Numbered from the stretch's first letter, positions 1-64,000 are shown. The stretch: DNA of 64,000 nt from an uncultured delta proteobacterium (GCA_963745835.1 CAVUZH010000022.1:352001-416000), one strand, 5' to 3'. The notes: generated by a model not told the origin, from the letters alone. A program made the numbers and translations.

Positions 1-1077
1 CCAGAGATCAGTACCCACGTTGAACCACATGCGCAATTTAACGGCCCGATCCGGCGAGCGGGAATCAATTGCAATCTTTGGTACATGATCGCGATGTCGT
101 CGGAAATTCAACAACGACCAGTGCGGCGGGAGATTTGGAAACAGCCGGTCGTGCTCTTCAGAACTCGACAGGGCGAGATGCGCGCATTGGAAGATCGCTG
201 CGCGCATCGTCTTGTGAGATTAAGCCGCGGACGAGTGAAAGACGACAAGATCGAGTGCGCCTATCATGGCTGGCAGTTCAACGGCGCCGGTCGCTGTGTG
301 CATATTCCGCACCTGGGATCCAGAACGACTTTGCCAAACTCTACAGTTCGATCGTTTCCGGTAGTCGAAAAGCACGGTTTCGTCTGGATATTTCCGGGCA
401 ACCCGGCATTGTCTGATATTACTGCCCCTATGGAAATGAACGAATGGGATGACCTCAACGAAATCTCCAGCTTTGTGACGTTGAGGACTCGATCTCATTT
501 TTCCTACCTCATCGAAAACTTGATGGACATGTACCACGGCAGCTTACATGCGCAGTACCAGGTATGGATAGCCGAATCGCTTAAGGAAGTGGTTGAAGGC
601 GAAAAACAGGTTTCGGCAACTTACCAAGCCACGACGTACTACGAGGTAAAAAATCTCGGCTCCATTCTCCAGCTGTTCATCCCCTCACTCCGAAAGCTTC
701 ATTCGGTTCCTCTAACCGTCACCTATGAATATCCCAACTGGAAGTCGGCGCTTGGAGAGGACTTCAAGATCTACTGCCTCATTTGCCCGGTTAACGAACG
801 TTCAACCAATGCTTACCTTATTCACTACACATCCCTGGCCAAGTTCAAAGGCTTGAATACTGCGCCGGTTGCCATTCGACGCCTTTTGAAGCGCGCTCTG
901 AGCAATGTCGCTAAAAAATTGTTGGCGAATCTAGTTCGTCAGGACGTCATAATGATCGAGGACGAACAGGCAGCCTTCGACCAGGACCCGCTGCGCCAGC
1001 CATTTGAAGTCAACCGCGCCATCCGCCGCGTACAGGAACTAGTTCGGCGCCAGGCAACTGACCAACCGCTCAATTAG
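1..1077 (+). CDS. Rieske non-heme iron oxygenase alpha subunit (VanA/KshA-like), 5'-truncated by window edge
   Basis: Rieske ligands DRCAHR...CAYHGW and mononuclear Fe motif ENLMDMYHGSLH. The frame is open from base 1 (PEIST...GINCNLWYMIA), containing the typical N-terminal NxWY, so the true start is outside the window. Confidence 0.9.
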   Translation, partial: PEISTHVEPHAQFNGPIRRAGINCNLWYMIAMSSEIQQRPVRREIWKQPVVLFRTRQGEMRALEDRCAHRLVRLSRGRVKDDKIECAYHGWQFNGAGRCVHIPHLGSRTTLPNSTVRSFPVVEKHGFVWIFPGNPALSDITAPMEMNEWDDLNEISSFVTLRTRSHFSYLIENLMDMYHGSLHAQYQVWIAESLKEVVEGEKQVSATYQATTYYEVKNLGSILQLFIPSLRKLHSVPLTVTYEYPNWKSALGEDFKIYCLICPVNERSTNAYLIHYTSLAKFKGLNTAPVAIRRLLKRALSNVAKKLLANLVRQDVIMIEDEQAAFDQDPLRQPFEVNRAIRRVQELVRRQATDQPLN

Positions 1078-1113
1078 CACATCGGCTGGGCGCGCTCTCA
1101 GGATTTCACACCG

Positions 1114-2628
1114 ATGCTTAGAAGCTTTTTGCGGTCGAAAATAAAAAGCAAACTTAGCGGTTATAGCATCGTCATCAACCAACCCGATCCGACTAAACCC
1201 CAATCCCTTCAGTCAGTCAAAAAGGTCGCTGTGGTGGGCGGTGGGCTGGCCGGGATCGGCGCGGCATCCCTTCTCGGAGAGCGAGGATTCCAAGTGACCT
1301 TGTTCGAGCGCAATCATTATCTCGGCGGCAAAGTCGGCTGCTGGAATGTTCCCTTCGAAGACGGCAACACTATCAAGGTCGACCATGGCTTCCACGCATT
1401 TTTCCGGCACTACTACAACTTACGATCGTTCTTGGAGAAGATCGGCGCAGCGGAACATTTGAAAACCATTGCCGACTACCTGGTTCTGGCCAAAGATCGA
1501 CGACATTTTAGTTTCAAGAACGTCGAGACAACGCCGGTACTGAACATCTTATCTCTGGGCAAGAATAAATTTTTCAGATTTCGCGAGGTATTGTTCAGCC
1601 CGCCAAGCTGGAGGATGGGCGAGTTCCTGGAATACGATGCAGCAAAAACTTTTGCCAAATATGACTCCAGCAGCTTCGCAGAATTCTCAAGGAAAGCGAG
1701 TTTACCGGAATCTCTGCAACTGATTTTTAATACATTTGCCAGAGCTTTCTTCGCCCCGGCCGACAAGCTGAGTACAGCCGAGTTGATGAAAAGTTTTCAT
1801 TTTTTCTACCTCAGCCACAATCATGGCCTGCTTTATGATTATTTCGACACCGACTATCAAGAGGCCTTGATCCAACCGGCAACCCGGTACCTAAATCAAC
1901 ACAATGTCTCCATCAAACTAAACCGAAGTGTGGAAGAAACACGGCGCGACAATGACAGGTTCATCGTCGAATCGGAATCGTTCGACTACCTGATTCTAGC
2001 CAGCGATGTGGTCGGAACAAAAAACATCTGCGCAAACTCTCCGTGGATCAAGACATCTTCGGAAAAGACCTACTCGGAATTGATCTCGTTGAAGGCTTCC
2101 GCCGGCTACGCCGTGTACAGGATGTGGTTAAACAAAAGAACCGGCGACGACTTACCGGTATTTATCATTACCGAGAAGCATGACATTCTGGACTCGGTTA
2201 CTTTCTACCATCAATTCGATAAAAGCTCGGCTGCGTGGGCGCAGGGTTCCGCCGGCGGCGTTTACGAGCTGCACTGTTATTCGCTACCCTCCGGCGCAGT
2301 TTCGGAAAACGATGTGAAGGCGGCTTTTGTGGCCGAACTCCATTTTTATTTCCCGGAGCTTCGCGATGCCAAAATAATCTACGATCATCTTCAAATCAGG
2401 CATGATTTTACCGCGTTCTATACAAACCTGAACAAGAGCAGACCCGAGTTCACAACCGCAATACCGAACTTCTATCTCGCGGGCGACTGGGTAAAGACGG
2501 GCACTCCGGCAATGCTGATGGAAGGAGCCTACACGTCCGGGATTATGTGCGCCAACGGCATTCTGACCAAGCACGGCCTCCAGGAGGAACCGGTACGATC
2601 GGTGCCGATCCGGGGAATCTTCGCTTAG
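1114..2628 (+). CDS. crtU: FAD-dependent carotenoid desaturase/aromatase, CrtU (isorenieratene synthase)-like
   Basis: VVGGGLAG FAD motif, HGFHAFFRHYYNL, VYELHCY, LAGDWV..LMEGAYTSG and C-terminal SVPIRG resemble actinobacterial CrtU. Adjacent to a lycopene cyclase. Confidence 0.75.
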   Translation: MLRSFLRSKIKSKLSGYSIVINQPDPTKPQSLQSVKKVAVVGGGLAGIGAASLLGERGFQVTLFERNHYLGGKVGCWNVPFEDGNTIKVDHGFHAFFRHYYNLRSFLEKIGAAEHLKTIADYLVLAKDRRHFSFKNVETTPVLNILSLGKNKFFRFREVLFSPPSWRMGEFLEYDAAKTFAKYDSSSFAEFSRKASLPESLQLIFNTFARAFFAPADKLSTAELMKSFHFFYLSHNHGLLYDYFDTDYQEALIQPATRYLNQHNVSIKLNRSVEETRRDNDRFIVESESFDYLILASDVVGTKNICANSPWIKTSSEKTYSELISLKASAGYAVYRMWLNKRTGDDLPVFIITEKHDILDSVTFYHQFDKSSAAWAQGSAGGVYELHCYSLPSGAVSENDVKAAFVAELHFYFPELRDAKIIYDHLQIRHDFTAFYTNLNKSRPEFTTAIPNFYLAGDWVKTGTPAMLMEGAYTSGIMCANGILTKHGLQEEPVRSVPIRGIFA

Positions 2629-2653
2629 AGCTTCAGCTAATCTCGGAACCTAA

Positions 2654-3328
2654 ATGTCACTAACCTATTTGCTATTAAATCTCTGCATCATCGCCGTACC
2701 CCTATGGTACACACCGGACAAGCGTACCGCCTATTATCGTCGGTTGCCGGCGCTGGGTTTTTCGATCGCCGTGGTGAGCACCTGCTATTTGCTGTGGGAT
2801 ATACTGGTTACCGCACGCGGCGAGTGGAGCTTCAACGGCAAATACTTGACCGGCGTGCAGATCCTCAACATTCCTCTCGAAGAAGTTCTGTTTTTTATCA
2901 CTGTTCCGTATAGCTGCTTATTCATCTATGAGGTGGTGCTGTATGCAACGAAAGGCAGCAAATTCAGACTGCCGGCGAGCGTTATCATCGCAATGATCCT
3001 CGCTCTACTCGCGTCGAGCCTCGCCTTCTATCCGCAAGGCTACACCAGCAAGGCATTGGCCTCCTGCGGTTTTTTTCTCATGATCGCACTCTTGCTCGAT
3101 CGGTCGCTTCTCGAAAGCAAACATTATTGGATGTGGCTGGCAATCTGTTATGTGCCCTTCCTAATCATCAATACGGTGCTGACGGCGCTTCCTGTGGTTG
3201 AGTACAACAGTAAGGCGATCTGGGGATTGCGCGTCGGCACGATTCCGCTGGAGGATTTCTTCTATAACTACGCGATGTTGTCCTTCTATCTGTTGGTTTA
3301 CCGGATCGGTAAGAAATTCATTCAGTAA
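2654..3328 (+). CDS. Membrane lycopene cyclase with two fused CrtYc/CrtYd-type domains
   Basis: Hydrophobic protein with duplicated signature IPLEEVLFF and IPLEDFFY, plus LLWDIL..RGEWSFN. Confidence 0.85.
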   Translation: MSLTYLLLNLCIIAVPLWYTPDKRTAYYRRLPALGFSIAVVSTCYLLWDILVTARGEWSFNGKYLTGVQILNIPLEEVLFFITVPYSCLFIYEVVLYATKGSKFRLPASVIIAMILALLASSLAFYPQGYTSKALASCGFFLMIALLLDRSLLESKHYWMWLAICYVPFLIINTVLTALPVVEYNSKAIWGLRVGTIPLEDFFYNYAMLSFYLLVYRIGKKFIQ

Positions 3329-3584
3329 GCGGTCCACGCCTTAAGCTTCAAAGCGGTAGAACTCTTCTGCGTTGCGATGCAGAAACGCTTCCTTGCTCTT
3401 TTCAGAAGTCGTCAAGGATCGTATCTGCGCTCTCCGTTCAATCGCTGTTGTATGAACTGATTGATCGGCGGAGCTGGGCAGAAGAGATTGCCATAACCAG
3501 ATTTCGTTCGCTCCATCCCGGGATTTCTGATATTGACCTCGTTCAAAGCCATTCACTAACAAAGCCTCGACAGGAGGTTTTTCC

Positions 3585-4577
3585 ATGAAGCCGATAACGT
3601 CGCTATTGGTTTGGCTCATTCTCTTCACTATGCCTGCGAGCGCCTTGCCCGCAGACAGGCTCTTGGGCGTTCATTCCGCGCGGGTCATGTCTCAGTCCAT
3701 GCCTTGGATTGCCGAGGAGGCGGGACTCTTTCGCCGATATGAGCTTGAGTTTCCGCTGGTCTACATCGGCTCTTCTCCGCTTGCGACAGCCGCGATGCTC
3801 GGCGGAGACGGAGAACTTCTAATGGATGGAGGTCTGGGGCCCGTGCGCGCGTTTGTTCAAGGGACCACCGAGCTCGTCTGCATCGGTGGACAGAAAAATA
3901 TTTTGACCCAGAGTATTTTGGCCAAGCCGCCGATCAAGAGACTGGAAGATTTGCGGGGAAAGAAGGTCGGCGTTACCCGGATCGGAGCCACGACCCATTA
4001 TTTTGCCACTCAGGCCTTTCGCAAAATCGGCATGGAGGCAGGACGGGACTACACGATGATCCAAACCGGCGGAGCGCCGGAGATGCTCGCGGCACTGGTA
4101 AGCGGCGCGATCGACGCGGGAACTCTATCATCGCCGTTGGACGCCCAGGCCGTCGCCCTGGGTCACCAATACATCGTCTACGGACCGGATCTCCGCATTC
4201 CTCAGGTTGCCGTGGGATTTATGACACGGCGCTCTACACTCGCCAAGCGGCCTCAGGTTCTCGGGCGATTTATGCGCGTGATGGCGGAAGCCGCAAAGAT
4301 TCTGCACACGGACAAAGAGTTTACGTTCAAAGTCTTGGGCAAACAGCTGAGGATTGACGACCGTAAAATTCTCGAAACCGGTTACAACGCCGAAATCAAA
4401 GCCTTGGAGCCGAGGCTGACGATCAGGCCTGAGGCTTTTCAGGCAGTGCTGGATGACGTCGCGCAGATCGATCCACGCGCCAAAAAAGTAAAGCCCGAAG
4501 ATATTATCGACCGGCGATTTCTTGACGAGATGACCAAGAGCGGTTTCTTCGACCAGCTCTGGGGAGAAAAATCCTAG
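3585..4577 (+). CDS. NitT/TauT (SsuA/THI5-like) ABC transporter substrate-binding protein
   Basis: Signal peptide, WIAEEAGLF, DLRGKKVGVTRIG and ALVSGAIDAG. GGAGG RBS upstream. Confidence 0.88.
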   Translation: MKPITSLLVWLILFTMPASALPADRLLGVHSARVMSQSMPWIAEEAGLFRRYELEFPLVYIGSSPLATAAMLGGDGELLMDGGLGPVRAFVQGTTELVCIGGQKNILTQSILAKPPIKRLEDLRGKKVGVTRIGATTHYFATQAFRKIGMEAGRDYTMIQTGGAPEMLAALVSGAIDAGTLSSPLDAQAVALGHQYIVYGPDLRIPQVAVGFMTRRSTLAKRPQVLGRFMRVMAEAAKILHTDKEFTFKVLGKQLRIDDRKILETGYNAEIKALEPRLTIRPEAFQAVLDDVAQIDPRAKKVKPEDIIDRRFLDEMTKSGFFDQLWGEKS

Positions 4578-4712
4578 GTTGACCGCTCGTTCATATGCGG
4601 ATGCAAGCGGCAACGGCTGCCGCCCTGGCGAAAGGTCGTCCGCGCCTGCTACAGCAGAGCGAGAATAATGTCCTGACAAATTGACGCTGTCTGAGAGTGC
4701 CAGAGCGTCTGG

Positions 4713-5717
4713 TCAGCGGCAGCTCATGCTTGGCTTATAAACCTGGTGAATCGTTGAGCCGCTGCTGCCGCCTTGAGCCGTACCACCGCCGGGCAAATGA
4801 ATATTGCCGTCGATAAACGCCAGTCCGGTCACACCATGGACCGCAATCGGCATCGCCTCCAGAGCGTGCCAGCTATCGGTAAGCGGGTTATAGTAGTCAT
4901 GATCTGGAAAGACACCGTAAGGATGATTCGGATTACCCTCGCCGCCAAACAGATGGAAGCAACCGTTGGCAAAGATGCCGTTGACGCCGCCGCGCGGTTT
5001 GAGCATCGATTTTTTCGCCGACCATGAATTGGTTTTGGGATCGAAGACCTCCACCGCATCCGTGGTCTTGCTGCGAAAGCCGCCCTCGAAACGCCCGCCG
5101 AAAACATAAACTTTGCCGTCATGAGCGCCAGCGGCGAGATGGTTTCGCTGCGTCGGCAAATTAGCCAACGCCGTCCAGTTGTCCGCTTTCGGATCGTAAA
5201 CGGCGAGATCATGACCGCGCGGCGGGCGACCACCGGCGACATAGATTCTTCCATCGACAACTGCGGCAACGCCGCCGCCGCGCATCGTCGGCATCGGCGC
5301 TCGAGCGGTCCACTTGCCGGTTGCCGGATCGTACTCGTAAACCGTATTAACAAATCCGGCCTTGTCCGGTTCGCTGCTTTCGGTGGTCTGCCCGCCGATT
5401 ACATAGATCTTGCCGTTCACGGCCGCGGGCATGATGTGATTGAGCGCTTGCGGCAACGGCGCGATGATCTGCCATTTGTCGGTTTTGGAATCGTAAACTT
5501 GAACGTCCGCGACGGTTTTACGATCCGCTGGATAGCCGCCGATCACGTAAATCTTGCCGTCTAGCTCGGCCACGCCGAACTCGGAATTGGTTCGCGGCAA
5601 CGGGGTTTTCACACTCCATGCGCCGCGCTCGTTGCCGTTCTGTTTTTCCGCCGCGAAGGATATGATAGCCGAAAGCCCGCATCCCAAAATGATTGCGCTT
5701 AGAACAATTCGCTTCAT
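4713..5717 (-). CDS. Secreted Kelch-repeat beta-propeller protein
   Basis: Signal peptide and about six repeats of GKIYVIGG...YDP...W. Confidence 0.88.
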   Translation of the reverse strand: MKRIVLSAIILGCGLSAIISFAAEKQNGNERGAWSVKTPLPRTNSEFGVAELDGKIYVIGGYPADRKTVADVQVYDSKTDKWQIIAPLPQALNHIMPAAVNGKIYVIGGQTTESSEPDKAGFVNTVYEYDPATGKWTARAPMPTMRGGGVAAVVDGRIYVAGGRPPRGHDLAVYDPKADNWTALANLPTQRNHLAAGAHDGKVYVFGGRFEGGFRSKTTDAVEVFDPKTNSWSAKKSMLKPRGGVNGIFANGCFHLFGGEGNPNHPYGVFPDHDYYNPLTDSWHALEAMPIAVHGVTGLAFIDGNIHLPGGGTAQGGSSGSTIHQVYKPSMSCR

Positions 5718-5777
5718 ACGTACGCTCCTATTTGGAACCCAAGTACTTTCTCTTCACCCGAGTTGATAAAATAGTTC

Positions 5778-6641
5778 TCATCCAAAGCCGTCTAAGCGAT
5801 AAACATCGGCGGTATTTTTCCAAAGCAGCCTCTGCTTCGAATCCTCCTTTAACCCGAGTTCATTAATTTCGCGAGTAGCTCTTTCGAAATCGATGATGGG
5901 GAAGTCCGTTCCGAACAAAACCTTGTCTTGCCCCCAGCTATTTATGAACTGAACGAACTCGGGCTTCCAGAATTTAGGCGCGTATGCGTCCGAACCGATG
6001 TAAACGTTAGGATGCTTCCATGCTACTGAAATCATTTCCTCGACCCACGGCCATCCTGTATGAATTCCAATGATCTTTAGTTCGGGAAAATCACACGCGA
6101 TGGTATCCAACGTGATCGGCCGGCCGACACTTCTGAGCGGCCTCTCTCGTGAATAGAGAAGGCAGTGGCCAACCTGCATCTGGATCGGAATGTTTAGCTC
6201 AACGCATTTTGCGTAAAAGGGATAGTACTTTCGATGGTGCGGAGCCATCTCGAACCAATGGGGATACACGTGCGCGCCGACAAAGCCGAGCTCACAGATA
6301 GCGTGCTCCAGCTCTCGCACACCGTCCATTCCTTCTGTAGGATCGATTCCAGCCAGCCCCTTGAAACGCTTTGGATATTTCCTCACAACATCCGCGACGA
6401 TCTCATAGGGCAACTGCCAATTGGATGGATGTCCTTTACTCCCTGATCGAGACGCGGCGATGAATGCCATCTGGATCCCTGCGCGGTCCATGCGCTCGAT
6501 GTATTTCTCGATCGTAAGACCCTCTAAGATTTCTGCATCAGCACCGATTTTTCCGCCGATGAAATCTTTGCGCCACTTGGGCTTGAGCGGCAAAACCTCC
6601 GGCGTGTGCAGGTTGATGACAATGTCGATAGCACCCGGCAT
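5778..6641 (-). CDS. Amidohydrolase family 2 metal-dependent hydrolase
   Basis: MDRAGI, ELGFVG, YPFYAKCVEL, DFPELKIIGIHTGWPW, NVYIG and KVLFGTDFP motifs. Confidence 0.88.
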   Translation of the reverse strand: MPGAIDIVINLHTPEVLPLKPKWRKDFIGGKIGADAEILEGLTIEKYIERMDRAGIQMAFIAASRSGSKGHPSNWQLPYEIVADVVRKYPKRFKGLAGIDPTEGMDGVRELEHAICELGFVGAHVYPHWFEMAPHHRKYYPFYAKCVELNIPIQMQVGHCLLYSRERPLRSVGRPITLDTIACDFPELKIIGIHTGWPWVEEMISVAWKHPNVYIGSDAYAPKFWKPEFVQFINSWGQDKVLFGTDFPIIDFERATREINELGLKEDSKQRLLWKNTADVYRLDGFG

Positions 6642-6647
6642 ATTCGG

Positions 6648-8180
6648 CTACCTCCCGGTGGTTTTTAACTCTGCTAGTTCCAGTTTGCCTCTATCAATCT
6701 TCCCCAAGGCTGTGCGGGGAAGACTGGAGACAACTTCCACTACCTTAGGGGCCTTATAGTGAGCCATGAATCGCTTGCAGTATTCGATGATATCCTCAGG
6801 CTCGACGATGGCGCCAGTCTTCGGAATTACCAAAGCCTTGACGGATTCGCCCCATTCGGGGTGCCGGCACCCGACCACGGCCACCTCTGCTACATCGGCA
6901 TGGGCACGAAGAACGACCTCGATTTCCTCGGGGAAAATACTGATCCCTGCGCTTTTGATCATACTCTTCTTTCGGCCTGAGACGTGAAGGTAGCCTTCAT
7001 CATCGAGAAAGCCGATATCTCCTGTACGGCACCAGCCATGGCTAAAAAACTCTTTGGTCGCCTCCGGGTTGCGGTAGTAGCCATCAATTGCCATGGGGGT
7101 TCGCACAAAGATTTCCCCCGCCTGTCGCAGCGGAAGTTCGCGCTCGTGATCGTCTACGATCTTCAGAACCACGGCCCAGATGGGTTGGCCGACGCTGTCG
7201 CCGTGCTCAGCCCGGTCCTCTGGCTTGATAATTGTGATTTGGCCGCAGTCAGTAGAGGCGTAGGCTTCATAGATTTGGGGCGATACTCTTTCCATCATCG
7301 CTCCGGCAAGCGCAGGAGAGAGATGTCCGGCAGAGATTCCCACGAAGCTTAAGGTCGATTTGTCGAAATGATCCAGGCGAGGATAGCGCAACAGGCGCTC
7401 ACCTATTGCGGGGACAATAATTGTATAGGTGATTCGTTCTCGTTCGATGGTGCTAACGAAGCTCTCTTCATCAAATTTATCCTGAAGAAAAATAGTCCCG
7501 CCCAGGTAAAGAAGAGTCATCGCCGATTGCCGTCCAGCATTGAAGTGAAGCGGAAGTACAAGGAGGCCCCGCTCTTTATCATTCAGCCCCTTGCTAATAG
7601 CATTGTTGAGAGAGCGGAGCGCATAGGTCTCATGATTAATGATACAGCCCTTTGGGAAGCCGGTGGTCCCCGAGGTGATCATGATGATGAACGGTTGGTT
7701 GCCGTCAACGTCGATTCCATTATTCTCCGGCGATGCGGTACTGATCGCCTCTTCGTAAGGCGTAGCTTGCGGTGTGAAAGCCCCTCCGATGAACAACACG
7801 CTTTTAGCTCCTAGGCGGTCGAGTACCAAATCGGCAGTGTCCGCTGTCTCGTGTCGTTTTTCGATGACAAATGCTCTTGGCGCAAAGAAATTGAGCATCG
7901 CATCGGATTCCTGGCAGCTCCAATGGGGATCGAAGGGAACTGCCGTAACGCCGATTCTCGCCAGAGCAAAGATGACTTCGAGGTGCTCGGCGCGATTCCC
8001 GCAGGAAAGCGCGACGCGGTCGCCAGGACAGATACCCTGCCTTAAAAAATAGTTGCCCAAACGGTTGGTTCGCGATTGAAGGTCTAAATACGTGCGCTTT
8101 ACTCTGCCGTCGTCCAGCGCCAGCTTGTTCGGAAATCGTTGCGCGTTCCGGAGTAGCGCATCTCCCATGTTAAGCTTCAT
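6648..8180 (-). CDS. AMP-forming acyl-CoA synthetase (class I adenylate-forming enzyme)
   Basis: TSGTTGFPKG, YASTD, RTGDIG, GRKKSMIK and YKAPK..LPRTALGKI. Start reassigned to ATG 8180 with a GGAG RBS. Confidence 0.9.
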   Translation of the reverse strand: MKLNMGDALLRNAQRFPNKLALDDGRVKRTYLDLQSRTNRLGNYFLRQGICPGDRVALSCGNRAEHLEVIFALARIGVTAVPFDPHWSCQESDAMLNFFAPRAFVIEKRHETADTADLVLDRLGAKSVLFIGGAFTPQATPYEEAISTASPENNGIDVDGNQPFIIMITSGTTGFPKGCIINHETYALRSLNNAISKGLNDKERGLLVLPLHFNAGRQSAMTLLYLGGTIFLQDKFDEESFVSTIERERITYTIIVPAIGERLLRYPRLDHFDKSTLSFVGISAGHLSPALAGAMMERVSPQIYEAYASTDCGQITIIKPEDRAEHGDSVGQPIWAVVLKIVDDHERELPLRQAGEIFVRTPMAIDGYYRNPEATKEFFSHGWCRTGDIGFLDDEGYLHVSGRKKSMIKSAGISIFPEEIEVVLRAHADVAEVAVVGCRHPEWGESVKALVIPKTGAIVEPEDIIEYCKRFMAHYKAPKVVEVVSSLPRTALGKIDRGKLELAELKTTGR

Positions 8181-8184
8181 CAGG

Positions 8185-9186
8185 TTAGTTTCTCCAGACA
8201 GCACTGACAAAGCCGGTCTTCTCCAACTCCTGCATGAAGCTGGAATCGACCACCAAGCTTGCGTCAAAGTTCTTCGCGCGAGAATCTCGAAGCTCAATCA
8301 CTTTGAGAATAAAATCTATTCCTTTCATGTTGACATGTGGAACTTTTTCCTGAAACCGCACCACCGTTTCGTAAGACGGCTTCAACACCTCAAGATCCTT
8401 ATTCTGAGTGAACTCCGCGATAACCTTCAAAGAAAAATCTTTATTGTCCTGATAGAACTTGACCCCTTCGACGAATGCTTTCATAACCCTCAACACCGTA
8501 TCTCGATTGCTGCGTATGTATGATTTCGTGCTGGCGAAACAGCTGGCCGGATTGTAAAGACCTAATTTAGCCATATCGATGAGTTCGTTCATCCCAAGCT
8601 TTTCGGCCGCGATATCCTGTGGCGGTATAAACGATGCCGCCTCGATGATCCCCTTACTCAGTGCCGCTACCCGTTGCGGGGCTGGCCCTACAGCAATAAA
8701 GCTGACCTCTCGTTCTGGGTTTAGCCCGCGCTCTTTAAGCACATATCGCAAAATTCCGTCCTCAAGAGTCCCCAGACGCGTCACGCCGATTCTTTTGCCC
8801 TTGAGATCGGCAACCGTTTTGATTTCCGGAACGGAAAAAAGTCGCCAGAATAGCGTGTTGATGGCGCATGAAAGGAGAACGGTGTCGGCTCCTCCTATTG
8901 CCGAGGTGACGGTTGCGGCTCCGGCGAGAAACGTCAATGGAACTTGCCCGGATACCATGGCAGCTGTCAGAACTCCGCTTCCCGGAATATACACAAGCTC
9001 GACTTCGAGACCGTGTTTTCTAAAAAGTCCGCCTTTCTTCATCACATCGATCATGGCCAACGAAGCGACCGGCGCGGCATAGCCGATCACGAGCTTCTGC
9101 AGCTTCGTTCCATCGGCGGATATCGCCAGAGTTGGATGAAACAAGAGGAACACGATCAGTATTGCCGTGCAGTATTTTATCCGCAT
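8185..9186 (-). CDS. NitT/TauT family ABC substrate-binding protein
   Basis: Signal peptide from MRIKYC (ATG 9186), GLFRKHGLEVEL and DLKGKRIGVTRLG. Confidence 0.87.
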   Translation of the reverse strand: MRIKYCTAILIVFLLFHPTLAISADGTKLQKLVIGYAAPVASLAMIDVMKKGGLFRKHGLEVELVYIPGSGVLTAAMVSGQVPLTFLAGAATVTSAIGGADTVLLSCAINTLFWRLFSVPEIKTVADLKGKRIGVTRLGTLEDGILRYVLKERGLNPEREVSFIAVGPAPQRVAALSKGIIEAASFIPPQDIAAEKLGMNELIDMAKLGLYNPASCFASTKSYIRSNRDTVLRVMKAFVEGVKFYQDNKDFSLKVIAEFTQNKDLEVLKPSYETVVRFQEKVPHVNMKGIDFILKVIELRDSRAKNFDASLVVDSSFMQELEKTGFVSAVWRN

Positions 9187-9297
9187 GGGCGATCCCTTCC
9201 AGTTAACATGTGTTAATGAACCATCAAGCAAAAGATAATTTATTCCTTGGTAGGTATTCAGCGGAATCTGCTGATCGAAAGCAAGGCTCCACCATGG

Positions 9298-9332
9298 GCT
9301 TCAATAAGCTTCAATATCAATAAGCTTCAATA
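9298..9332. repeat. Short tandem direct repeat (TCAATAAGCTTCAATA x2; GCTTCAATA x3)
   Basis: 9301-9316 and 9317-9332 are identical 16-mers in the intergenic region. Confidence 0.85.
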
Positions 9333-9430
9333 AATGAAGTGCGCGGCGAGTGATAGGCGGGTTGGATAGATGATTTAGTGTATTTAACACCGCAAATGTC
9401 ACATATCCAAGCCTTGCTCGTAAACTCTGA

Positions 9431-11593
9431 CTACTTAGCCAGCGGATCTGGCCGCAGTTGAAACTTATACACCTTCGGCCGCGTGCCTTTGCCGCCTTCC
9501 ATATGAAACGGCGCTCGAGATGCGTACGTCGACCACAATCCTTTGCCCTTCCAACCTGCTTTCGGATTATCGATGCGACCGTCCATCCATTTGGCGTAGA
9601 ACCCCATTGGATAGGGAACGCGCAAGGTGACGAACTTACCGTCGACCAACGCGAGCAGCGAGTCGTTCATGTTACCCGTTGCGATCGGCACGTCTTTGCC
9701 CAAACCGAAGGTGTCGAATTGATCGACCCATGTGTAGTAGCTCGACTCGACACTGCCGGGCTCCGTCACGTTTTGAAACTGTGGTCCGGGAAACTGATAG
9801 AGTGCCCATCCTTCTGGACAATGTTTTCCTGTAGCAGTGGGACCGTTGAGAACTTTGCATTTGCGCCGATCGAAACTTCCGAGATGCCCGCTCGAGAGTG
9901 AAACCCAGACGACGCCATTGCGGTCGATGTCCATGCCCCGCACACCATAACCATTAGCCTCGGCGGGAGCTTCGTAGATTTCAGTGAGACCGGTCTCGCT
10001 TGGATTCGGACCCGGGTTGAACCTCGCGACATAGCCGGGAAATCCCAGGGAGCTGCCCCAAACAGAAGCATCTATCGGACTAACCGCGACACCGTAGTAG
10101 CCAATGACAACCCGCTTATCCTTGTTGGGATCGACCGCCTCCTTTGGCTCGACATACTCGTCTCGTTTACCGTTGCCGTTCGTATCGAGGATAAATGGTG
10201 ACCAGCCCTGTGATTTGGCTTCATCGCCGGTTTCCTCGAACATTTTTCGATTCAGCCAGCCTATAGCGCCGGCGCCAGCGCCACCCGCACTCGTCCACAG
10301 TGTATGATTGGCATCTTCCGCGAAAACCAAATGATGCGTGGAAAAACAGGTGCTGATGAGAGTAAACTTTTTGCTCTTCGGATCGTACATCGAGAGGTGC
10401 CGGTTAGCACTGTTCAATGGGAATATCCTAGCCGATGGGTGGTCCGAGCCCCTCTTACAAAACTCCGGGTTCTCTGGCGGACGAACACGCGCGGTAAACC
10501 AGGCACGACCCTTTTCGTCCATCATCGGATTGTGGTGATTTGATTGGCTATCCCATATCGGCTCAGCGCCCCAATAGGGAGAAGGGGTCATCGGATCGGT
10601 TTTTGCCGACGGGGTGTTCGGGTCGCGCACCGGGTGCTTGATTTCCGTTGCCTTATGCCGAACCGGGTCCAACACCGGAACGAAGTCCGTACTCAATTCA
10701 GTTGCACCATAGATCAACCCATTTGCGTTCACCGTGGGATTGCGCTTATCTGTGGAGATCTCATCGTGAAGATAAGCTGTCGGGCGGCTCCAATCCCAGA
10801 TCGTGATCACAACATTGCGTTCGACATTCTGTGGGCGCTCCGGCTTAGACTTCGGAAATTCACCGGCGGCAATTCGATCAGTCCAATCAGCCCAGAGGTC
10901 CACAGATTTTTTTGGGCCAAGTTCTTTAATGCGGGTCAGCATCGTAGTCATCGCCTGTCCAGACACAAGGCGGCGTTGCCATGCGTCGGCTGACGATTTA
11001 AACTCGCCCAGTTCTTTTGGAATCGTCCGGGTCGCTTTGTTACCCAGTTGATGGCATGACATGCAACCGTTGGTTTTAACTATGTTCAGCCACTCGCCCT
11101 GGCTTTTAATAATTTCTCCAATGCCATTGTCGCCGGTACCGGGGAACTCGGCTTTCTCCGGGATCTTCAGCATGGAATACCAAAAGATGGCAGGGTAATA
11201 TTCCGCTGCCTTAGCTTCATCCGGAGACACTAATGCCTTCAAGTTAAGTGTCTTACCGGGCGCAGCTTTAACCTTCGGCGAATCCACCAGACCATAGCCG
11301 CGCACCCACACAGCGTAGTTGGCTTTCGGAAGGTCCGGGATTACGTAACGTCCTTGATCATCGGTAACTACGATCTTGGCGAATTTGGTGGGAAGATCAC
11401 TAGTCTCGGCGATAACCCAAACACCGGCTTCCGGCCCGTTGGCGGCGCTGACGATTCCGCCTATGTCATCGGCATCGATGGCCACCTTAGCATTTTTTGA
11501 TTGTTGACCGCCCAACTCGACCGGCGAGAGCGCAAACAAACCACATACAACCAGCGACAACACGCAGAGAGATAATCTCTGTTTCGGTCTCAT
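9431..11593 (-). CDS. Secreted protein with carboxypeptidase-regulatory-like N-domain, one heme c motif and probable beta-propeller; function unknown (paralog 1)
   Basis: Signal peptide, GPEAGVWVIAET..VTDDQGRY..PDLP..VRGYGLVDS, CMSCH, DTNGNGKRD and C-terminal FQLRPDPLAK. Confidence 0.85.
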   Translation of the reverse strand: MRPKQRLSLCVLSLVVCGLFALSPVELGGQQSKNAKVAIDADDIGGIVSAANGPEAGVWVIAETSDLPTKFAKIVVTDDQGRYVIPDLPKANYAVWVRGYGLVDSPKVKAAPGKTLNLKALVSPDEAKAAEYYPAIFWYSMLKIPEKAEFPGTGDNGIGEIIKSQGEWLNIVKTNGCMSCHQLGNKATRTIPKELGEFKSSADAWQRRLVSGQAMTTMLTRIKELGPKKSVDLWADWTDRIAAGEFPKSKPERPQNVERNVVITIWDWSRPTAYLHDEISTDKRNPTVNANGLIYGATELSTDFVPVLDPVRHKATEIKHPVRDPNTPSAKTDPMTPSPYWGAEPIWDSQSNHHNPMMDEKGRAWFTARVRPPENPEFCKRGSDHPSARIFPLNSANRHLSMYDPKSKKFTLISTCFSTHHLVFAEDANHTLWTSAGGAGAGAIGWLNRKMFEETGDEAKSQGWSPFILDTNGNGKRDEYVEPKEAVDPNKDKRVVIGYYGVAVSPIDASVWGSSLGFPGYVARFNPGPNPSETGLTEIYEAPAEANGYGVRGMDIDRNGVVWVSLSSGHLGSFDRRKCKVLNGPTATGKHCPEGWALYQFPGPQFQNVTEPGSVESSYYTWVDQFDTFGLGKDVPIATGNMNDSLLALVDGKFVTLRVPYPMGFYAKWMDGRIDNPKAGWKGKGLWSTYASRAPFHMEGGKGTRPKVYKFQLRPDPLAK

Positions 11594-11764
11594 ATGTGGT
11601 CTCCTTTCAGTTTCCAGTCTTCAGCTTGAATGTTCGCTAACGTCACAGCATGAAGATTTCAGTATCAAAACATGGGCAACATTGTGCAGGGTGAATAAAG
11701 AATCCTACATCAGCCAACTTGCTCGAGGTTCATAGGGCTGCGGTGTGATTTGAACTATGCTTAG

Positions 11765-11843
11765 AGAGGAACGGGGAGAACTCTTTCGTTACAGCTCTAC
11801 GAGCTGACGATTTAGTCTCCCCGTCTGAGTTCCGCCTTCCTCT
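11765..11843. other. Long imperfect intergenic stem-loop between the two heme-protein paralogs
   Basis: Nested arms AGAGGAA/TTCCTCT, ACGGGGAGA/TCTCCCCGT, TCGT/ACGA and CAGCTC/GAGCTG around a TAC loop. Confidence 0.6.
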
Positions 11844-11858
11844 GACTAGCGATCGTTT

Positions 11859-13997
11859 TTACTTCGCCAAGGGGTCAGGCCGGAGCTGGAAGTGCACCGC
11901 GAGCGGCTTGGACCCCTTGCCGTTCTCCATTAGCCATGGTGTACGGTCGCCGCTCGAGCTCCATAAGCCACGCCCTTTCCAACCGGCTTTAGGATCATCG
12001 ATGCGCCCGTCGAATCCTTTTGCGTAAAACCCCATCGGATACGGCACGGTCAACAGGATCATCTTGCCGTCCTTCATCGCGACCAAACCGTGCTGCAAAT
12101 TGGCGGTGGACATCGGCACGTCTTCGCCGAGCCCAAAGGTGTTGTGCTGATCGACCCAGGAGTAGTAGCTCGACTCCGCGCTGTTCTCTCCGATGCCCTG
12201 AAAGCCAGGGCCGGGATACTTGTAGAATGACCAGCCTTCGGCGCAGTGATCGCCGGTCGCTTTCGGACCGTTGAGAGGTCCTTTGCATTTGCTGCGGTCG
12301 AAACTAGCGAGATGTCCGCTCGCGAGGGATGCCCAAACAACACCTTTCTTATCGATGTCGGCGCCGCGAATGCCATATCCGGGCAGCGGCACTTTGTAGA
12401 TCTCGGCAAGCGCCGTCTCCGACGGATTCGGTCCCGGAGCGATGCGCACCACCGCGCCGGGGAAATCACGAAACGAGCCCCACACCGAGCCGTCGGCCGG
12501 GTTGGGCATTACAGCATAAAAGCCGGCCGAAATTCGCTTGTCCTTCGTTGGATCCGCCGGCTGGTTTGGCTCTACGTATGCGTCACGCTTGCCGTTGCCG
12601 TTCGTATCGAGGATCATCGGCGTCCATCCCTGCGCTTTGGCCGCATCGCCGGTTTGATCGAATATCTTCATGTCGAGCCATCCCACCACCTGCCCCCCAC
12701 CGCTGGTCCATAGCCTGTCGTTGGCATCGAACTGTAAATGATGCGTCCCGAAGCAGGTGTCGATGAAGGTATACTTCATGGTCTTTGGATCGAGCATCGA
12801 GAGGTGACGATTCGCGCGCTCCGTCGGAAATGCTTTGGCCGAAGGATGGTCAGAGCCCTTCTTACAAAACGCCGGATTATCGGGGCCGCGAACCGCCGCC
12901 GCGAACCACACACGTCCGTTCCGGTCGAACATACCGTTGTGATTATTAGCCTTGCTTTTCCAGACCTGCTCGTTGCCCCAATAAGGTGATGGCTGCATCG
13001 GTTTGTCTGCCGTCGCAGGGGGCGTATCCGGATCGCGCACGGGCGCCGGAAAGTTCTTGGTAGCGTGAGTTTTCGGATCAAGGATGGGGATAACGTCTAC
13101 GCTAAGCTCGGTCGAGCCGTACACCGGGCCATAGGCATTCACGGTTGGAAAACGACGATCGGAGGCGATCAGGTCGTGCAGGTAATGCTTGTCATCGAGC
13201 CAATCCCAAGTGGTGACGACGATGTTGCGCTCGACGCCTTGAGGCCGCGGCGGCTTTGCGTGAGGCAGTTCGCCCTTGGCAACGCGGTCGGTCCAGTCAG
13301 CTAGATAAGGAAACGCCGCGCCGCCGAGTTCTTTAACGGCATCGCGAAACATCGTGTGGCCGCCTTGTCCGGATTGGACGCGGCGAAACCACGCTTCCTC
13401 GGAATTGGCGAACTTGCCCAGGGGAAACGGCACATTCGCAGGAAACGTGCGCATCGAGCGCTGGCCGATCGCATGGCAATTGGCGCAGCCGTTGCTCTTC
13501 ATCAAGTTTAGGTATTCATTCTGCGTCAGCTTCGCTGGAATCTTGCCTTTGCCGCCGAACTCACCTTTGTCGGGAACCTTCATCATCGAATACCAATACA
13601 CCGACGGATAATATTGCGCCGCGGCGGCTTCGTTCGGCGCTATTGTCGCGGTGAGATTGAGGATCGTTCCGGGAGCCGCTTTGACTTTCTCGGAATCGAC
13701 CAGGCCATAGCCGCGCACCCACAAGTTGAAATTGGCCTTCGGCAAATCGGGAAGCACGTATCGGCCCTGATCATCGGTGACCACCATCCGTGCAAATCGA
13801 GTGGGAAGATCGTTGGTTTCGGCGATTACCCAGACGCCGGCCTCCGGTCCCTTTGCGCTCGTGACTATACCTCCGATATCGTCGTTATCGATCCGAACCG
13901 CGCTCGCTTCGTCGCTCTTTTGGGCCGCGCAAGCGGCGATAACGGCGGCGATGATTACTGCCAATATGCTCAGGTAAAGACTTTGTTTCCTTCTCAT
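11859..13997 (-). CDS. Paralog 2 of the secreted mono-heme c / carboxypeptidase-regulatory-like protein, possible lipoprotein
   Basis: Same motif order as 9431-11593, with CANCH. Start reassigned to MRRKQ (ATG 13997, AAAGGAG RBS). Lipobox-like IAAC. Confidence 0.85.
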   Translation of the reverse strand: MRRKQSLYLSILAVIIAAVIAACAAQKSDEASAVRIDNDDIGGIVTSAKGPEAGVWVIAETNDLPTRFARMVVTDDQGRYVLPDLPKANFNLWVRGYGLVDSEKVKAAPGTILNLTATIAPNEAAAAQYYPSVYWYSMMKVPDKGEFGGKGKIPAKLTQNEYLNLMKSNGCANCHAIGQRSMRTFPANVPFPLGKFANSEEAWFRRVQSGQGGHTMFRDAVKELGGAAFPYLADWTDRVAKGELPHAKPPRPQGVERNIVVTTWDWLDDKHYLHDLIASDRRFPTVNAYGPVYGSTELSVDVIPILDPKTHATKNFPAPVRDPDTPPATADKPMQPSPYWGNEQVWKSKANNHNGMFDRNGRVWFAAAVRGPDNPAFCKKGSDHPSAKAFPTERANRHLSMLDPKTMKYTFIDTCFGTHHLQFDANDRLWTSGGGQVVGWLDMKIFDQTGDAAKAQGWTPMILDTNGNGKRDAYVEPNQPADPTKDKRISAGFYAVMPNPADGSVWGSFRDFPGAVVRIAPGPNPSETALAEIYKVPLPGYGIRGADIDKKGVVWASLASGHLASFDRSKCKGPLNGPKATGDHCAEGWSFYKYPGPGFQGIGENSAESSYYSWVDQHNTFGLGEDVPMSTANLQHGLVAMKDGKMILLTVPYPMGFYAKGFDGRIDDPKAGWKGRGLWSSSGDRTPWLMENGKGSKPLAVHFQLRPDPLAK

Positions 13998-14615
13998 CCA
14001 GCGGCTCCTTTCAGTTTCACAAAGCATCAAAATACCCAATCCAGCAGATCTGCGAACGCCTTTGAACCACCCATGCTCGCCATCGAATAAGTCGCGTCTT
14101 AGCGTTCTCGGATTTCGGTCGGAGATTATCCAAGAACAAACTCGGGTGTCAACTGGAAACACCGGTGTGGTGATAGTTCAGCGAAAATAATCACCCCAAG
14201 CTGTTCAGCGATTCTGACAGCCATCGGCAGGATCTTCTCCGAGACGGAGACGGGATGAGCGAACGTGAAATGAGGCTGAGTCCGAGAGCATTTACACCGA
14301 CTGCAGCGCGAATTATTCGGCGACGGGCGCGGCGCCACATTAGTCTCGGCTACGTTAATAAAGCAGCACTGAACCTTGCTCAAGCAGATTGCGTCGCGGC
14401 AAGAAGACTGGACGGATTAAGGGTGGATTGTCAATGTCGTCGGCATAGCGCTTCCGGGTGCGCCATGCCGGAGGACCCTGAATGGGCTCTCGCCACCTGG
14501 TTATAACCATGTGGGTTAAGACCGGAAATTTTTGCCTCTGGCAGACCTTGACTAGTCCCTTATCGCGATTAAATTTTAGTCAGAAATTAACGATGATAAA
14601 AAGGAGGTATTAGGT

Positions 14616-15086
14616 ATGTTCGGTGAACTGATGAGATTTAATCCGTCGGAGGAACTGTCAAACTGGCACCGTGACATTGACGACCTGTTTAGTCGGTTCT
14701 TCGGACGCTCTGAAGCTCCTTCTTCTTTGGGCAACTGGGTGCCTCGGATGGAGACATACCGCAAGGACAATGAGTACGTCTTACGATTCGATCTCCCGGG
14801 TGTAAATCCCAACGACGTTCAGGTCCAAGCGGAAGGAAATGTTCTGTCCATCTCCGGGGAACGAAAATCAGAAGAGAAGAAAGAGGGTTATCAGGAGACT
14901 TTTTACGGCAAATTCGAACGGACGGTAGCTCTGCCGCAAGGCATCGAAGCTGACAAGATTGCCGCCCGCTATGAACATGGTGTTCTTGAGATCCATGTGC
15001 CGCTTCCGACGCAGCTTTCTGGACGCAAGATCCCGGTTCAGATCGAGCAAAAAGAGAACAAGAAGTTGGAGTCCAAAGCCGCGTGA
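14616..15086 (+). CDS. Small heat shock protein (Hsp20/alpha-crystallin)
   Basis: WVPRME, DLPGV, LSISGERK, YGKFERTVALP, ARYEHGVLEI and IPVQ. AAGGAGG RBS. Confidence 0.95.
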   Translation: MFGELMRFNPSEELSNWHRDIDDLFSRFFGRSEAPSSLGNWVPRMETYRKDNEYVLRFDLPGVNPNDVQVQAEGNVLSISGERKSEEKKEGYQETFYGKFERTVALPQGIEADKIAARYEHGVLEIHVPLPTQLSGRKIPVQIEQKENKKLESKAA

Positions 15087-15127
15087 TTTAGAACCGGCTT
15101 TTTAACCCGCCCTCTCTCGGCGGCTAT

Positions 15128-15156
15128 AAAGGTCCCCAATAGGGGACCTTTTTTTT
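15128..15156 (+). terminator. Rho-independent terminator after hsp20
   Basis: AAAGGTCCCC-AATA-GGGGACCTTT followed by a T tract. Confidence 0.9.
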
Positions 15157-15268
15157 GGTCCCCTGACGAGTTTGTTCATGGACCCGTCGGCGACTTCTAC
15201 AGAAATCTTCGAACGTTCTTTGGTGTGAAAATAGCTTGGCGGCGCAGATTACTGTATCGGATGCCTAC

Positions 15269-17176
15269 TCATCCGGAGTTTCTAAACAGCGAAACCGCCA
15301 GCGGCGGTAAGGTGAGGGTCAACGAGTGCGGCCGCGCATGGAGCGGGATCGGCACGGTTGAGACTCCGCCCAAGTTGCCCATATTGCTGCCGCCATAACG
15401 GGCAGAATCGCTGTTCAACAATTCTTCCCAGTGCCCTGCCCGCGGCGCTCCTAATCGGTAGCTATAGCGGGGCACCGGGGTGAAATTACAGACCACTAGA
15501 ATCAAATCCTGGGTCGATTTTCCCTTGCGAATGAGACTGATCACACTATGCTCGGCATCGTCACAATCGATCCACTCAAAGCCGCCGGGATCACAGTCGA
15601 GCTCATGAAGCGCGGGATCGTTGCGATACAAATGATTGAGATCGCTGACCCAGTCCTTTAATCCTCGATGCATTGGATCGCTCAGCAATTCCCAGGGTAA
15701 GCTGCCGTCGTGCGCCCATTCGCTCGGCTGGCCGAACTCGCCGCCCATGAAAAGCATCTTCTTGCCCGGCTGCGCGTACATATAGCCATAAAGCGCGCGC
15801 AGGTTGGCAAACTTCTGCCAGCGGTCGCCGGGCATCTTGCCCATCAAGGAACCTTTGCCATAGACCACCTCGTCGTGAGAAAGCGGCAAGACAAAGTTTT
15901 CATGGAATGCGTAGATCATCCGAAAGGTCAGCTTGTTGTGATGATAGCGCCGGTGCACCGGATCGCGGCTCATGTACTCCAAGGTGTCATGCATCCAGCC
16001 CATGTCCCACTTCAGCCCAAAACCTAGACCGCCGAGATAGATGGGACGCGAAACCATCGGCCAGGAAGTCGACTCTTCGGCGATTGTCTGGATCGCCGGG
16101 TAATGCTGGTACACCTCCTGGTTCATGCGTCTGATAAAATTGATCGCTTCCAAGTTTTCATGACCGCCGTACTTGTTTGGAATCCATTCGCCCTGCCGGC
16201 GTCCGTAATCGAGGTAGAGCATGGAGGCTACGGCGTCGACCCGCAAATCATCGACATGATAACGGTCGAGCCAGAACATGGCGTTGCTGATCAGAAAGCT
16301 TTGCACCTCCGAACGGCCGTAGTTGAAAATGTAGCTCTTCCATTCGGGATGATAGCCCTGGCGCGGGTCGGCATGCTCGTAAAGATGCGTGCCGTCGAAG
16401 AATGCCAGGCCGTGCTCGTCGGTGGGGAAGTGCGACGGCACCCAATCAAAGATAACCCCGATATCGTGCTGGTGCAGATAATCGATCAGGTACATCAAAT
16501 CCTGCGGCGTGCCGTAGTTCCCGGAGGGGGCAAAGTAACCGGTGATCTGGTATCCCCATGAGCCGAAAAACGGGTGGTCCATGATCGGCAGAAACTCCAC
16601 ATGGGTATAGCCCAGATGCTGAAGGTACTCGGCCAGTGGTGCGGCAAGCTCTCGATAGGACAAAGACCGGTTGCCTTGCTCGAGCACGCGGCGCCAGGAA
16701 CCGATATGCATTTCGTAGATCGCCATGGGTTTGTCGAGCCGGTTATGCTGCTGCCGCTTGGCCATCCATTCCTGATCGTTCCACTGATAGTCGAGATCCC
16801 AGACAATCGATGCGGTCTTGGGCGGAATCTCATTGAAGCAAGAAAAAGGGTCGGCCTTCTCGACGCGATAACCGCTCACGCGCGAGCGGATGTGATACTT
16901 ATACAGGCTGCCTTGACCAATGCCGGGAACGAAGCCTTCCCAGATCCCGGTGCTGCCTTTCGGAGAAAGCGGCTGGCGGCTCTTGTCCCAGTCGTTGAAG
17001 TTGCCGATCACCGAAACCTGTTCCGCGTTGGGCGCCCAGACGGCGAAGTAAGTGCCGCGTTCGTTGGCGTGCTGCACTACGTGGGCGCCGAGCTTGTCAT
17101 AGAGACGAAAATGGCTGCCCTCATTGAATAGATGGCTGTCATCGGCGGTGATGAGGCTGAAGCCGCGATTAGACAT
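15269..17176 (-). CDS. glgB: 1,4-alpha-glucan branching enzyme
   Basis: FAVWAPNA, SWGYQ, DWVPSHFP, LRVDAVASM, IAEESTSW and LPLSHDEVV. Confidence 0.97.
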   Translation of the reverse strand: MSNRGFSLITADDSHLFNEGSHFRLYDKLGAHVVQHANERGTYFAVWAPNAEQVSVIGNFNDWDKSRQPLSPKGSTGIWEGFVPGIGQGSLYKYHIRSRVSGYRVEKADPFSCFNEIPPKTASIVWDLDYQWNDQEWMAKRQQHNRLDKPMAIYEMHIGSWRRVLEQGNRSLSYRELAAPLAEYLQHLGYTHVEFLPIMDHPFFGSWGYQITGYFAPSGNYGTPQDLMYLIDYLHQHDIGVIFDWVPSHFPTDEHGLAFFDGTHLYEHADPRQGYHPEWKSYIFNYGRSEVQSFLISNAMFWLDRYHVDDLRVDAVASMLYLDYGRRQGEWIPNKYGGHENLEAINFIRRMNQEVYQHYPAIQTIAEESTSWPMVSRPIYLGGLGFGLKWDMGWMHDTLEYMSRDPVHRRYHHNKLTFRMIYAFHENFVLPLSHDEVVYGKGSLMGKMPGDRWQKFANLRALYGYMYAQPGKKMLFMGGEFGQPSEWAHDGSLPWELLSDPMHRGLKDWVSDLNHLYRNDPALHELDCDPGGFEWIDCDDAEHSVISLIRKGKSTQDLILVVCNFTPVPRYSYRLGAPRAGHWEELLNSDSARYGGSNMGNLGGVSTVPIPLHARPHSLTLTLPPLAVSLFRNSG

Positions 17177-17260
17177 TATTACTTAACTCCTTGACGGAAG
17201 CAGACGGGAGAGCTTCTGCTCGACCGCCAACATTCACGAAGTACAATAACAGGTAGAGTA

Positions 17261-20200
17261 TCACTGCGAACCAACGGCCATCTTGGTCTTAATCAATTCC
17301 AAAATCCCTTCAATCGGCACCGCCACCCAATCGGGACGGTTATCGAGCTCGTAGCTCAATTCATAGATGGCCTTGTCCAGCAAGAGAATATTCATCAACA
17401 GGTTGAGCTCGTCGCGGGTTTTGGGAAGTAACCCAGATTGTCGAGTGACATCGAAATACCCGTTCAGATAACTGACGGAAATCCAAAACTCCCAGTAGCG
17501 ACCCCAAGGCTTGAGCTGAACCGCATCCTCAGGCCTCAGCGCGCCGCCGCGCAATTTGGTGAGCACTGCGTAATTGAACGATCGCAGCATACCAGCGACA
17601 TCACGCAGCGGCGAGCGTTTCAGACGCCGTTCGGTTATTGATCGCGCCGGTTCACCTTCGAAATCGATGATGACGAAATCCTTGCCGGTGTATAAGACCT
17701 GACCGAGATGGTAATCGCCGTGACAACGGATTCGCATACCGCCGATTTTTCGTTCGACCAGTTGACGGCAGCGGTTGAAGATCTCGACCTCGAGAGTCAA
17801 AAGTTCTGCGGCATGTCTCTGGACATCTTCCGGAAGCCGCTTCAAACGCTTCTGCAATAAGCCCAGAGACTGGTCGGCTAAACTGCGCATGCTTTGATAA
17901 AGCGAACGGCGATATAGAGCGGTAAACGGCTCCGGCGCAAAAGCCGGATCCTTGCTATCGGACGCAAGCGCCACGTGCATCTCGCCAGTGCGCTGGCCCA
18001 GCAGGCACGCCGATCCCAAGTAAGTACCGATCAATTCTTTTGCCAAATCGGGAGTCTCGTTTTGGGCGAGTTCCACCGGCGATCGATTGGGTAAACTCGC
18101 GGCTCCGACCTCGACCTTACGCGTTAAAACTTCTTCGAAGTAATAGCCAAGGCTGTCTTGAGTGTAGCGCCAGGCATCGCCTTCATTAGTTACCAACCCC
18201 TGCAGAATGCCGATGGTGGCGGGTTCGCCGCGTCCCTTGCGCAGCTCCAGATGGCCGGCCATTGGCGGTACATGGGCAAATTCCAGTTCGGTAAGAAACC
18301 GGCCGATCTCAACGTCCGGATTCAGCCCCTCGGTGACCCGGCGAAAAAGTTTAAACATCAGTCGATCGGCGTAAGCTACGGAAGTGTTGCTCTGATCGCG
18401 TTTGATCAACAACGGCTCAAGCGGGTTCTCCGTGCTTCCCAGCAGTTTGCGAAACGCTTTGGACGGGTGCGCAAGAAGCTCGGCGCCGGTATTTTTGTAT
18501 CGCCGCCCCCGGGCCACGGCGGTCAGCAACGATTTGAGGAAACCTGGCTCATGCACCGCGTCGTATAGGAAGCCTTCGCTTTCGCCCGATTCATCTTTGA
18601 TCTTAAGCTGAGCAATGAGTGCCTGGGGCACCGATTGGCGCAATTCGAAAGCGCGATCACCGCTAGCGTACGCCAGCGGCAGCAGGTAGGTTTCCGGCGT
18701 CCCGCCGATGTAATCCACCGCCCATGTGGTCAGGTAAATAGTCGCCGAGTCCACCGGAAACGGGATGACATCGACATTTTTCACGGACCGGATCTGCTGC
18801 GCTTTGCCGCCGAACCAGCGACAGGTTAAAAGATAAGCGGGAAGGCTCCGTTCAAGCATGGTCCGCGCCCTGCCCTCAAGAACAGCTTCCCAACTAGCCT
18901 CCACCTCCAAGCGTGGCGGCTCGACCCCTTCAACTGCCGCGCGCGCTTCCGAAACCCGCGTCTGCTCGAGCTTGAACCAATAAAATGCATGAGGTCCCAG
19001 AGTGAGAAAGTAGGGTAGTTCGCCAATCGAGGGGAAGCGCGTGTGCCCAAACAGCTCCACCGGAACCATGCCCTTGTACGCCGACAGATCGAGCTCGACG
19101 TAGTTGACGAAACGCGAGAGGTTAGCCACGACCAGAATGATTTCATCGCCGAGACGGCGGACAAACACCAGCACTTTGCGGTTATCCGGCAGAAGAAACT
19201 CGATGCTTCCCCGGCCAAACGCTTGATAATTCTTACGCAGCAACACCAGCCGCTTCATCCACCAAAGCAGCGAAGCCGGGTTTTGTTGCTGCGCATCGAC
19301 GTTGACGGTCTCGTAATGATGTTCCGGATCGATGATCACCGGCAGATAAAGGCGCTGCGGATTGGCGCGAGAGAAACCAGCATTGCGATCCGCGCTCCAC
19401 TGCATTGGAGTGCGCACGCCGTTGCGATCGCCAAGGTAAATGTTATCGCCCATGCCGATCTCATCGCCGTAATAGATCACCGGGGTGCCGGGCAGCGAGA
19501 ACAGCAGGCTGTTGAGCAGCTCTACGCGCCGGCGGTTGTTGCCCAGAAGCGGCGCAAGCCGGCGCCGGATCCCAAGATTGATCCGCGCCCGCGGATCGCT
19601 GGCATAAACTTTATACATGTAGTCGCGATCTTCATCGGTCACCATCTCGAGGGTCAGCTCATCGTGGTTGCGCAAGAACAGCGCCCATTGACTCGATTCG
19701 GGTATGAGCGGCGTCTGATCGAGAATATCTATGATTGGAAATCTATCCTCCATATATAAGGACATAAAGAGTCGCGGCATGACCGGAAAATGAAACGCCA
19801 TATGGCATTCATCGCCATCGCCGAAGTAGGCCACTGCATCCTCGGGCCACTGATTGGCCTCGGCCAACAACATGCGGTTCTTGTACTTGCTGTCGACGTG
19901 TTGGCGCAGCTTCTTGAGAAACCCGTGAGTCTCGGCAAGGTTTTCGCAGTTGGTGCCTTCGCGCTCGTAGAGATAAGGCACCGCGTCGAGGCGCAAGCCG
20001 TCCACGCCCATATCGAGCCAGAAGTCGAGCGCGTCGAAAATCGCCTTGTGTACTTCCGGGTTGTCGAAGTTCAGGTCCGGCTGGTGCGAATAAAAACGGT
20101 GCCAGTAGTAGGCTCTGGCCAATGGATCCCAAGACCAGTTGGAGGGCTCGAAATCTTTGAAAATAATCCTTGCCTCGGGATAACGCTCCTGCGTGTCGCT

Positions 20201-20629
20201 CCAGACGTAAAAGTTGCGTGCGCTGCTGCCTGGCTTGGCATCGCGCGCATGGAGAAACCACGGATGCTGGTCGGAGGTGTGATTAATGACCAGCTCGGTG
20301 ATGACGCGAATGCCGCGTTCGTGCGCCGCGCGCAAGAAGAGACGAAAATCGTGCAACGTTCCATAATCGGGATGGATCTGGGTGTAGTCGGCGATGTCGT
20401 AACCGTCGTCTTTGAGCGGCGAGACATAAAAGGGCAGCAACCAGAGTGCCGTCACGCCTAGATCTTGGAGATAATCGAGCTTTTCAGTGAGTCCCTGAAA
20501 ATCACCGATGCCGTCGCCGTTGCCGTCGTGAAAGGCGCGAACGTGCACCTCGTAAATAACCGCGTCCTGGTACCAGAGCGGGTTGTCGTCGAGAAGAATC
20601 GATGTGGATTTAACGAATTTGCGGCTCAA
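17261..20629 (-). CDS. treS: Trehalose synthase TreS fused to C-terminal maltokinase (Pep2/Mak)
   Basis: [37 protein letters not shown] and [12 protein letters not shown]-terminal [32 protein letters not shown] and [10 protein letters not shown]. Confidence 0.96.
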
Positions 20630-20676
20630 CGTGTTGCTTCGCTCTCTCGTAGTTTGCTGAAAATTGCTTCAGGCTG

Positions 20677-22782
20677 CTACATGAAATAATCGAAATCCTG
20701 CTCGCGCCGCAGGTTGTGCCGCACTCGAAAGATGTGCGCCGGGACGCTCGCGGGATTGAGACTAAGATAATTGCGTGGTCCGTTCCAAAGATAGCGCGCA
20801 TCGGTCAACAGATCATGCATCTGGAACGGCTTCGTCGGATCGAGACCCAGTTCCGCCAGGGGCAGATCCACCCAGCCGGATTGCGCGTGATGCGGATCGA
20901 GATTCACCGCAACGACAATAACATTATTGCGATCTTCGGTATATTTAGCGAAACAGATAATCTCGTCATTGTCCACGGTGTAAAAACGTAAGCTGCGATT
21001 ACGATGGAGCGCAGGATTTGCCGCGCGAATCTGGTTCACGCGCGCGATCAACCCGCGCAGGTTATCGGGCGATTCGCTGTTCCAATCTTTAATCTGGTAT
21101 TTTTCGGAATCCAGATATTCCTCGCTGCCGGGCTCACGCGGCGCGTTGACGCAGAGCTCGAACGCAGGGCCATAGATCCCATAGTTGGCGCCCAATGTGG
21201 CGGCAAGTATCAGGCGCGACATAAAGGCCGGCCGTCCGCCCGCCTGCAGATACTCCGGCAGGATATCGGGAGTGTTCGGCCACAGGTTGGGACGAAAGAA
21301 TTCGACGACGTCGGTTCGTGTCAGCTCGGTGAAATACTGGGTTAGCTCCGCCTTGGTGTTGCGCCAGGTGAAATACGTGTAGGACTGAGTGAAACCGAGC
21401 TTGGCCAGCCGGTACATGACTTTGGGACGAGTGAACGCTTCGGCGAGAAATATCGTTTCCGGATAATCTTTTCTAACCTCGGCAATGACCCATTCCCAGA
21501 AGCGAAAAGCTTTGGTGTGGGGATTATCGACGCGAAAGATTCGCACCCCATGTTGGCACCAGAACAACAGAACGCTCTTCAATTCGTCCCATAGAGCGCG
21601 CCAGTCTTCATTTTCAAAATCGATCGGATAAATGTCTTGATACTTTTTGGGCGGGTTTTCCGCGTACTGAATGGTGCCGTCAGGCCGTTTGCGAAACCAC
21701 TGCGGATGTTCTCTGACATAGGGATGATCGGGCGAGCATTGATAGGCGACGTCCAAGGCAATCTCGATTTCGTGCTCTCGGGCTTTTTCAACCAGCTGTT
21801 TGAAATCCGCCAAGGTACCGAGTAGTGGGTGCAGCGACTTATGACCGCCCTCTTCCGAACCGATGGCCCAGGGACTGCCGACATCATCCGAGCCGGCCGC
21901 AAGACTGCCGTTCATGCCTTTTCGATAGGAGCGTCCAATCGGATGAATCGGCGGCAGATAAAGCACGCTAAAGCCCAACTCGGCAATCCTCGGCAGCCGC
22001 GCTGCGCAGTCCCTGAGTGTGCCGTGTTTTCGCGGCTGATCAGCGCAGGAGCGCGGAAAGATCTCGTACCAGCTACTGAACTCGGCCTTCGGCCGATCGA
22101 CAACGATACGAAGCTCCTTGTCGTAACGCGCGGCCCAACGCCGCTCCGCATGCTTGCTCATGAGGACAGCAAGCTCTTCCTCCAGCGCCTTCTGAACCGC
22201 GCCGGCTTTTTTAGCGCGAAGCGCCGCCGCATAGGCTGTCAGCGCCTCGGCATCGCTGCCACGAGCTCGTTTGGCGGCTACTTCAATCAGTTCAGCCCCT
22301 TCGATCAATTCCAACCCGACGTCCTGCTTGGCGGCGGCTTTCTTGCTCAAACCGTCGCGCCAGGATTTAAACCGATCGACCCATGCTTCCAACGTGTAAA
22401 AATAATCCGTCAGCGCCATGATGTTAAAGGCGCCACGCCAGCGATCATTCACCAGCGGCTGCATCGGCGCTTCGCGCCAGTCGGATTCCCCTTGCGCGCG
22501 AAACAGCAGGCGCGCCGATAACGCATCGTGCCCGTCGGTGAATATATCGGCCTCGACCGTAACACGATCCCCGACCACTCGCTTGATCGGAAATCGGCCG
22601 CAGTCGATTTCCGGCTTGACTCGCTCGATCACCGCACGGATGCGGGGCTCAGTTGAACTGTTTAAGGGAGTCACTGCCGGTGGAGGATTGCGGGTCTGAA
22701 CGGCGCCAGTGTCATTTTTCTTTTGGCGACTGCGGCTGCCGCGAATGTTCCGGGTCATGCTTTTCCTATAGCTCGATTTCAA
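20677..22782 (-). CDS. glgE: Alpha-1,4-glucan:maltose-1-phosphate maltosyltransferase
   Basis: DUF3416 N-terminus (GRFPIKRVVG), SWYEIFPRS, YLPPIHPIG, AENPPKKYQDIYP, FRVDNPHTK, LAEAFT and NTPDIL. Exact start uncertain. Confidence 0.96.
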   Translation of the reverse strand: MKSSYRKSMTRNIRGSRSRQKKNDTGAVQTRNPPPAVTPLNSSTEPRIRAVIERVKPEIDCGRFPIKRVVGDRVTVEADIFTDGHDALSARLLFRAQGESDWREAPMQPLVNDRWRGAFNIMALTDYFYTLEAWVDRFKSWRDGLSKKAAAKQDVGLELIEGAELIEVAAKRARGSDAEALTAYAAALRAKKAGAVQKALEEELAVLMSKHAERRWAARYDKELRIVVDRPKAEFSSWYEIFPRSCADQPRKHGTLRDCAARLPRIAELGFSVLYLPPIHPIGRSYRKGMNGSLAAGSDDVGSPWAIGSEEGGHKSLHPLLGTLADFKQLVEKAREHEIEIALDVAYQCSPDHPYVREHPQWFRKRPDGTIQYAENPPKKYQDIYPIDFENEDWRALWDELKSVLLFWCQHGVRIFRVDNPHTKAFRFWEWVIAEVRKDYPETIFLAEAFTRPKVMYRLAKLGFTQSYTYFTWRNTKAELTQYFTELTRTDVVEFFRPNLWPNTPDILPEYLQAGGRPAFMSRLILAATLGANYGIYGPAFELCVNAPREPGSEEYLDSEKYQIKDWNSESPDNLRGLIARVNQIRAANPALHRNRSLRFYTVDNDEIICFAKYTEDRNNVIVVAVNLDPHHAQSGWVDLPLAELGLDPTKPFQMHDLLTDARYLWNGPRNYLSLNPASVPAHIFRVRHNLRREQDFDYFM

Positions 22783-22964
22783 GATTCGATTGCGGCGACG
22801 ATTTTAGGTGCACCGAAGGACGTTGAAAATACCGTCCGGCGAGATTATCACAAAACCGCGAACTTCTTTACGGGGCCAAACAAAATTAGGGGTGATTGGA
22901 AAAGTAAGCTCTGACTGATGCATCCGATGGCCACGCAAGTAATCTGGAGAGTGGCCGGAGTTGA

Positions 22965-24317
22965 CTAATCGTCACGGATGTTAAGCTTCTCCATCTTTCG
23001 GTAGAGCGAGGATCGACTCAATCCGAGGAGCTCCGCTGCGCGAGTCCGGTCGCCGGCGGTGTCCCTTAGAACATTGGCAATGTGGCTTTTCTCATAGGAC
23101 TCGACGGCGACGCGCAAATTGTTTGCCGTGACATTTCGGTCGTTCTCGGGAATCTCAGATTCAGGCAAATGCTCCGGCGTAATCCATTCGCCGTCGCCCA
23201 AAATCATCGCGCGCTCGAGCACGTTATCCAATTCGCGGATATTGCCCTTCCAGGGGAGCGACATCAGAACTTTCATTGCCGAGTTATCCGCGCCCTTGTA
23301 CGCCTTCTTCATCTCCCGGTTGTGACGTGAAATCAGGTAATCGACCAGCAACGGAATATCTTCCCGCCGTTCTCTCAGCGGCGGTACCCAGACATGCACG
23401 ACATTCAAACGGTAAAAAAGATCTTCGCGAAACTTACCCTCGCTAGCCTCCCGTTCAAGGTCGCGATTGGTCGAAGCGATGATTCGCACGTTTAAGCGGA
23501 CCGGCTGGGTCGAGCCGACAGCTAAAACTTCCTTGGTTTCTATGGCGCGCAACAGCTTGGGTTGGAGAGTCAACGGCATCTCGCCGATTTCGTCGAGAAA
23601 AATGGTCCCGCCCTGAGCCTTTTGAAATAGGCCCTCTTGGGCATTGATGGCGCCGGTGAACGCGCCCTTGGCATGACCAAAGAGCTGGCTTTCGAGGAGA
23701 GTGTCGGGAATCGCGCTGCAATTCACCGGCAGAAATACTTTGTCCTTTGACAAGCTTTGCAAATGCAAGGTTCGGGCGACGACTTCTTTGCCGACGCCGC
23801 TCTCCCCGGTGATCAAGACGGTGGAATTGGTTGCCGCGACCTTTGAAACGATTTTAAAAATATCTTGAATCGGCTTGCTGCTCCCAACCAGACTGGTCGG
23901 CTCCGACGAACGGTTAATCTCACGCCGCAGCATCTCGACTTCCCAGACTAGATTCTTATGCTCGAGAAATCGGCCGACCTTCCTAATCACATCTTCAATA
24001 ACGATCGGCTTGAGGATGTAGTCTTGCGCTCCAAGACGAAAGGCTTCTACCGCCGTGTCCACTGACGAGAAGGCGGTCATCAGAATGACTAACGTTTGGG
24101 GCGAAATGCTCCGCACATGCTTTAAGACGCTGAGACCGTCGACACCGGGCATTTTTAGATCGGTTAAAACCAAATCGAAATCGATCTGGTTGATCGCGTC
24201 GATAGCGGCCTTGCCATCCTCAGCTTGGTGAACGGTATAGCCCTCTTCTTCCAATACGCTCGCGATATTTCGCCGAGGTACGGAATCGTCGTCACAAACT
24301 AAGATCGTCGCGCTCAT
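22965..24317 (-). CDS. NtrC/AtoC-family sigma54-dependent response regulator (REC-AAA+-HTH)
   Basis: Receiver LVCDDD/LTDLKMP/KP, GESGVGKE, ESQLFGHAKGAFTGA, FLDEIGE, WKGNIREL and Fis HTH AAELLGLSRSSLYRKM. Confidence 0.96.
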   Translation of the reverse strand: MSATILVCDDDSVPRRNIASVLEEEGYTVHQAEDGKAAIDAINQIDFDLVLTDLKMPGVDGLSVLKHVRSISPQTLVILMTAFSSVDTAVEAFRLGAQDYILKPIVIEDVIRKVGRFLEHKNLVWEVEMLRREINRSSEPTSLVGSSKPIQDIFKIVSKVAATNSTVLITGESGVGKEVVARTLHLQSLSKDKVFLPVNCSAIPDTLLESQLFGHAKGAFTGAINAQEGLFQKAQGGTIFLDEIGEMPLTLQPKLLRAIETKEVLAVGSTQPVRLNVRIIASTNRDLEREASEGKFREDLFYRLNVVHVWVPPLRERREDIPLLVDYLISRHNREMKKAYKGADNSAMKVLMSLPWKGNIRELDNVLERAMILGDGEWITPEHLPESEIPENDRNVTANNLRVAVESYEKSHIANVLRDTAGDRTRAAELLGLSRSSLYRKMEKLNIRDD

Positions 24318-24429
24318 CTCAGTGGAGTACTCGTTCTTTCTATGTTTCCAGATTCACAACAGCGCCAAACCGAAACGTTGGGATAGCTGCACGAGGAATA
24401 AAACAATAGCAACTATCCGTTTCGCGCGG

Positions 24430-24445
24430 CGCAAGATGCGTGCCG
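24430..24445 (-). promoter_or_regulatory. sigma54 -24/-12 promoter of the NtrC-family activator gene
   Basis: Minus strand CGGCACGCATCTTGCG (GG-N10-GC), about 110 bp upstream of ATG 24317. Confidence 0.75.
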
Positions 24446-24485
24446 TTCTTATACCCGTGCGGTTCCAGTTCGGCGAATCACATTC

Positions 24486-24532
24486 GTGTCTCGTTTGAGA
24501 CACACTACTCCGCTCGTGTCCCGAAAACAACA
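24486..24532. promoter_or_regulatory. Tandem palindromic upstream activator sites (TGT-N10-ACA)
   Basis: GTGTCTC-GTTT-GAGACAC (24486-24503, perfect inverted repeat) and TGTCCCGAAAACAACA (24517-24532), 30 bp apart, upstream of the sigma54 promoter. Confidence 0.65.
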
Positions 24533-24587
24533 CACAGACCTGCACTTAGTCCATTAGGGGGCTCGAAGAGGAACTAGAGAAATCGCT

Positions 24588-24950
24588 TCATCGCCTTCCT
24601 TGCTTGCCAGCTTGCACATCATCTCCGCGAGTAGTCCACCATCCAGCTATTCCACCCCATATAGCCAGAACTACTCCAAGGGCCATGAGGGTTAATCCGA
24701 TGGGTGGAATCATCAGGGCGAATCCACCGCCGATCACTAGTAGAGCCAATCCGGCGGCGACTAAACCAAAGGGACGGCGTTCACTTTGATCTGACGTTTG
24801 GCTTGGCGGAACCGGCGATCCTGTGGCGATATCGTTGATCAGGGACGAAGCATACGAACGGAGCTCGTGCCGCTGATCCGCCGGACTTCGTTCTATAGCG
24901 CGGCTGATTTCCTCGACTAACCGCTCTATCTCTTGTTCGGTACTTGACAT
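24588..24950 (-). CDS. Hypothetical protein with two C-terminal transmembrane helices
   Basis: 120 aa ORF with hydrophobic FGLVAAGLALLVIGGGF / IGLTLMALGVVLAIWGG, co-oriented with neighbours. Confidence 0.65.
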   Translation of the reverse strand: MSSTEQEIERLVEEISRAIERSPADQRHELRSYASSLINDIATGSPVPPSQTSDQSERRPFGLVAAGLALLVIGGGFALMIPPIGLTLMALGVVLAIWGGIAGWWTTRGDDVQAGKQGRR

Positions 24951-25012
24951 TCTGGAATCGCCCGGCGCCGAGCAGTCGTTCAGCTAATTGGGCGGGGCGA
25001 GGCAAATGCCTG

Positions 25013-25495
25013 TTAACTTCTCAATTCATTAGCGACCAGTCGCTGGCGCGAATTCCTGGCAATTGGCTGATACTCCGGAATAGCCGAAGACACACTATTT
25101 GCTTGCAGCTTACGCTCGCGCCATAGCTTGAGCCCGGTGCGAATGTAAGTAGGCTCGAGCCCGAGAGTGTCGCAAACGTTGACGAATGAAAAGAACCAAT
25201 GCCGGTCATCGGATGAAAACCATTCGTTTACGTCGCGAAACAGTCGAGTCGCGCGAGTACCTTTTTTTACCGCGTACTTTTGATACGTCCGAATGGCTTC
25301 ACGAAGGATCGCCTGCACTAGGATGAACTCTCCCATGACTTCCATTCGACGGTTCTGATTAGTCGCCGCATGAATGCCGAGGGGCATACTACTGATTTGA
25401 GATAAAATATCGTCGGAAAAATCCGCATCTTTGGATTCAAAACGAGTGCTGCCGGAAAACTCCCCCCGATCGCCACTTCCGAATGCCTGTTTCAT
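25013..25495 (-). CDS. Conserved hypothetical protein (AILxEA..YQ..EWF.SDD..W.FSF.NVC..LGL.P.YIR.GL type)
   Basis: GGAGG RBS before ATG 25495, own sigma54 promoter, and a motif pattern I recall from an uncharacterised family in Deltaproteobacteria-like genomes. Confidence 0.75.
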   Translation of the reverse strand: MKQAFGSGDRGEFSGSTRFESKDADFSDDILSQISSMPLGIHAATNQNRRMEVMGEFILVQAILREAIRTYQKYAVKKGTRATRLFRDVNEWFSSDDRHWFFSFVNVCDTLGLEPTYIRTGLKLWRERKLQANSVSSAIPEYQPIARNSRQRLVANELRS

Positions 25496-25537
25496 TACAT
25501 AATCCTCCACAACCAGTTTGATCTCGTCTCAAATGGC

Positions 25538-25553
25538 AGCAACGTACATGCCA
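25538..25553 (-). promoter_or_regulatory. sigma54 -24/-12 promoter
   Basis: Minus strand TGGCATGTACGTTGCT, about 40 bp upstream of ATG 25495. Confidence 0.8.
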
Positions 25554-25753
25554 CTTCTCCAACTGGGTGTAATTGCACGGCTTGACTATTTACCATTCTC
25601 CGATGTGGGACGACAATCATGAGCCAGTTATTTGAATGGGACGTACGCGGCCATGATTTTTACGAGCGACAACGCTGCGGAGCCAGCGGAGAAAATCGAA
25701 GCTCGGCGCACGCGCGCGGCGAGTAGAGTTGTAAGCGCTAAGTGCATGAGACA

Positions 25754-25769
25754 TGGCATGGGAATTGTT
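25754..25769 (+). promoter_or_regulatory. Possible variant sigma54 promoter (-12 GT instead of GC)
   Basis: TGGCATGGGAATTGTT about 35 bp upstream of ATG 25804. Confidence 0.45.
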
Positions 25770-25803
25770 CATTGTAGAGTCAAAAAGCACGGAGGAGTTG
25801 ATC

Positions 25804-26094
25804 ATGCCCATCGTAAGATTGATTTTCGTCAGGGTAGTGTCCGAGGAAGCAAAGAGCGCAGAACAGATCTGGAAAGAGAGTTGCGCGCCGTTGATGATTC
25901 AACAGCCTGGTTGCCTTTCGGAAAAACTGCTCAGGTCAAGTGACGATGCGGGAGAATTCATCTCCTATTCAGAGTGGAAGGATCAACAAAGTATCGATGC
26001 TTACCGGGTTAGTGACGCTCATGAAGAAATTAAGAAACATGCGCGACATCTGCACGGAGATCGACCGTCGGTCAAACGTTATGAGGTCGTATAG
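25804..26094 (+). CDS. Antibiotic biosynthesis monooxygenase (ABM) family dimeric alpha+beta barrel protein
   Basis: QQPGCL, EFISYSEW..SIDAY..SDAH. GGAGGAG RBS before ATG 25804. Confidence 0.85.
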   Translation: MPIVRLIFVRVVSEEAKSAEQIWKESCAPLMIQQPGCLSEKLLRSSDDAGEFISYSEWKDQQSIDAYRVSDAHEEIKKHARHLHGDRPSVKRYEVV

Positions 26095-26183
26095 CGGGAG
26101 GAGGCGCGATGCTCGACGCAAATACGTTCGATAGTCGGCCTAATACCGGTGATGGCCATGTGTCCTAAGCATCGCTTCTTCTG

Positions 26184-26228
26184 TGTCGCTTACGCGAAAG
26201 TCAGCCAGTCGTTGTCCCGTGTCCGAAA
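26184..26228. promoter_or_regulatory. Candidate tandem activator-binding sites
   Basis: TGTCGC-TTAC-GCGAAA (26184-26199) and TGTCCC-GTGT-CCGAAA (26213-26228), 29 bp apart, upstream of the sigma54 promoter at 26280. Confidence 0.5.
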
Positions 26229-26279
26229 CGGGTTGTGCCGCATCGGCCGAACATAAGTGGGATTGTCTCACGAAAAATG

Positions 26280-26295
26280 TGGCACGCAGCTTGCC
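26280..26295 (+). promoter_or_regulatory. sigma54 -24/-12 promoter
   Basis: TGGCACGCAGCTTGCC is a near-perfect consensus, about 50 bp upstream of GTG 26344. Confidence 0.85.
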
Positions 26296-26343
26296 ATTGT
26301 GCCCGCTACATTCATCAACGATCCGCACCAAAGGAGCTTCTGA

Positions 26344-27390
26344 GTGCGCCACAATAATGTATGGGCGATCGTTTTGGCTGGCGGTGAAGGCACGAGAGTT
26401 CGTGGTTTTCTCAAGCAGCTTTGTGGTGGAACCGGACTAAAGCAATTTTCGCCGATCATCGGCCGACGCTCGATGCTGCAGCACACCCTCGATCGGATGC
26501 AGCAGTTGGTGCCGGCCGAACGTACGGTGATAGTAGTGGGCGCGCATCAGAGTGGGGAAGCATTGCGCCAGCTCTCCCACTGGCCGCAAGAGAACATTAT
26601 CTACCAACCCGCCAATCGCGACACTGCGCCAGGTATCCTGCTGCCGTTTTCATACATTACCGACCGCGACCCGTCGGCCACCGTTATCGTCTCCCCTTCC
26701 GATCACTTCGTGCGCGATGAGAACCGCTTCATGGACGCAGTCGCGAGCGCGCTTGCGGATCTAAAGCGGTATTCCGACAAGATGATCCTGTTAGGCATGA
26801 CCCCCGAGCAGGGCCAAGAAACGGAGTATGGCTATATCCAACTCAAAAAGACTAGACGCCCAACCCTGACGCGACCGGTGGCGGGCTTTGTTGAAAAGCC
26901 TCCGCTGGCGCTTGCACGGCGTTTGATCAACCAAGGCGCGTTATGGAACACGATGGTTTTCACCGTCAGAGGCACTACCTTATGGCAGATGGTTCGGGAT
27001 ACGGTGCCGTCGCTGTACAATGCCTTTGGTTTGATTCAGTCGATGCTGGGCAGCATCCATGCGCCTGGCTTCATCCAACACATCTATCAGACGATTCCCA
27101 ACGTCAATTTCTCCTCTGATATCTGCGCACCTCTGGCGAAAAGGCTACGCGTTCTCGAGGTACCGAATGTCGGCTGGAGCGACTGGGGGACTGTTGCCAG
27201 TATCCTGCGCTCGCTGATTGAAATGGGCCAGCTCGAAACATTCCGAATGCGCCTTGAGGAAAGCCAGGTACACCCCTCCTGGTACGCCGCTTCATTGGCT
27301 GAAATCGATCCACAATCTAGGGATCTCGCGCCCGAAGCGGTATATTCTTCAATACGGACCGAAGTTGAGGCCTATCTATCTCCGGATTAG
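26344..27390 (+). CDS. Mannose-1-phosphate guanylyltransferase-like sugar-phosphate nucleotidyltransferase
   Basis: VLAGGEGTR, KQF, NRDTAPGI, PSDH, EYGYI, FVEKP and GWSDWG. No PMI domain. Confidence 0.85.
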   Translation: MRHNNVWAIVLAGGEGTRVRGFLKQLCGGTGLKQFSPIIGRRSMLQHTLDRMQQLVPAERTVIVVGAHQSGEALRQLSHWPQENIIYQPANRDTAPGILLPFSYITDRDPSATVIVSPSDHFVRDENRFMDAVASALADLKRYSDKMILLGMTPEQGQETEYGYIQLKKTRRPTLTRPVAGFVEKPPLALARRLINQGALWNTMVFTVRGTTLWQMVRDTVPSLYNAFGLIQSMLGSIHAPGFIQHIYQTIPNVNFSSDICAPLAKRLRVLEVPNVGWSDWGTVASILRSLIEMGQLETFRMRLEESQVHPSWYAASLAEIDPQSRDLAPEAVYSSIRTEVEAYLSPD

Positions 27391-27478
27391 CCACAGAACT
27401 AATCGTTCAGTGCAGAGTTCTGACAAGAAGAAGCAGCCGGCTCTTGATTTCAAATTTCCCGCCGGATCATGACGAGCT

Positions 27479-27784
27479 TCAATCGACCACCATGTATATT
27501 TCACGGTTGGGCGACTGACGTAACAGCGGCGAAACCTTCTTGCTCCATTGTTGGAAGGTGGGTTCAGCCGTCACTTTACGGATCTGTTCTTCTAATATTT
27601 GCAACTCAGGCGCGTCCTGCGTAAACACCACATTGGGCGCGTCGGGTGAGGCAAAATGGGTGCGCAGTATTCTCGTATTTTCGCCACCTGCTTGCTTGAC
27701 GATATCACGCAAAGTTTTTAGCTCATGCTCTACTTCCCCCGTTTTACCGGGTAACGTAAGAAATGTCAGACGCGATACGTACAT
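27479..27784 (-). CDS. Small hypothetical protein, probable dimeric alpha+beta barrel (NIPSNAP/ABM-like)
   Basis: AGGAGG RBS before ATG 27784, with LPGKTGEVE...FQQWSKKVSPLL...REIY pattern. Confidence 0.65.
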   Translation of the reverse strand: MYVSRLTFLTLPGKTGEVEHELKTLRDIVKQAGGENTRILRTHFASPDAPNVVFTQDAPELQILEEQIRKVTAEPTFQQWSKKVSPLLRQSPNREIYMVVD

Positions 27785-27942
27785 CTCAAGATCCTCCTTG
27801 CTTGTTATCGAGCTCACAGCCCGCGGTTGGCGATCGAACCTGAGTATTGAATCGTTTGATGTCTGCCAGGGAGTTCCTCGATACATGAAACCGCATTTTT
27901 AGCCGAATTGCCTTTCGTCGAAGGGGAGAGATTTTATCCGTC

Positions 27943-29511
27943 TTAGGTTGAAAGCGCGCCGGCGGCCCTTTTAGCTTTTTTCTTGGCTGCCGGGATCCGC
28001 AGCTGGCGCAACGCCTTAGCCTCGATCTGGCGCACGCGCTCACGGGTAATCAAAAACATGTCGCCAATCTCCTGCAAGGTGTGCTCCCGGGTAAGGTCGA
28101 TACCAAACCGGTGCCGCAACACGGTTTGTTGCCGCGGATTGAGAATCGATAAAGATTGTCTGGTAACGGAACAAAGGTCGTTTTTTAAAAGTTCGTCCGC
28201 AGGGTCCTGAGCGCGTCGGTCCCTGGCGTAATGCTGCAGTGTTTCTTCGGAATTCTCGCCAAGCGGCGCCTGCAACGACAGATGCTCACTTGGCAGTGTA
28301 ATGATTCTTCGAATCTCCTGAAGGCTAAGGCCGGTATCAGCGGCCATATCTTCCGGCAGAGGGGTTCTGCCGAGCCTTTGCGCGAGGTCCTCGAAGCTGC
28401 GCCGCAACTTGCTCCTGGCTTCCACGATGTGAGCGGGAATCCGAATCATATGTCCGGAATCAACCATGCTGCGAGCGATAAATTGCCGTATCCACCAGGT
28501 GGCATAGGTGGAAAAACGATATCCCAGACGGTGGTCGAACTTCTCGGCCGCCCGCATCAAACCGATGTTTCCCTCCTGAATCAAGTCTGCGAGATCCACA
28601 TTGAAACGGCGGAACCGTTTGGCAATGCTGACCACCAAACGGAGGTTACCCTCGGTGAAAAGCTTTTTCGCCGTATCTACTTGTTGCTCACCGTCCGATA
28701 TTGCATCGACATGACGTTTGAGCTCTTCGGAACTCACACCGGTTTTTTGTTCGATCTCCTTTATTTCCCGCAGGCAAGCTTCTCGCTCAGCTCCAGCAGA
28801 GTCCGCCAGCAACCTTTCGCAGGCAATGGTGCGGCGCGCCGACTGCCGCAACGATTCGGCGATTACCGTGAGTTGCAGCCGTGTTAAACCGAGATCGCGG
28901 AGCATGCCGACGATTTTTTGGGCTTCCCTGGCGATAGTTCGCCGCAGTAACCAGCGCGCTCGTTGGGACGGTTTTTTTGCCCGCGCTTTGCGCTGCAGCG
29001 CTTCGATGTTTCTCAGGCGCCTCCTTATCGAGCGTACCGATTTCAAAAATGCGTCTCTCGTATCCACTTGGAATTTGACAGGCGCGCCACCGGTGTCGTC
29101 TTCTCTTGTCAGCCCCTCGATAACGTCAGACACGCGGATCTCGTCGTTTTGTACTTTGTCAGCCAAGTCGAGCACATGCCGGGAAGCTATCGGCGTAGAA
29201 AGGATGCTTTCGAGGATTTTGGATTCGCCGTCTTCCCTGAGTTTGGCAATGTCAATCTCTTGCTGATGCGTGAGCAACTGAAAAGAGCGAATTTCGTTCA
29301 AGTAGATCGATAAGGGCTCGTTGCCGGCAGTCGCCTCCGTTTCCTCCGCCTCCTGCCGCCCGTCATCGGAGACGCTATTCGACTCAGGCGCTGACGGCTC
29401 ACCCAGATCGACTTCCGCCTGATCCTCCTCGAGCTGATCTTCTGTGCGAGAAGGTTGCAGAGAGCTGGCAAGGGAAGCGCTGTTCGCGCGGAAAGCGGAC
29501 TCTAAATCCAT
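27943..29511 (-). CDS. Divergent RpoD-like (group 2-type) sigma70 factor
   Basis: Region 1.2 [10 protein letters not shown], long non-conserved region, region 2 [32 protein letters not shown] and region 4 [23 protein letters not shown]. Start reassigned to ATG 29511 (GAGGAG RBS). Confidence 0.92.
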
Positions 29512-29570
29512 CGTAATCAACTCCTCGGCAAAACAACAACACACAGGCAGGATGAGACGCGTTTGAGTAG

Positions 29571-29586
29571 GGCAACAAATATGCCA
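29571..29586 (-). promoter_or_regulatory. sigma54 -24/-12 promoter of the RpoD-like sigma gene
   Basis: Minus strand TGGCATATTTGTTGCC, 60 bp upstream of ATG 29511. Confidence 0.8.
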
Positions 29587-29723
29587 TTGTCTTTAGAAGA
29601 CAGAAGCCAGCTCTGTGATTCTCATGTAGCGCGGATCGGACAGGAAGCACTCTTGTTGTAGCGGCAGCAGGACGCATAACAGCGACCCAAAAAGTTGTCA
29701 TACGACAAACGAAGCATGGTTCG

Positions 29724-29739
29724 TGGCATATGCCTTGCT
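29724..29739 (+). promoter_or_regulatory. sigma54 -24/-12 promoter upstream of sucA
   Basis: TGGCATATGCCTTGCT, divergent from the promoter at 29571-29586. Confidence 0.78.
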
Positions 29740-29919
29740 GAAATTTTCCTCACTAGCAAACTGTTAACACCAGCGTGGTGAACTGCGCTTCATATTGAAG
29801 CAATCATCGCTCTCCTGACCAAATAGAGGCTCATGAAAACTTCCGCGCCAATTGCCCAACTATATTCCGCGGAGAATCTTGTCTGTTGATTGGATTTTTT
29901 TTTCTGATTTGATTCGATC

Positions 29920-32709
29920 ATGAACAGCAAGATCCAACCGGTCTCCAATTCAGCTAATCTGGCTTATATAGAAGCGCTTTACGCCGCTTACGTTGTCGAT
30001 CCATCGTCGGTAGATCAGGAATGGCGCACCTACTTCGCCGCGCTCAACGGCGATGCTTCCGACGGCCAAACCACGCCGATGCCATCGACCAGTGAAGGCA
30101 ATGGCGTCGTCGCGCATGCAAGTGGCTCGGCAAGCAGCGTCGCGTCTCGCGCCTCTACCTTACAAGAACAAGTCAACGAGATGATCAGAGCGTTTCGCAG
30201 TCTCGGGCATAAAGCGGCCAACATCGATCCGCTTGACTTATCCAGTGATCCGCAACCTTCTCTCGATCCGGAGTTTTATGGCCTCACCGTCGATGACATG
30301 AAGCGGCTTTTTCCCGGCGTTGGGTTGCCTTGGAACGGCCCGTTGACAATCGGCGAGATTGTCGAGCGTTTGCGTCGTACTTACTGCGGCGCCATCGGTG
30401 TGGAGTTCATGCATATCGACGAGCCGGCAGTTCGAAATTGGCTGCAGCGGCGCATGGAAGAAAGCCAGAATCATCTTGAGCTGAGTCACAAGCAAAAGCT
30501 GAGGATTCTCGCACGTCTCACTGACGCGGTCACGTTCGAAGAATTCGTCAGAAAAAAATTCGTTGGCGCCAAAAGCTTTTCACTGGAGGGCGCCGAAAGC
30601 CTCATACCGTTGCTGGATTTTGCCATCAATCACGCGGCGCGTGACGGTTTGCAGGAAATCGTCCTGGCAATGGCCCACCGCGGCCGCTTGAATGTCCTCG
30701 CCAACATCATCGGTAAGAGCCCGTGGGAGATTTTTCGTGAATTCGACGATCCTCTCACGGCCGAAAGTGGCGGCGGCGATGTCAAGTACCACCTGGGCTA
30801 CAGCAATGATTACGAATTGGCCTCCGGCGAGAAAATTCATCTTTCGCTTTGTTTCAATCCCAGCCATCTGGAATTCGTCAATCCGGTCGCCGTAGGTCGC
30901 ATGCGCGCCAAGCAGGACCGCGTCGGGGATCAGCAACACGGCCGTGGCATGGCGCTGCTGATTCATGGCGACGCGGCTTTCGCCGGCGAAGGAGTGACTC
31001 AGGAAACGCTAAACCTGAGTCAGCTGGAGGGCTATAGCATCGGCGGTGTGCTGCACGTGGTGATAAACAACCAAATCGGATTCACAACATCCCCCAAAGA
31101 AGCGCGTTCAAGCCGCTACGCTACGGATGTTGCCAAGATGTTGCAGGTGCCGATTTTTCACGTCAACGGGGATGATCCCGAAGCGGTCGCGCAGGTGGTC
31201 GGCTTGGCGATGGATTTCCGGCGCACGTTTAAACGGGATGCGGTGATCGATATGTATGGCTATCGCCGCTGGGGCCACAACGAGGGCGATGAACCGACGT
31301 TTACGCAACCGAGACTCTATCAAGCGATTAAGAAGCATCGGCCGGTGCGCGATCTCTATTTGGAAAAACTGCTGCGGGAAAAAATCATCGATGCCGGTGA
31401 GGCAAACCGGTTGGTGGCGCAGCGCCGGAGCGATCTGGAGAACGAATTGGCGCGGGCACGCAGCACCAGCGCCGTTCCCACGCCGCAGAGTTTTGGCAGC
31501 TTCTGGGCCGGGTACTCCGGTGGACTGGAACCGGCAGCGGCACCGGTCCCTACTGCGGTGAAGCGAGAACGGCTCTCGGCGTTGCTTGAAGCTCTGGCGC
31601 GCATCCCTAAAGATTTTCAGCCGCATCCAAAGATCAAACGCGGAATAGAGCTGCGTCAAGAAATGGCCCGTGGAACACGGCCCATCGACTGGTCCGCCGC
31701 AGAAGCTTTGGCGTTTGCGAGTTTAGCCGTCCAAGGAATCAGGGTACGCTTGTCCGGGCAGGACAGCGCGCGCGGGACTTTCAGCCATCGTCATGCGCTG
31801 CTGCGTGATTACCACGATGGGCACGCTTATGTTCCGCTGCAGCACCTGCAGCGCGGCCAAGCTCCGGTGGAGATCATTAACAGCCCGCTTTCCGAAACCG
31901 GTGTTTTGGGTTTCGAATATGGCTACAGTCTTGATTATCCCGAGGCTCTGACTTTGTGGGAAGCGCAGTTCGGCGATTTCGTCAATGCTGCGCAAGTCAT
32001 CGTCGACCAATTCATCACCAGCGCCGAAGAAAAATGGCGCAGGCTAAGCGGCTTGGTTTTGTTGCTGCCGCATGGCTTTGAAGGGATGGGACCGGAGCAC
32101 TCGAGCGCGCGCATCGAACGGTTTCTGCAGCTTTGCTCCAAGGATAATCTCCAGGTGGTTTACCCAACAACGCCAGCGCAATACTTTCATTGCCTGCGTC
32201 GACAAGTGCTGCGCAGATGGCGTAAGCCGATGGTTATTATGACTCCCAAAAGTTTGCTGCGCCATCCCGGGGCAGTCTCCAATCTCGACGCCTTGGCTGA
32301 TGGAGAATTTGAAACCGTCATCGGCGATCTTAGCGCGCGCCAAGATTGTCAGAAAATTCTCTTGTGCAGCGGCAAAGTTTATTATGATCTGGAGAAAAAG
32401 CGCGCCGAGATGAACCGCGATGACGTCGCCATTGTGCGCATCGAGCAGTTTTATCCAGTTCCGGAAGAGCGGCTGCGGGCGGTTCTGGAAGGCTATGCCG
32501 CTGGCACGCCGATAGTGTGGATTCAAGAAGAACCTCGCAACATGGGCGCCGCATGCTTTTGGCACCTTCAGCTCGGCAACAAGCTTTTCGATCGATTTCC
32601 GTTTTCGGTGGTCGCACGCGCTGCTTCCGCCAGCCCGGCAACCGGCTCGGCAAGCCGGCATCATCAGCAACAAACCGAGCTGCTGGCCGCCGCTTTCGGA
32701 AACCAGTAG
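29920..32709 (+). CDS. sucA: 2-oxoglutarate dehydrogenase E1
   Basis: [58 protein letters not shown] and GPEHSSAR. Confidence 0.97.
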
Positions 32710-32762
32710 CGAGCGCTAGTTTTAATGCTGTTTACGACCCGGTCAATTCCATAAGGTGGGCA

Positions 32763-34053
32763 ATGACCATTGAGGTTAAGGTTCCCGAGGTCGGCGAATC
32801 AATCACCGAGGTTGAAATTGGTGATTGGCTCAAAGCCGTCGGCGACTCGGTTCAGCAGGATGAGGATCTTGTCGTCATCGAAACCGATAAGGCAACGGTT
32901 GAAATTCTCGCGCCGCAAGCAGGCAGGCTTAGCAAAATTTTAAAAGCCAGCGGAGAAACAGCGCAGGTCGGTGAAGTTATCGGCCATCTGGACCAGGCTG
33001 AAGATACAAGCGCCGATGGAGCTGGAGAAAATCAGACCCGCGTCGCTGAGTCGCCGGAGGCTAAAAAGCCAAAGGGCCGCCGTCCTAAGGTCACCAAGCA
33101 GGAACAATCCATCAACGCCCGCGAATCTGATTCCGACGATTTGCCGGAGGCCCAGGCCGCCTCTACGGAATCCGCCGCAGGCCCCATCGAGTCACCGCCG
33201 CAACAAAACCAAATGAATGCCGCGGCGCGATCCAGCGAAGCCGCCGCAATCGAGATAGAGGCAAGGCCATCACTTCCCGATCTCGAGCCGCCATCAGAGA
33301 CGGCGCCGGAGAAGAGTTCAGAATCATTGGTGGCCGGCGCTACCCGGGGCGAGCGCCAGGAAAAACTCGTGCCGATGAGCCCGCTACGCCGCCGACTGGC
33401 CGAAAGGCTAGTCCAGGCACAGCAAACTGCGGCGCTGTTGACGACTTTTAATGAGATCGACATGTCCGCGGTCAATCAGCTGCGGCAAATCCATCAAGAT
33501 GCTTTCAAGGAAAAATACAACGTCAGACTCGGCTTGATGTCTTTTTTTGTCAGAGCGGCAATCGAAGCGCTCAAGCTTATTCCGGAAGTCAACGCGGAGA
33601 TACGCGACGGTAGTATCGTGTACCGGAACTATTTCGACATCGGCGTAGCTGTGGGCGGCGGGCGCGGGCTGGTCGTGCCGGTGCTGCGCGATGCCCAAAG
33701 CATGAGCTTTGCGGCAATCGAAATCGCCATCGGCGACTTTGCCCGCCGCGCCCGGGAGAACAAGTTGAAGCCGGACGAATTGCAAGGCGGGACTTTTACG
33801 ATCACTAACGGCGGCGTTTACGGATCGCTGCTGTCAACGCCGATCATCAATCCGCCGCAGAGCGCTATCTTGGGAATGCACGCGATGCAGGAGCGGCCGG
33901 TGGCGCATGACGGCGCTGTCGTAATCCGGCCGATGATGTATGTGGCGTTGAGCTATGATCATCGCCTCATCGACGGGCGCGAGGCGGTCACGTTTTTAAA
34001 ACAGATAAAAATAGCGCGTCGAGGAGCCGGTGCGAATGTTACTCGAACTTTAA
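32763..34053 (+). CDS. sucB: Dihydrolipoamide succinyltransferase E2, apparent frameshift in last about 15 codons
   Basis: Lipoyl domain [17 protein letters not shown] and catalytic YDHRLIDG. The conserved end [11 protein letters not shown] (TAA 34051-34053) lies in another frame after about 34010. Confidence 0.93.
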
Positions 34054-34069
34054 TCAACGAGGATCAGAA

Positions 34070-34495
34070 ATGGCTGACTTACAAACCGCAGAAATACTCC
34101 AGCGGCTGGCAAAACTCGAGCAGCAGAATTTTCGTTATCGCCTCGCCAGTGTCGGCCTCGCCGTCCTGATTTTGGCCGCCTTCCTTTTGGGTCAAAGCAA
34201 GCCCAACGTGGCAAGCGCCGTCGAAGCGCAAAGTTTCGTTTTGCGAGACAAGAGCGGCAACCTGCGCGGCACCCTTGCCATGGACAGCAAGACGGAAGCA
34301 TCGACTCTGGTTTTGGCGGATCAGAGCCGCAAGATTCGCGCTGAATTCAAAGTGGCCAACGATGGCAACGCCGGCATTGCGTTCGGCGATGCCAATGGAA
34401 AACCGCGGCTGATTGTGCGTTTGAAGGACGCCGGTTCGCCGGACATGGGATTGGGTCGACAGCCAAGGCAATCTGCGCATGGGCATCGGGCTTGA
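34070..34495 (+). CDS. Hypothetical membrane-anchored protein, may extend to about 34580 through a frameshift
   Basis: GAGGA RBS, N-terminal coiled coil + TM helix, repeated beta motifs [11 protein letters not shown] / [10 protein letters not shown] / FGDANGKPR. Coding-like sequence continues in other frames. Confidence 0.6.
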
Positions 34496-34593
34496 TCCTG
34501 ACGAGCTTCCCGCGATCGTTATGTACGAGACGACGAAAAGCGCAACATCGTCTGGCAGCGCAACCGGGCGCAAACCTTAATCACAGCGGGTGA

Positions 34594-35250
34594 ATGGCTC
34601 AAATATTTCATCCCAGCACCAACACGGTTTCCAAGTTAACTATTTTTGGCGCCGTGTTTCTGATCGGCGGGCTCCTATGGCTACTCGCCGAGCTGAACCG
34701 GTCGTCTTATGTCACTCAGGCAAACGTGGTGCGCCCGCAACCAGTCCCGTTCAGCCACAAGCATCATGTCAGCGGGCTCGGCATCGATTGCCGATATTGC
34801 CACACCGCAGTGGAGCAAAGCGCATTCGCCGGTATTCCGTCAACGTCAACCTGCATGAATTGCCATTCGCAGATTTGGACCAACAGTCCGATGCTCGAAC
34901 CGGTGCGCGAAAGTTACCGCACCGGTCAACCCCTGCGCTGGACCCGGGTTCACAACCTGGCGGAGTTTGCCTATTTCAATCACAGCATCCATGTGAACAA
35001 GGGCGTCGGCTGCGCGACTTGTCATGGCGCGGTCGATCAGATGCCGCTGGTTGCCCAAGAAAAATCGCTGCTGATGGAATGGTGCCTGGATTGTCATCGC
35101 AATCCCGAGCAGTACCTCCGCCCCCGCGAGGAAGTCTTCAATATGTCCTGGACTGCGCCGGCGAACCAGTCGGAGCTCGGCATGGAGCTGGTTCGGAAGT
35201 ACAACGTTCGCACTGAACAGCTAACCGACTGCTCGGTTTGCCATAGATGA
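34594..35250 (+). CDS. actA: Alternative complex III pentaheme cytochrome c subunit
   Basis: MAQIF start, TM helix, QPVPFSHKHH and five CxxCH (CRYCH, CMNCH, CATCH, CLDCH, CSVCH). Confidence 0.93.
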   Translation: MAQIFHPSTNTVSKLTIFGAVFLIGGLLWLLAELNRSSYVTQANVVRPQPVPFSHKHHVSGLGIDCRYCHTAVEQSAFAGIPSTSTCMNCHSQIWTNSPMLEPVRESYRTGQPLRWTRVHNLAEFAYFNHSIHVNKGVGCATCHGAVDQMPLVAQEKSLLMEWCLDCHRNPEQYLRPREEVFNMSWTAPANQSELGMELVRKYNVRTEQLTDCSVCHR

Positions 35251-35260
35251 GGATGACCAG

Positions 35261-38200
35261 GTGAGCCAACTCGGAAACACGAATCAAGTCGCCGCGGAAT
35301 GGCGCCAGCGGCTGTCCGGCTTGCAGGGTCGGCGTTACTGGCGCAGCTTGGAAGAGCTGGCGCAGAGCGATGAATTCGAGCGAATTGTCGAAGGAGAATT
35401 TCCCGGCGCTGCTTCATTGTTGAGCAATGGACTGAGCCGGCGCGAGTTTTTACGGATCATGGGCGCTTCACTCGCCCTGGCCGGTCTGGGCGCATGCGCT
35501 GAGCGGCCCACCGAGCAAATCGTGCCCTACGTTCATCCTCCCGAGGAGCGCACCACCGGCGAAACTTTCGATTACGCCAGCGCATTCACACTGGCAGGAG
35601 TTGCAACCGGGATTCTGGTCAAGAGCTATGAAGGCAGGCCGATCAAGATTGAAGGCAACCCGCAGCATCCGGCGAGTTTGGGTGGCACCAACCCATTCAT
35701 CCAAGCATCGATTCTAAGTCTTTACGATCCGGAACGTTCGCAAGTCGTGCGCCACTCGAGCGGTATCACCACCTGGGAGGACTTCCTTCGGACGGCGCGC
35801 ACGCGGCTTGATTCCCTGCGCCCGGCAGGAGGAGCGGGGCTGCGATTGCTCACAGGCACCGTGACCTCGCCGACGTTGGGAGAACAGATCAGGACTCTGT
35901 TAAAGCAATTGCCGCAGGCAAAGTGGCATGCCTACGAACCGGTGTCGCGCGATAACACTCGCGCAGGCGCGCGGATCGCTCTGGGACAGGAAGCCGAGAG
36001 CCTTTACCGTTTCGATGGCGCCGATGTAATTCTCTCGCTGGATTGCGATTTTCTCTTCAGCGAGCCCGGCTCACTTCGCTATGCGCGTGATTTCTCCAAT
36101 CGCAGAAAAGTGCGCGGCGACCAGGCGGAAATAAACCGGCTCTATGTCGCCGAACCGACGCCGTCGATCACCGGGTCAATCGCGGATCATCGCCTCGCCA
36201 TAGCCGCGGGCCGGATCGGATCATTGGCGCAGGCAGTGGCAGGCCGCCTAGGCGCCAAACAGTCCGGCGCCGAAGATGCTCAAGAACTTGCGCCGTACAA
36301 AGCCTGGATCGACACGGTTGCCGCAGATCTGCAACAGCATCGCGGCTCGAGCCTGGTTATTGCCGGTGAATTTCAGCCGCCCCGGGTGCACGCTCTAGCC
36401 CATTCGATGAACCAGCTGCTTGGCAACGTCGGGACCACGGTGGTTTATGCCGAGCCTGCCGAGGAGTCAGTAGCCGCCGGCGCAAGCTCCCTCCAAGAGC
36501 TCGCGCGCGATATGGCGCAAGGCGCTGTCGAAGCGCTGTTCATCATCGGAACTAACCCAGTTTACAGCGCACCGGCCGATCTGCGTTTCGCCGAGGCGCT
36601 GCCTAAAGTTCGGTTCCGCGCGCATTTCGGCGAATATGAAGATGAGACCTCGGCGCTATGCCAATGGCATGTTCCGCAAGCTCATTTCCTGGAGACCTGG
36701 GGCGATGCCCGAAGCTTCGACGGCATCGTAACTATTCAGCAGCCGTTGATCGCGCCGCTCTATGGCGGCAAATCGCCGCATGAGTTGCTCGCGGCGCTTA
36801 ACGGTAGCGCGGAGAGATCCGCTCATGACATCGTGCGCCGATTCTGGCGCAGCCGCATCGGCGGTGCCGATTTTGACGGATGGTGGCGACGCGCTTTGCA
36901 TGACGGGTTTATCCCCGATAGCGGCGCAAGGCGAAGGACTGCCGCCGTTCGCGCGCAAACTGCGGCGCCGTCGAGGCCGGACGCTCCTGCGGCAAATGCG
37001 GCGGAAGGTTTGGAGCTGGTATTTCGGCCCGATCCGACGATTTGGGATGGCCGCTTCGCTAACAACGCTTGGCTCCAGGAATTGCCGAAACCTTTGAGCA
37101 AGATGACCTGGGACAATGCGGCATTGATCAGTCCGCGCACGGCGCAACGACTGACATTGCACAATGGCGACGTTGTCGAACTCCGCTTGGGTGATTCTGC
37201 GATCGCCGCGCCGGTTTGGATCAGCCCCGGCCAAGCTGATGAGTCGGTTACGGTGCATCTGGGCTATGGCCGGACCCGCGCCGGCAAGGTGGGCAGCGCA
37301 CTCGGCTTCAACGCTTATCCTCTGCGTACCACCGGCCAGCCGTGGTTTGCCAGCGGCCTGCAGATTAGCAAAACCGGCAGACGCCATGAGCTTGTCACCA
37401 CACAGGGCCATCATACGATGGTAGGACGGCCCCTGGTTCGCAGCGGCACCTTGGAAGAGTTCCGTCAGCATCCGGAGTTCGTCCATGAGATGGCCCATGA
37501 ACCGCCGGCCGACTTGTCGCTCTATCCTCAACACAAGTTCGAAGGCAGCGCTTGGGCGATGGTGATTGATACCAGTGTATGCATCGGCTGCAACGCCTGC
37601 GTCGTCGCCTGCCAAGCGGAAAACAACATTCCGGTGGTCGGCAAAGCGGAAGTTGCCAGAGGCCGCGAGATGCTTTGGTTGAGAGTCGATCGTTACTACG
37701 AGGGGCCGGCGGAAAACCCTGACGTTTTGTTCCAGCCGGTGCCGTGCATGCATTGCGAGAACGCGCCGTGCGAACCGGTTTGTCCGGTGGGCGCCACAGC
37801 GCACAGCACCGAGGGTTTAAACGACATGGTTTACAACCGCTGCGTCGGCACTCGCTATTGTTCCAACAACTGTCCTTATAAAGTTAGGCGCTTCAATTTC
37901 TATCAGTATGCCGATTTCCGAACCGAAGTGCGCAAGCTGGGTTACAACCCCGACGTCACGGTCAGAAGCCGGGGTGTTATGGAAAAATGTACGTATTGCG
38001 TGCAGCGGATCAACCATGGACGCATCGAAGCAAAAAAGGAAAATCGACCGATACGCGACGGCGAAGTCATCACCGCCTGCGCGCAGGCTTGTCCAACCGA
38101 AGCGATCATCTTCGGCGATATGAGCGATGCCGACGCCGCGGTGTCAAAGCTGAAGAAGGATCCGCTCAACTATGCAATGCTGGCCGAGCTTAACACCCGG

Positions 38201-38266
38201 CCGCGAACAACGTATCTGGCCCGGCTTAAAAATCCTAATCCCGACCTGGGAGCTAAGAAAAAGTGA
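35261..38266 (+). CDS. actB: Alternative complex III subunit B (molybdopterin-oxidoreductase-like + Fe-S domain)
   Basis: YWRSLEEL, Tat motif [52 protein letters not shown] and CTYC..CAQAC. Confidence 0.95.
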
Positions 38267-39642
38267 CCGAACCCGCAGCAGCCGACACCAGAACACGCGA
38301 CAGTCGCTACGATGTGATCGGGCCTGGTCATACTTCCGGTTCGATTACCGACAAAATCAGCGAGATCGTTCTGACCCGCAAAACACCCAAGGGTTGGTGG
38401 ATTGGTTTCGGCATTTCGTTTCTTTTAATGAATCTCCTGTTTGTCGCAGTCGCCCATCTGTTGATTACCGGCATCGGCATCTGGGGCGTCAATGTCCCGG
38501 TGGCATGGGGCTTTGCGATCATTAATTTCGTCTGGTGGATTGGTATCGGCCATGCGGGGACCTTGATCTCGGCGATCCTGCTGCTGCTGCGCCAGCGCTG
38601 GCGCACTTCGATTAACCGTTTCGCCGAAGCGATGACGCTTTTCGCCGTGGCGTGCGCGGGTCTCTATCCGATTCTCCATCTGGGTCGTCCGGGATTTGCC
38701 TACTGGTTGTTTCCTTATCCCAACACGATGGGCGTTTGGCCGCAGTTTCGCAGCCCGCTGGTGTGGGATGTTTTTGCGGTATCAACCTACGCCACCGTTT
38801 CTTTCCTGTTCTGGTACATCGGCCTAATTCCGGATATGGCGACCTTGCGCGATCGCGCTCGGCACCGCTTTGCGCGAATGGCTTACGGCATGTTGGCCAT
38901 GGGCTGGCGCGGCTCGGCGGTGCATTGGTATCGCTATGAGACCGCTTACCTGCTGCTCGCCGGGTTGGCAACGCCGCTAGTAATTTCGGTCCACAGCATC
39001 GTCAGCTTGGATTTCGCCGTGAGCGTGTTGCCGGGCTGGCATTCGACGATTTTCCCCCCTTATTTCGTTGCTGGGGCGATCTACGCCGGCTTCGCCATGG
39101 TGCTGACCCTGGCAATTCCGTTGCGCGCTGCCTACCGGCTCGAGGACCTAATCACCATGCACCACCTCGACAACATGGCCAAGGTGATGCTGACGACAGG
39201 GCTGTTTGTCTTTTACGGCTATGTCATGGAGGCGTTCTTTGCCTGGTACAGCGCCAACCCAAACGAGGCCTACATGATGTCCAATCGCGCCACCGGACCG
39301 TATGCGCCTTACTATTGGCTCCTGCTGATTTGCAATGGCGTGGTGCCGCAACTCCTATGGTCGCCGCGGCTGCGCGCATCGGTGCCGCTGCTTTTTGTGA
39401 TCTCTCTGGTGGTCAGCCTGGGTATGTGGCTTGAACGCTACATCATCGTTGTCACCAGCCTTCATCGCGATTTTCTGCCTTCGTCCTGGGGCATGTATTC
39501 GGGGACCATCTGGGATTGGGCAACGTTTATAGGCACTCTGGGTCTTTTTCTTTCCTTGCTTTTTCTTTTTATCAGGGTGCTGCCGATGATCTCAATTTTC
39601 GAGATGCGGGAATTGGTGCATGAGGAACGGGAGGAGAGCTGA
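38263..39642 (+). CDS. actC: Alternative complex III quinol-binding NrfD/PsrC subunit
   Basis: [39 protein letters not shown] and [11 protein letters not shown]. Confidence 0.95.
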
Positions 39643-40182
39643 GTGAAACAGCAGCCGCTCATTTACGGCGTGATGGCCGAATTTGATAGTCCGGAAATGC
39701 TCTGTGCCGGCGCCGAGCGCGCCCATGCCGCCGGCTACCGACGGATGGATGCGTACAGCCCGTTTCCAATCGAGGGATTAGCCGAACTGATCGGCTTTAA
39801 ACGCACACAGCTACCGTTGATCGTGCTGATCGGCGGCATCCTCGGCGGCATCGGCGGTTTCTACCTGCAGTATTGGACATCGGTGATCGACTATCCGCTG
39901 ATTGTCGGGGGCAAGCCGTATAACAGCTGGCCCGCCTTTATTCCGGTCACTTTCGAGACGACTATACTGGGCGCTGCCCTGGCCGCGGTCTTGGGCATGC
40001 TCGGATTAAACGGGTTGCCGATGCCGTATCATCCGGTATTCAACGTCGAGCGCTTCGCGCTGGCGAGTCGCGATCGTTTTTTCCTATGCATCGAGGCGGC
40101 AGACCCGAAGTTCGATATCGATAACACTGTCGAATTTTTGCGCAGCTTAAACCCGAGCTCGATTCATGAAGTGGAACCATGA
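39643..40182 (+). CDS. actD: Alternative complex III subunit D (DUF3341)
   Basis: DAYSPFPIEG, YPLIVGGKP, PAFIPVTFE and SRDRFFL. Confidence 0.92.
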   Translation: MKQQPLIYGVMAEFDSPEMLCAGAERAHAAGYRRMDAYSPFPIEGLAELIGFKRTQLPLIVLIGGILGGIGGFYLQYWTSVIDYPLIVGGKPYNSWPAFIPVTFETTILGAALAAVLGMLGLNGLPMPYHPVFNVERFALASRDRFFLCIEAADPKFDIDNTVEFLRSLNPSSIHEVEP

Positions 40183-40218
40183 CGAATTGAACCGAGTAAG
40201 GCGTTCAGCGCTCAATCG

Positions 40219-40806
40219 TTGATTATGTTGAAACTGTTCCAAAAGTTGATGATGCTTACCTCTGTGGCGATATTCGCCATCGCCGGTTGCCGCCAGCAAA
40301 TGGCGGATCAGCCGCACCAGCGACCATTAGAGCCAAGCACCTTTTTTGATGACGGCATGGCTTCACGCCCGGTCGAGCCGGGCACAGTGGCGCGCGCCGG
40401 GAGAGAGCAGAACGGCCCGCGTTTCAATAGCAAAGTCGACGGCAAGCTGGTCGATACTTTCCCACTCGAGGTGACCATGGAAGTGCTGGCGCGTGGTCAG
40501 GAACGCTATGAAATCTTTTGCTCGCCGTGTCACGATCGGCTTGGCACCGGCCAGGGAATGATCGTCCGGCGCGGTTTTACGCCGGCGCGATCGTTTCACG
40601 ACCCCAGGCTGCGCGATGCGCCGGCAGGCCATTTCTTCGAGGTGATGACGCAGGGTTTTGGCCAGATGCCTTCTTATGCAAATCAGCTTTCCGAGCATGA
40701 TCGCTGGGCTGTCATTGCATACATTCGAGCCCTTCAGTTCAGTCGAAATGTGCGACTGGATCAGTTGCCGCCGGAGGATCGCGCCAAGATGAAAGCCACC
40801 CAATGA
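40219..40806 (+). CDS. actE: Alternative complex III monoheme cytochrome c lipoprotein
   Basis: Lipobox IAGC-RQQM, CSPCH, GFGQMPSY and DRWAVIAYIRALQ. Confidence 0.92.
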   Translation: MIMLKLFQKLMMLTSVAIFAIAGCRQQMADQPHQRPLEPSTFFDDGMASRPVEPGTVARAGREQNGPRFNSKVDGKLVDTFPLEVTMEVLARGQERYEIFCSPCHDRLGTGQGMIVRRGFTPARSFHDPRLRDAPAGHFFEVMTQGFGQMPSYANQLSEHDRWAVIAYIRALQFSRNVRLDQLPPEDRAKMKATQ

Positions 40807-41975
40807 CCAACTCTGCCGCAAACAGCGACGGGACAACCGCAGGCGTGGCGCGCCTGGCTTTTATCGCCGGGGGCGTCGGCGCGGCTATCTCTGCCATCGG
40901 CGGCTTCTTCGATAGCGCGCAATTTTTTCGCTCGTACATCGTCGCTTATATTTTTTGGTTGGCGATTCCGCTGGGCTCTTTGGCCTTTCTGATGCTGCAC
41001 TTTCTCGTCGGCGGCAAATGGGGCGTGATGATCCGGCGCCTGCTCGAGTCGGCAACCCGCACTTTGCCGCTAATAGCGCTGCTGTTCGTCCCGCTCCTGT
41101 TCGGACTTCAAGCGGTTTATCCTTGGGCGACGCCCGGGCATATCGCCGAAGACGAAATTCTGCGCCAGAAATCGGCTTACCTGAATGTTCCCTTCTTTAT
41201 TGCTAGAACGATTTTGTATCTCGCCCTGTGGGGGATATTGGGCCACTTTTTAAACCGCTGGTCACGCCAACAAGATGCATCCGCGGAACTGCCCGCCGGC
41301 AAGCGCATGCGCCGCCTTAGCGGTCCGGGGTTGCTGATTTATCTTTTCACGATGAGCTTCGCATCGGTGGACTGGATCATGTCCATTGAACCGCACTGGT
41401 ATTCGACGGGATACGGCGTCATCTGGGTTATTAATCAAGGACTCGCCGCGCTGGCCTTCGCCATAGTCGGTCTGGCATGGCTTGGGGCGCGCGAACCGCT
41501 GGCAACGCGACTGCGTCCTAGCCACTTTCAAGATTTGGGCAATCTGTTACTCGCGTTCATCATGCTTTGGGCTTACATGATGTTTTCGCAATATCTGATT
41601 ATCTGGTCGGGCAACCTGGCCGAAGAAATTCCCTGGTACATTGCCCGCACCGAGGGGCTGTGGAGCTGGCTGCCGCCGCTGCTGGTGATTTTTCATTTCT
41701 TTGTGCCGCTTTTCCTGCTTCTCATGAGGGACGTTAAGCGCAACCCCAATGTCGTAGTTTGGGTGGCTGCGGGCGTGCTGGTGATGCGGCTTTTGGACAC
41801 TTACTGGATGATTGTGCCGGGCTTCGAAAACTCCGCTATCCATTGGCTGGATGCCACCCTGATGATCGGTATGGGCGGAATATGGCTCGGAGTTTTTCTC
41901 TGGCAATTGCAAAAGATGCCGTTGTTGCCGCTGCATGTAGCGCTGCTGGCGGAGGAGACAAACGCCCATGGCTGA
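40803..41975 (+). CDS. actF: Alternative complex III membrane subunit F
   Basis: Polytopic, with GKWG..IRR..E, YLNVPFF, DWIMSIEPHWYST and FSQYLIIWSGNL.EE. Confidence 0.92.
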   Translation: MTNSAANSDGTTAGVARLAFIAGGVGAAISAIGGFFDSAQFFRSYIVAYIFWLAIPLGSLAFLMLHFLVGGKWGVMIRRLLESATRTLPLIALLFVPLLFGLQAVYPWATPGHIAEDEILRQKSAYLNVPFFIARTILYLALWGILGHFLNRWSRQQDASAELPAGKRMRRLSGPGLLIYLFTMSFASVDWIMSIEPHWYSTGYGVIWVINQGLAALAFAIVGLAWLGAREPLATRLRPSHFQDLGNLLLAFIMLWAYMMFSQYLIIWSGNLAEEIPWYIARTEGLWSWLPPLLVIFHFFVPLFLLLMRDVKRNPNVVVWVAAGVLVMRLLDTYWMIVPGFENSAIHWLDATLMIGMGGIWLGVFLWQLQKMPLLPLHVALLAEETNAHG

Positions 41976-42376
41976 CGCCGACGACCTGAAGTACGAGACC
42001 GAGGATTTCAGTCCGCGTGGGGTCCGCTGGTTCACCGCCGGACTGGCAGTGCTGGCGGTGATGGTTCTTGTATTGATGGGCGCCCTGTTGTGGTTCCTCA
42101 GCGGTGGGCGGCCGCCCGGCCAAGGGAGTCGTCACTCCCAGCGTACCCGCGCCGAATATGTCGCCGGAGCCGGATCTCCAGGTGGCATCTTCCCGTGATT
42201 ATCAGGAGATGCGAGCTGCCGAAGAGGCGCAATTGCACAGTTACCGCTGGGTCGATCGAGAGGCCGGCATTGCCGCGATACCGATCGAACGTGCCATGGA
42301 AATTTTGGCCGGCCGCGGATTGCCGGCGCAAAAGTCACCGGTAAAGAGGCCGCAAAGCACACAGGAGCAACCGTGA
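41968..42376 (+). CDS. Small single-TM ACIII-associated protein (ActG-like), split by an apparent frameshift
   Basis: N-part YETED + TM helix (41968-) and C-part PEPDLQ..LHSYRWVDREAG..IPIERAM (to 42376) are in different frames, joining near 42105-42120. Confidence 0.7.
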
Positions 42377-43236
42377 AGTCTGGTCTTTGGAAGGGATTTT
42401 CGGCGGCGATTTTTGCGCTCGCGATGACCCACATCGTGGCGCCCGAAGCTGCGCGCCCGCATGACGACAAAGTCGCTCCGATTGCATCGCACAATCAACC
42501 GGAGATTTTTAAGAACGTCGGGATTGAACAAAAGCTCGGCACCCGGCTGCCGCTAGAAACAAGCTTTCGCGATCAAACCGGCGCGTCGGTTTCGCTGCAA
42601 TCAACTTTATCCGGTAAGCCTGCAGTGCTGGTTTTTTCTTATTTCGACTGCCCCATGCTCTGTCCTCTGGTGCTTGAGGGATTGGTGCGGAGCCTCAAAC
42701 CTTTGTCGCTCAATGCGGGCCGCGATTTCGACGTGTTCGTGGTCAGCATTGATGAGCGGGATGGTCCGGAGATGGCGCAAAAAAAGCAACTCGAGATCAT
42801 CAATCGCTATGGCCGGAATCGCAGCGAGATTGGCTGGCACTTTCTCACCGGAGAAAAGAGCGCCATCGAAGAAATGACCCAAAGCGCCGGGTTCACTTAC
42901 GCCTGGGACGAGGCCAGCAAGCAGTACGTGCACGCATCCGGGATTTTCGTTCTTACGCCGCAGGGAAAGATAGCCCGGGTGCTCTACGGCATCGACTATA
43001 CAACGCGCGACGTTCGCCTGGCATTGGTGGAAGCCGGTGACGGCACCATTGGCAGCGCCATCGATCAACTGCTGCTCTACTGCTATCACTATAACCCGCT
43101 CACCGGAAAATATGGATTCGTAATCATGGGTGCTCTACGCCTGGCCGGAGTATCAACGGTGCTGGCGATGGCAACCTTTATTATCACGATGCTGCGGCGC
43201 GAGCGGCGCGGCTCAAACCCGGAAGCGGAGGCTTAG
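42373..43236 (+). CDS. SCO1/SenC copper chaperone
   Basis: YFDCPMLC, WHFLTG, YVHASG and LLYCYHYNP. Confidence 0.92.
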   Translation: MKSGLWKGFSAAIFALAMTHIVAPEAARPHDDKVAPIASHNQPEIFKNVGIEQKLGTRLPLETSFRDQTGASVSLQSTLSGKPAVLVFSYFDCPMLCPLVLEGLVRSLKPLSLNAGRDFDVFVVSIDERDGPEMAQKKQLEIINRYGRNRSEIGWHFLTGEKSAIEEMTQSAGFTYAWDEASKQYVHASGIFVLTPQGKIARVLYGIDYTTRDVRLALVEAGDGTIGSAIDQLLLYCYHYNPLTGKYGFVIMGALRLAGVSTVLAMATFIITMLRRERRGSNPEAEA

Positions 43237-43238
43237 CG

Positions 43239-44192
43239 GTGTTTGAAGACCTTCCGCTGTTCCCTGTGCCAGCCTCGACCTTCGCCGGCCAAGTCGATGC
43301 GCTCTACTTCTCTTTAGTGGCGATGGCCACTTTTTTCGTCGCTCTGATATTCGGCACGGTGATTTACTTTACGGCTAAGTATCGGCGCCGCTCCGCGACC
43401 GAGCGGCCGCCGCCTATCCACATCGACATGCGCCTAGAAATTCTCTGGTCGATTGTCCCGTTGATTTTGGTCATGATCAGTTTCGGCTGGGGCGCCAGCC
43501 TGTTCGTGCATATGTCCCAAGCGCCGGAGGACGCCCTGGAACTGCGCGCGGTGGGACGCCAGTGGATGTGGAAGCTGCAACACCCAAGCGGTGCCCGAGA
43601 AATCAATCAAATGCATATTCCGGTGGGCAAGCCGGTCAAAGTTATCCTCGCCTCGGAAGATGTCATTCATAGTTTTTATGTGCCGGCCTTTCGCATCAAG
43701 ATGGACGTCGTTCCGGGCCGATATACCACGACTTGGTTCGAAGCCAACCGGGAAGGCGAGTTTCACCTGTTCTGCGCCGAATACTGCGGCACGCAACATT
43801 CCGGAATGATTGGCAGAGTGGTCGCCATGAAGCCTGTCGACTACCAGAGGTGGCTTACCTCGCAAGCCGGTGATGAACCGATTGCGGTCAGCGGCGAGCG
43901 GTTGTTTCAGCAACTCGGGTGTGAAACCTGCCATCAGACCACCTCCACGGCGCAGGGACCGACGTTGACCGGCCTGTTCGGACGTCAAGTCAAACTCGAG
44001 TCGGGCGAGTCCGTGCTGGCCGACGAGGCATACATCCGCGAATCGATCCTCAATCCCCACAACAAGATCGTCGCCGGATACCGGCCGATCATGCCGACCT
44101 ATCAAGGCCAGATCAGCGAAGATGCGCTGCATCAGATCATCGTCTATCTAAGAACGCTCGGCAGAGCGCCGGAGGAAAAGAACCCATCATGA
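43239..44192 (+). CDS. coxB: caa3-type cytochrome c oxidase subunit II with fused cytochrome c
   Basis: QWMW, DVIHSF, CuA motif [12 protein letters not shown] and C-terminal CETCH..MP. Confidence 0.95.
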
Positions 44193-45826
44193 GTGTGATA
44201 GCCGAGACCACCGTCGCCGCACGAGCGCGTCCGCCGCGACGGCATTATTTGAACGTCAATTACGGCGTTCGTTCCTGGCTATTTACCGTCGATCACAAAC
44301 GCATCGCACTGCTGTATCTGGTTTCAATCACTTTATTCTTTTTCCTGGGCGGGGCCGCGGCGGTGATGTTTCGCCTGGAGTTACTCACGCCTCAAGCGGA
44401 TCTTTTCGAAGCCGAGACGTACAACAAACTGTTCACCCTGCACGGATTGGTGATGATCTTCTTTTTTCTGATTCCATCGATACCCGCGGTGCTGGGAAAT
44501 TTTCTCGTACCCTTGATGATCGGCGCGCGCGATTTGGCGTTCCCCAAGTTAAATCTCTTGAGTTGGTACGTGTTCATCATCGGCGGTCTGTTCACGTTGA
44601 TGGCCGCCATCATGGGAGGGGTCGATACCGGCTGGACCTTCTACACCCCGTACAGCAGCACCTACGCTAATAGTTACGTGGCCCTAACCGTGACAGGAGC
44701 TTTCATTACCGGCTTCTCCTCGATCCTGACCGGCCTGAACTTTATCGTCACGATTCACAAAATGCGGGCGCCGGGAATGACCTGGCTACGCTTGCCGCTT
44801 TTCATTTGGTCCCACTATGCCACCAGCCTGATCATGGTACTGGGCACTCCGGTTTTGGCAATCAGCCTGGTTCTAGTTGCCCTGGAGCGGTTGTTTCAGT
44901 TAGGCATCTTCGATCCGCGCTTAGGCGGCGATCCGGTACTGTTCCAGCATCTATTTTGGTTTTATTCCCATCCTGCGGTTTACATCATGATCCTTCCGGC
45001 AATGGGCGTGGTCAGCGAGATCGTTCCGTGCTTCTCGCGCAAGTGTATTTTCGGCTATACGTTTATCGCTTTCTCCAGCATTGCCATTGCAGTCCTTGGC
45101 TTCTTTGTCTGGGGTCACCACCTGTTCGTCAGCAGCCAATCAGTTTATGCCGGGTTGGTTTTTTCGTTTCTCAGTATGCTAGTGGCGATTCCGTCGGCGA
45201 TCAAGGTATTTAATTGGACGGCGACGCTGTACAAAGGCTCGATCGTTTATCGCACGCCGTTGTTTTACGCGCTCGGATTTATCGGGCTGTTCACAATTGG
45301 CGGGCTGACGGGAATATTCGTTGCCACTCTGCCGATCGACGTGCATGTCCATGACACCTATTTCATAGTCGCCCATTTTCACTACATCATGGTCGGGGGC
45401 GCCATCATGGGGTACCTCGGCGGGCTCCATTTCTGGTGGCCGAAGATTACCGGCAGGCTTTATCCGGAAGGATGGGCGCGCTTCTCCGCTCTGATTATCT
45501 TCGTCGGCTTTAACCTGACGTTTTTTCCGCAATTTATTCTGGGATATCTAGGCATGCCGCGGCGCTATGCCGCCTATCCTGACGAGTTTCAAGTGCTTAA
45601 CGTCATGTCATCGGCGGGCGCTTCAATCCTCGGGGTGGGCTACCTGATTCCGTTGATTTATTTCTTCTGGTCGATGCGCTATGGCCCATACGCCGGCGCC
45701 AATCCTTGGGATGCCAGAGGCTTGGAGTGGACCACTGCTTCGCCGCCGCCAACCGATAACTTCGAGCATAAGCCGCGAGTATCGCAACCGGCGTACGCCT
45801 ACGAGGAGGAGCAGAAAGTTGGCTGA
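44189..45826 (+). CDS. coxA: Cytochrome c oxidase subunit I (A2-type, YS motif)
   Basis: [35 protein letters not shown] and GMPRRY. Confidence 0.97.
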
Positions 45827-46466
45827 GATACATGGCGCCGCGCTGGCGCATCAATTCGACGATCCCGAGCAGCAGGTTGAAGCGTCAACTCTCGGCATGT
45901 GGACGTTTCTGGCTACGGAGATCCTCTTTTTCGGCGGCTTGTTTGTCGCTTACATCGTCTATCGCCTGTCCTACCCGCAGGCGTTCGCCGCTGCCAGCCA
46001 TCATCTTGATATTATCCTTGGCACGATCAACACAGGAGTCCTGATCGGCAGCAGCCTGACAATGGTCCTGGCGGTTTACAGCGCGCAAATGGGCCGACCG
46101 CGTGGCCAAATCCTATTTCTTGCGGCAACGTTAGCGCTGGGTCTGGTTTTCCTCGGCATCAAGGGTGTTGAGTACCAGCACAAATTTCATGAGCACCTGG
46201 TTCCCGGCGCCGACTTTCAATTTAGTGACGCCGATCCACGTCACGCGGCGATCTTTTTCTCGCTCTATTTCGCTATGACCGGCATGCATGCTCTTCACAT
46301 GGTGATCGGCGCCGGGCTGATTATCTGGATGGCACTGCGCGCCTGGCGCGGAGAATTTTCCGCGAGCTATTATACTCCGGTGGAAATGGTCGGCCTCTAC
46401 TGGCATTTCGTTGATATCGTATGGATTTTTCTCTTCCCTCTGCTTTACCTGATTGGACGGCACTGA
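45819..46466 (+). CDS. coxC: Cytochrome c oxidase subunit III
   Basis: [25 protein letters not shown] and [14 protein letters not shown] start overlaps the coxA end. Confidence 0.93.
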
Positions 46467-46744
46467 TGGACTCCCACACAACAGCACGAAGAAACACTTA
46501 TTTTCTGGTATTCGGCGCGCTGCTGGTTCTTACCTTAGTCACCGCCGGAGTGGCCTTCATTAATCTCGGGCCGCTTAACACGCCGGTTGCACTGGGCATC
46601 GCCATGATCAAAGCGGCGCTGGTAATGATCTACTTCATGCATCTTAGACACAGCACTTTTCTGGTCCGTGTATTTGCCGGAGCCGGCCTTATATGGTTGC
46701 TGCATTTTATCACCTTCACTTTGAGTGATTATCTCACGCGCTGA
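46466..46744 (+). CDS. coxD: Cytochrome c oxidase subunit IV
   Basis: IAMIKAALVMIYFMHL and DYLTR. TGATG coupling with coxC. Confidence 0.9.
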   Translation: MDSHTTARRNTYFLVFGALLVLTLVTAGVAFINLGPLNTPVALGIAMIKAALVMIYFMHLRHSTFLVRVFAGAGLIWLLHFITFTLSDYLTR

Positions 46745-46887
46745 CGCAGCGCCTTGCCATTTCCCAGCGTGCTGCTACCATTTCTCGTCGGTTTGATGCA
46801 GTTGTAAGGATCTGCCTTGTCTGATTCTGATACCTACATATAATCAATGCGCGGAGGGCTGGCTCTAAACTGTCGGTTCGATCACCG

Positions 46888-47622
46888 TTGAAACTGCACA
46901 AAGTCAAAGAAACGAGCACGCTATTTTCCGCGGTTAGCTACAACATTCATCAGTGCGTCGGTATCGATCGCCAGCGCAGGCCGGCAAGGATTGCTCAAGT
47001 TCTTAATGAACTCGATGCCGATGTGATCGGCCTGCAGGAAGTCCACTCTGAAAACAATGGCACCGGGGAGTCGCACCAGATGCAGTATCTGGCCGAGGCT
47101 ACAGGACGGATCGCCATCGCCGGACCGATGATCGCCCGAGCTAATGGCGAGTACGGCAACGTCTTGCTGTCGCGTCATCCGGTGATCAATGCGCGTCGCC
47201 TCGACTTGAGTGTTCCCGGGAGAGAAGCGCGCGGCGCCATCGACGTCGATATCGATACCGGCAATGGCGTACTGCGGGTGATTGTTTCTCACCTGGGATT
47301 GCGGGTACGCGAGCGCATCTACCAAACCAAACGTCTCCTGGGCGGTATCGCTAAAGAAGCCACCACGCCGGTGATTGTCCTGCTCGATTTCAACGAGTGG
47401 TTCCCCTGGGGCTTTCCCATTCTCCGCTTCAATGAAGAGTTCGGCAAAGCACCCTCCTTACGAACCTTCCCCTCGCCTGCGCCGATCTTTTCGCTCGATA
47501 GAATCTGGGTCAAACCGCAGCGAGCGCTGATCAGCGTGCGCCGCTGCATCACCCCGCTGACTCGAGTCGCATCAGATCATCTGCCGCTGCACGCCTGCAT
47601 CGACATTAATCGAAAAGAATAG
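46888..47622 (+). CDS. Endonuclease/exonuclease/phosphatase (EEP, YbhP-like) protein
   Basis: SYNIH, GLQEV, YGNVLLSR, SHLGL, DFNEW, LDRIW and ASDHLP. Confidence 0.9.
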   Translation: MKLHKVKETSTLFSAVSYNIHQCVGIDRQRRPARIAQVLNELDADVIGLQEVHSENNGTGESHQMQYLAEATGRIAIAGPMIARANGEYGNVLLSRHPVINARRLDLSVPGREARGAIDVDIDTGNGVLRVIVSHLGLRVRERIYQTKRLLGGIAKEATTPVIVLLDFNEWFPWGFPILRFNEEFGKAPSLRTFPSPAPIFSLDRIWVKPQRALISVRRCITPLTRVASDHLPLHACIDINRKE

Positions 47623-47812
47623 CTCACCGGAGATTGCTCCGTTGACGGGGGGCGCACTCATGAGCATCCATGATCTTTGAATGATCGATTGTCGTCCCAG
47701 TTCTGCATGCGAGCTTTGCGCGCTCGTACCGGCTTTGGGACGAGGAATCGGCGCTGGCGAGACACGCAAGGATAACGTGGGGCAAACATCGAGTGTGAAA
47801 ACACCGGCTCCG

Positions 47813-47828
47813 TGGCATATTTCTTGCC
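47813..47828 (+). promoter_or_regulatory. sigma54 -24/-12 promoter of the BON-gfo-hemerythrin-bfr gene run
   Basis: TGGCATATTTCTTGCC, about 40 bp upstream of ATG 47867. Confidence 0.8.
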
Positions 47829-47866
47829 CCTAGTAATTTAATTACGACAGATCCCGGAGCGTTTTC

Positions 47867-48248
47867 ATGATCAGGAAATCACTGGCAGTGTTTATTGTTC
47901 CTGGCGATCGCAGCGGTTGCCTGCAACAGATCCGGTGATTCCGACAACAAAGCACCTACCCTCAGCGAAACGACAGTGATGGTGCGGAGCAACGCGGACC
48001 TCGAGAGTGCAGTTAAAGCGAAGTTCAAAGCCGACGAACAGTTGAGATCGGCGGATCTTGGCGTCAGCGCTAATTCGACTAACAATGAGATTACTCTCTC
48101 AGGGTCAGTTGAATCTGAGGCGTTGCGTTCCAAAGCAGTCGATCTGGCTAAGAGCGTCGATTCAGGATTGACCGTGAACGATCAAATCGAAGTAAAACCA
48201 AGTGGCCGCACCGCAACTGTTCTTCCAAACCAGCAGCACCATGGCTGA
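47867..48248 (+). CDS. BON (OsmY-like) domain lipoprotein, apparent 1-nt insertion in signal peptide
   Basis: DLESAVKAKF..ITLSGSV..AVDLA..VNDQIEV and lipobox AVAC. ATG 47867 with GGAG RBS gives MIRKSLAV-LLFLAIAAVAC if one T in GTGTTTATTG is removed. Confidence 0.8.
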
Positions 48249-49347
48249 ACGAGCTAAAATCAGATACGCCGTGGTCGGCCTCGGGCACATCGCGCAAGTT
48301 GCCGTCTTGCCTGCATTCGCTCACGCCCGCCAGAATTCCCAGCTCACCACCTTGGTGTCGGATGATCCGGTCAAGCATGAAAAACTCCGCAGTAAATACA
48401 AAATCCAACATAGTTACTCGTATGAGGAGTATGACAAGTGCTTGAGCAGCGGCGCTATCGATGCCGTGTATATCGCGCTGCCTAACAACCTCCACTGTGA
48501 CTTTACCGTGCGCGCGGCACGAGCCGGCATCCATGTTCTCTGTGAAAAGCCGATGGCGGTGACTGAAGATGACTGCGAGAAGATGATTTCGGCCGCCGAA
48601 AAGGGCGGAGTGAAGCTAATGATTGCCTACCGCCTTCATTTCGAGAAGGCCAATCTTGAAGCGGTCGAGATTGCGCGTTCCGGCAAACTAGGTGAGCCGC
48701 GATTCTTCTCGTCCGTGTTTGCAATGCAAGTAAAGGAAGATAACATTCGGCTGAAACGAGAGCTCGGCGGCGGCACGCTCTACGATATCGGCGTGTACTG
48801 CATCAATGCAGCGCGCTCCCTGTATCAGGCCGAGCCGTCGGAAGTCCACGCGTTCAGCATCAGCGGTAAAGACCCGCGCTTCGGGGAAATCGATGAGATG
48901 ACCGGCGCGGTTTTGCGTTTTCCCGAAGGGCGCTTAGCATCATTCACCTGCAGCTTTGGAGCCGCGGATGTATCGGCCTATGAGCTGGTCGGCACCGAGG
49001 GTAGCCTGCATGTTGAACCGGCTTACGAGTATGTTGGAGAGCTCAAGCACCGGCTCACCGTCAAAGGCAAAACCCGCGAACGGACTTTTTCCAGCCGTGA
49101 TCAATTTGCCCCGGAGCTAATCTATTTTTCCAACTGCATTATCAATAATGTCGATCCGGAACCATCCGGAGCGGAAGGATTGGCCGATGTGCGCGTTATC
49201 CGCGCACTATACCGTTCGGCGGAAATCGGCAGCGTCGTAGAACTGGAACCCTATATCAAACGGCAGAGACCGGGAATCGAACAGGAGATCAGCCGGCCTC
49301 CGGTAGACAAACCCGAGCTGGTAAACGTACAGAGCGCATCGGAGTAA
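48241..49347 (+). CDS. Gfo/Idh/MocA oxidoreductase (glucose-fructose oxidoreductase-like)
   Basis: YAVVGLGHIA, VYIALPN, HVLCEKPMA, IAYRLHF and GGGTLYDIGVY. Confidence 0.92.
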   Translation: MAERAKIRYAVVGLGHIAQVAVLPAFAHARQNSQLTTLVSDDPVKHEKLRSKYKIQHSYSYEEYDKCLSSGAIDAVYIALPNNLHCDFTVRAARAGIHVLCEKPMAVTEDDCEKMISAAEKGGVKLMIAYRLHFEKANLEAVEIARSGKLGEPRFFSSVFAMQVKEDNIRLKRELGGGTLYDIGVYCINAARSLYQAEPSEVHAFSISGKDPRFGEIDEMTGAVLRFPEGRLASFTCSFGAADVSAYELVGTEGSLHVEPAYEYVGELKHRLTVKGKTRERTFSSRDQFAPELIYFSNCIINNVDPEPSGAEGLADVRVIRALYRSAEIGSVVELEPYIKRQRPGIEQEISRPPVDKPELVNVQSASE

Positions 49348-49382
49348 AACAACCAATTGTCACTTAAGAATGGAGGAACGAT

Positions 49383-50035
49383 ATGCCTAATGCAACTCAG
49401 ATGATTCGTCAGGACCACAAGAAAGTCGAAGGGTTGTTTAAAAAATTTGAGCAGACCCAAGGGTCGCAAGCCAAACGCCGGTTGGCTGAGAATGCCATGG
49501 CTGAGCTCGAAGTTCATGCTGCTCTCGAGGAGGAAATCTTCTACCCCGCGGTGAAAAATGAAGTCGATGACGGCTCGTCGATGGTCCAGGAGGCGATCGA
49601 GGAACACCAAACCGTCAAACAACTGATCAGCGAGCTTAAGAGGATGGAAGAAGCGGACCAAGAATTCGAATCGCAATTCTCCCAGCTAATGGAAAATGTG
49701 CAGCACCATGTTGAGGAGGAAGAGAGCGAAATGTTGCCCAAGGTTGAAGAGAGCGAGCTCGATCTAAACTCGCTGGGTCAGCAGATGTCGCAAAGAAAGC
49801 AGGAAATGCAGAACGGCGGTCGCGCAACTAAGAAGGCATCGAGTGCCAGATCGCCGGAAGATCCAATGCCGGATCCCGCCGGAAACGCGCCGGTTCCAAG
49901 TCCACAGCAGCCCGGAAGTCCGCGGGCAAAAAGGCAGGTAGCAAGACTGCAGCGCGTAAGACCGGCAGCACGAAAAAGAGCACCGGGCGCAAGGCGACTA
50001 AAAAATCAGGAAGCCGCTCCAGGCGGCGAGCTTAA
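49383..50035 (+). CDS. Hemerythrin/HHE-domain protein with Lys/Arg-rich tail (apparent frameshift near 49852)
   Basis: QDHKKV, VHAALEEEIFYP, EEHQ and HHVEEEESEMLP. The shifted frame encodes AGRSNAGSRRKRAGSKSTAARKSAGKK...RSRRRA* ending at 50035; the as-read ORF ends at 50075. Confidence 0.82.
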
Positions 50036-50161
50036 AAAAGAGGCACATTCCGCTAGCACTGCCGCCGATAAATAGCGCCCCAAAGCGGACAATCATCGAC
50101 TTGCGCCGCAGCCGACAATTTGGCTATAAGCGGTGATGAGTTCACTGTGAAAGGAGGATTT

Positions 50162-50716
50162 ATGGCTGATAAGCCTTTTTTGACCGATATCAAGACGCTC
50201 CGAGAGCGGGCGCGTCAACACATCGAACAAGGCGCCATCACGCCGGGTTACAAAGCCGATCGCGACACCGTCGTTAAACTACTCAATGAAGCGTTAGCGA
50301 CGGAGATCGTGTGCACACTGCGCTACAAGCGACACTATTACATGGCTTCGGGAATCCATGCTCAGGCAGTGGCCCAGGAGTTTCTCGAGCACGCCAACCA
50401 AGAACAGGGACATGCCGATCAAATCGCCCAGCGTATCGTTCAGCTCGGCGGCGCTCCTGACTTATCGCCCGATGGCCTAACGACCCGCAGTCACGCAGAG
50501 TATGTCGAAGGCGAAACCCTCCTCGACATGATTAAAGAGGATCTGGTAGCCGAGCGCATTGCCATCGACAGCTATCGGGAGATGGCGCACTATATGGGCG
50601 AAAATGACTCCACCAGCCGTCGATTGATGGAAGAGATCTTGGCGGTCGAAGAAGAGCACGCTGACGATCTCGTCACACTATTACAAGAGTTGGGCACGGA
50701 TCACGGATCGAAATAA
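50162..50716 (+). CDS. Bacterioferritin/Dps-like ferritin-like protein
   Basis: LNEALATEIVCTLRY, EHANQEQGHAD, EDLVAERIAIDSY and EEEHADDL. AAAGGAGG RBS before ATG 50162. Confidence 0.9.
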   Translation: MADKPFLTDIKTLRERARQHIEQGAITPGYKADRDTVVKLLNEALATEIVCTLRYKRHYYMASGIHAQAVAQEFLEHANQEQGHADQIAQRIVQLGGAPDLSPDGLTTRSHAEYVEGETLLDMIKEDLVAERIAIDSYREMAHYMGENDSTSRRLMEEILAVEEEHADDLVTLLQELGTDHGSK

Positions 50717-50769
50717 AATACTAAACTGTTCAATCGGCTAGACAAACTCAACAGAAGAAAGGAACTACT

Positions 50770-51030
50770 ATGTTTGGATGGATTGGATGGATTATCTTCG
50801 GACTGATTGTCGGAATCGTCGGGAAGTTCTTGATGCCAGGGCGCGATCCCGGTGGATTTATCGTTACGATTCTGTTAGGCATTGCCGGCGCCTTGCTGGG
50901 CGGCTTCGTCGGGCGTGCTCTCGGGTTCTATCAAGAAGGGGAGCCAGCCGGCTTCATCATGGCGGTGATCGGTGCGATCATTTTGCTGGCGATCTATCGC
51001 GCGGTAGTCGGGCGACGGCGCACTGTTTAA
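50770..51030 (+). CDS. GlsB/YeaQ/YmgE family stress membrane protein
   Basis: WIIFGLIVG..LMPGRDPGG..TILLGIAGA..GG..AVIGAIILL. Confidence 0.92.
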   Translation: MFGWIGWIIFGLIVGIVGKFLMPGRDPGGFIVTILLGIAGALLGGFVGRALGFYQEGEPAGFIMAVIGAIILLAIYRAVVGRRRTV

Positions 51031-51068
51031 CCGCGGCCGTTAACCCGTTCTTCGTTCGACGTTCAGGC

Positions 51069-51117
51069 TCAAGGCTCAATCGGTGACGGCTCTAAAAGGC
51101 TGACGTTTGAGCCTTGA
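51069..51117. repeat. Intergenic 11-bp inverted repeat (REP-like or terminator-like)
   Basis: TCAAGGCTCAA (51069-51079) ... TTGAGCCTTGA (51107-51117). Confidence 0.65.
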
Positions 51118-51198
51118 ACTTCTAACGTTCAACGCCCATAGCTTTCCAATTAGGCCTCCATCAAGTGGGTTTTCTGGCAGGCCATCGGATAATTTTGC

Positions 51199-52152
51199 AT
51201 GCTCAAAATCGGATATAAGCTGTCGAGCGAGGAGCATCGGCCACAGGATTTAATCGCTCAAGCACGGCGAGCCGAACAATGCGGATTCAGGTTCGCGATG
51301 ATTTCCGATCACTTTCATCCATGGATCGATGCGCAGGGACAGAGCCCGTTTGTATGGCCGGTGATTGGTGCGATCGCTCAAGTGACCAGCAAACTGCTGC
51401 TAGGCACCGCAGTGACTTGTCCGACCATCAGAATACATCCCGGCATCATTGCGCAAGCGGCGGCTACGGCCGCTTCCATGATGCCGGGGCGCTTCATCCT
51501 CGGTTTGGGAGCAGGGGAAAATCTTAATGAACATATCTTTGGGGATCGGTGGCCGCCGGTGCGCATTCGCCATGCCATGCTTAAGGAAGCCGTGGAAATC
51601 ATCCGCTTGCTTTGGCGCGGAAAGCAGGAAAATTTCTCCGGCGAGTATTACCAGGTAGAGAACGCGCGCCTCTATACCTTACCGGATGAGCTGCCACCAA
51701 TTGCACTCGCCGCCAGTGGCTCAAACGCGGCCAAGCTGGCGGCAGAAATCGGCGATGGTTTTGTCGGCACTACCCCCAATGCGGAGATAATCGATGTTTT
51801 CAATCGCTCGGCCGGCAGCGGAAAACCACGATACGGCGAGCTCACCGTCTGCTGGGCCGAAAACCAAAATCAAGCTGAGGAGACCGCGTACAAGGAGTGG
51901 CCGATCTCAGGACTGAGTGGGCCGCTGATGTCCGAGTTGGCGCTGCCGAATTATTTCGAACAAGCAGCCACTATGATCGACAAAGGCGCAGTGGCAAAAA
52001 CTGTCATCTGCGGACCCGATCCCGAACGTCACTGGGAAGCAATTCAGGAGTATGAGCGCGCCGGTTACGATCATGTTTTTGTCCATCAGGTGGGTGCCGA
52101 TCAGGAAGGCTTTTTTCAATTCTACGAGCGAGAGATTCTGCCGCGGCTCTAG
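51199..52152 (+). CDS. LLM-class F420-dependent oxidoreductase, G6PDH-like family
   Basis: SSEEH, ISDHFHPW, TAVTCPT, GLGAGENLNEH and ENARLY. Confidence 0.88.
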   Translation: MLKIGYKLSSEEHRPQDLIAQARRAEQCGFRFAMISDHFHPWIDAQGQSPFVWPVIGAIAQVTSKLLLGTAVTCPTIRIHPGIIAQAAATAASMMPGRFILGLGAGENLNEHIFGDRWPPVRIRHAMLKEAVEIIRLLWRGKQENFSGEYYQVENARLYTLPDELPPIALAASGSNAAKLAAEIGDGFVGTTPNAEIIDVFNRSAGSGKPRYGELTVCWAENQNQAEETAYKEWPISGLSGPLMSELALPNYFEQAATMIDKGAVAKTVICGPDPERHWEAIQEYERAGYDHVFVHQVGADQEGFFQFYEREILPRL

Positions 52153-52446
52153 TTCGTGCCAGCATAATACTCGCCTGCAACCCTCGTCCTTGATGTAGAA
52201 GGTCTTGCGACTGAGTAACTTTATCAACTACTCGGTTCGGTTAATCTGCGCGGTTCCACACGCCCCTCGCGAGCTAAAGCGTCAAGCTCCTCAAGATTTC
52301 GGCGCAGCTTTGTCTCCGGCAATTGCCAATCTGAAAATACCGGCCCAATGTCGCTACCGTATCACGGGTGTGCTAACTCGCGGAGCGCGCCACCCTAGAT
52401 CAGCCACATTCGTTGCGCTTCTTGTTCAAACCTATCGTAAAACCTT

Positions 52447-52496
52447 CGTCCCGTTTGCGAAAGGCACTTGCTGCTGCTTTACCCGGATTCGGGACA
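52447..52496. promoter_or_regulatory. Candidate tandem activator-binding sites
   Basis: CGTCCC-GTTT-GCGAAA (52447-52462) and ACCCGG-ATTC-GGGACA (52481-52496), upstream of the sigma54 promoter at 52566. Confidence 0.45.
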
Positions 52497-52565
52497 TAAT
52501 TCGCCGTAAAGATCGGACCCTCGACGGGCATCATCGAGAATGCAACACTATTATTTCTATATACG

Positions 52566-52581
52566 TGGCATATCGGTTGCA
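52566..52581 (+). promoter_or_regulatory. sigma54 -24/-12 promoter
   Basis: TGGCATATCGGTTGCA, 50 bp upstream of ATG 52631. Confidence 0.82.
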
Positions 52582-52630
52582 CAAACGCTGACGGACGCAA
52601 CGCCACAAATCGTAGAAAGGAGAAAAACTG

Positions 52631-53419
52631 ATGCATCGAAAACTGTTGATTTTATCCGGTATCGTTTTTAGCGGTACGATTGCACTCAACGGCAATCTGG
52701 TATGGTCACAAACCAAAGGCTCGAGCGGGTCGCCGGGCCCTGCAGGACAGGAAAGTTCGGACAGACCGTCGAGCCAAAAGGGCAGCAGCGCGTCCTCGGC
52801 ACCATCAAGCAGTCAGGATAAAAGTGGTTCTGCTACAGGATCAAGCAAATCCGGTAGCGGGAGTCAGATGGATCGGGCAGGAGGCAGCGGCAGCATGAGC
52901 GGACAATCCAGCGCGCGAGGTATGGGCGGACAATCCAGCGAAAACATCAAGCAGGTTCAGGAAGCGCTAAAAAACAAGGGACACGATCCAGGTCCGGCAG
53001 ACGGAGTGATGGGACCCAAAACGCAGCAAGCTCTGCGTGCCTTTCAAAAAGAGAGTGGTATGCAGGCAACTGGACGCCTCGACGATAAGACCGCCAGCGC
53101 ACTTGGAGTGGATGCTTCGGGTAGCGGAAAAGGTTCCTCGTCCAGCGGAGCTTCGTCGAGCAGCGACAAAAGCTCGTCGGGAAGCGGAGCTTCTTCATCG
53201 GGGCGTAGCTCGTCGAGCGAGAAGTCATCCTCTGGCGGGTCCTCTACTAGCCCGTCAAGCAGTGGATCTTCCGGCAGCTCATTGGGCACCGGCGGTTCAT
53301 CGGGGAGCGACGCTTCGGGCAGCGGCTCATCTAAAAGCGGTTCCGGCGGATCGTCGAGTGGCGGCTCATCCAAGAGTGATTCCAGCAGCGGATCGAGCAG
53401 TGGCTCTTCCGGCAAATAA
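52631..53419 (+). CDS. Secreted peptidoglycan-binding (PG_binding_1) protein flanked by Ser/Gly-rich disordered regions
   Basis: Signal peptide and IKQVQEALKNKGHDPGPADGVMGPKTQQALRAFQ..TGRLD..T..ALG. AAAGGAG RBS. Confidence 0.9.
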   Translation: MHRKLLILSGIVFSGTIALNGNLVWSQTKGSSGSPGPAGQESSDRPSSQKGSSASSAPSSSQDKSGSATGSSKSGSGSQMDRAGGSGSMSGQSSARGMGGQSSENIKQVQEALKNKGHDPGPADGVMGPKTQQALRAFQKESGMQATGRLDDKTASALGVDASGSGKGSSSSGASSSSDKSSSGSGASSSGRSSSSEKSSSGGSSTSPSSSGSSGSSLGTGGSSGSDASGSGSSKSGSGGSSSGGSSKSDSSSGSSSGSSGK

Positions 53420-53572
53420 TCGTCGAGTACGAAGTCATGAGGTGATAAGCGCGTGGCGTTGCGTTTATCTCTACTTGGCTCCAGTCGACTGGCGCCAATC
53501 AGCCTACACAAGCAGGGAGGCCCAAGGCTTCCCTGCTGTAGCTTTGCAGCTCTCAAGCACTGAAATGTTTTC

Positions 53573-54661
53573 TCACGGAGCTTTCAAATGGAGCAGCTTG
53601 CGAGTGTAGCCTTCAAGCTCCGCGGCCCGGCGCGACGCCGTGTGTTCAGACAGAACGCGCTCACGGGCTCGTTGCCCGATGTGGTCACGTTCTTGGGCGC
53701 TTAGTTCGAATAGGTATTCGAGCGTCTTTTCCGGTGAGTCGGCTACCAGAATCTCATCCCCCACCTTGAAAAAAGCATCCAGCCCCTCCCACCAATCGCT
53801 GATAATCGGGCAACCACAGGCAGCCGCTTCAAACAGCCGGATACTTGGTGAATAACCGGCGTCAACCATATTGGCCCGAGTTATATTGAGAGTAAAAGTT
53901 TGTTGGTTGTAAAAAGCTGGATGCGCGCATGGCGCCAGATGCTCGATGCGCTCAACATTTGTAGGCCACTCGATGGAACTGGGATACTGCGGGCCGGCAA
54001 CCACCATGCGAGCATCGGAGCAACGGCTGGCCGGATCGAGCAGCAGCTCTTGCAGACCCTGTTGGCGATCGGCGCTGTAAGTTCCCATGTAGCCCAAATC
54101 CCACCGCTTTGGCAGCGCCAGCGGTCTGTATAGATCGGCATCGACAGCGCAATACAGCGCTCGCGCCATCGGTGCGCCATAGTGCAGTTCCAGCTGCTCT
54201 AGGATCGGCCCTCCGGTAAACGAGAGATACAGCTGGTATTGTGGGATTAGGTCGGCGGAAAGGTAAAAAGAATCGCCGCGCTCCACAGAAGCCAGAGTCA
54301 CCGGCGTGTCGATATCATAAAAGGCCGTGATGCCGCGGGCGGTTTCCATGACCCACCGGCCAAGCTCAATTCCGTCTGGGACATACGAGCCTACCACCAC
54401 CAGATCGGCGTCGCGCACCATATCGTAAAAACGTTTCCTGAGTTGGTCCAAGCTGCGGTAGAGAAACGTTCCCCCCCGACGCGCATGGATTTGATCGCGA
54501 GCGGCGGCATACCAGGGCATATCGCGTTCGAGAAATAAAACCTGATGGCCGCGCTGTTCGAGTCCGCGCACCAGAGCTCGGTAAGTGGTCGCATGTCCAT
54601 TGCCCCAGGACGAAGTAATCGAAAGACCGAGGATCACAATGTTGAGCGGTTGAGTAGTCAT
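53573..54661 (-). CDS. CgeB-family (spore maturation protein-like) glycosyltransferase
   Basis: SSWGNGHATTYR, FYDIDTP, GYSPSIRLFEAAACG and EHT..RA..LE. Confidence 0.88.
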   Translation of the reverse strand: MTTQPLNIVILGLSITSSWGNGHATTYRALVRGLEQRGHQVLFLERDMPWYAAARDQIHARRGGTFLYRSLDQLRKRFYDMVRDADLVVVGSYVPDGIELGRWVMETARGITAFYDIDTPVTLASVERGDSFYLSADLIPQYQLYLSFTGGPILEQLELHYGAPMARALYCAVDADLYRPLALPKRWDLGYMGTYSADRQQGLQELLLDPASRCSDARMVVAGPQYPSSIEWPTNVERIEHLAPCAHPAFYNQQTFTLNITRANMVDAGYSPSIRLFEAAACGCPIISDWWEGLDAFFKVGDEILVADSPEKTLEYLFELSAQERDHIGQRARERVLSEHTASRRAAELEGYTRKLLHLKAP

Positions 54662-55731
54662 AGACTCTGCAGCAACGATTCCAGCTCAGCGGCCCGGTGC
54701 GCATAAGTATGCTCGCCGAGGATTCGGCGCAAAGCAGCTTGCCCGATCTCTTTAGCTTGGGCTCTCGTTAAATGACGCAGCTGTTCACCGACCTCGTCGC
54801 CATCGTTGGCAACTAAACACTCGCGGTCCGGCTCGAGAAAATCTTCGATGCCATCCCAAGCATCGGTAATCAGACAGCCGGCGGCGCCGGCGACCTCGAA
54901 CAGACGAGTCGGCGGAGAGTAGCCGCAGCGCGCCATGCTTTCCCGGCAGACATTCAGAACGGCCATGGGCGTTGAATTGAAGGCGTTGTGTGCTGCGGTA
55001 TAGACGTGGCCAAGATAGGCGACATTGGCATAAGCCGGCACCGCATCGTCCCAACCGCTGCCACCGAGAATAAAGCGCATGCGTGGATTGGCTTGGGCCG
55101 GTTTGAAAAAGAATTCGAAGACCCGCGCCTCGCGATCCGGCAGGCGATTGCCGAGAAAGCTCAGCGCGCCGTCATAGCTCGAATCGGCAGGCGCGGGATG
55201 ATGCGTGCGGGGGTCCAACGCGTTGTATATTGGAAAGCATCGCTGCGCGCCAAGTTGCTTATAACTCTGCACCACCGCATCGCCACCGCCATAGGTAAGA
55301 ACCAGATCGTAGAGCGGAATCAGCGAGCGAAACGGATGGGCCTCGTCCCGACCGATTCGTTCCAGTGTCGCCGCGGCATCGACATCCCAAAAGGCAACAA
55401 TGCTGTCAGGGCGGCGCAACTCCAGAACAGTTTGTTCCAGGAGCGCATCGAAGACACCGACGCCGCTGGCCTTCACCAACAAATCCGATTCGCGCGCGGC
55501 TTTCTTGACCATCTCGATAACGGCTGACTCCCCGTCAACCGCATACACCACCGTCTGCGCGTAGGCCGTTTCGGTGAGATCTCGGTGCCGCTGCCGGTCC
55601 CAAGCATCAGGCTCATAAAAAACAATCTGATGCCCCCGCTCAAAGAGCGCGCTCAAAATTCCCCGGTAATAGGTCGCCGCGCCGTTCCAGTACGCCGACA
55701 GCAAACTCGATCCGAAAAACGCAATCTTCAT
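54658..55731 (-). CDS. CgeB-family glycosyltransferase
   Basis: SAYWNGAATYYRG, FWDVDA, GNRLPDRE, GYSPPTRLFE and HTYAHRA. Confidence 0.88.
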   Translation of the reverse strand: MKIAFFGSSLLSAYWNGAATYYRGILSALFERGHQIVFYEPDAWDRQRHRDLTETAYAQTVVYAVDGESAVIEMVKKAARESDLLVKASGVGVFDALLEQTVLELRRPDSIVAFWDVDAAATLERIGRDEAHPFRSLIPLYDLVLTYGGGDAVVQSYKQLGAQRCFPIYNALDPRTHHPAPADSSYDGALSFLGNRLPDREARVFEFFFKPAQANPRMRFILGGSGWDDAVPAYANVAYLGHVYTAAHNAFNSTPMAVLNVCRESMARCGYSPPTRLFEVAGAAGCLITDAWDGIEDFLEPDRECLVANDGDEVGEQLRHLTRAQAKEIGQAALRRILGEHTYAHRAAELESLLQSL

Positions 55732-56867
55732 AGGTGCTTCTCGGGCGGTTGCTCCATCGCGTGATCTGATGGGACCGGCGAGTCGATGCGGTGGTAGATC
55801 TCGATCAGTTCGTCGAGCCGGTGGGCGCAGGTATGACGCTGCAGAATTGTCTTGCGCCCATGCGCCGACAATCGGCCGGCGAGTTGAGGATCGGCGAGCA
55901 GACGCTGCAGCTGCCGCTTCATCTCCGCACCGTCACGGGCGACCAGATAATCCTCGCCAGGGGTGAATAGATGTTCGCTGTCTTCCCAGGGCGCGCAAAC
56001 CAGAGGAATGCGGCAGGCCAGCGCTTCAAATGGACGAATGGTCGGAACACCGGGCAAAGCTTTGACGTAGGGCCGGCGCGGGATGTGAACCGTGACTCGG
56101 AAGCGGGCCAATGTGGCGGGCACTTGGAAGTTGGGCAACCAGCCGCCGTACTCGATACACGCGGCTGAAAGCGCTGCCAATGCTTCTGCCGGATAACGGA
56201 CGCCGTAAACGCGCGCTTTGAGACCCAGCGCTTTTACCGGCTCAAGAAGAAACTCATAGAGTTCCGCCGTGCGTTCTTCATCGCCCCAGTTGCCGATCCA
56301 GACCAGATCGCCCTCTTTTTCCTCATCGGGCAGCGGCATGAAAACTCTCGTGTCCGCGGCTTCATGCCACACCCAAACACGCTTGGCACAATTGCGCGAG
56401 CGATAAATTTCCGCAATTGCTTTACCGAAAACGAGAACACCATCATAGTCCGCCAAGTCGTAGGCCGCCATTTTCTCGGGTTCGGTAACGGACCGATGAT
56501 GCGTGTCATGAAACAGCAAGCGGTAATCGCCCTTGATTCTATGGTGCGCGCCGATTCGCCGGACCAAGGCCGGGTCATTCCATTCGTGAACGATGACGAG
56601 ATCGATCCGATCGAGCGCGCGATCCAGATCGAGAGTTGCCGGATCGTAAAAGGTGCTGCGCAAGCCGGGATAGATCTGTCGGAATGCCTCGACCGGCGCT
56701 TGGCCGTGCTCTCGCACTAAATTTGTACGACTCCATCCGTCGGCCGGTTCAAAGATCCGCAGCGTATGGCCGCGCCGCTGAACCTCCCAGGCGACACCGC
56801 GCAAGAAGTGCGCGTTGCCGTGATTCCAGTCCGACACCAGCGAATGAATAAAAAGAGCGATATTCAT
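55728..56867 (-). CDS. CgeB-family glycosyltransferase
   Basis: SDWNHGNAHFLRG, FHDTHHR, GNWGDEER, PTIRPFEALAC and HTCAHR. Confidence 0.88.
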   Translation of the reverse strand: MNIALFIHSLVSDWNHGNAHFLRGVAWEVQRRGHTLRIFEPADGWSRTNLVREHGQAPVEAFRQIYPGLRSTFYDPATLDLDRALDRIDLVIVHEWNDPALVRRIGAHHRIKGDYRLLFHDTHHRSVTEPEKMAAYDLADYDGVLVFGKAIAEIYRSRNCAKRVWVWHEAADTRVFMPLPDEEKEGDLVWIGNWGDEERTAELYEFLLEPVKALGLKARVYGVRYPAEALAALSAACIEYGGWLPNFQVPATLARFRVTVHIPRRPYVKALPGVPTIRPFEALACRIPLVCAPWEDSEHLFTPGEDYLVARDGAEMKRQLQRLLADPQLAGRLSAHGRKTILQRHTCAHRLDELIEIYHRIDSPVPSDHAMEQPPEKHL

Positions 56868-57994
56868 GACGGGTATTCGCCGTGGGTTGTTTCTTCCGAG
56901 AACAGGCCCCGTTGCGCCCGCAGCAGTTTGGCGTAGATCTCCAAATATGCCCGCGCCATCCGCTCCGGTGAAAACGAATCCGCCCGTTTTCTCGCGCGCC
57001 GGGAGAAATCCTCGCGTAAGGATGGGTTTGCAATCAATTCGACAAGCGTCGCGCGAATATGCTCGGGATCGTCCGGTCGAATAAAAAGCGCGGCGTCATG
57101 CCAGATTTCGCGCAGGCTTTCAGTGTCCCCCAAAACCACAGCGCAGCCGCAGAGCGCCGCCTCCAGCGCGGATAAGCCAAACGGCTCGTAGCGAGCCGGC
57201 AAAATAAAAATCGCCGCGCGGCGAAACCACTGCCCGAGCATTTCCGGATCGAGGCGGCCTAGTAAATTCGGACCCTCCACAAGCGCCTGTTTTCCGTCGG
57301 GCGCGCGGCTCTCTCCGGCGGCATAAATCGGCCAGGGAACCTTTCCGACGATCGAGTTCAGGCTCGCAATGTTCTTGGCCTCGTCCCACAGGCGACCGGC
57401 GGTAAAGATGTAGTCTTCCTTTTTCCCGGGAGCGAAGCGCGCGCCGCTGCGACCGTTGTAAATTGGCTCTGCTGCGGCAAAGCGTCCATAATGTTTTTCC
57501 AAGGACGACAGCATCGAGCGGCTAGGCGCCGTCACTAAATCGGCGCCTTGCAGACCCAATCGCACGGCTTCCCGGTAAGATCGCCATTCCGGGCCAGGCG
57601 GCGCGCCTTTGACGGCTTCGAACCACGAGTAAACACACGAGTGGCCGACCACCAGAACCGGAACATTCCAGGGAATGGCGCCGTGGCTATATTGATTTAG
57701 ATGGATCAGGCTTGGTTGAAAGCGCGCTTCTAGATCGAGCAACCATTGTCCGGCGGCTTTCACATCGCTGCACGGCTCGTTCATCCACTCGAGCTTGTAG
57801 CTGCTCTCGCGCAGCTCGACGTTCTGCAAATCGCAAATCAATGCTCGCTCGCCGCGCTCGAGCTGCCTTCCCATGGTTGCCAGCACCACGTTGACGTCTC
57901 TCTTGGCCAGTTCCCGGCAAAGCTCCAGCGAGTATTGCCAAACTCCGCCGATGGGATCGGCGGTCATCAGTATCGGTCGCGTCGGTAACACCAC
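56864..57994 (-). CDS. GT4 family glycosyltransferase
   Basis: MTADPIGGVWQY, AGRLWDEAKN and RYEPFGLSALEAA. Confidence 0.9.
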   Translation of the reverse strand: MVLPTRPILMTADPIGGVWQYSLELCRELAKRDVNVVLATMGRQLERGERALICDLQNVELRESSYKLEWMNEPCSDVKAAGQWLLDLEARFQPSLIHLNQYSHGAIPWNVPVLVVGHSCVYSWFEAVKGAPPGPEWRSYREAVRLGLQGADLVTAPSRSMLSSLEKHYGRFAAAEPIYNGRSGARFAPGKKEDYIFTAGRLWDEAKNIASLNSIVGKVPWPIYAAGESRAPDGKQALVEGPNLLGRLDPEMLGQWFRRAAIFILPARYEPFGLSALEAALCGCAVVLGDTESLREIWHDAALFIRPDDPEHIRATLVELIANPSLREDFSRRARKRADSFSPERMARAYLEIYAKLLRAQRGLFSEETTHGEYPS

Positions 57995-58012
57995 TCGCAG
58001 TATTCCTCCCGT

Positions 58013-59065
58013 TCAATCAGAGACATTCTGCCGGTAAATTTCGTCGATTACTTCAGCCACCAGGTGCGCGGGTTCAATCCGCGCATCAAAGGTCGGGTCG
58101 ACGCTCAGCTGCTCGGCCCAGGCAACCGCGGCGCGCCCGCCCCACGGATCCGGGGGCTGGTCGAGAAGCATCCGACTGGTGCCTTGAAAACGTTCGGCAC
58201 GAAAATCGTAGAAAGAACCGCCGACGTTTTTTACGGACAAACCGCCTGCGGTGCCGAAGAAAGATGCGCTAATCAACGCATCGCGTCCCGCCGGCAGTCG
58301 CCAGGAGCAGGCCAGGTTGACGGTCGCGCCGGTCGTCAGATCCAGGCGCGCCAGAGCATAATCTTCGAGAGCGCCTGCCCGCCCCGGCACCGGTCTGCCC
58401 TGGCTGAACAAGCGGCTCGAAACTTTCTCAACGACAGGGAAATCGAGCATCCATAACGCCAGATCAATCAGGTGAATGCCCAGATCGATCATGCAACCGC
58501 CACCGGAAAATTTGCGGTCGTAGTACCAAGCTTTGTCTGGCCCATACGCATTATGAAAGACAAGATCAGCAACATAGATTGTGCCGATCTCCCCTGCGCT
58601 GATCATCTGTTTGATTTTTTGAACGCCGCGAACAAAGCGATAGGACAGGTCGACAGCTAAGAGCCGGTTCACCAGCCGCGCAGCCCGAATCACCCGCGCC
58701 GTCTCATCGGCGCTTCTTCCCAGCGGCTTCTGGCAGAAAACGGCCGTGTTGCTCTGCAGGGCGGCGATAGCTTGCTCGGCATGTAACGCCGTCGGCGTGG
58801 CGATCACCACACCATCGAGCTGCAATTCGAGCAAAGCATCCAGTGACGGCGCCGCCACTGCACCGGGAATTTGCGCGGCAACCTCGCTTGCGGCAGCGGT
58901 ATCGAAATCCGCCACCGCCGCGACTTGGACCGCGCCGCTTTCACAAATCGATTGCAGACGATGGCGGCCGATCCAGCCGACGCCGAGAAAACCCACTCGC
59001 GGCCGTAGTGAGGCGTCAGCAATGGGCAAGCAAGGTTCGGCCGATTTATCAAAGTGTCTAGTCAC
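58013..59065 (-). CDS. Gfo/Idh/MocA family oxidoreductase
   Basis: GFLGVGWIG, VIATP, FCQKPL, FHNAYGP and GGGCMIDLGIH. Start reassigned to GTG 59065. Confidence 0.87.
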   Translation of the reverse strand: MTRHFDKSAEPCLPIADASLRPRVGFLGVGWIGRHRLQSICESGAVQVAAVADFDTAAASEVAAQIPGAVAAPSLDALLELQLDGVVIATPTALHAEQAIAALQSNTAVFCQKPLGRSADETARVIRAARLVNRLLAVDLSYRFVRGVQKIKQMISAGEIGTIYVADLVFHNAYGPDKAWYYDRKFSGGGCMIDLGIHLIDLALWMLDFPVVEKVSSRLFSQGRPVPGRAGALEDYALARLDLTTGATVNLACSWRLPAGRDALISASFFGTAGGLSVKNVGGSFYDFRAERFQGTSRMLLDQPPDPWGGRAAVAWAEQLSVDPTFDARIEPAHLVAEVIDEIYRQNVSD

Positions 59066-59660
59066 TAATTTCTTCCGTGTTGTTGATGCAGAGAACCCGC
59101 GGCCCGTCCTGCTGCATGGCAACGATGCTGATCGATGCCGGACTGACTTCGAGCCGAAGCACAAGATCGAGCGGCATGCCCAAACAATGCGCCAGCGCGC
59201 CGCGGATAACGTCGGCATGACTGATCAGCGCAACGGTCATCGCCGGGTGGCGCCGGCACAGGAGCTCCATCAGGGCAAGCACACGGGCTTGAACCTCGAT
59301 CATCAGCTCGCCACCAGGAATGCGCGTGCAGCTACGCAGCGAATTGAAATCGCGCCATTGGGCGATGCCGCGCAAGTCGTCGAAGCTCTGCCCGCTCCAT
59401 TCGCCATAGTCGATCTCGTCGAGCTGCGGTGCGATCGTGACAGTCTCGCCAGAAAGCTCCGCCAAGAACTCTGCGGTCTCCCGCGCTCTTGGTTGAGGAC
59501 TGCTGTAGATTTTACCGATCCCCAGCTGCTTCAAGGAATGCACCAAGCGTTGGCCCTGAACTTTGCCGGCGGCGCTCAGATGCACGTTCGCATCCCGGCC
59601 GGCAAGACGACTTGGAACGCAGTCGGTGGCAGCGTGCCGGACAAAGATCAACCGTGTCAT
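59058..59660 (-). CDS. Histidine phosphatase (phosphoglycerate mutase) family protein
   Basis: FVRHA, YSSP..RA.ETA, LDEIDYGEW and ISHADVIR. ATG 59660 coupled to the upstream stop. Confidence 0.88.
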   Translation of the reverse strand: MTRLIFVRHAATDCVPSRLAGRDANVHLSAAGKVQGQRLVHSLKQLGIGKIYSSPQPRARETAEFLAELSGETVTIAPQLDEIDYGEWSGQSFDDLRGIAQWRDFNSLRSCTRIPGGELMIEVQARVLALMELLCRRHPAMTVALISHADVIRGALAHCLGMPLDLVLRLEVSPASISIVAMQQDGPRVLCINNTEEISD

Positions 59661-60349
59661 GGCGCGCCACATAGCTCGGCGCAGAGCTCGGTCAATGAAC
59701 TGACCACCTGGACTGTTGCCGGGCGTTGCGTTCGGCGTCGATCGAGCCAAACGCCCCGCATGCCCGCTGCCTGGCTCGCCAGCGCATCGACGTGAAGGCG
59801 ATCGCCGACATAGATCGATTGTTCGGCCGCACAACCGGCGATTCGGCAGGCAGCGCGAAAAATATCGGGATGTGGCTTAGCGGCGCCCACCTCCTGTGAC
59901 ACCACAGTCACCGCAAAGAAAGCCGCGATGCCGGTTTCTGCCAGCTTGCGCTTTTGGTGCTCGGCGCTGCCGTTGGAAATGATGCCGATAGGGTGCTGCG
60001 ATAACGCTTGCAGGCAAGGCAGCACGTCGTCGAACAGAGTCCAATGCCGGCGATAGTGCCGCTCGTAGAGCGCAAAGCAGTCATCGGCTTCGCGATCGGA
60101 GAGCTCCCAACCGATGCGACCGAACAACTCGCGCACTCGCAACCGGCGCTGCTCTTCGCTGGTAATGACGCCGGCGAAGAACGCGCGCGCATGCTTGTCG
60201 CGCAAGAAATCCCAAATCCGGCAGAAGCTGACCACCGAATAATTTCGACCCAGCGAATCGTGATAGACCGCCAGCAACTCGCGCGCAGCCGCTGCTTCGG
60301 CTTTTCGCTGGTCAATCAGGGTCTGATCGATATCGAAGAAGATCATCAT
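59657..60349 (-). CDS. HAD-superfamily hydrolase
   Basis: FFDIDQTL, IISNG, KPHPDIF and YVGDRL..D. Confidence 0.88.
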   Translation of the reverse strand: MMIFFDIDQTLIDQRKAEAAAARELLAVYHDSLGRNYSVVSFCRIWDFLRDKHARAFFAGVITSEEQRRLRVRELFGRIGWELSDREADDCFALYERHYRRHWTLFDDVLPCLQALSQHPIGIISNGSAEHQKRKLAETGIAAFFAVTVVSQEVGAAKPHPDIFRAACRIAGCAAEQSIYVGDRLHVDALASQAAGMRGVWLDRRRTQRPATVQVVSSLTELCAELCGAP

Positions 60350-60413
60350 TGCTGCGCAAGGTTTCAAATTGATTCGAGTGAGCCCCTGAATGCCGCCCTG
60401 CTTTCCTGCTAGA

Positions 60414-60959
60414 CTATTCGCGGCTTGTTTGAGAAACCTCCCATTCCATTGCCCTCGGGCGCAGGCGCTTGCGAAAAATCCACAGTTGGAGATTCAGCGC
60501 CACGAATTTTTTTTCCGGTGTAGTGTAACTGAGCAGCCCTTCGGTGGAACCCGCAGAGCGATAACCCAGACGCTCGTAAAGCCGGCGCGCGCGCGGCTCT
60601 TGTTGATCCACCGTCAGCTCGCTCCAACGATAACCTCGCTCGAGCAGCAACCGTTCCGCGGCAATCATTAGACGGGAGCCGATGCCGTGATTGCGCAACA
60701 GTGGAAACACCCGCAGCGCCCATATCACGCCCACCGAATCGGTTTCTCGAACGCTCAGATCGAGCCATGCCTGACCGACCGGAAAATCGTCGAGATCAGC
60801 CACCAGCATCATCACCTCGCCAGCTTGCTGACGTCGAAAAGCCTCCTCGATCAGTTGGCGATATTCAGTATAGAGGCCGAACCATTCGAGCTGTGGCAAA
60901 TCCTGGCGCGCGCATTGGCGAATCTTCAGCTCTAGCTCTAAAGAGAAGCGACTTTTCAT
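60414..60959 (-). CDS. GNAT family N-acetyltransferase
   Basis: RVFPLLRNHGIGSRLM and ARRLYERLGY. Confidence 0.88.
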   Translation of the reverse strand: MKSRFSLELELKIRQCARQDLPQLEWFGLYTEYRQLIEEAFRRQQAGEVMMLVADLDDFPVGQAWLDLSVRETDSVGVIWALRVFPLLRNHGIGSRLMIAAERLLLERGYRWSELTVDQQEPRARRLYERLGYRSAGSTEGLLSYTTPEKKFVALNLQLWIFRKRLRPRAMEWEVSQTSRE

Positions 60960-60976
60960 TTCTTGCTTGGTAGTAC

Positions 60977-60998
60977 ACCATCCGGTACAGCGGATGGT
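60977..60998. other. Perfect 8-bp hairpin between the hypothetical gene and the GNAT gene
   Basis: ACCATCCG-GTACAG-CGGATGGT. Confidence 0.6.
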
Positions 60999-61004
60999 AA
61001 AGTC

Positions 61005-61403
61005 TCACCGGCTTCTCGAACCGCGTTTAGCGGCTTTGCGGCCGGTTTTCCTCGCGGCGGCCCCGCTGGATTTGCCCGCTGCGCTGCGCTTGCCGGCGGC
61101 GCGTGCGTCACACTCTCGCGGCTGACGATCTTGTTGAAATTACTCTTCTGCCCCCGCGCGGTGGTGTCCTGATAGACCAGAGCGAGTTTTTCACGATCGA
61201 ATTTTTCGAAGAATTCTTTCCACGAGATCTCCTCCAACGAACCGGAGCCGCTGTAGCCAGGAAAATCGATCCGCAGAATTCCACTATCATTCCCCTTTGC
61301 CGCGGGTGCTTTTCACGACCGCGGGGCGTCCGCCGCGGGCTTCGGCCCATTGACGGATTTCGCCGTGGTCGGTGACGGTTTTGGATTGGCTTCTACTGAC
61401 CAT
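61005..61403 (-). CDS. Conserved hypothetical protein (TDHxEIRQWAE..[21 protein letters not shown] type) with basic tail; two apparent frameshifts
   Basis: ATG 61403 with GAGGAGG RBS gives [31 protein letters not shown]. Removing one G at 61292-61295 continues [26 protein letters not shown] second shift near 61108 gives ARAAGKRS...[12 protein letters not shown] (stop 61005-61007). Confidence 0.72.
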
Positions 61404-62344
61404 GAGTCACCCTCCTCAGTGGATTTCTTTTTGGTCGATTCATTCGTTGCCGTTCCTGCCGAGCTATAACGATGCACCATACGCGCGCAGAAATCGGCGA
61501 ACTCTTCGATGCACTGCGGCGGGCTGGTATGGTGCGGCTGGACACCGCACGATTCCGGCGTAAAGCACATCGTCAAAGTAACATCGAACTCCTCAAGAGC
61601 GCGCATCTGCCGGTCAAACCATTCCATGGCCCCCGGGCGCAGGCTGTCTGACCAGCTCAAGCCGGTGCGTAGATAACGAACATTCAATTTGCGCAGCCAG
61701 CGCACCGCTTGATCCAGCCGGTAATCCTCGAAGTGAAACCATTGGCAAATACCGAGCCGGGGCGTGTACGGCGAAAAATGTTTGAGCGCCAGCTTGGGAG
61801 TGCCGTCCTCATGAAGCAGTCCCATGTAAAAGTGGCGGTAGTATGATGAGCCCTCGGCCTCGCGATGGCGTGTCGTGGCCGGCCACGCGCGCGGCAGATC
61901 ATACAGGCTATACCAGTGTATCCGCGGCGCCCGCTCAATCAGCAGATCGGCGGTGCGCTGCAAGCCCCACTCCTGGACTTCTTCGGCGCCGAAGCTCGAG
62001 ACGCCGACTTCTGAAACCCAGATCGGCAAATCCGTCACGGCGCGAATCTCATCGAGCTTTGCCGGCCACTCATGAATATTCCAGTGATTCCAGTCCAGCG
62101 GAAAACCATGAACCGCCACCGCGTCGAGACTTTCGAGCACGTGCTGTGACTGCATATTGCGGATGAAAGCGCCGTCTATCGGAGAAATGCCGCCGAGCAC
62201 CCGGAAAAGCCGGGGATTTTCAGCCGCTACGGCGGTCGCCGCGAGCTTGACCATTTCGCCATAGATCCGCCACTCCGGATCGAGCGAAAAATCCCAATGC
62301 GATTTGTTGTTGGGCTCGTTCCAAAACATTACCGCTTCGACCAT
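61313..62344 (-). CDS. Clan GH-A glycoside hydrolase-like protein (beta-xylosidase-like)
   Basis: FWNEPNN acid/base, AVHGFP and WVSEVG nucleophile. The C-terminal overlap with the next gene is suspicious, so the 3' end is uncertain. Confidence 0.8.
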
Positions 62345-63123
62345 TAGGGCTCCTCTATCTCGCCGGGCCAGTGACGGCCGCCAGCAGTGATTGCCGCGCA
62401 CCGGCAGACGTACACTTCGGCTTCAGGATTGGCTTCGATGGTGAATCCAGCGCTGCGCAGCATCGCCTCGCTGCAGGCGCGATTGGGCACCCACCAGTTG
62501 GTCGGATCGCCGGAGTATTTTTTTTCGATGAAGCACAAGCGCGGAAACCCGGGCTTCTCGAAAATATCCTCGTTCCAGAATTCGTAATCGTCCTCCAGAG
62601 ATGCGACTTCATTGCTGCCACGTTGCATCGATTGAAAGACGAATAAATCCTTGGCGACATGCCGGCGAATCAAATCCAGAGCCAGCAGCGGGTGGCGCAG
62701 ATGATAGAGAACGCCCATGAAGAGCACGATATCGAACTTTTCCGCCAGCGCGCCGACATCGTAGACCGAAAGTTTGCGGAGCTCGATGTCAACGCCGCAG
62801 ATCTCCGCGGCCAGGCGCGCCTGAAGCAAATAGTCATTGTCCGAATCGATGCCGACCACCCGCGCCGCGCCACGGCGTTTCATCTCGATGGAGTAAAAGC
62901 CGCCATTGCAACCGATGTCGAGAACCGTTTTGTCCGCGAGATTGTCCGGGATCGCGTGGGCAAAGCGTTGCCACTTCACCCGTGGGTAATCTCCAAGAAA
63001 ATGCTCGGGGGCGGTCTGCACGCCCGCCAGATCGAGGTTGTGAAACCAGGGGCCGAGCCGGCGCACTTGATTTTCGATCTCATCGCGGGTCATCTTCCGC
63101 CGAGGAACCGCAAGCCGATTCAC
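62344..63123 (-). CDS. Class I SAM methyltransferase, TIGR04290-like
   Basis: LGPWFHNL, HFLGDYP..KW, VLDIGCNGGFY, FMGVLYHLRHPLLALD and DPTNWWVPN. GTG 63123 overlaps the upstream stop. Confidence 0.87.
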   Translation of the reverse strand: MNRLAVPRRKMTRDEIENQVRRLGPWFHNLDLAGVQTAPEHFLGDYPRVKWQRFAHAIPDNLADKTVLDIGCNGGFYSIEMKRRGAARVVGIDSDNDYLLQARLAAEICGVDIELRKLSVYDVGALAEKFDIVLFMGVLYHLRHPLLALDLIRRHVAKDLFVFQSMQRGSNEVASLEDDYEFWNEDIFEKPGFPRLCFIEKKYSGDPTNWWVPNRACSEAMLRSAGFTIEANPEAEVYVCRCAAITAGGRHWPGEIEEP

Positions 63124-63875
63124 GCCTTGATCTCCTGAAGTTCTGAGCGCTGCTCGGAACCGCTGAGCAGCCGGATCGCTTCGCGATAGCCGTACAGAGT
63201 GCCCACATCGACATAAGCGCTGCCGGCGCGGACGCCCCACGCCTGACCGCCTTCGCCGAGATAGGCATTGACCAGAGTGCCTACGTACTCGTCGGCGCGC
63301 CCACGCCGGCACCACAACTCATGCAGCTTGATCATGACCGAACCGGGCATCTGGAAGGCGCCCCAGACCCAGTGCGATAACGGCTCACGCGATTTGACCC
63401 GGATCTGGCGCACGCAACCCACGTCGTCGGTCAGAACGGCATCGAATAATTCTGGACGGCTCACGGGAAAAAGCAGAAACGATAAAGCATCGCGCGGCAG
63501 TGAGCAGAAACCATCTTCTGGAAACCAGATGGTATCGGGCAGGCCGATCATCACCGGATCATCGGCGCCGATTAGCGGCAGCGCGCAGAACAGCGCGTCG
63601 CACAAACCTGACGTCTGGGGCTGCACAACATAACACAAACGCGCAGGCCCGAAGCTGGCGCCGTAGTATTCGAGAATGTCACATTTGCCGGGCGAGATAA
63701 TGAAGCAGATTCGGCTGGCGCCGGCCCGAACCATGCGTTCCATAATGTATTCGCTGACCGCCCGAGGCCGCTCGGTCTCGCCATCGAAGCGGCTCCCTAC
63801 CGGCAGCAGTTCTTTGGAAAACGCCAGCGGTTGAATTCGGCGGCCGGCACCGGCGGCCGGAATGATTCCCCACAT
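63120..63875 (-). CDS. Sugar-phosphate nucleotidyltransferase (RmlA-like)
   Basis: MWGIIPAAGAGRRIQPL.FSKELLPV, GLPDTIW and YVDVGT. Confidence 0.88.
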   Translation of the reverse strand: MWGIIPAAGAGRRIQPLAFSKELLPVGSRFDGETERPRAVSEYIMERMVRAGASRICFIISPGKCDILEYYGASFGPARLCYVVQPQTSGLCDALFCALPLIGADDPVMIGLPDTIWFPEDGFCSLPRDALSFLLFPVSRPELFDAVLTDDVGCVRQIRVKSREPLSHWVWGAFQMPGSVMIKLHELWCRRGRADEYVGTLVNAYLGEGGQAWGVRAGSAYVDVGTLYGYREAIRLLSGSEQRSELQEIKA

Positions 63876-63877
63876 TC

Positions 63878-64000
63878 TCAGGCTTCTCCCCGCAGGACAC
63901 GGCAATTTTCTGCGGCGCCCACAAGCGGCTCCGGCCCATGAGCCGCAACGCTATCGAGTATGGCTTCCAGTTGCCGCGCCCTTCTGGCGGCGCAATGCTC
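63878..64000 (-). CDS. 3' end of a further CgeB-family glycosyltransferase (partial)
   Basis: Minus-strand frame EHCAARRARQLEAIL...EA* matches the EHTASRRAAELE C-terminus of the other CgeB proteins. Confidence 0.7.
   Translation of the reverse strand, partial: EHCAARRARQLEAILDSVAAHGPEPLVGAAENCRVLRGEA

Follow-up and report, generated by a model that had tools for sequence, protein, structure and literature searches.

The window analysed here is a stretch of 64,000 nucleotides on contig C22, in a genome that probably belongs to Candidatus Binatia. It contains a gene for a 450-residue NtrC-family enhancer-binding protein in which we read a phospho-acceptor aspartate (D53), the Walker A sequence GESGVGKE, the GAFTGA loop, the Walker B sequence DEIGE and a C-terminal Fis-type helix-turn-helix (HTH). 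By its Pfam domains and these residues, the protein is a complete group I response regulator of the REC-AAA+(GAFTGA)-HTH type. Its scores reach none of the NCBIfam equivalog cut-offs, and assignment to AtoC (447 bits, cut-off 714), NtrC (409, cut-off 559) or ZraR (386, cut-off 760) was rejected. Its recognition helix, SRSSLYRKMEKL, is shared by no other activator in the genome; a paralogue without a receiver domain (C14:392146) carries a similar one, SLSSLYRKIEEL, and might recognise the same type of site. No kinase gene adjoins the activator gene and, the input being a receiver domain only, the signal is not readable from the protein. The features considered, with the diverged same-genus genomes G002 and G007 used for comparison, are as follows.

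15269–22782, minus strand: glgE, treS-mak and glgB (alpha-glucan from trehalose; Pfam), co-directional with the activator gene and 182 nt downstream of it
22965–24317, minus strand: NtrC-family response-regulator enhancer-binding protein (Pfam REC, Sigma54_activat, AAA_lid, HTH_8)
24431–24445, minus strand: sigma-54 promoter of the activator gene (CGGCACGCATCTTGC); exact motif, kept in G007 and G002 (alignment A1)
24487–24504 and 24517–24534: two tandem inverted repeats TGTCYC-N6-GRGACA, candidate UAS of the activator promoter (sequence and conservation)
25539–25553, minus strand: sigma-54 promoter of a 160-aa protein gene (25013–25495) and perhaps of a 120-aa membrane protein gene (24588–24950); kept in G007 and G002 (alignment A2)
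25595–25612: degenerate UAS of the 160-aa gene promoter
25754–25768, plus strand: variant promoter TGGCATGGGAATTGT, with GT and not GC at -12, before an ABM monooxygenase-like gene (25804–26094; Pfam ABM)
26182–26199 and 26213–26230: UAS candidates of the nucleotidyltransferase promoter
26280–26294, plus strand: sigma-54 promoter of a sugar-1-phosphate nucleotidyltransferase gene (26344–27390); exact motif, Pfam, conservation
29572–29586, minus strand: sigma-54 promoter of an extra RpoD-like sigma factor gene (27943–29544), then a 135-aa gene (27479–27886); exact motif, Pfam
29625–29642 and 29657–29674: degenerate UAS in the shared sigma-70/sucA intergenic region
29724–29738, plus strand: sigma-54 promoter upstream of sucA; exact motif, Pfam, kept in G002 (alignment A4)
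29920–46744, plus strand, with the promoter 181 nt before sucA: sucAB (29920–34169), ACIII actA-F (34594–41975), SCO1 (42373–43236) and caa3 coxBACD (43239–46744), possibly one operon
47725–47742: degenerate UAS of the BON promoter
47813–47827, plus strand: sigma-54 promoter of the BON-to-GlsB genes; exact motif, Pfam
47895–51030, plus strand, behind the promoter at 47813: BON (47895–48248), Gfo/Idh/MocA, hemerythrin, Dps-like ferritin and GlsB, perhaps with an F420-type LLM oxidoreductase (51199–52152)
52479–52496: UAS (2 mismatches) of the PG-binding promoter
52566–52580, plus strand: sigma-54 promoter of a secreted Ser/Gly-rich PG_binding_1 protein gene (52631–53419); exact motif, Pfam

The target families named in the initial annotation are borne out by Pfam. 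Its extra sigma-70 factor, a 533-aa RpoD-like protein, reaches 362 bits against the RpoD model (cut-off 555), while the true RpoD, encoded on contig C24, reaches 748 bits; a sigma-54 promoter thus stands immediately before a sigma-70-family gene that is not the housekeeping one. As an RpoS orthologue this factor was rejected (rpoS_proteo, 234.5 bits against a cut-off of 378.7). Three PG_binding_1 paralogues elsewhere in the genome also stand behind sigma-54 promoters (L145, L176, L185). G007 and G002 share the gene order activator-GlgE-TreS-GlgB, and the glgE to glgB genes are a possible read-through target of the activator promoter.

Sigma-54 promoters in the window and the genome

Counting the pattern GGCAY-N5-TTGC, in which the GG and GC elements are 10 nt apart, recovered the seven elements described earlier, at 24431–24444(-), 25539–25552(-), 26281–26294(+), 29572–29585(-), 29725–29738(+), 47814–47827(+) and 52567–52580(+), and the variant was found in its place as well. 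Across the 64-kb window, GGCAYNNNNNTTGC has 8 matches against 1.99 expected, a number reached in 0 of 100 shuffles. The eighth exact match, 20437(-), lies within the TreS-Mak coding frame, so the statement that the first 22 kb are free of sites holds for intergenic sites and fails for matches of every kind. On our own crude gene map 7/7 sites are intergenic and each is aimed at a start codon, as had been claimed; the distance to that codon, put at about 35–180 bp, measures 27–181 nt from the 3' end of the motif (113 nt for the activator, 28 or 43 nt for the 160-aa protein, also given as 165-aa, 35 nt for the ABM gene, 49 nt for the nucleotidyltransferase, 27 or 60 nt for sigma-70, 181 nt for sucA, 67 nt for BON and 50 nt for the PG-binding protein).

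The genome has one rpoN gene, with a single Sigma54_DBD match at 210 bits, about 24–26 activator genes and about 100–150 sigma-54-type promoters. Genome-wide, 103 of the 112 copies of TGGCAY-N5-TTGC are intergenic, as are 148 of 227 copies of GGCAY-N5-TTGC, although intergenic sequence makes up only 21% of the genome by our map (6453 genes, 79% coding, in a bin of 9.3% estimated contamination); the control spacings N3, N4, N6 and N7 gave 22–46 intergenic among 139–195 copies. The local enrichment check proposed in the initial annotation was run: region 22965–53419 holds 7 sites against 0.42 predicted for its 4302 intergenic bases (Poisson 3e-7), a cluster 17-fold denser than the intergenic background, and 7 or more sites fell in some 31-kb span in 3.3% of 2000 random intergenic placements.

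Conservation in relatives was the second check. Five of the seven motifs and the variant are kept in G002/G007, before the genes for the activator, the 160-aa protein, the nucleotidyltransferase, sigma-70 (kept in G002) and sucA, where neighbouring proteins are only 53–85% identical. The variant is kept in both genomes as the block TGGCAY-N5-TTGK (alignment A2), and the nucleotidyltransferase promoter is identical in both over a 15-nt block (alignment A3), with a motif also upstream of homologues in other genera (L113, L118, L120, L127). G002 matches the window exactly over a 19-nt block at sucA, CGTGGCATATGCCTTGCTG (alignment A4); no co-oriented motif lies within 1.5 kb of the sucA orthologues of G019 (2 copies) and G024, and a sigma-54 promoter before sucAB/ACIII is seen in this genus only. 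No orthologue of the Gfo gene, our anchor for the BON and PG-binding promoters, was found in 5 relatives, and the BON operon was likewise not found there. Sequence statistics and conservation together identify the seven elements as real sigma-54 (RpoN) -24/-12 promoters, and the variant is probably an eighth.

The candidate enhancer TGTCYC-N6-GRGACA

Measured from the -24 GG of the activator promoter, the centres of its two repeats lie about 51 and 81 nt upstream; G007 and G002 retain both repeats although the flanking sequence has diverged (alignment A1). With at most one mismatch, TGTCYC-N6-GRGACA occurs 26 times in the genome, and 9 of these 26 copies have a sigma-54 promoter 30–300 nt downstream, against about 0.14 that we estimate by chance; genome-wide, repeats with spacings of 2, 3, 5 or 7–10 gave none upstream of sigma-54 promoters. 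Sites with up to two mismatches precede 30 of the 141 promoters outside the window, compared with 1–11 of 141 for other spacings, and site positions peak 45–65 nt upstream of the GG. Two mismatches in twelve or fewer are found at only 3/8 window promoters, the variant included, and four or five window promoters have degenerate sites with 3/12 mismatches. When up to three mismatches are allowed at preferred positions, N6 sites precede 7/7 window promoters and 27/141 others, against 0–4/7 for control spacings, the position windows for this count having been picked after the data were seen; at any position, such sites also precede 62/141 other promoters. An unbiased k-mer search found no motif significant after multiple testing, nor did a search for exact dyads (TCTC-N6-GAGA, 5 against 0.76).

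The association recurs in G002 and G007, where 8/17 sites in the 16 loci listed, out of 41 sites found, have a co-oriented sigma-54 motif 30–300 nt away and 5 of these 8 lie away from the activator gene. Degenerate sites stand at aligned positions in both genomes, and in G002 the sequence between sucA and sigma-70 contains a site with a single mismatch. Of 5 genomes from other genera, 4 lack the exact site. On these statistics and this conservation we take TGTCYC-N6-GRGACA to be an enhancer type linked to sigma-54 promoters; its sites would be those of the window's one activator.

Extent of the proposed regulon and alternative readings

The same enhancer type lies upstream of about 30–40 sigma-54 promoters on other contigs. 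The genes behind these promoters encode CsbD (2), catalase, BON, hemerythrin (2), DUF4142, holin-X-like, BrkB, PG-binding (2) and RlpA-like (2) proteins as well as glycosyltransferases, so that with the window included the site-bearing totals are BON (2), hemerythrin (3), Dps and GlsB besides CsbD (2), catalase and DUF4142. Stress-like families (Usp, DUF2382, glycine zipper, SRPBCC) also occur behind site-less promoters, the class that holds the nitrogen genes (P-II, Amt). Site-adjacent targets in G002/G007 (PAS, MobA-like transferase, TAT-signal protein, BNR, cytochrome c) are not classic stress genes. Since the targets are scattered across the genome, the regulon is dispersed and not an island.

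Accordingly, of the clustered sigma-54 stress programme first proposed, the real promoters, the complete activator and a candidate enhancer-like site linking the seven promoters stand, and confinement to an island does not: the enhancer type recurs on other contigs and other dense sigma-54 clusters exist. Two further proposals fall away. The start TGGCATAT, recovered as described at four sites (29572-, 29724+, 47813+ and 52566+), is no special mark; it is a common variant (26/148 intergenic sites) unlinked to the enhancer class. The sucAB and ACIII genes, called dormancy genes, are the sole copies in the genome, which argues for a housekeeping rather than a dormancy set, and their sigma-54 promoter is confined to this genus. 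A single activator and a dormancy role would both go beyond these observations. On balance we lean towards reading the window promoters as the local hub of a genome-wide sigma-54 regulon in a Candidatus Binatia-type bacterium, served by one activator through TGTCYC-N6-GRGACA.

A doubtful but serious alternative holds that the promoters are real and answer to several of the roughly 25 activators, that the cluster reflects a sigma-54-rich genome and that at four or five promoters the weak repeats arose by chance. The 148 intergenic motifs and the number of activator genes are in keeping with it, as are a 31-kb span of contig C14 with 8 sigma-54 sites, denser than the window cluster, the 8 further sites just outside the window on C22, the clusters produced by random placement, the commonness of 3-mismatch sites and the outcome of the unbiased motif searches. 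It is opposed by the preference of positioned N6 sites for the window promoters over those elsewhere and over control spacings, by the aligned degenerate sites in G002/G007 with the 1-mismatch site of G002, and by the activator orthologue loci of other genera, which are also rich in sigma-54 motifs (L113, 11 in 20 kb).

We consider unlikely a reading in which the activator serves chiefly to regulate respiration, energy or redox state, matching the TCA cycle and the aerobic chain to the supply of oxygen or energy, with stress genes secondary. Relatives of the activator are linked to TCA-cycle and respiratory-chain genes in other genera: in G020 (L115) a promoter, the activator, actA and actB follow one another in one direction, and in G019 (L119) the activator is near coxCD and sucAB. 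In this genus a conserved sigma-54 promoter precedes the sole sucAB and ACIII copies, and the targets include hemerythrins, SCO1 and a cytochrome c. Against this weigh the sucA orthologues of G019 and G024, without a co-oriented motif within 1.5 kb, the envelope or stress-type proteins that make up most site-bearing targets, and the receiver-only input of the activator. That the motifs are chance matches or another type of repeat is highly implausible: the in-frame match at 20437(-) proves that chance copies occur, but intergenic bias, spacing specificity, orientation and distance, conservation and the presence of rpoN and activators in the genome all speak against it.

Proposed mechanism and known systems

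In the hub reading that we favour, a histidine kinase would phosphorylate the receiver domain of the activator (22965–24317), which would then oligomerise on the 18-bp TGTCYC-N6-GRGACA repeats, centred about 50–60 and 80–90 nt upstream of the -24 GG, and through its GAFTGA loop and ATP would open the closed sigma-54 holoenzyme complex. The predicted outputs are the activator's own gene (positive feedback), perhaps glgE-treS-glgB, the extra RpoD-like sigma factor (a sigma cascade), the Binatia-specific 160-aa protein, the sugar nucleotidyltransferase, the peptidoglycan-binding protein, the BON-Gfo-hemerythrin-Dps-GlsB operon and, in this genus, the sole sucAB-ACIII-caa3 operon. The pairing of activator and site, the signal and the general-stress nature of the output are inferred. 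We put forward only tentatively, as a possibility rather than an expectation, the wider reading that Binatia run their stress or resting response through sigma-54 and one autoregulated NtrC-type regulator with about 35–48 direct promoters (CsbD, catalase, Dps, BON, hemerythrins, envelope proteins, glucan/trehalose enzymes), amplified by the RpoD-like sigma factor and taking over sucAB-ACIII-caa3. Sigma-54 promoters are silent without an activator, so such a regulon would be a tight on/off switch, fitting a resting state.

An activator with a sigma-54 regulon is of the textbook kind, the enhancer paradigm being NtrB-NtrC and sigma-54 at glnAp2 of enteric bacteria. Like NtrC, the window activator combines REC, AAA+ (GAFTGA) and a Fis-type HTH, has its own gene among its predicted targets and has tandem inverted repeats some 100 nt ahead of a -24/-12 promoter; unlike NtrC, it has the site TGTCYC-N6-GRGACA, misses the equivalog cut-offs, leaves nitrogen genes in the site-less class and lacks an adjoining kinase gene. 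PspF/psp is a sigma-54 stress module, and PexR of Myxococcus xanthus is described as controlling ahpC and katB (PMC12754779). The predicted regulon resembles that of PexR in linking an enhancer-binding protein to stress-defence genes including catalase; both of these are small single-purpose regulons, whereas about 35–48 promoters, with a sigma factor and respiratory genes, are predicted here.

In the Rrp2-RpoN-RpoS pathway of Borrelia burgdorferi, an NtrC-like activator and sigma-54 directly transcribe the gene of an alternative sigma-70-family sigma factor, which then widens the response (PMC2940757, PMC3037356). The window likewise has a sigma-54 promoter directly before a second sigma-70-family gene, but the downstream sigma is a 533-aa RpoD-like factor and not RpoS, sigma-54 is predicted to drive dozens of effectors directly as well, and the bacterium is free-living and uncultured. 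Many predicted targets are envelope-related (PG-binding, SLT-LysM, RlpA-like, porins, glycosyltransferases, MlaC), in line with the view of sigma-54 as a 'controller of the bacterial exterior' (Francke et al. 2011, PMC3162934). The main text of a 2025 cross-phylum sigma-54 survey does not mention Acidobacteriota, general stress, cytochrome, Dps or trehalose (PMC12316311).

The gene families met here overlap with those of the RpoS, SigB and EcfG regulons: CsbD, KatE-type catalase, Dps, OsmY/BON, GlsB/YmgE, trehalose and glucan enzymes, and further DUF4142, small heat-shock and Usp proteins. Those general stress regulons, of Gammaproteobacteria, Bacillota and Alphaproteobacteria respectively, use sigma-70-family sigmas under proteolysis or partner switching. 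The promoters described here differ in being of the sigma-54 type, which requires an ATP-driven activator, the likeness being one of gene content. To our knowledge, general stress and resting-state control has not been worked out in most bacterial phyla outside these models, and we know of no described general-stress sigma in Binatia, an abundant uncultured soil and sediment lineage. The window offers a testable wiring for it: a sigma factor, a candidate activator, an 18-bp candidate site, about 40 candidate promoters and a downstream sigma, with the sole TCA/ACIII/caa3 operon standing unexpectedly behind a sigma-54 promoter. If the wider Binatia reading is true, it would add to RpoS, SigB and EcfG a fourth answer to general stress, one with a different mechanism.

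Sigma-54 promoters in the window and across the genome

All seven sigma-54 motif positions proposed in the initial annotation were recovered among the GGCAY-N5-TTGC matches in the window, where the observed count of 8 (1.99 expected) was reached in 0 of 100 shuffles. The eighth match, at 20437(-), falls within the TreS-Mak reading frame, and the other seven are those noted earlier. A variant promoter, TGGCATGGGAATTGT, was located at 25754-25768(+), and four window sites do open with TGGCATAT; as a regulon signature, this string was rejected (7/22 versus 34/119, p = 0.8). Pfam agrees with the target families that had been named.

Gene content of the window (families by Pfam)
22965-24317, -, activator, REC-AAA+-HTH
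24588-24950 and 25013-25510, -, two genes without a family
ABM protein and sugar nucleotidyltransferase
27943-29544, -, sigma-70 factor with regions 1.2, 2, 3 and 4
sucA, sucB, ACIII (ActB, C, D and E recognisable), SCO1 and caa3 subunits I-IV
EEP nuclease-like gene
BON, Gfo/Idh/MocA, hemerythrin, ferritin/Dps-like, GlsB (Transgly_assoc), luciferase-like oxidoreductase and PG_binding_1 protein
upstream, -, GlgE, TreS-Mak and GlgB, with an HSP20 gene farther on

The luciferase-like oxidoreductase belongs to the F420-dependent TIGR03557 family (NCBIfam), and the hemerythrin weakly resembles the PA2171 'persister' family (NCBIfam, 92 bits versus a cut-off of 190). No Rfam family was found across the whole window, and sigma-70 promoters and terminators, sought in 22.8-35.4 kb and 41.8-53.7 kb, were no more frequent than in shuffles. 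At the left edge, window 1-3328(+) carries consecutive genes for a Rieske oxygenase, an amine-oxidase/phytoene-desaturase-like flavoprotein and a lycopene cyclase, which is likely a carotenoid-modification cluster and fits the pigment genes reported for Binatota.

The genome (G000; 7.28 Mb in 25 contigs, 97% complete, estimated contamination 9.3%), in which the window occupies C22:352001-416000, encodes one copy of rpoN. The Sigma54_activat profile has 33 matches in it, about 24 of them full-length, and tblastn with the window activator as query returned 26 matches of at least half length. On a crude gene map (6453 genes, 79% coding), 103 of 112 TGGCAY-N5-TTGC and 148 of 227 GGCAY-N5-TTGC matches are intergenic; with control spacers of 3, 4, 6 or 7 nt, only 22-46 out of 139-195 are. 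These counts identify the motif as a genuine intergenic signal that depends on spacing and has roughly 100-150 copies. In two diverged genomes of the same genus, G007 and G002, the activator shares 96% identity with that of the window, and the neighbouring proteins 53-85%. Both retain the motif before the activator, the gene for a 160-aa protein at 25013-25495 and the nucleotidyltransferase, and G002 also retains it before the sigma-70 gene and sucA. The alignments contrast promoter blocks (e.g., 19 identical bases before sucA) with poorly alignable flanks, and the ABM variant promoter is kept in the relatives as TGGCAY-N5-TTGT or TTGG. The observation of the window's sigma-54 motifs is confirmed.

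Motif density in the region 22965-53419 exceeds the background, with 7 sites against 0.42 predicted from its 4302 intergenic bases. When sites were placed randomly over intergenic bases, at least 7 fell in some 31-kb span in 3.3% of 2000 trials, a null inflated because the crude gene map leaves some long uncalled stretches. The proposed clustering holds relative to intergenic background, but the cluster is not unique: it ranks second among the 31-kb spans of the genome, behind 8 sites at C14:389 kb, and 8 more sites lie at C22 422-467 kb. GC content across the window (0.51-0.60, versus 0.54 for the genome) gives no sign of a foreign island.

The C14 cluster (C14:389000-459000), the densest in the genome, holds 13 promoters in ~70 kb and encloses two activator genes, C14:392146 (receiver-less) and C14:414550. 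Its first genes include PaaA/PaaC-like genes (2), a Usp gene and an ABC binding protein gene. Within the window, 53573-56867(-) carries three tandem Glyco_trans_1_2 paralogues (357-379 aa), followed by GT4, Gfo/Idh/MocA, histidine phosphatase, HAD, GNAT, methyltransferase and nucleotidyltransferase genes; this run looks like a glycan or compatible-solute cluster, and no sigma-54 motif belongs to it within the window. Past the right end, C22:416001-476000 (loci L220-L222) extends the glycosyltransferase cluster of window 53573-63905, and its 8 intergenic motifs precede an epimerase, a GT4 glycosyltransferase, an Anabaena-sensory-rhodopsin-transducer-like gene and several family-less genes. Elsewhere, identical 26-nt promoter stretches at C25:9644(-) and 12009(+) flank the activator gene C25:10552-11049 in inverted orientation, which looks like an inverted duplication. 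Identical activator matches (245.3 bits, 687-aa frames) and promoter strings at C12:2835-6288 and C19:543039-546493 suggest either duplication during assembly or a repeated element, which affects the counts given the estimated contamination. At C22:9424-10324 an activator gene is split over two frames (profile positions 2-91 and 84-167) and probably represents either a pseudogene or a frameshift error.

A candidate enhancer shared with the activator promoter

Two inverted repeats, at 24487-24504 and 24517-24534, lie upstream of the activator's own promoter, and both are conserved in G007 and G002 (TGTCTC-AGTAAA-GAGACA and TGTCTC-GTTTTT-GCGACA). From this locus alone we derived the pattern TGTCYC-N6-GRGACA and scanned the whole genome with it. 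At up to one mismatch there are 26 copies, 9 of which sit 30-300 nt upstream of a sigma-54 promoter; as the 148 upstream zones make up ~0.55% of the genome, about 0.14 chance matches are estimated. Eight of these 9 near-exact copies lie away from the activator gene. At the same stringency, spacings of 2, 3, 5 and 7-10 gave none upstream of sigma-54 promoters. With up to two mismatches, the N6 site precedes 30 of the 141 promoters outside the window and other spacings precede 1-11, the site centres peaking 45-65 nt upstream of the GG of the -24 element. When up to three mismatches were allowed at 44-66 or 76-94 nt, position ranges picked post hoc, a site was found at 7/7 window promoters versus 27/141 others, and control spacings in the same ranges gave 0-4/7 and 3-16/141, respectively. 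Two mismatches or fewer are reached at 3 of the 8 window promoters, variant included, and three-mismatch sites at any position precede 62 of the 141 others.

Analysis of related genomes extended these counts. Sites with up to one mismatch number 23 in G002 and 18 in G007, and a reversed control pattern gave 13 and 3. Of the 17 sites in the 16 loci returned from these genomes, 8 are accompanied by a co-oriented sigma-54 motif at a distance of 30-300 nt, and 5 of these 8 are not at the activator gene; genes beside the site encode a PAS protein, a MobA-like transferase, a TAT-signal protein, a BNR protein and a cytochrome c. At loci of activator relatives from other genera, the N6 site (up to two mismatches) occurs at 6 of 48 promoters and other spacings at 0-2. 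An exact-site scan of five other-genus genomes, too strict at 0 mismatches to be informative, found three sites, all in G019 and one beside a sigma-54 motif.

Less directed searches were also performed. In a k-mer enrichment over six upstream regions, CGTCCCA/GGGACGA ranked top, borderline after multiple testing; a count of GGGACR/GAGACA as enhancer evidence was dropped as circular. Unbiased enumeration of exact dyads in the 141 non-window upstream regions yielded nothing significant after ~19,000 tests, leaving TGTA-N10-TACA (5 versus 0.24 expected) and TCTC-N6-GAGA (5 versus 0.76) as leads only. TGTA-N10-TACA has a TGT-N12-ACA frame in common with the enhancer pattern and may be another activator's site.

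The window activator carries D53, Walker A/B and GAFTGA residues and the helix SRSSLYRKMEKL. The closest helix in the genome, SLSSLYRKIEEL, belongs to the receiver-less paralogue C14:392146, and the remaining activators differ more. No kinase gene adjoins the window activator. The window activator is the best candidate for the predicted regulator of the site-bearing promoters, since its own promoter has the conserved pair of sites and other such promoters lie densely around it. Promoters of the C14 cluster mostly do not carry the site. In another genus, locus L113 (G024:C40:176001-196000) holds 11 sigma-54 motifs in 20 kb beside a 72%-identical activator, indicating that sigma-54-dense surroundings of this activator family are conserved beyond the genus.

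Genes behind the promoters

In total, 48 of the 148 promoters were classed as site-bearing. First genes were annotated for 95 of the 141 non-window promoters, 80 selected for the quality of their motif and a further 15 for carrying a site. Site-bearing promoters outside the window precede stress-type genes (CsbD (2), a long catalase, BON, hemerythrin (2), DUF4142), envelope genes (holin-X-like, BrkB, PG_binding_1 (2), RlpA-like DPBB (2)), sugar enzymes (GH2-GT2 fusions (2), GT4, an epimerase), others (a PAS-AlgX protein, a GAF-type activator, dodecin, YCII, SnoaL, DUF2391) and about a dozen genes without a family. Site-less promoters precede P-II, Amt, ABC binding proteins, PaaA-like genes, kinases and a porin, and also Usp, DUF2382, a glycine-zipper protein, SRPBCC proteins and SLT-LysM (2). 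Stress-type genes are thus enriched behind site-bearing promoters without being confined to them.

Within the window, sucAB-ACIII had been counted among dormancy targets. The genome has just one copy of sucA, of sucB and of every ACIII gene, along with three haem-copper oxidases; the predicted operon is thus the cell's main TCA and respiratory module and not a spare dormancy copy. The sucA promoter is conserved in G002; in G019 and G024, both from other genera, no such promoter lies within 1.5 kb before sucA, of which G019 has 2 copies. Activator relatives are linked to ACIII in G020 and to cox/sucAB in G019. The designation of the window sigma-70 as an extra sigma factor proved correct, as it scores 362 bits with the RpoD model (cut-off 555), against 748 for the C24 protein and 432 for a third copy on C15. 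In G014, G021, G013, G010 and L002, a public MAG record, activator relatives of 61-64% identity and a homologue of the window sigma are arranged tail-to-tail. A related-locus search with the activator returned mostly paralogues (38-48% identity, many phyla), the only informative one being L002 (61%, adjoining a sigma-70 gene). The top outside locus came from a Binatia MAG. The Gfo gene of the BON operon has no match at E 1e-60 or better in G002, G007, G024, G019 or G014.

The 160-aa protein belongs to no Pfam or NCBIfam family, and its homologues, all named 'hypothetical protein', come from Candidatus Binatia or Binatia-type metagenome records only; in the atlas it falls into unnamed clusters commonest in Binatota. 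Its AlphaFold model (16 sequences) is poor (pLDDT 54), with a helical core at residues 50-134. Six paralogues are present in the genome, and the protein recurs behind sigma-54 promoters, other genera included (loci L127 and L120).

Relation to known systems

The reading of the window as a stress programme run through sigma-54 is partly supported. Activation from NtrC-type enhancers is textbook, and the mechanism proposed for the window is of that type. We found no literature on sigma-54 in Binatota and no published sigma-54 general-stress regulon of comparable content; the main text of a 2025 cross-phylum sigma-54 survey contains none of the terms 'general stress', 'Dps', 'trehalose' and 'cytochrome' (PMC12316311). 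Individual elements have counterparts: envelope-centred sigma-54 regulons have been proposed by Francke et al. (PMC3162934), Myxococcus PexR is an activator controlling a catalase (PMC12754779), and a cascade from sigma-54 to an alternative sigma factor is described for Borrelia Rrp2-RpoN-RpoS (PMC2940757, PMC3037356).
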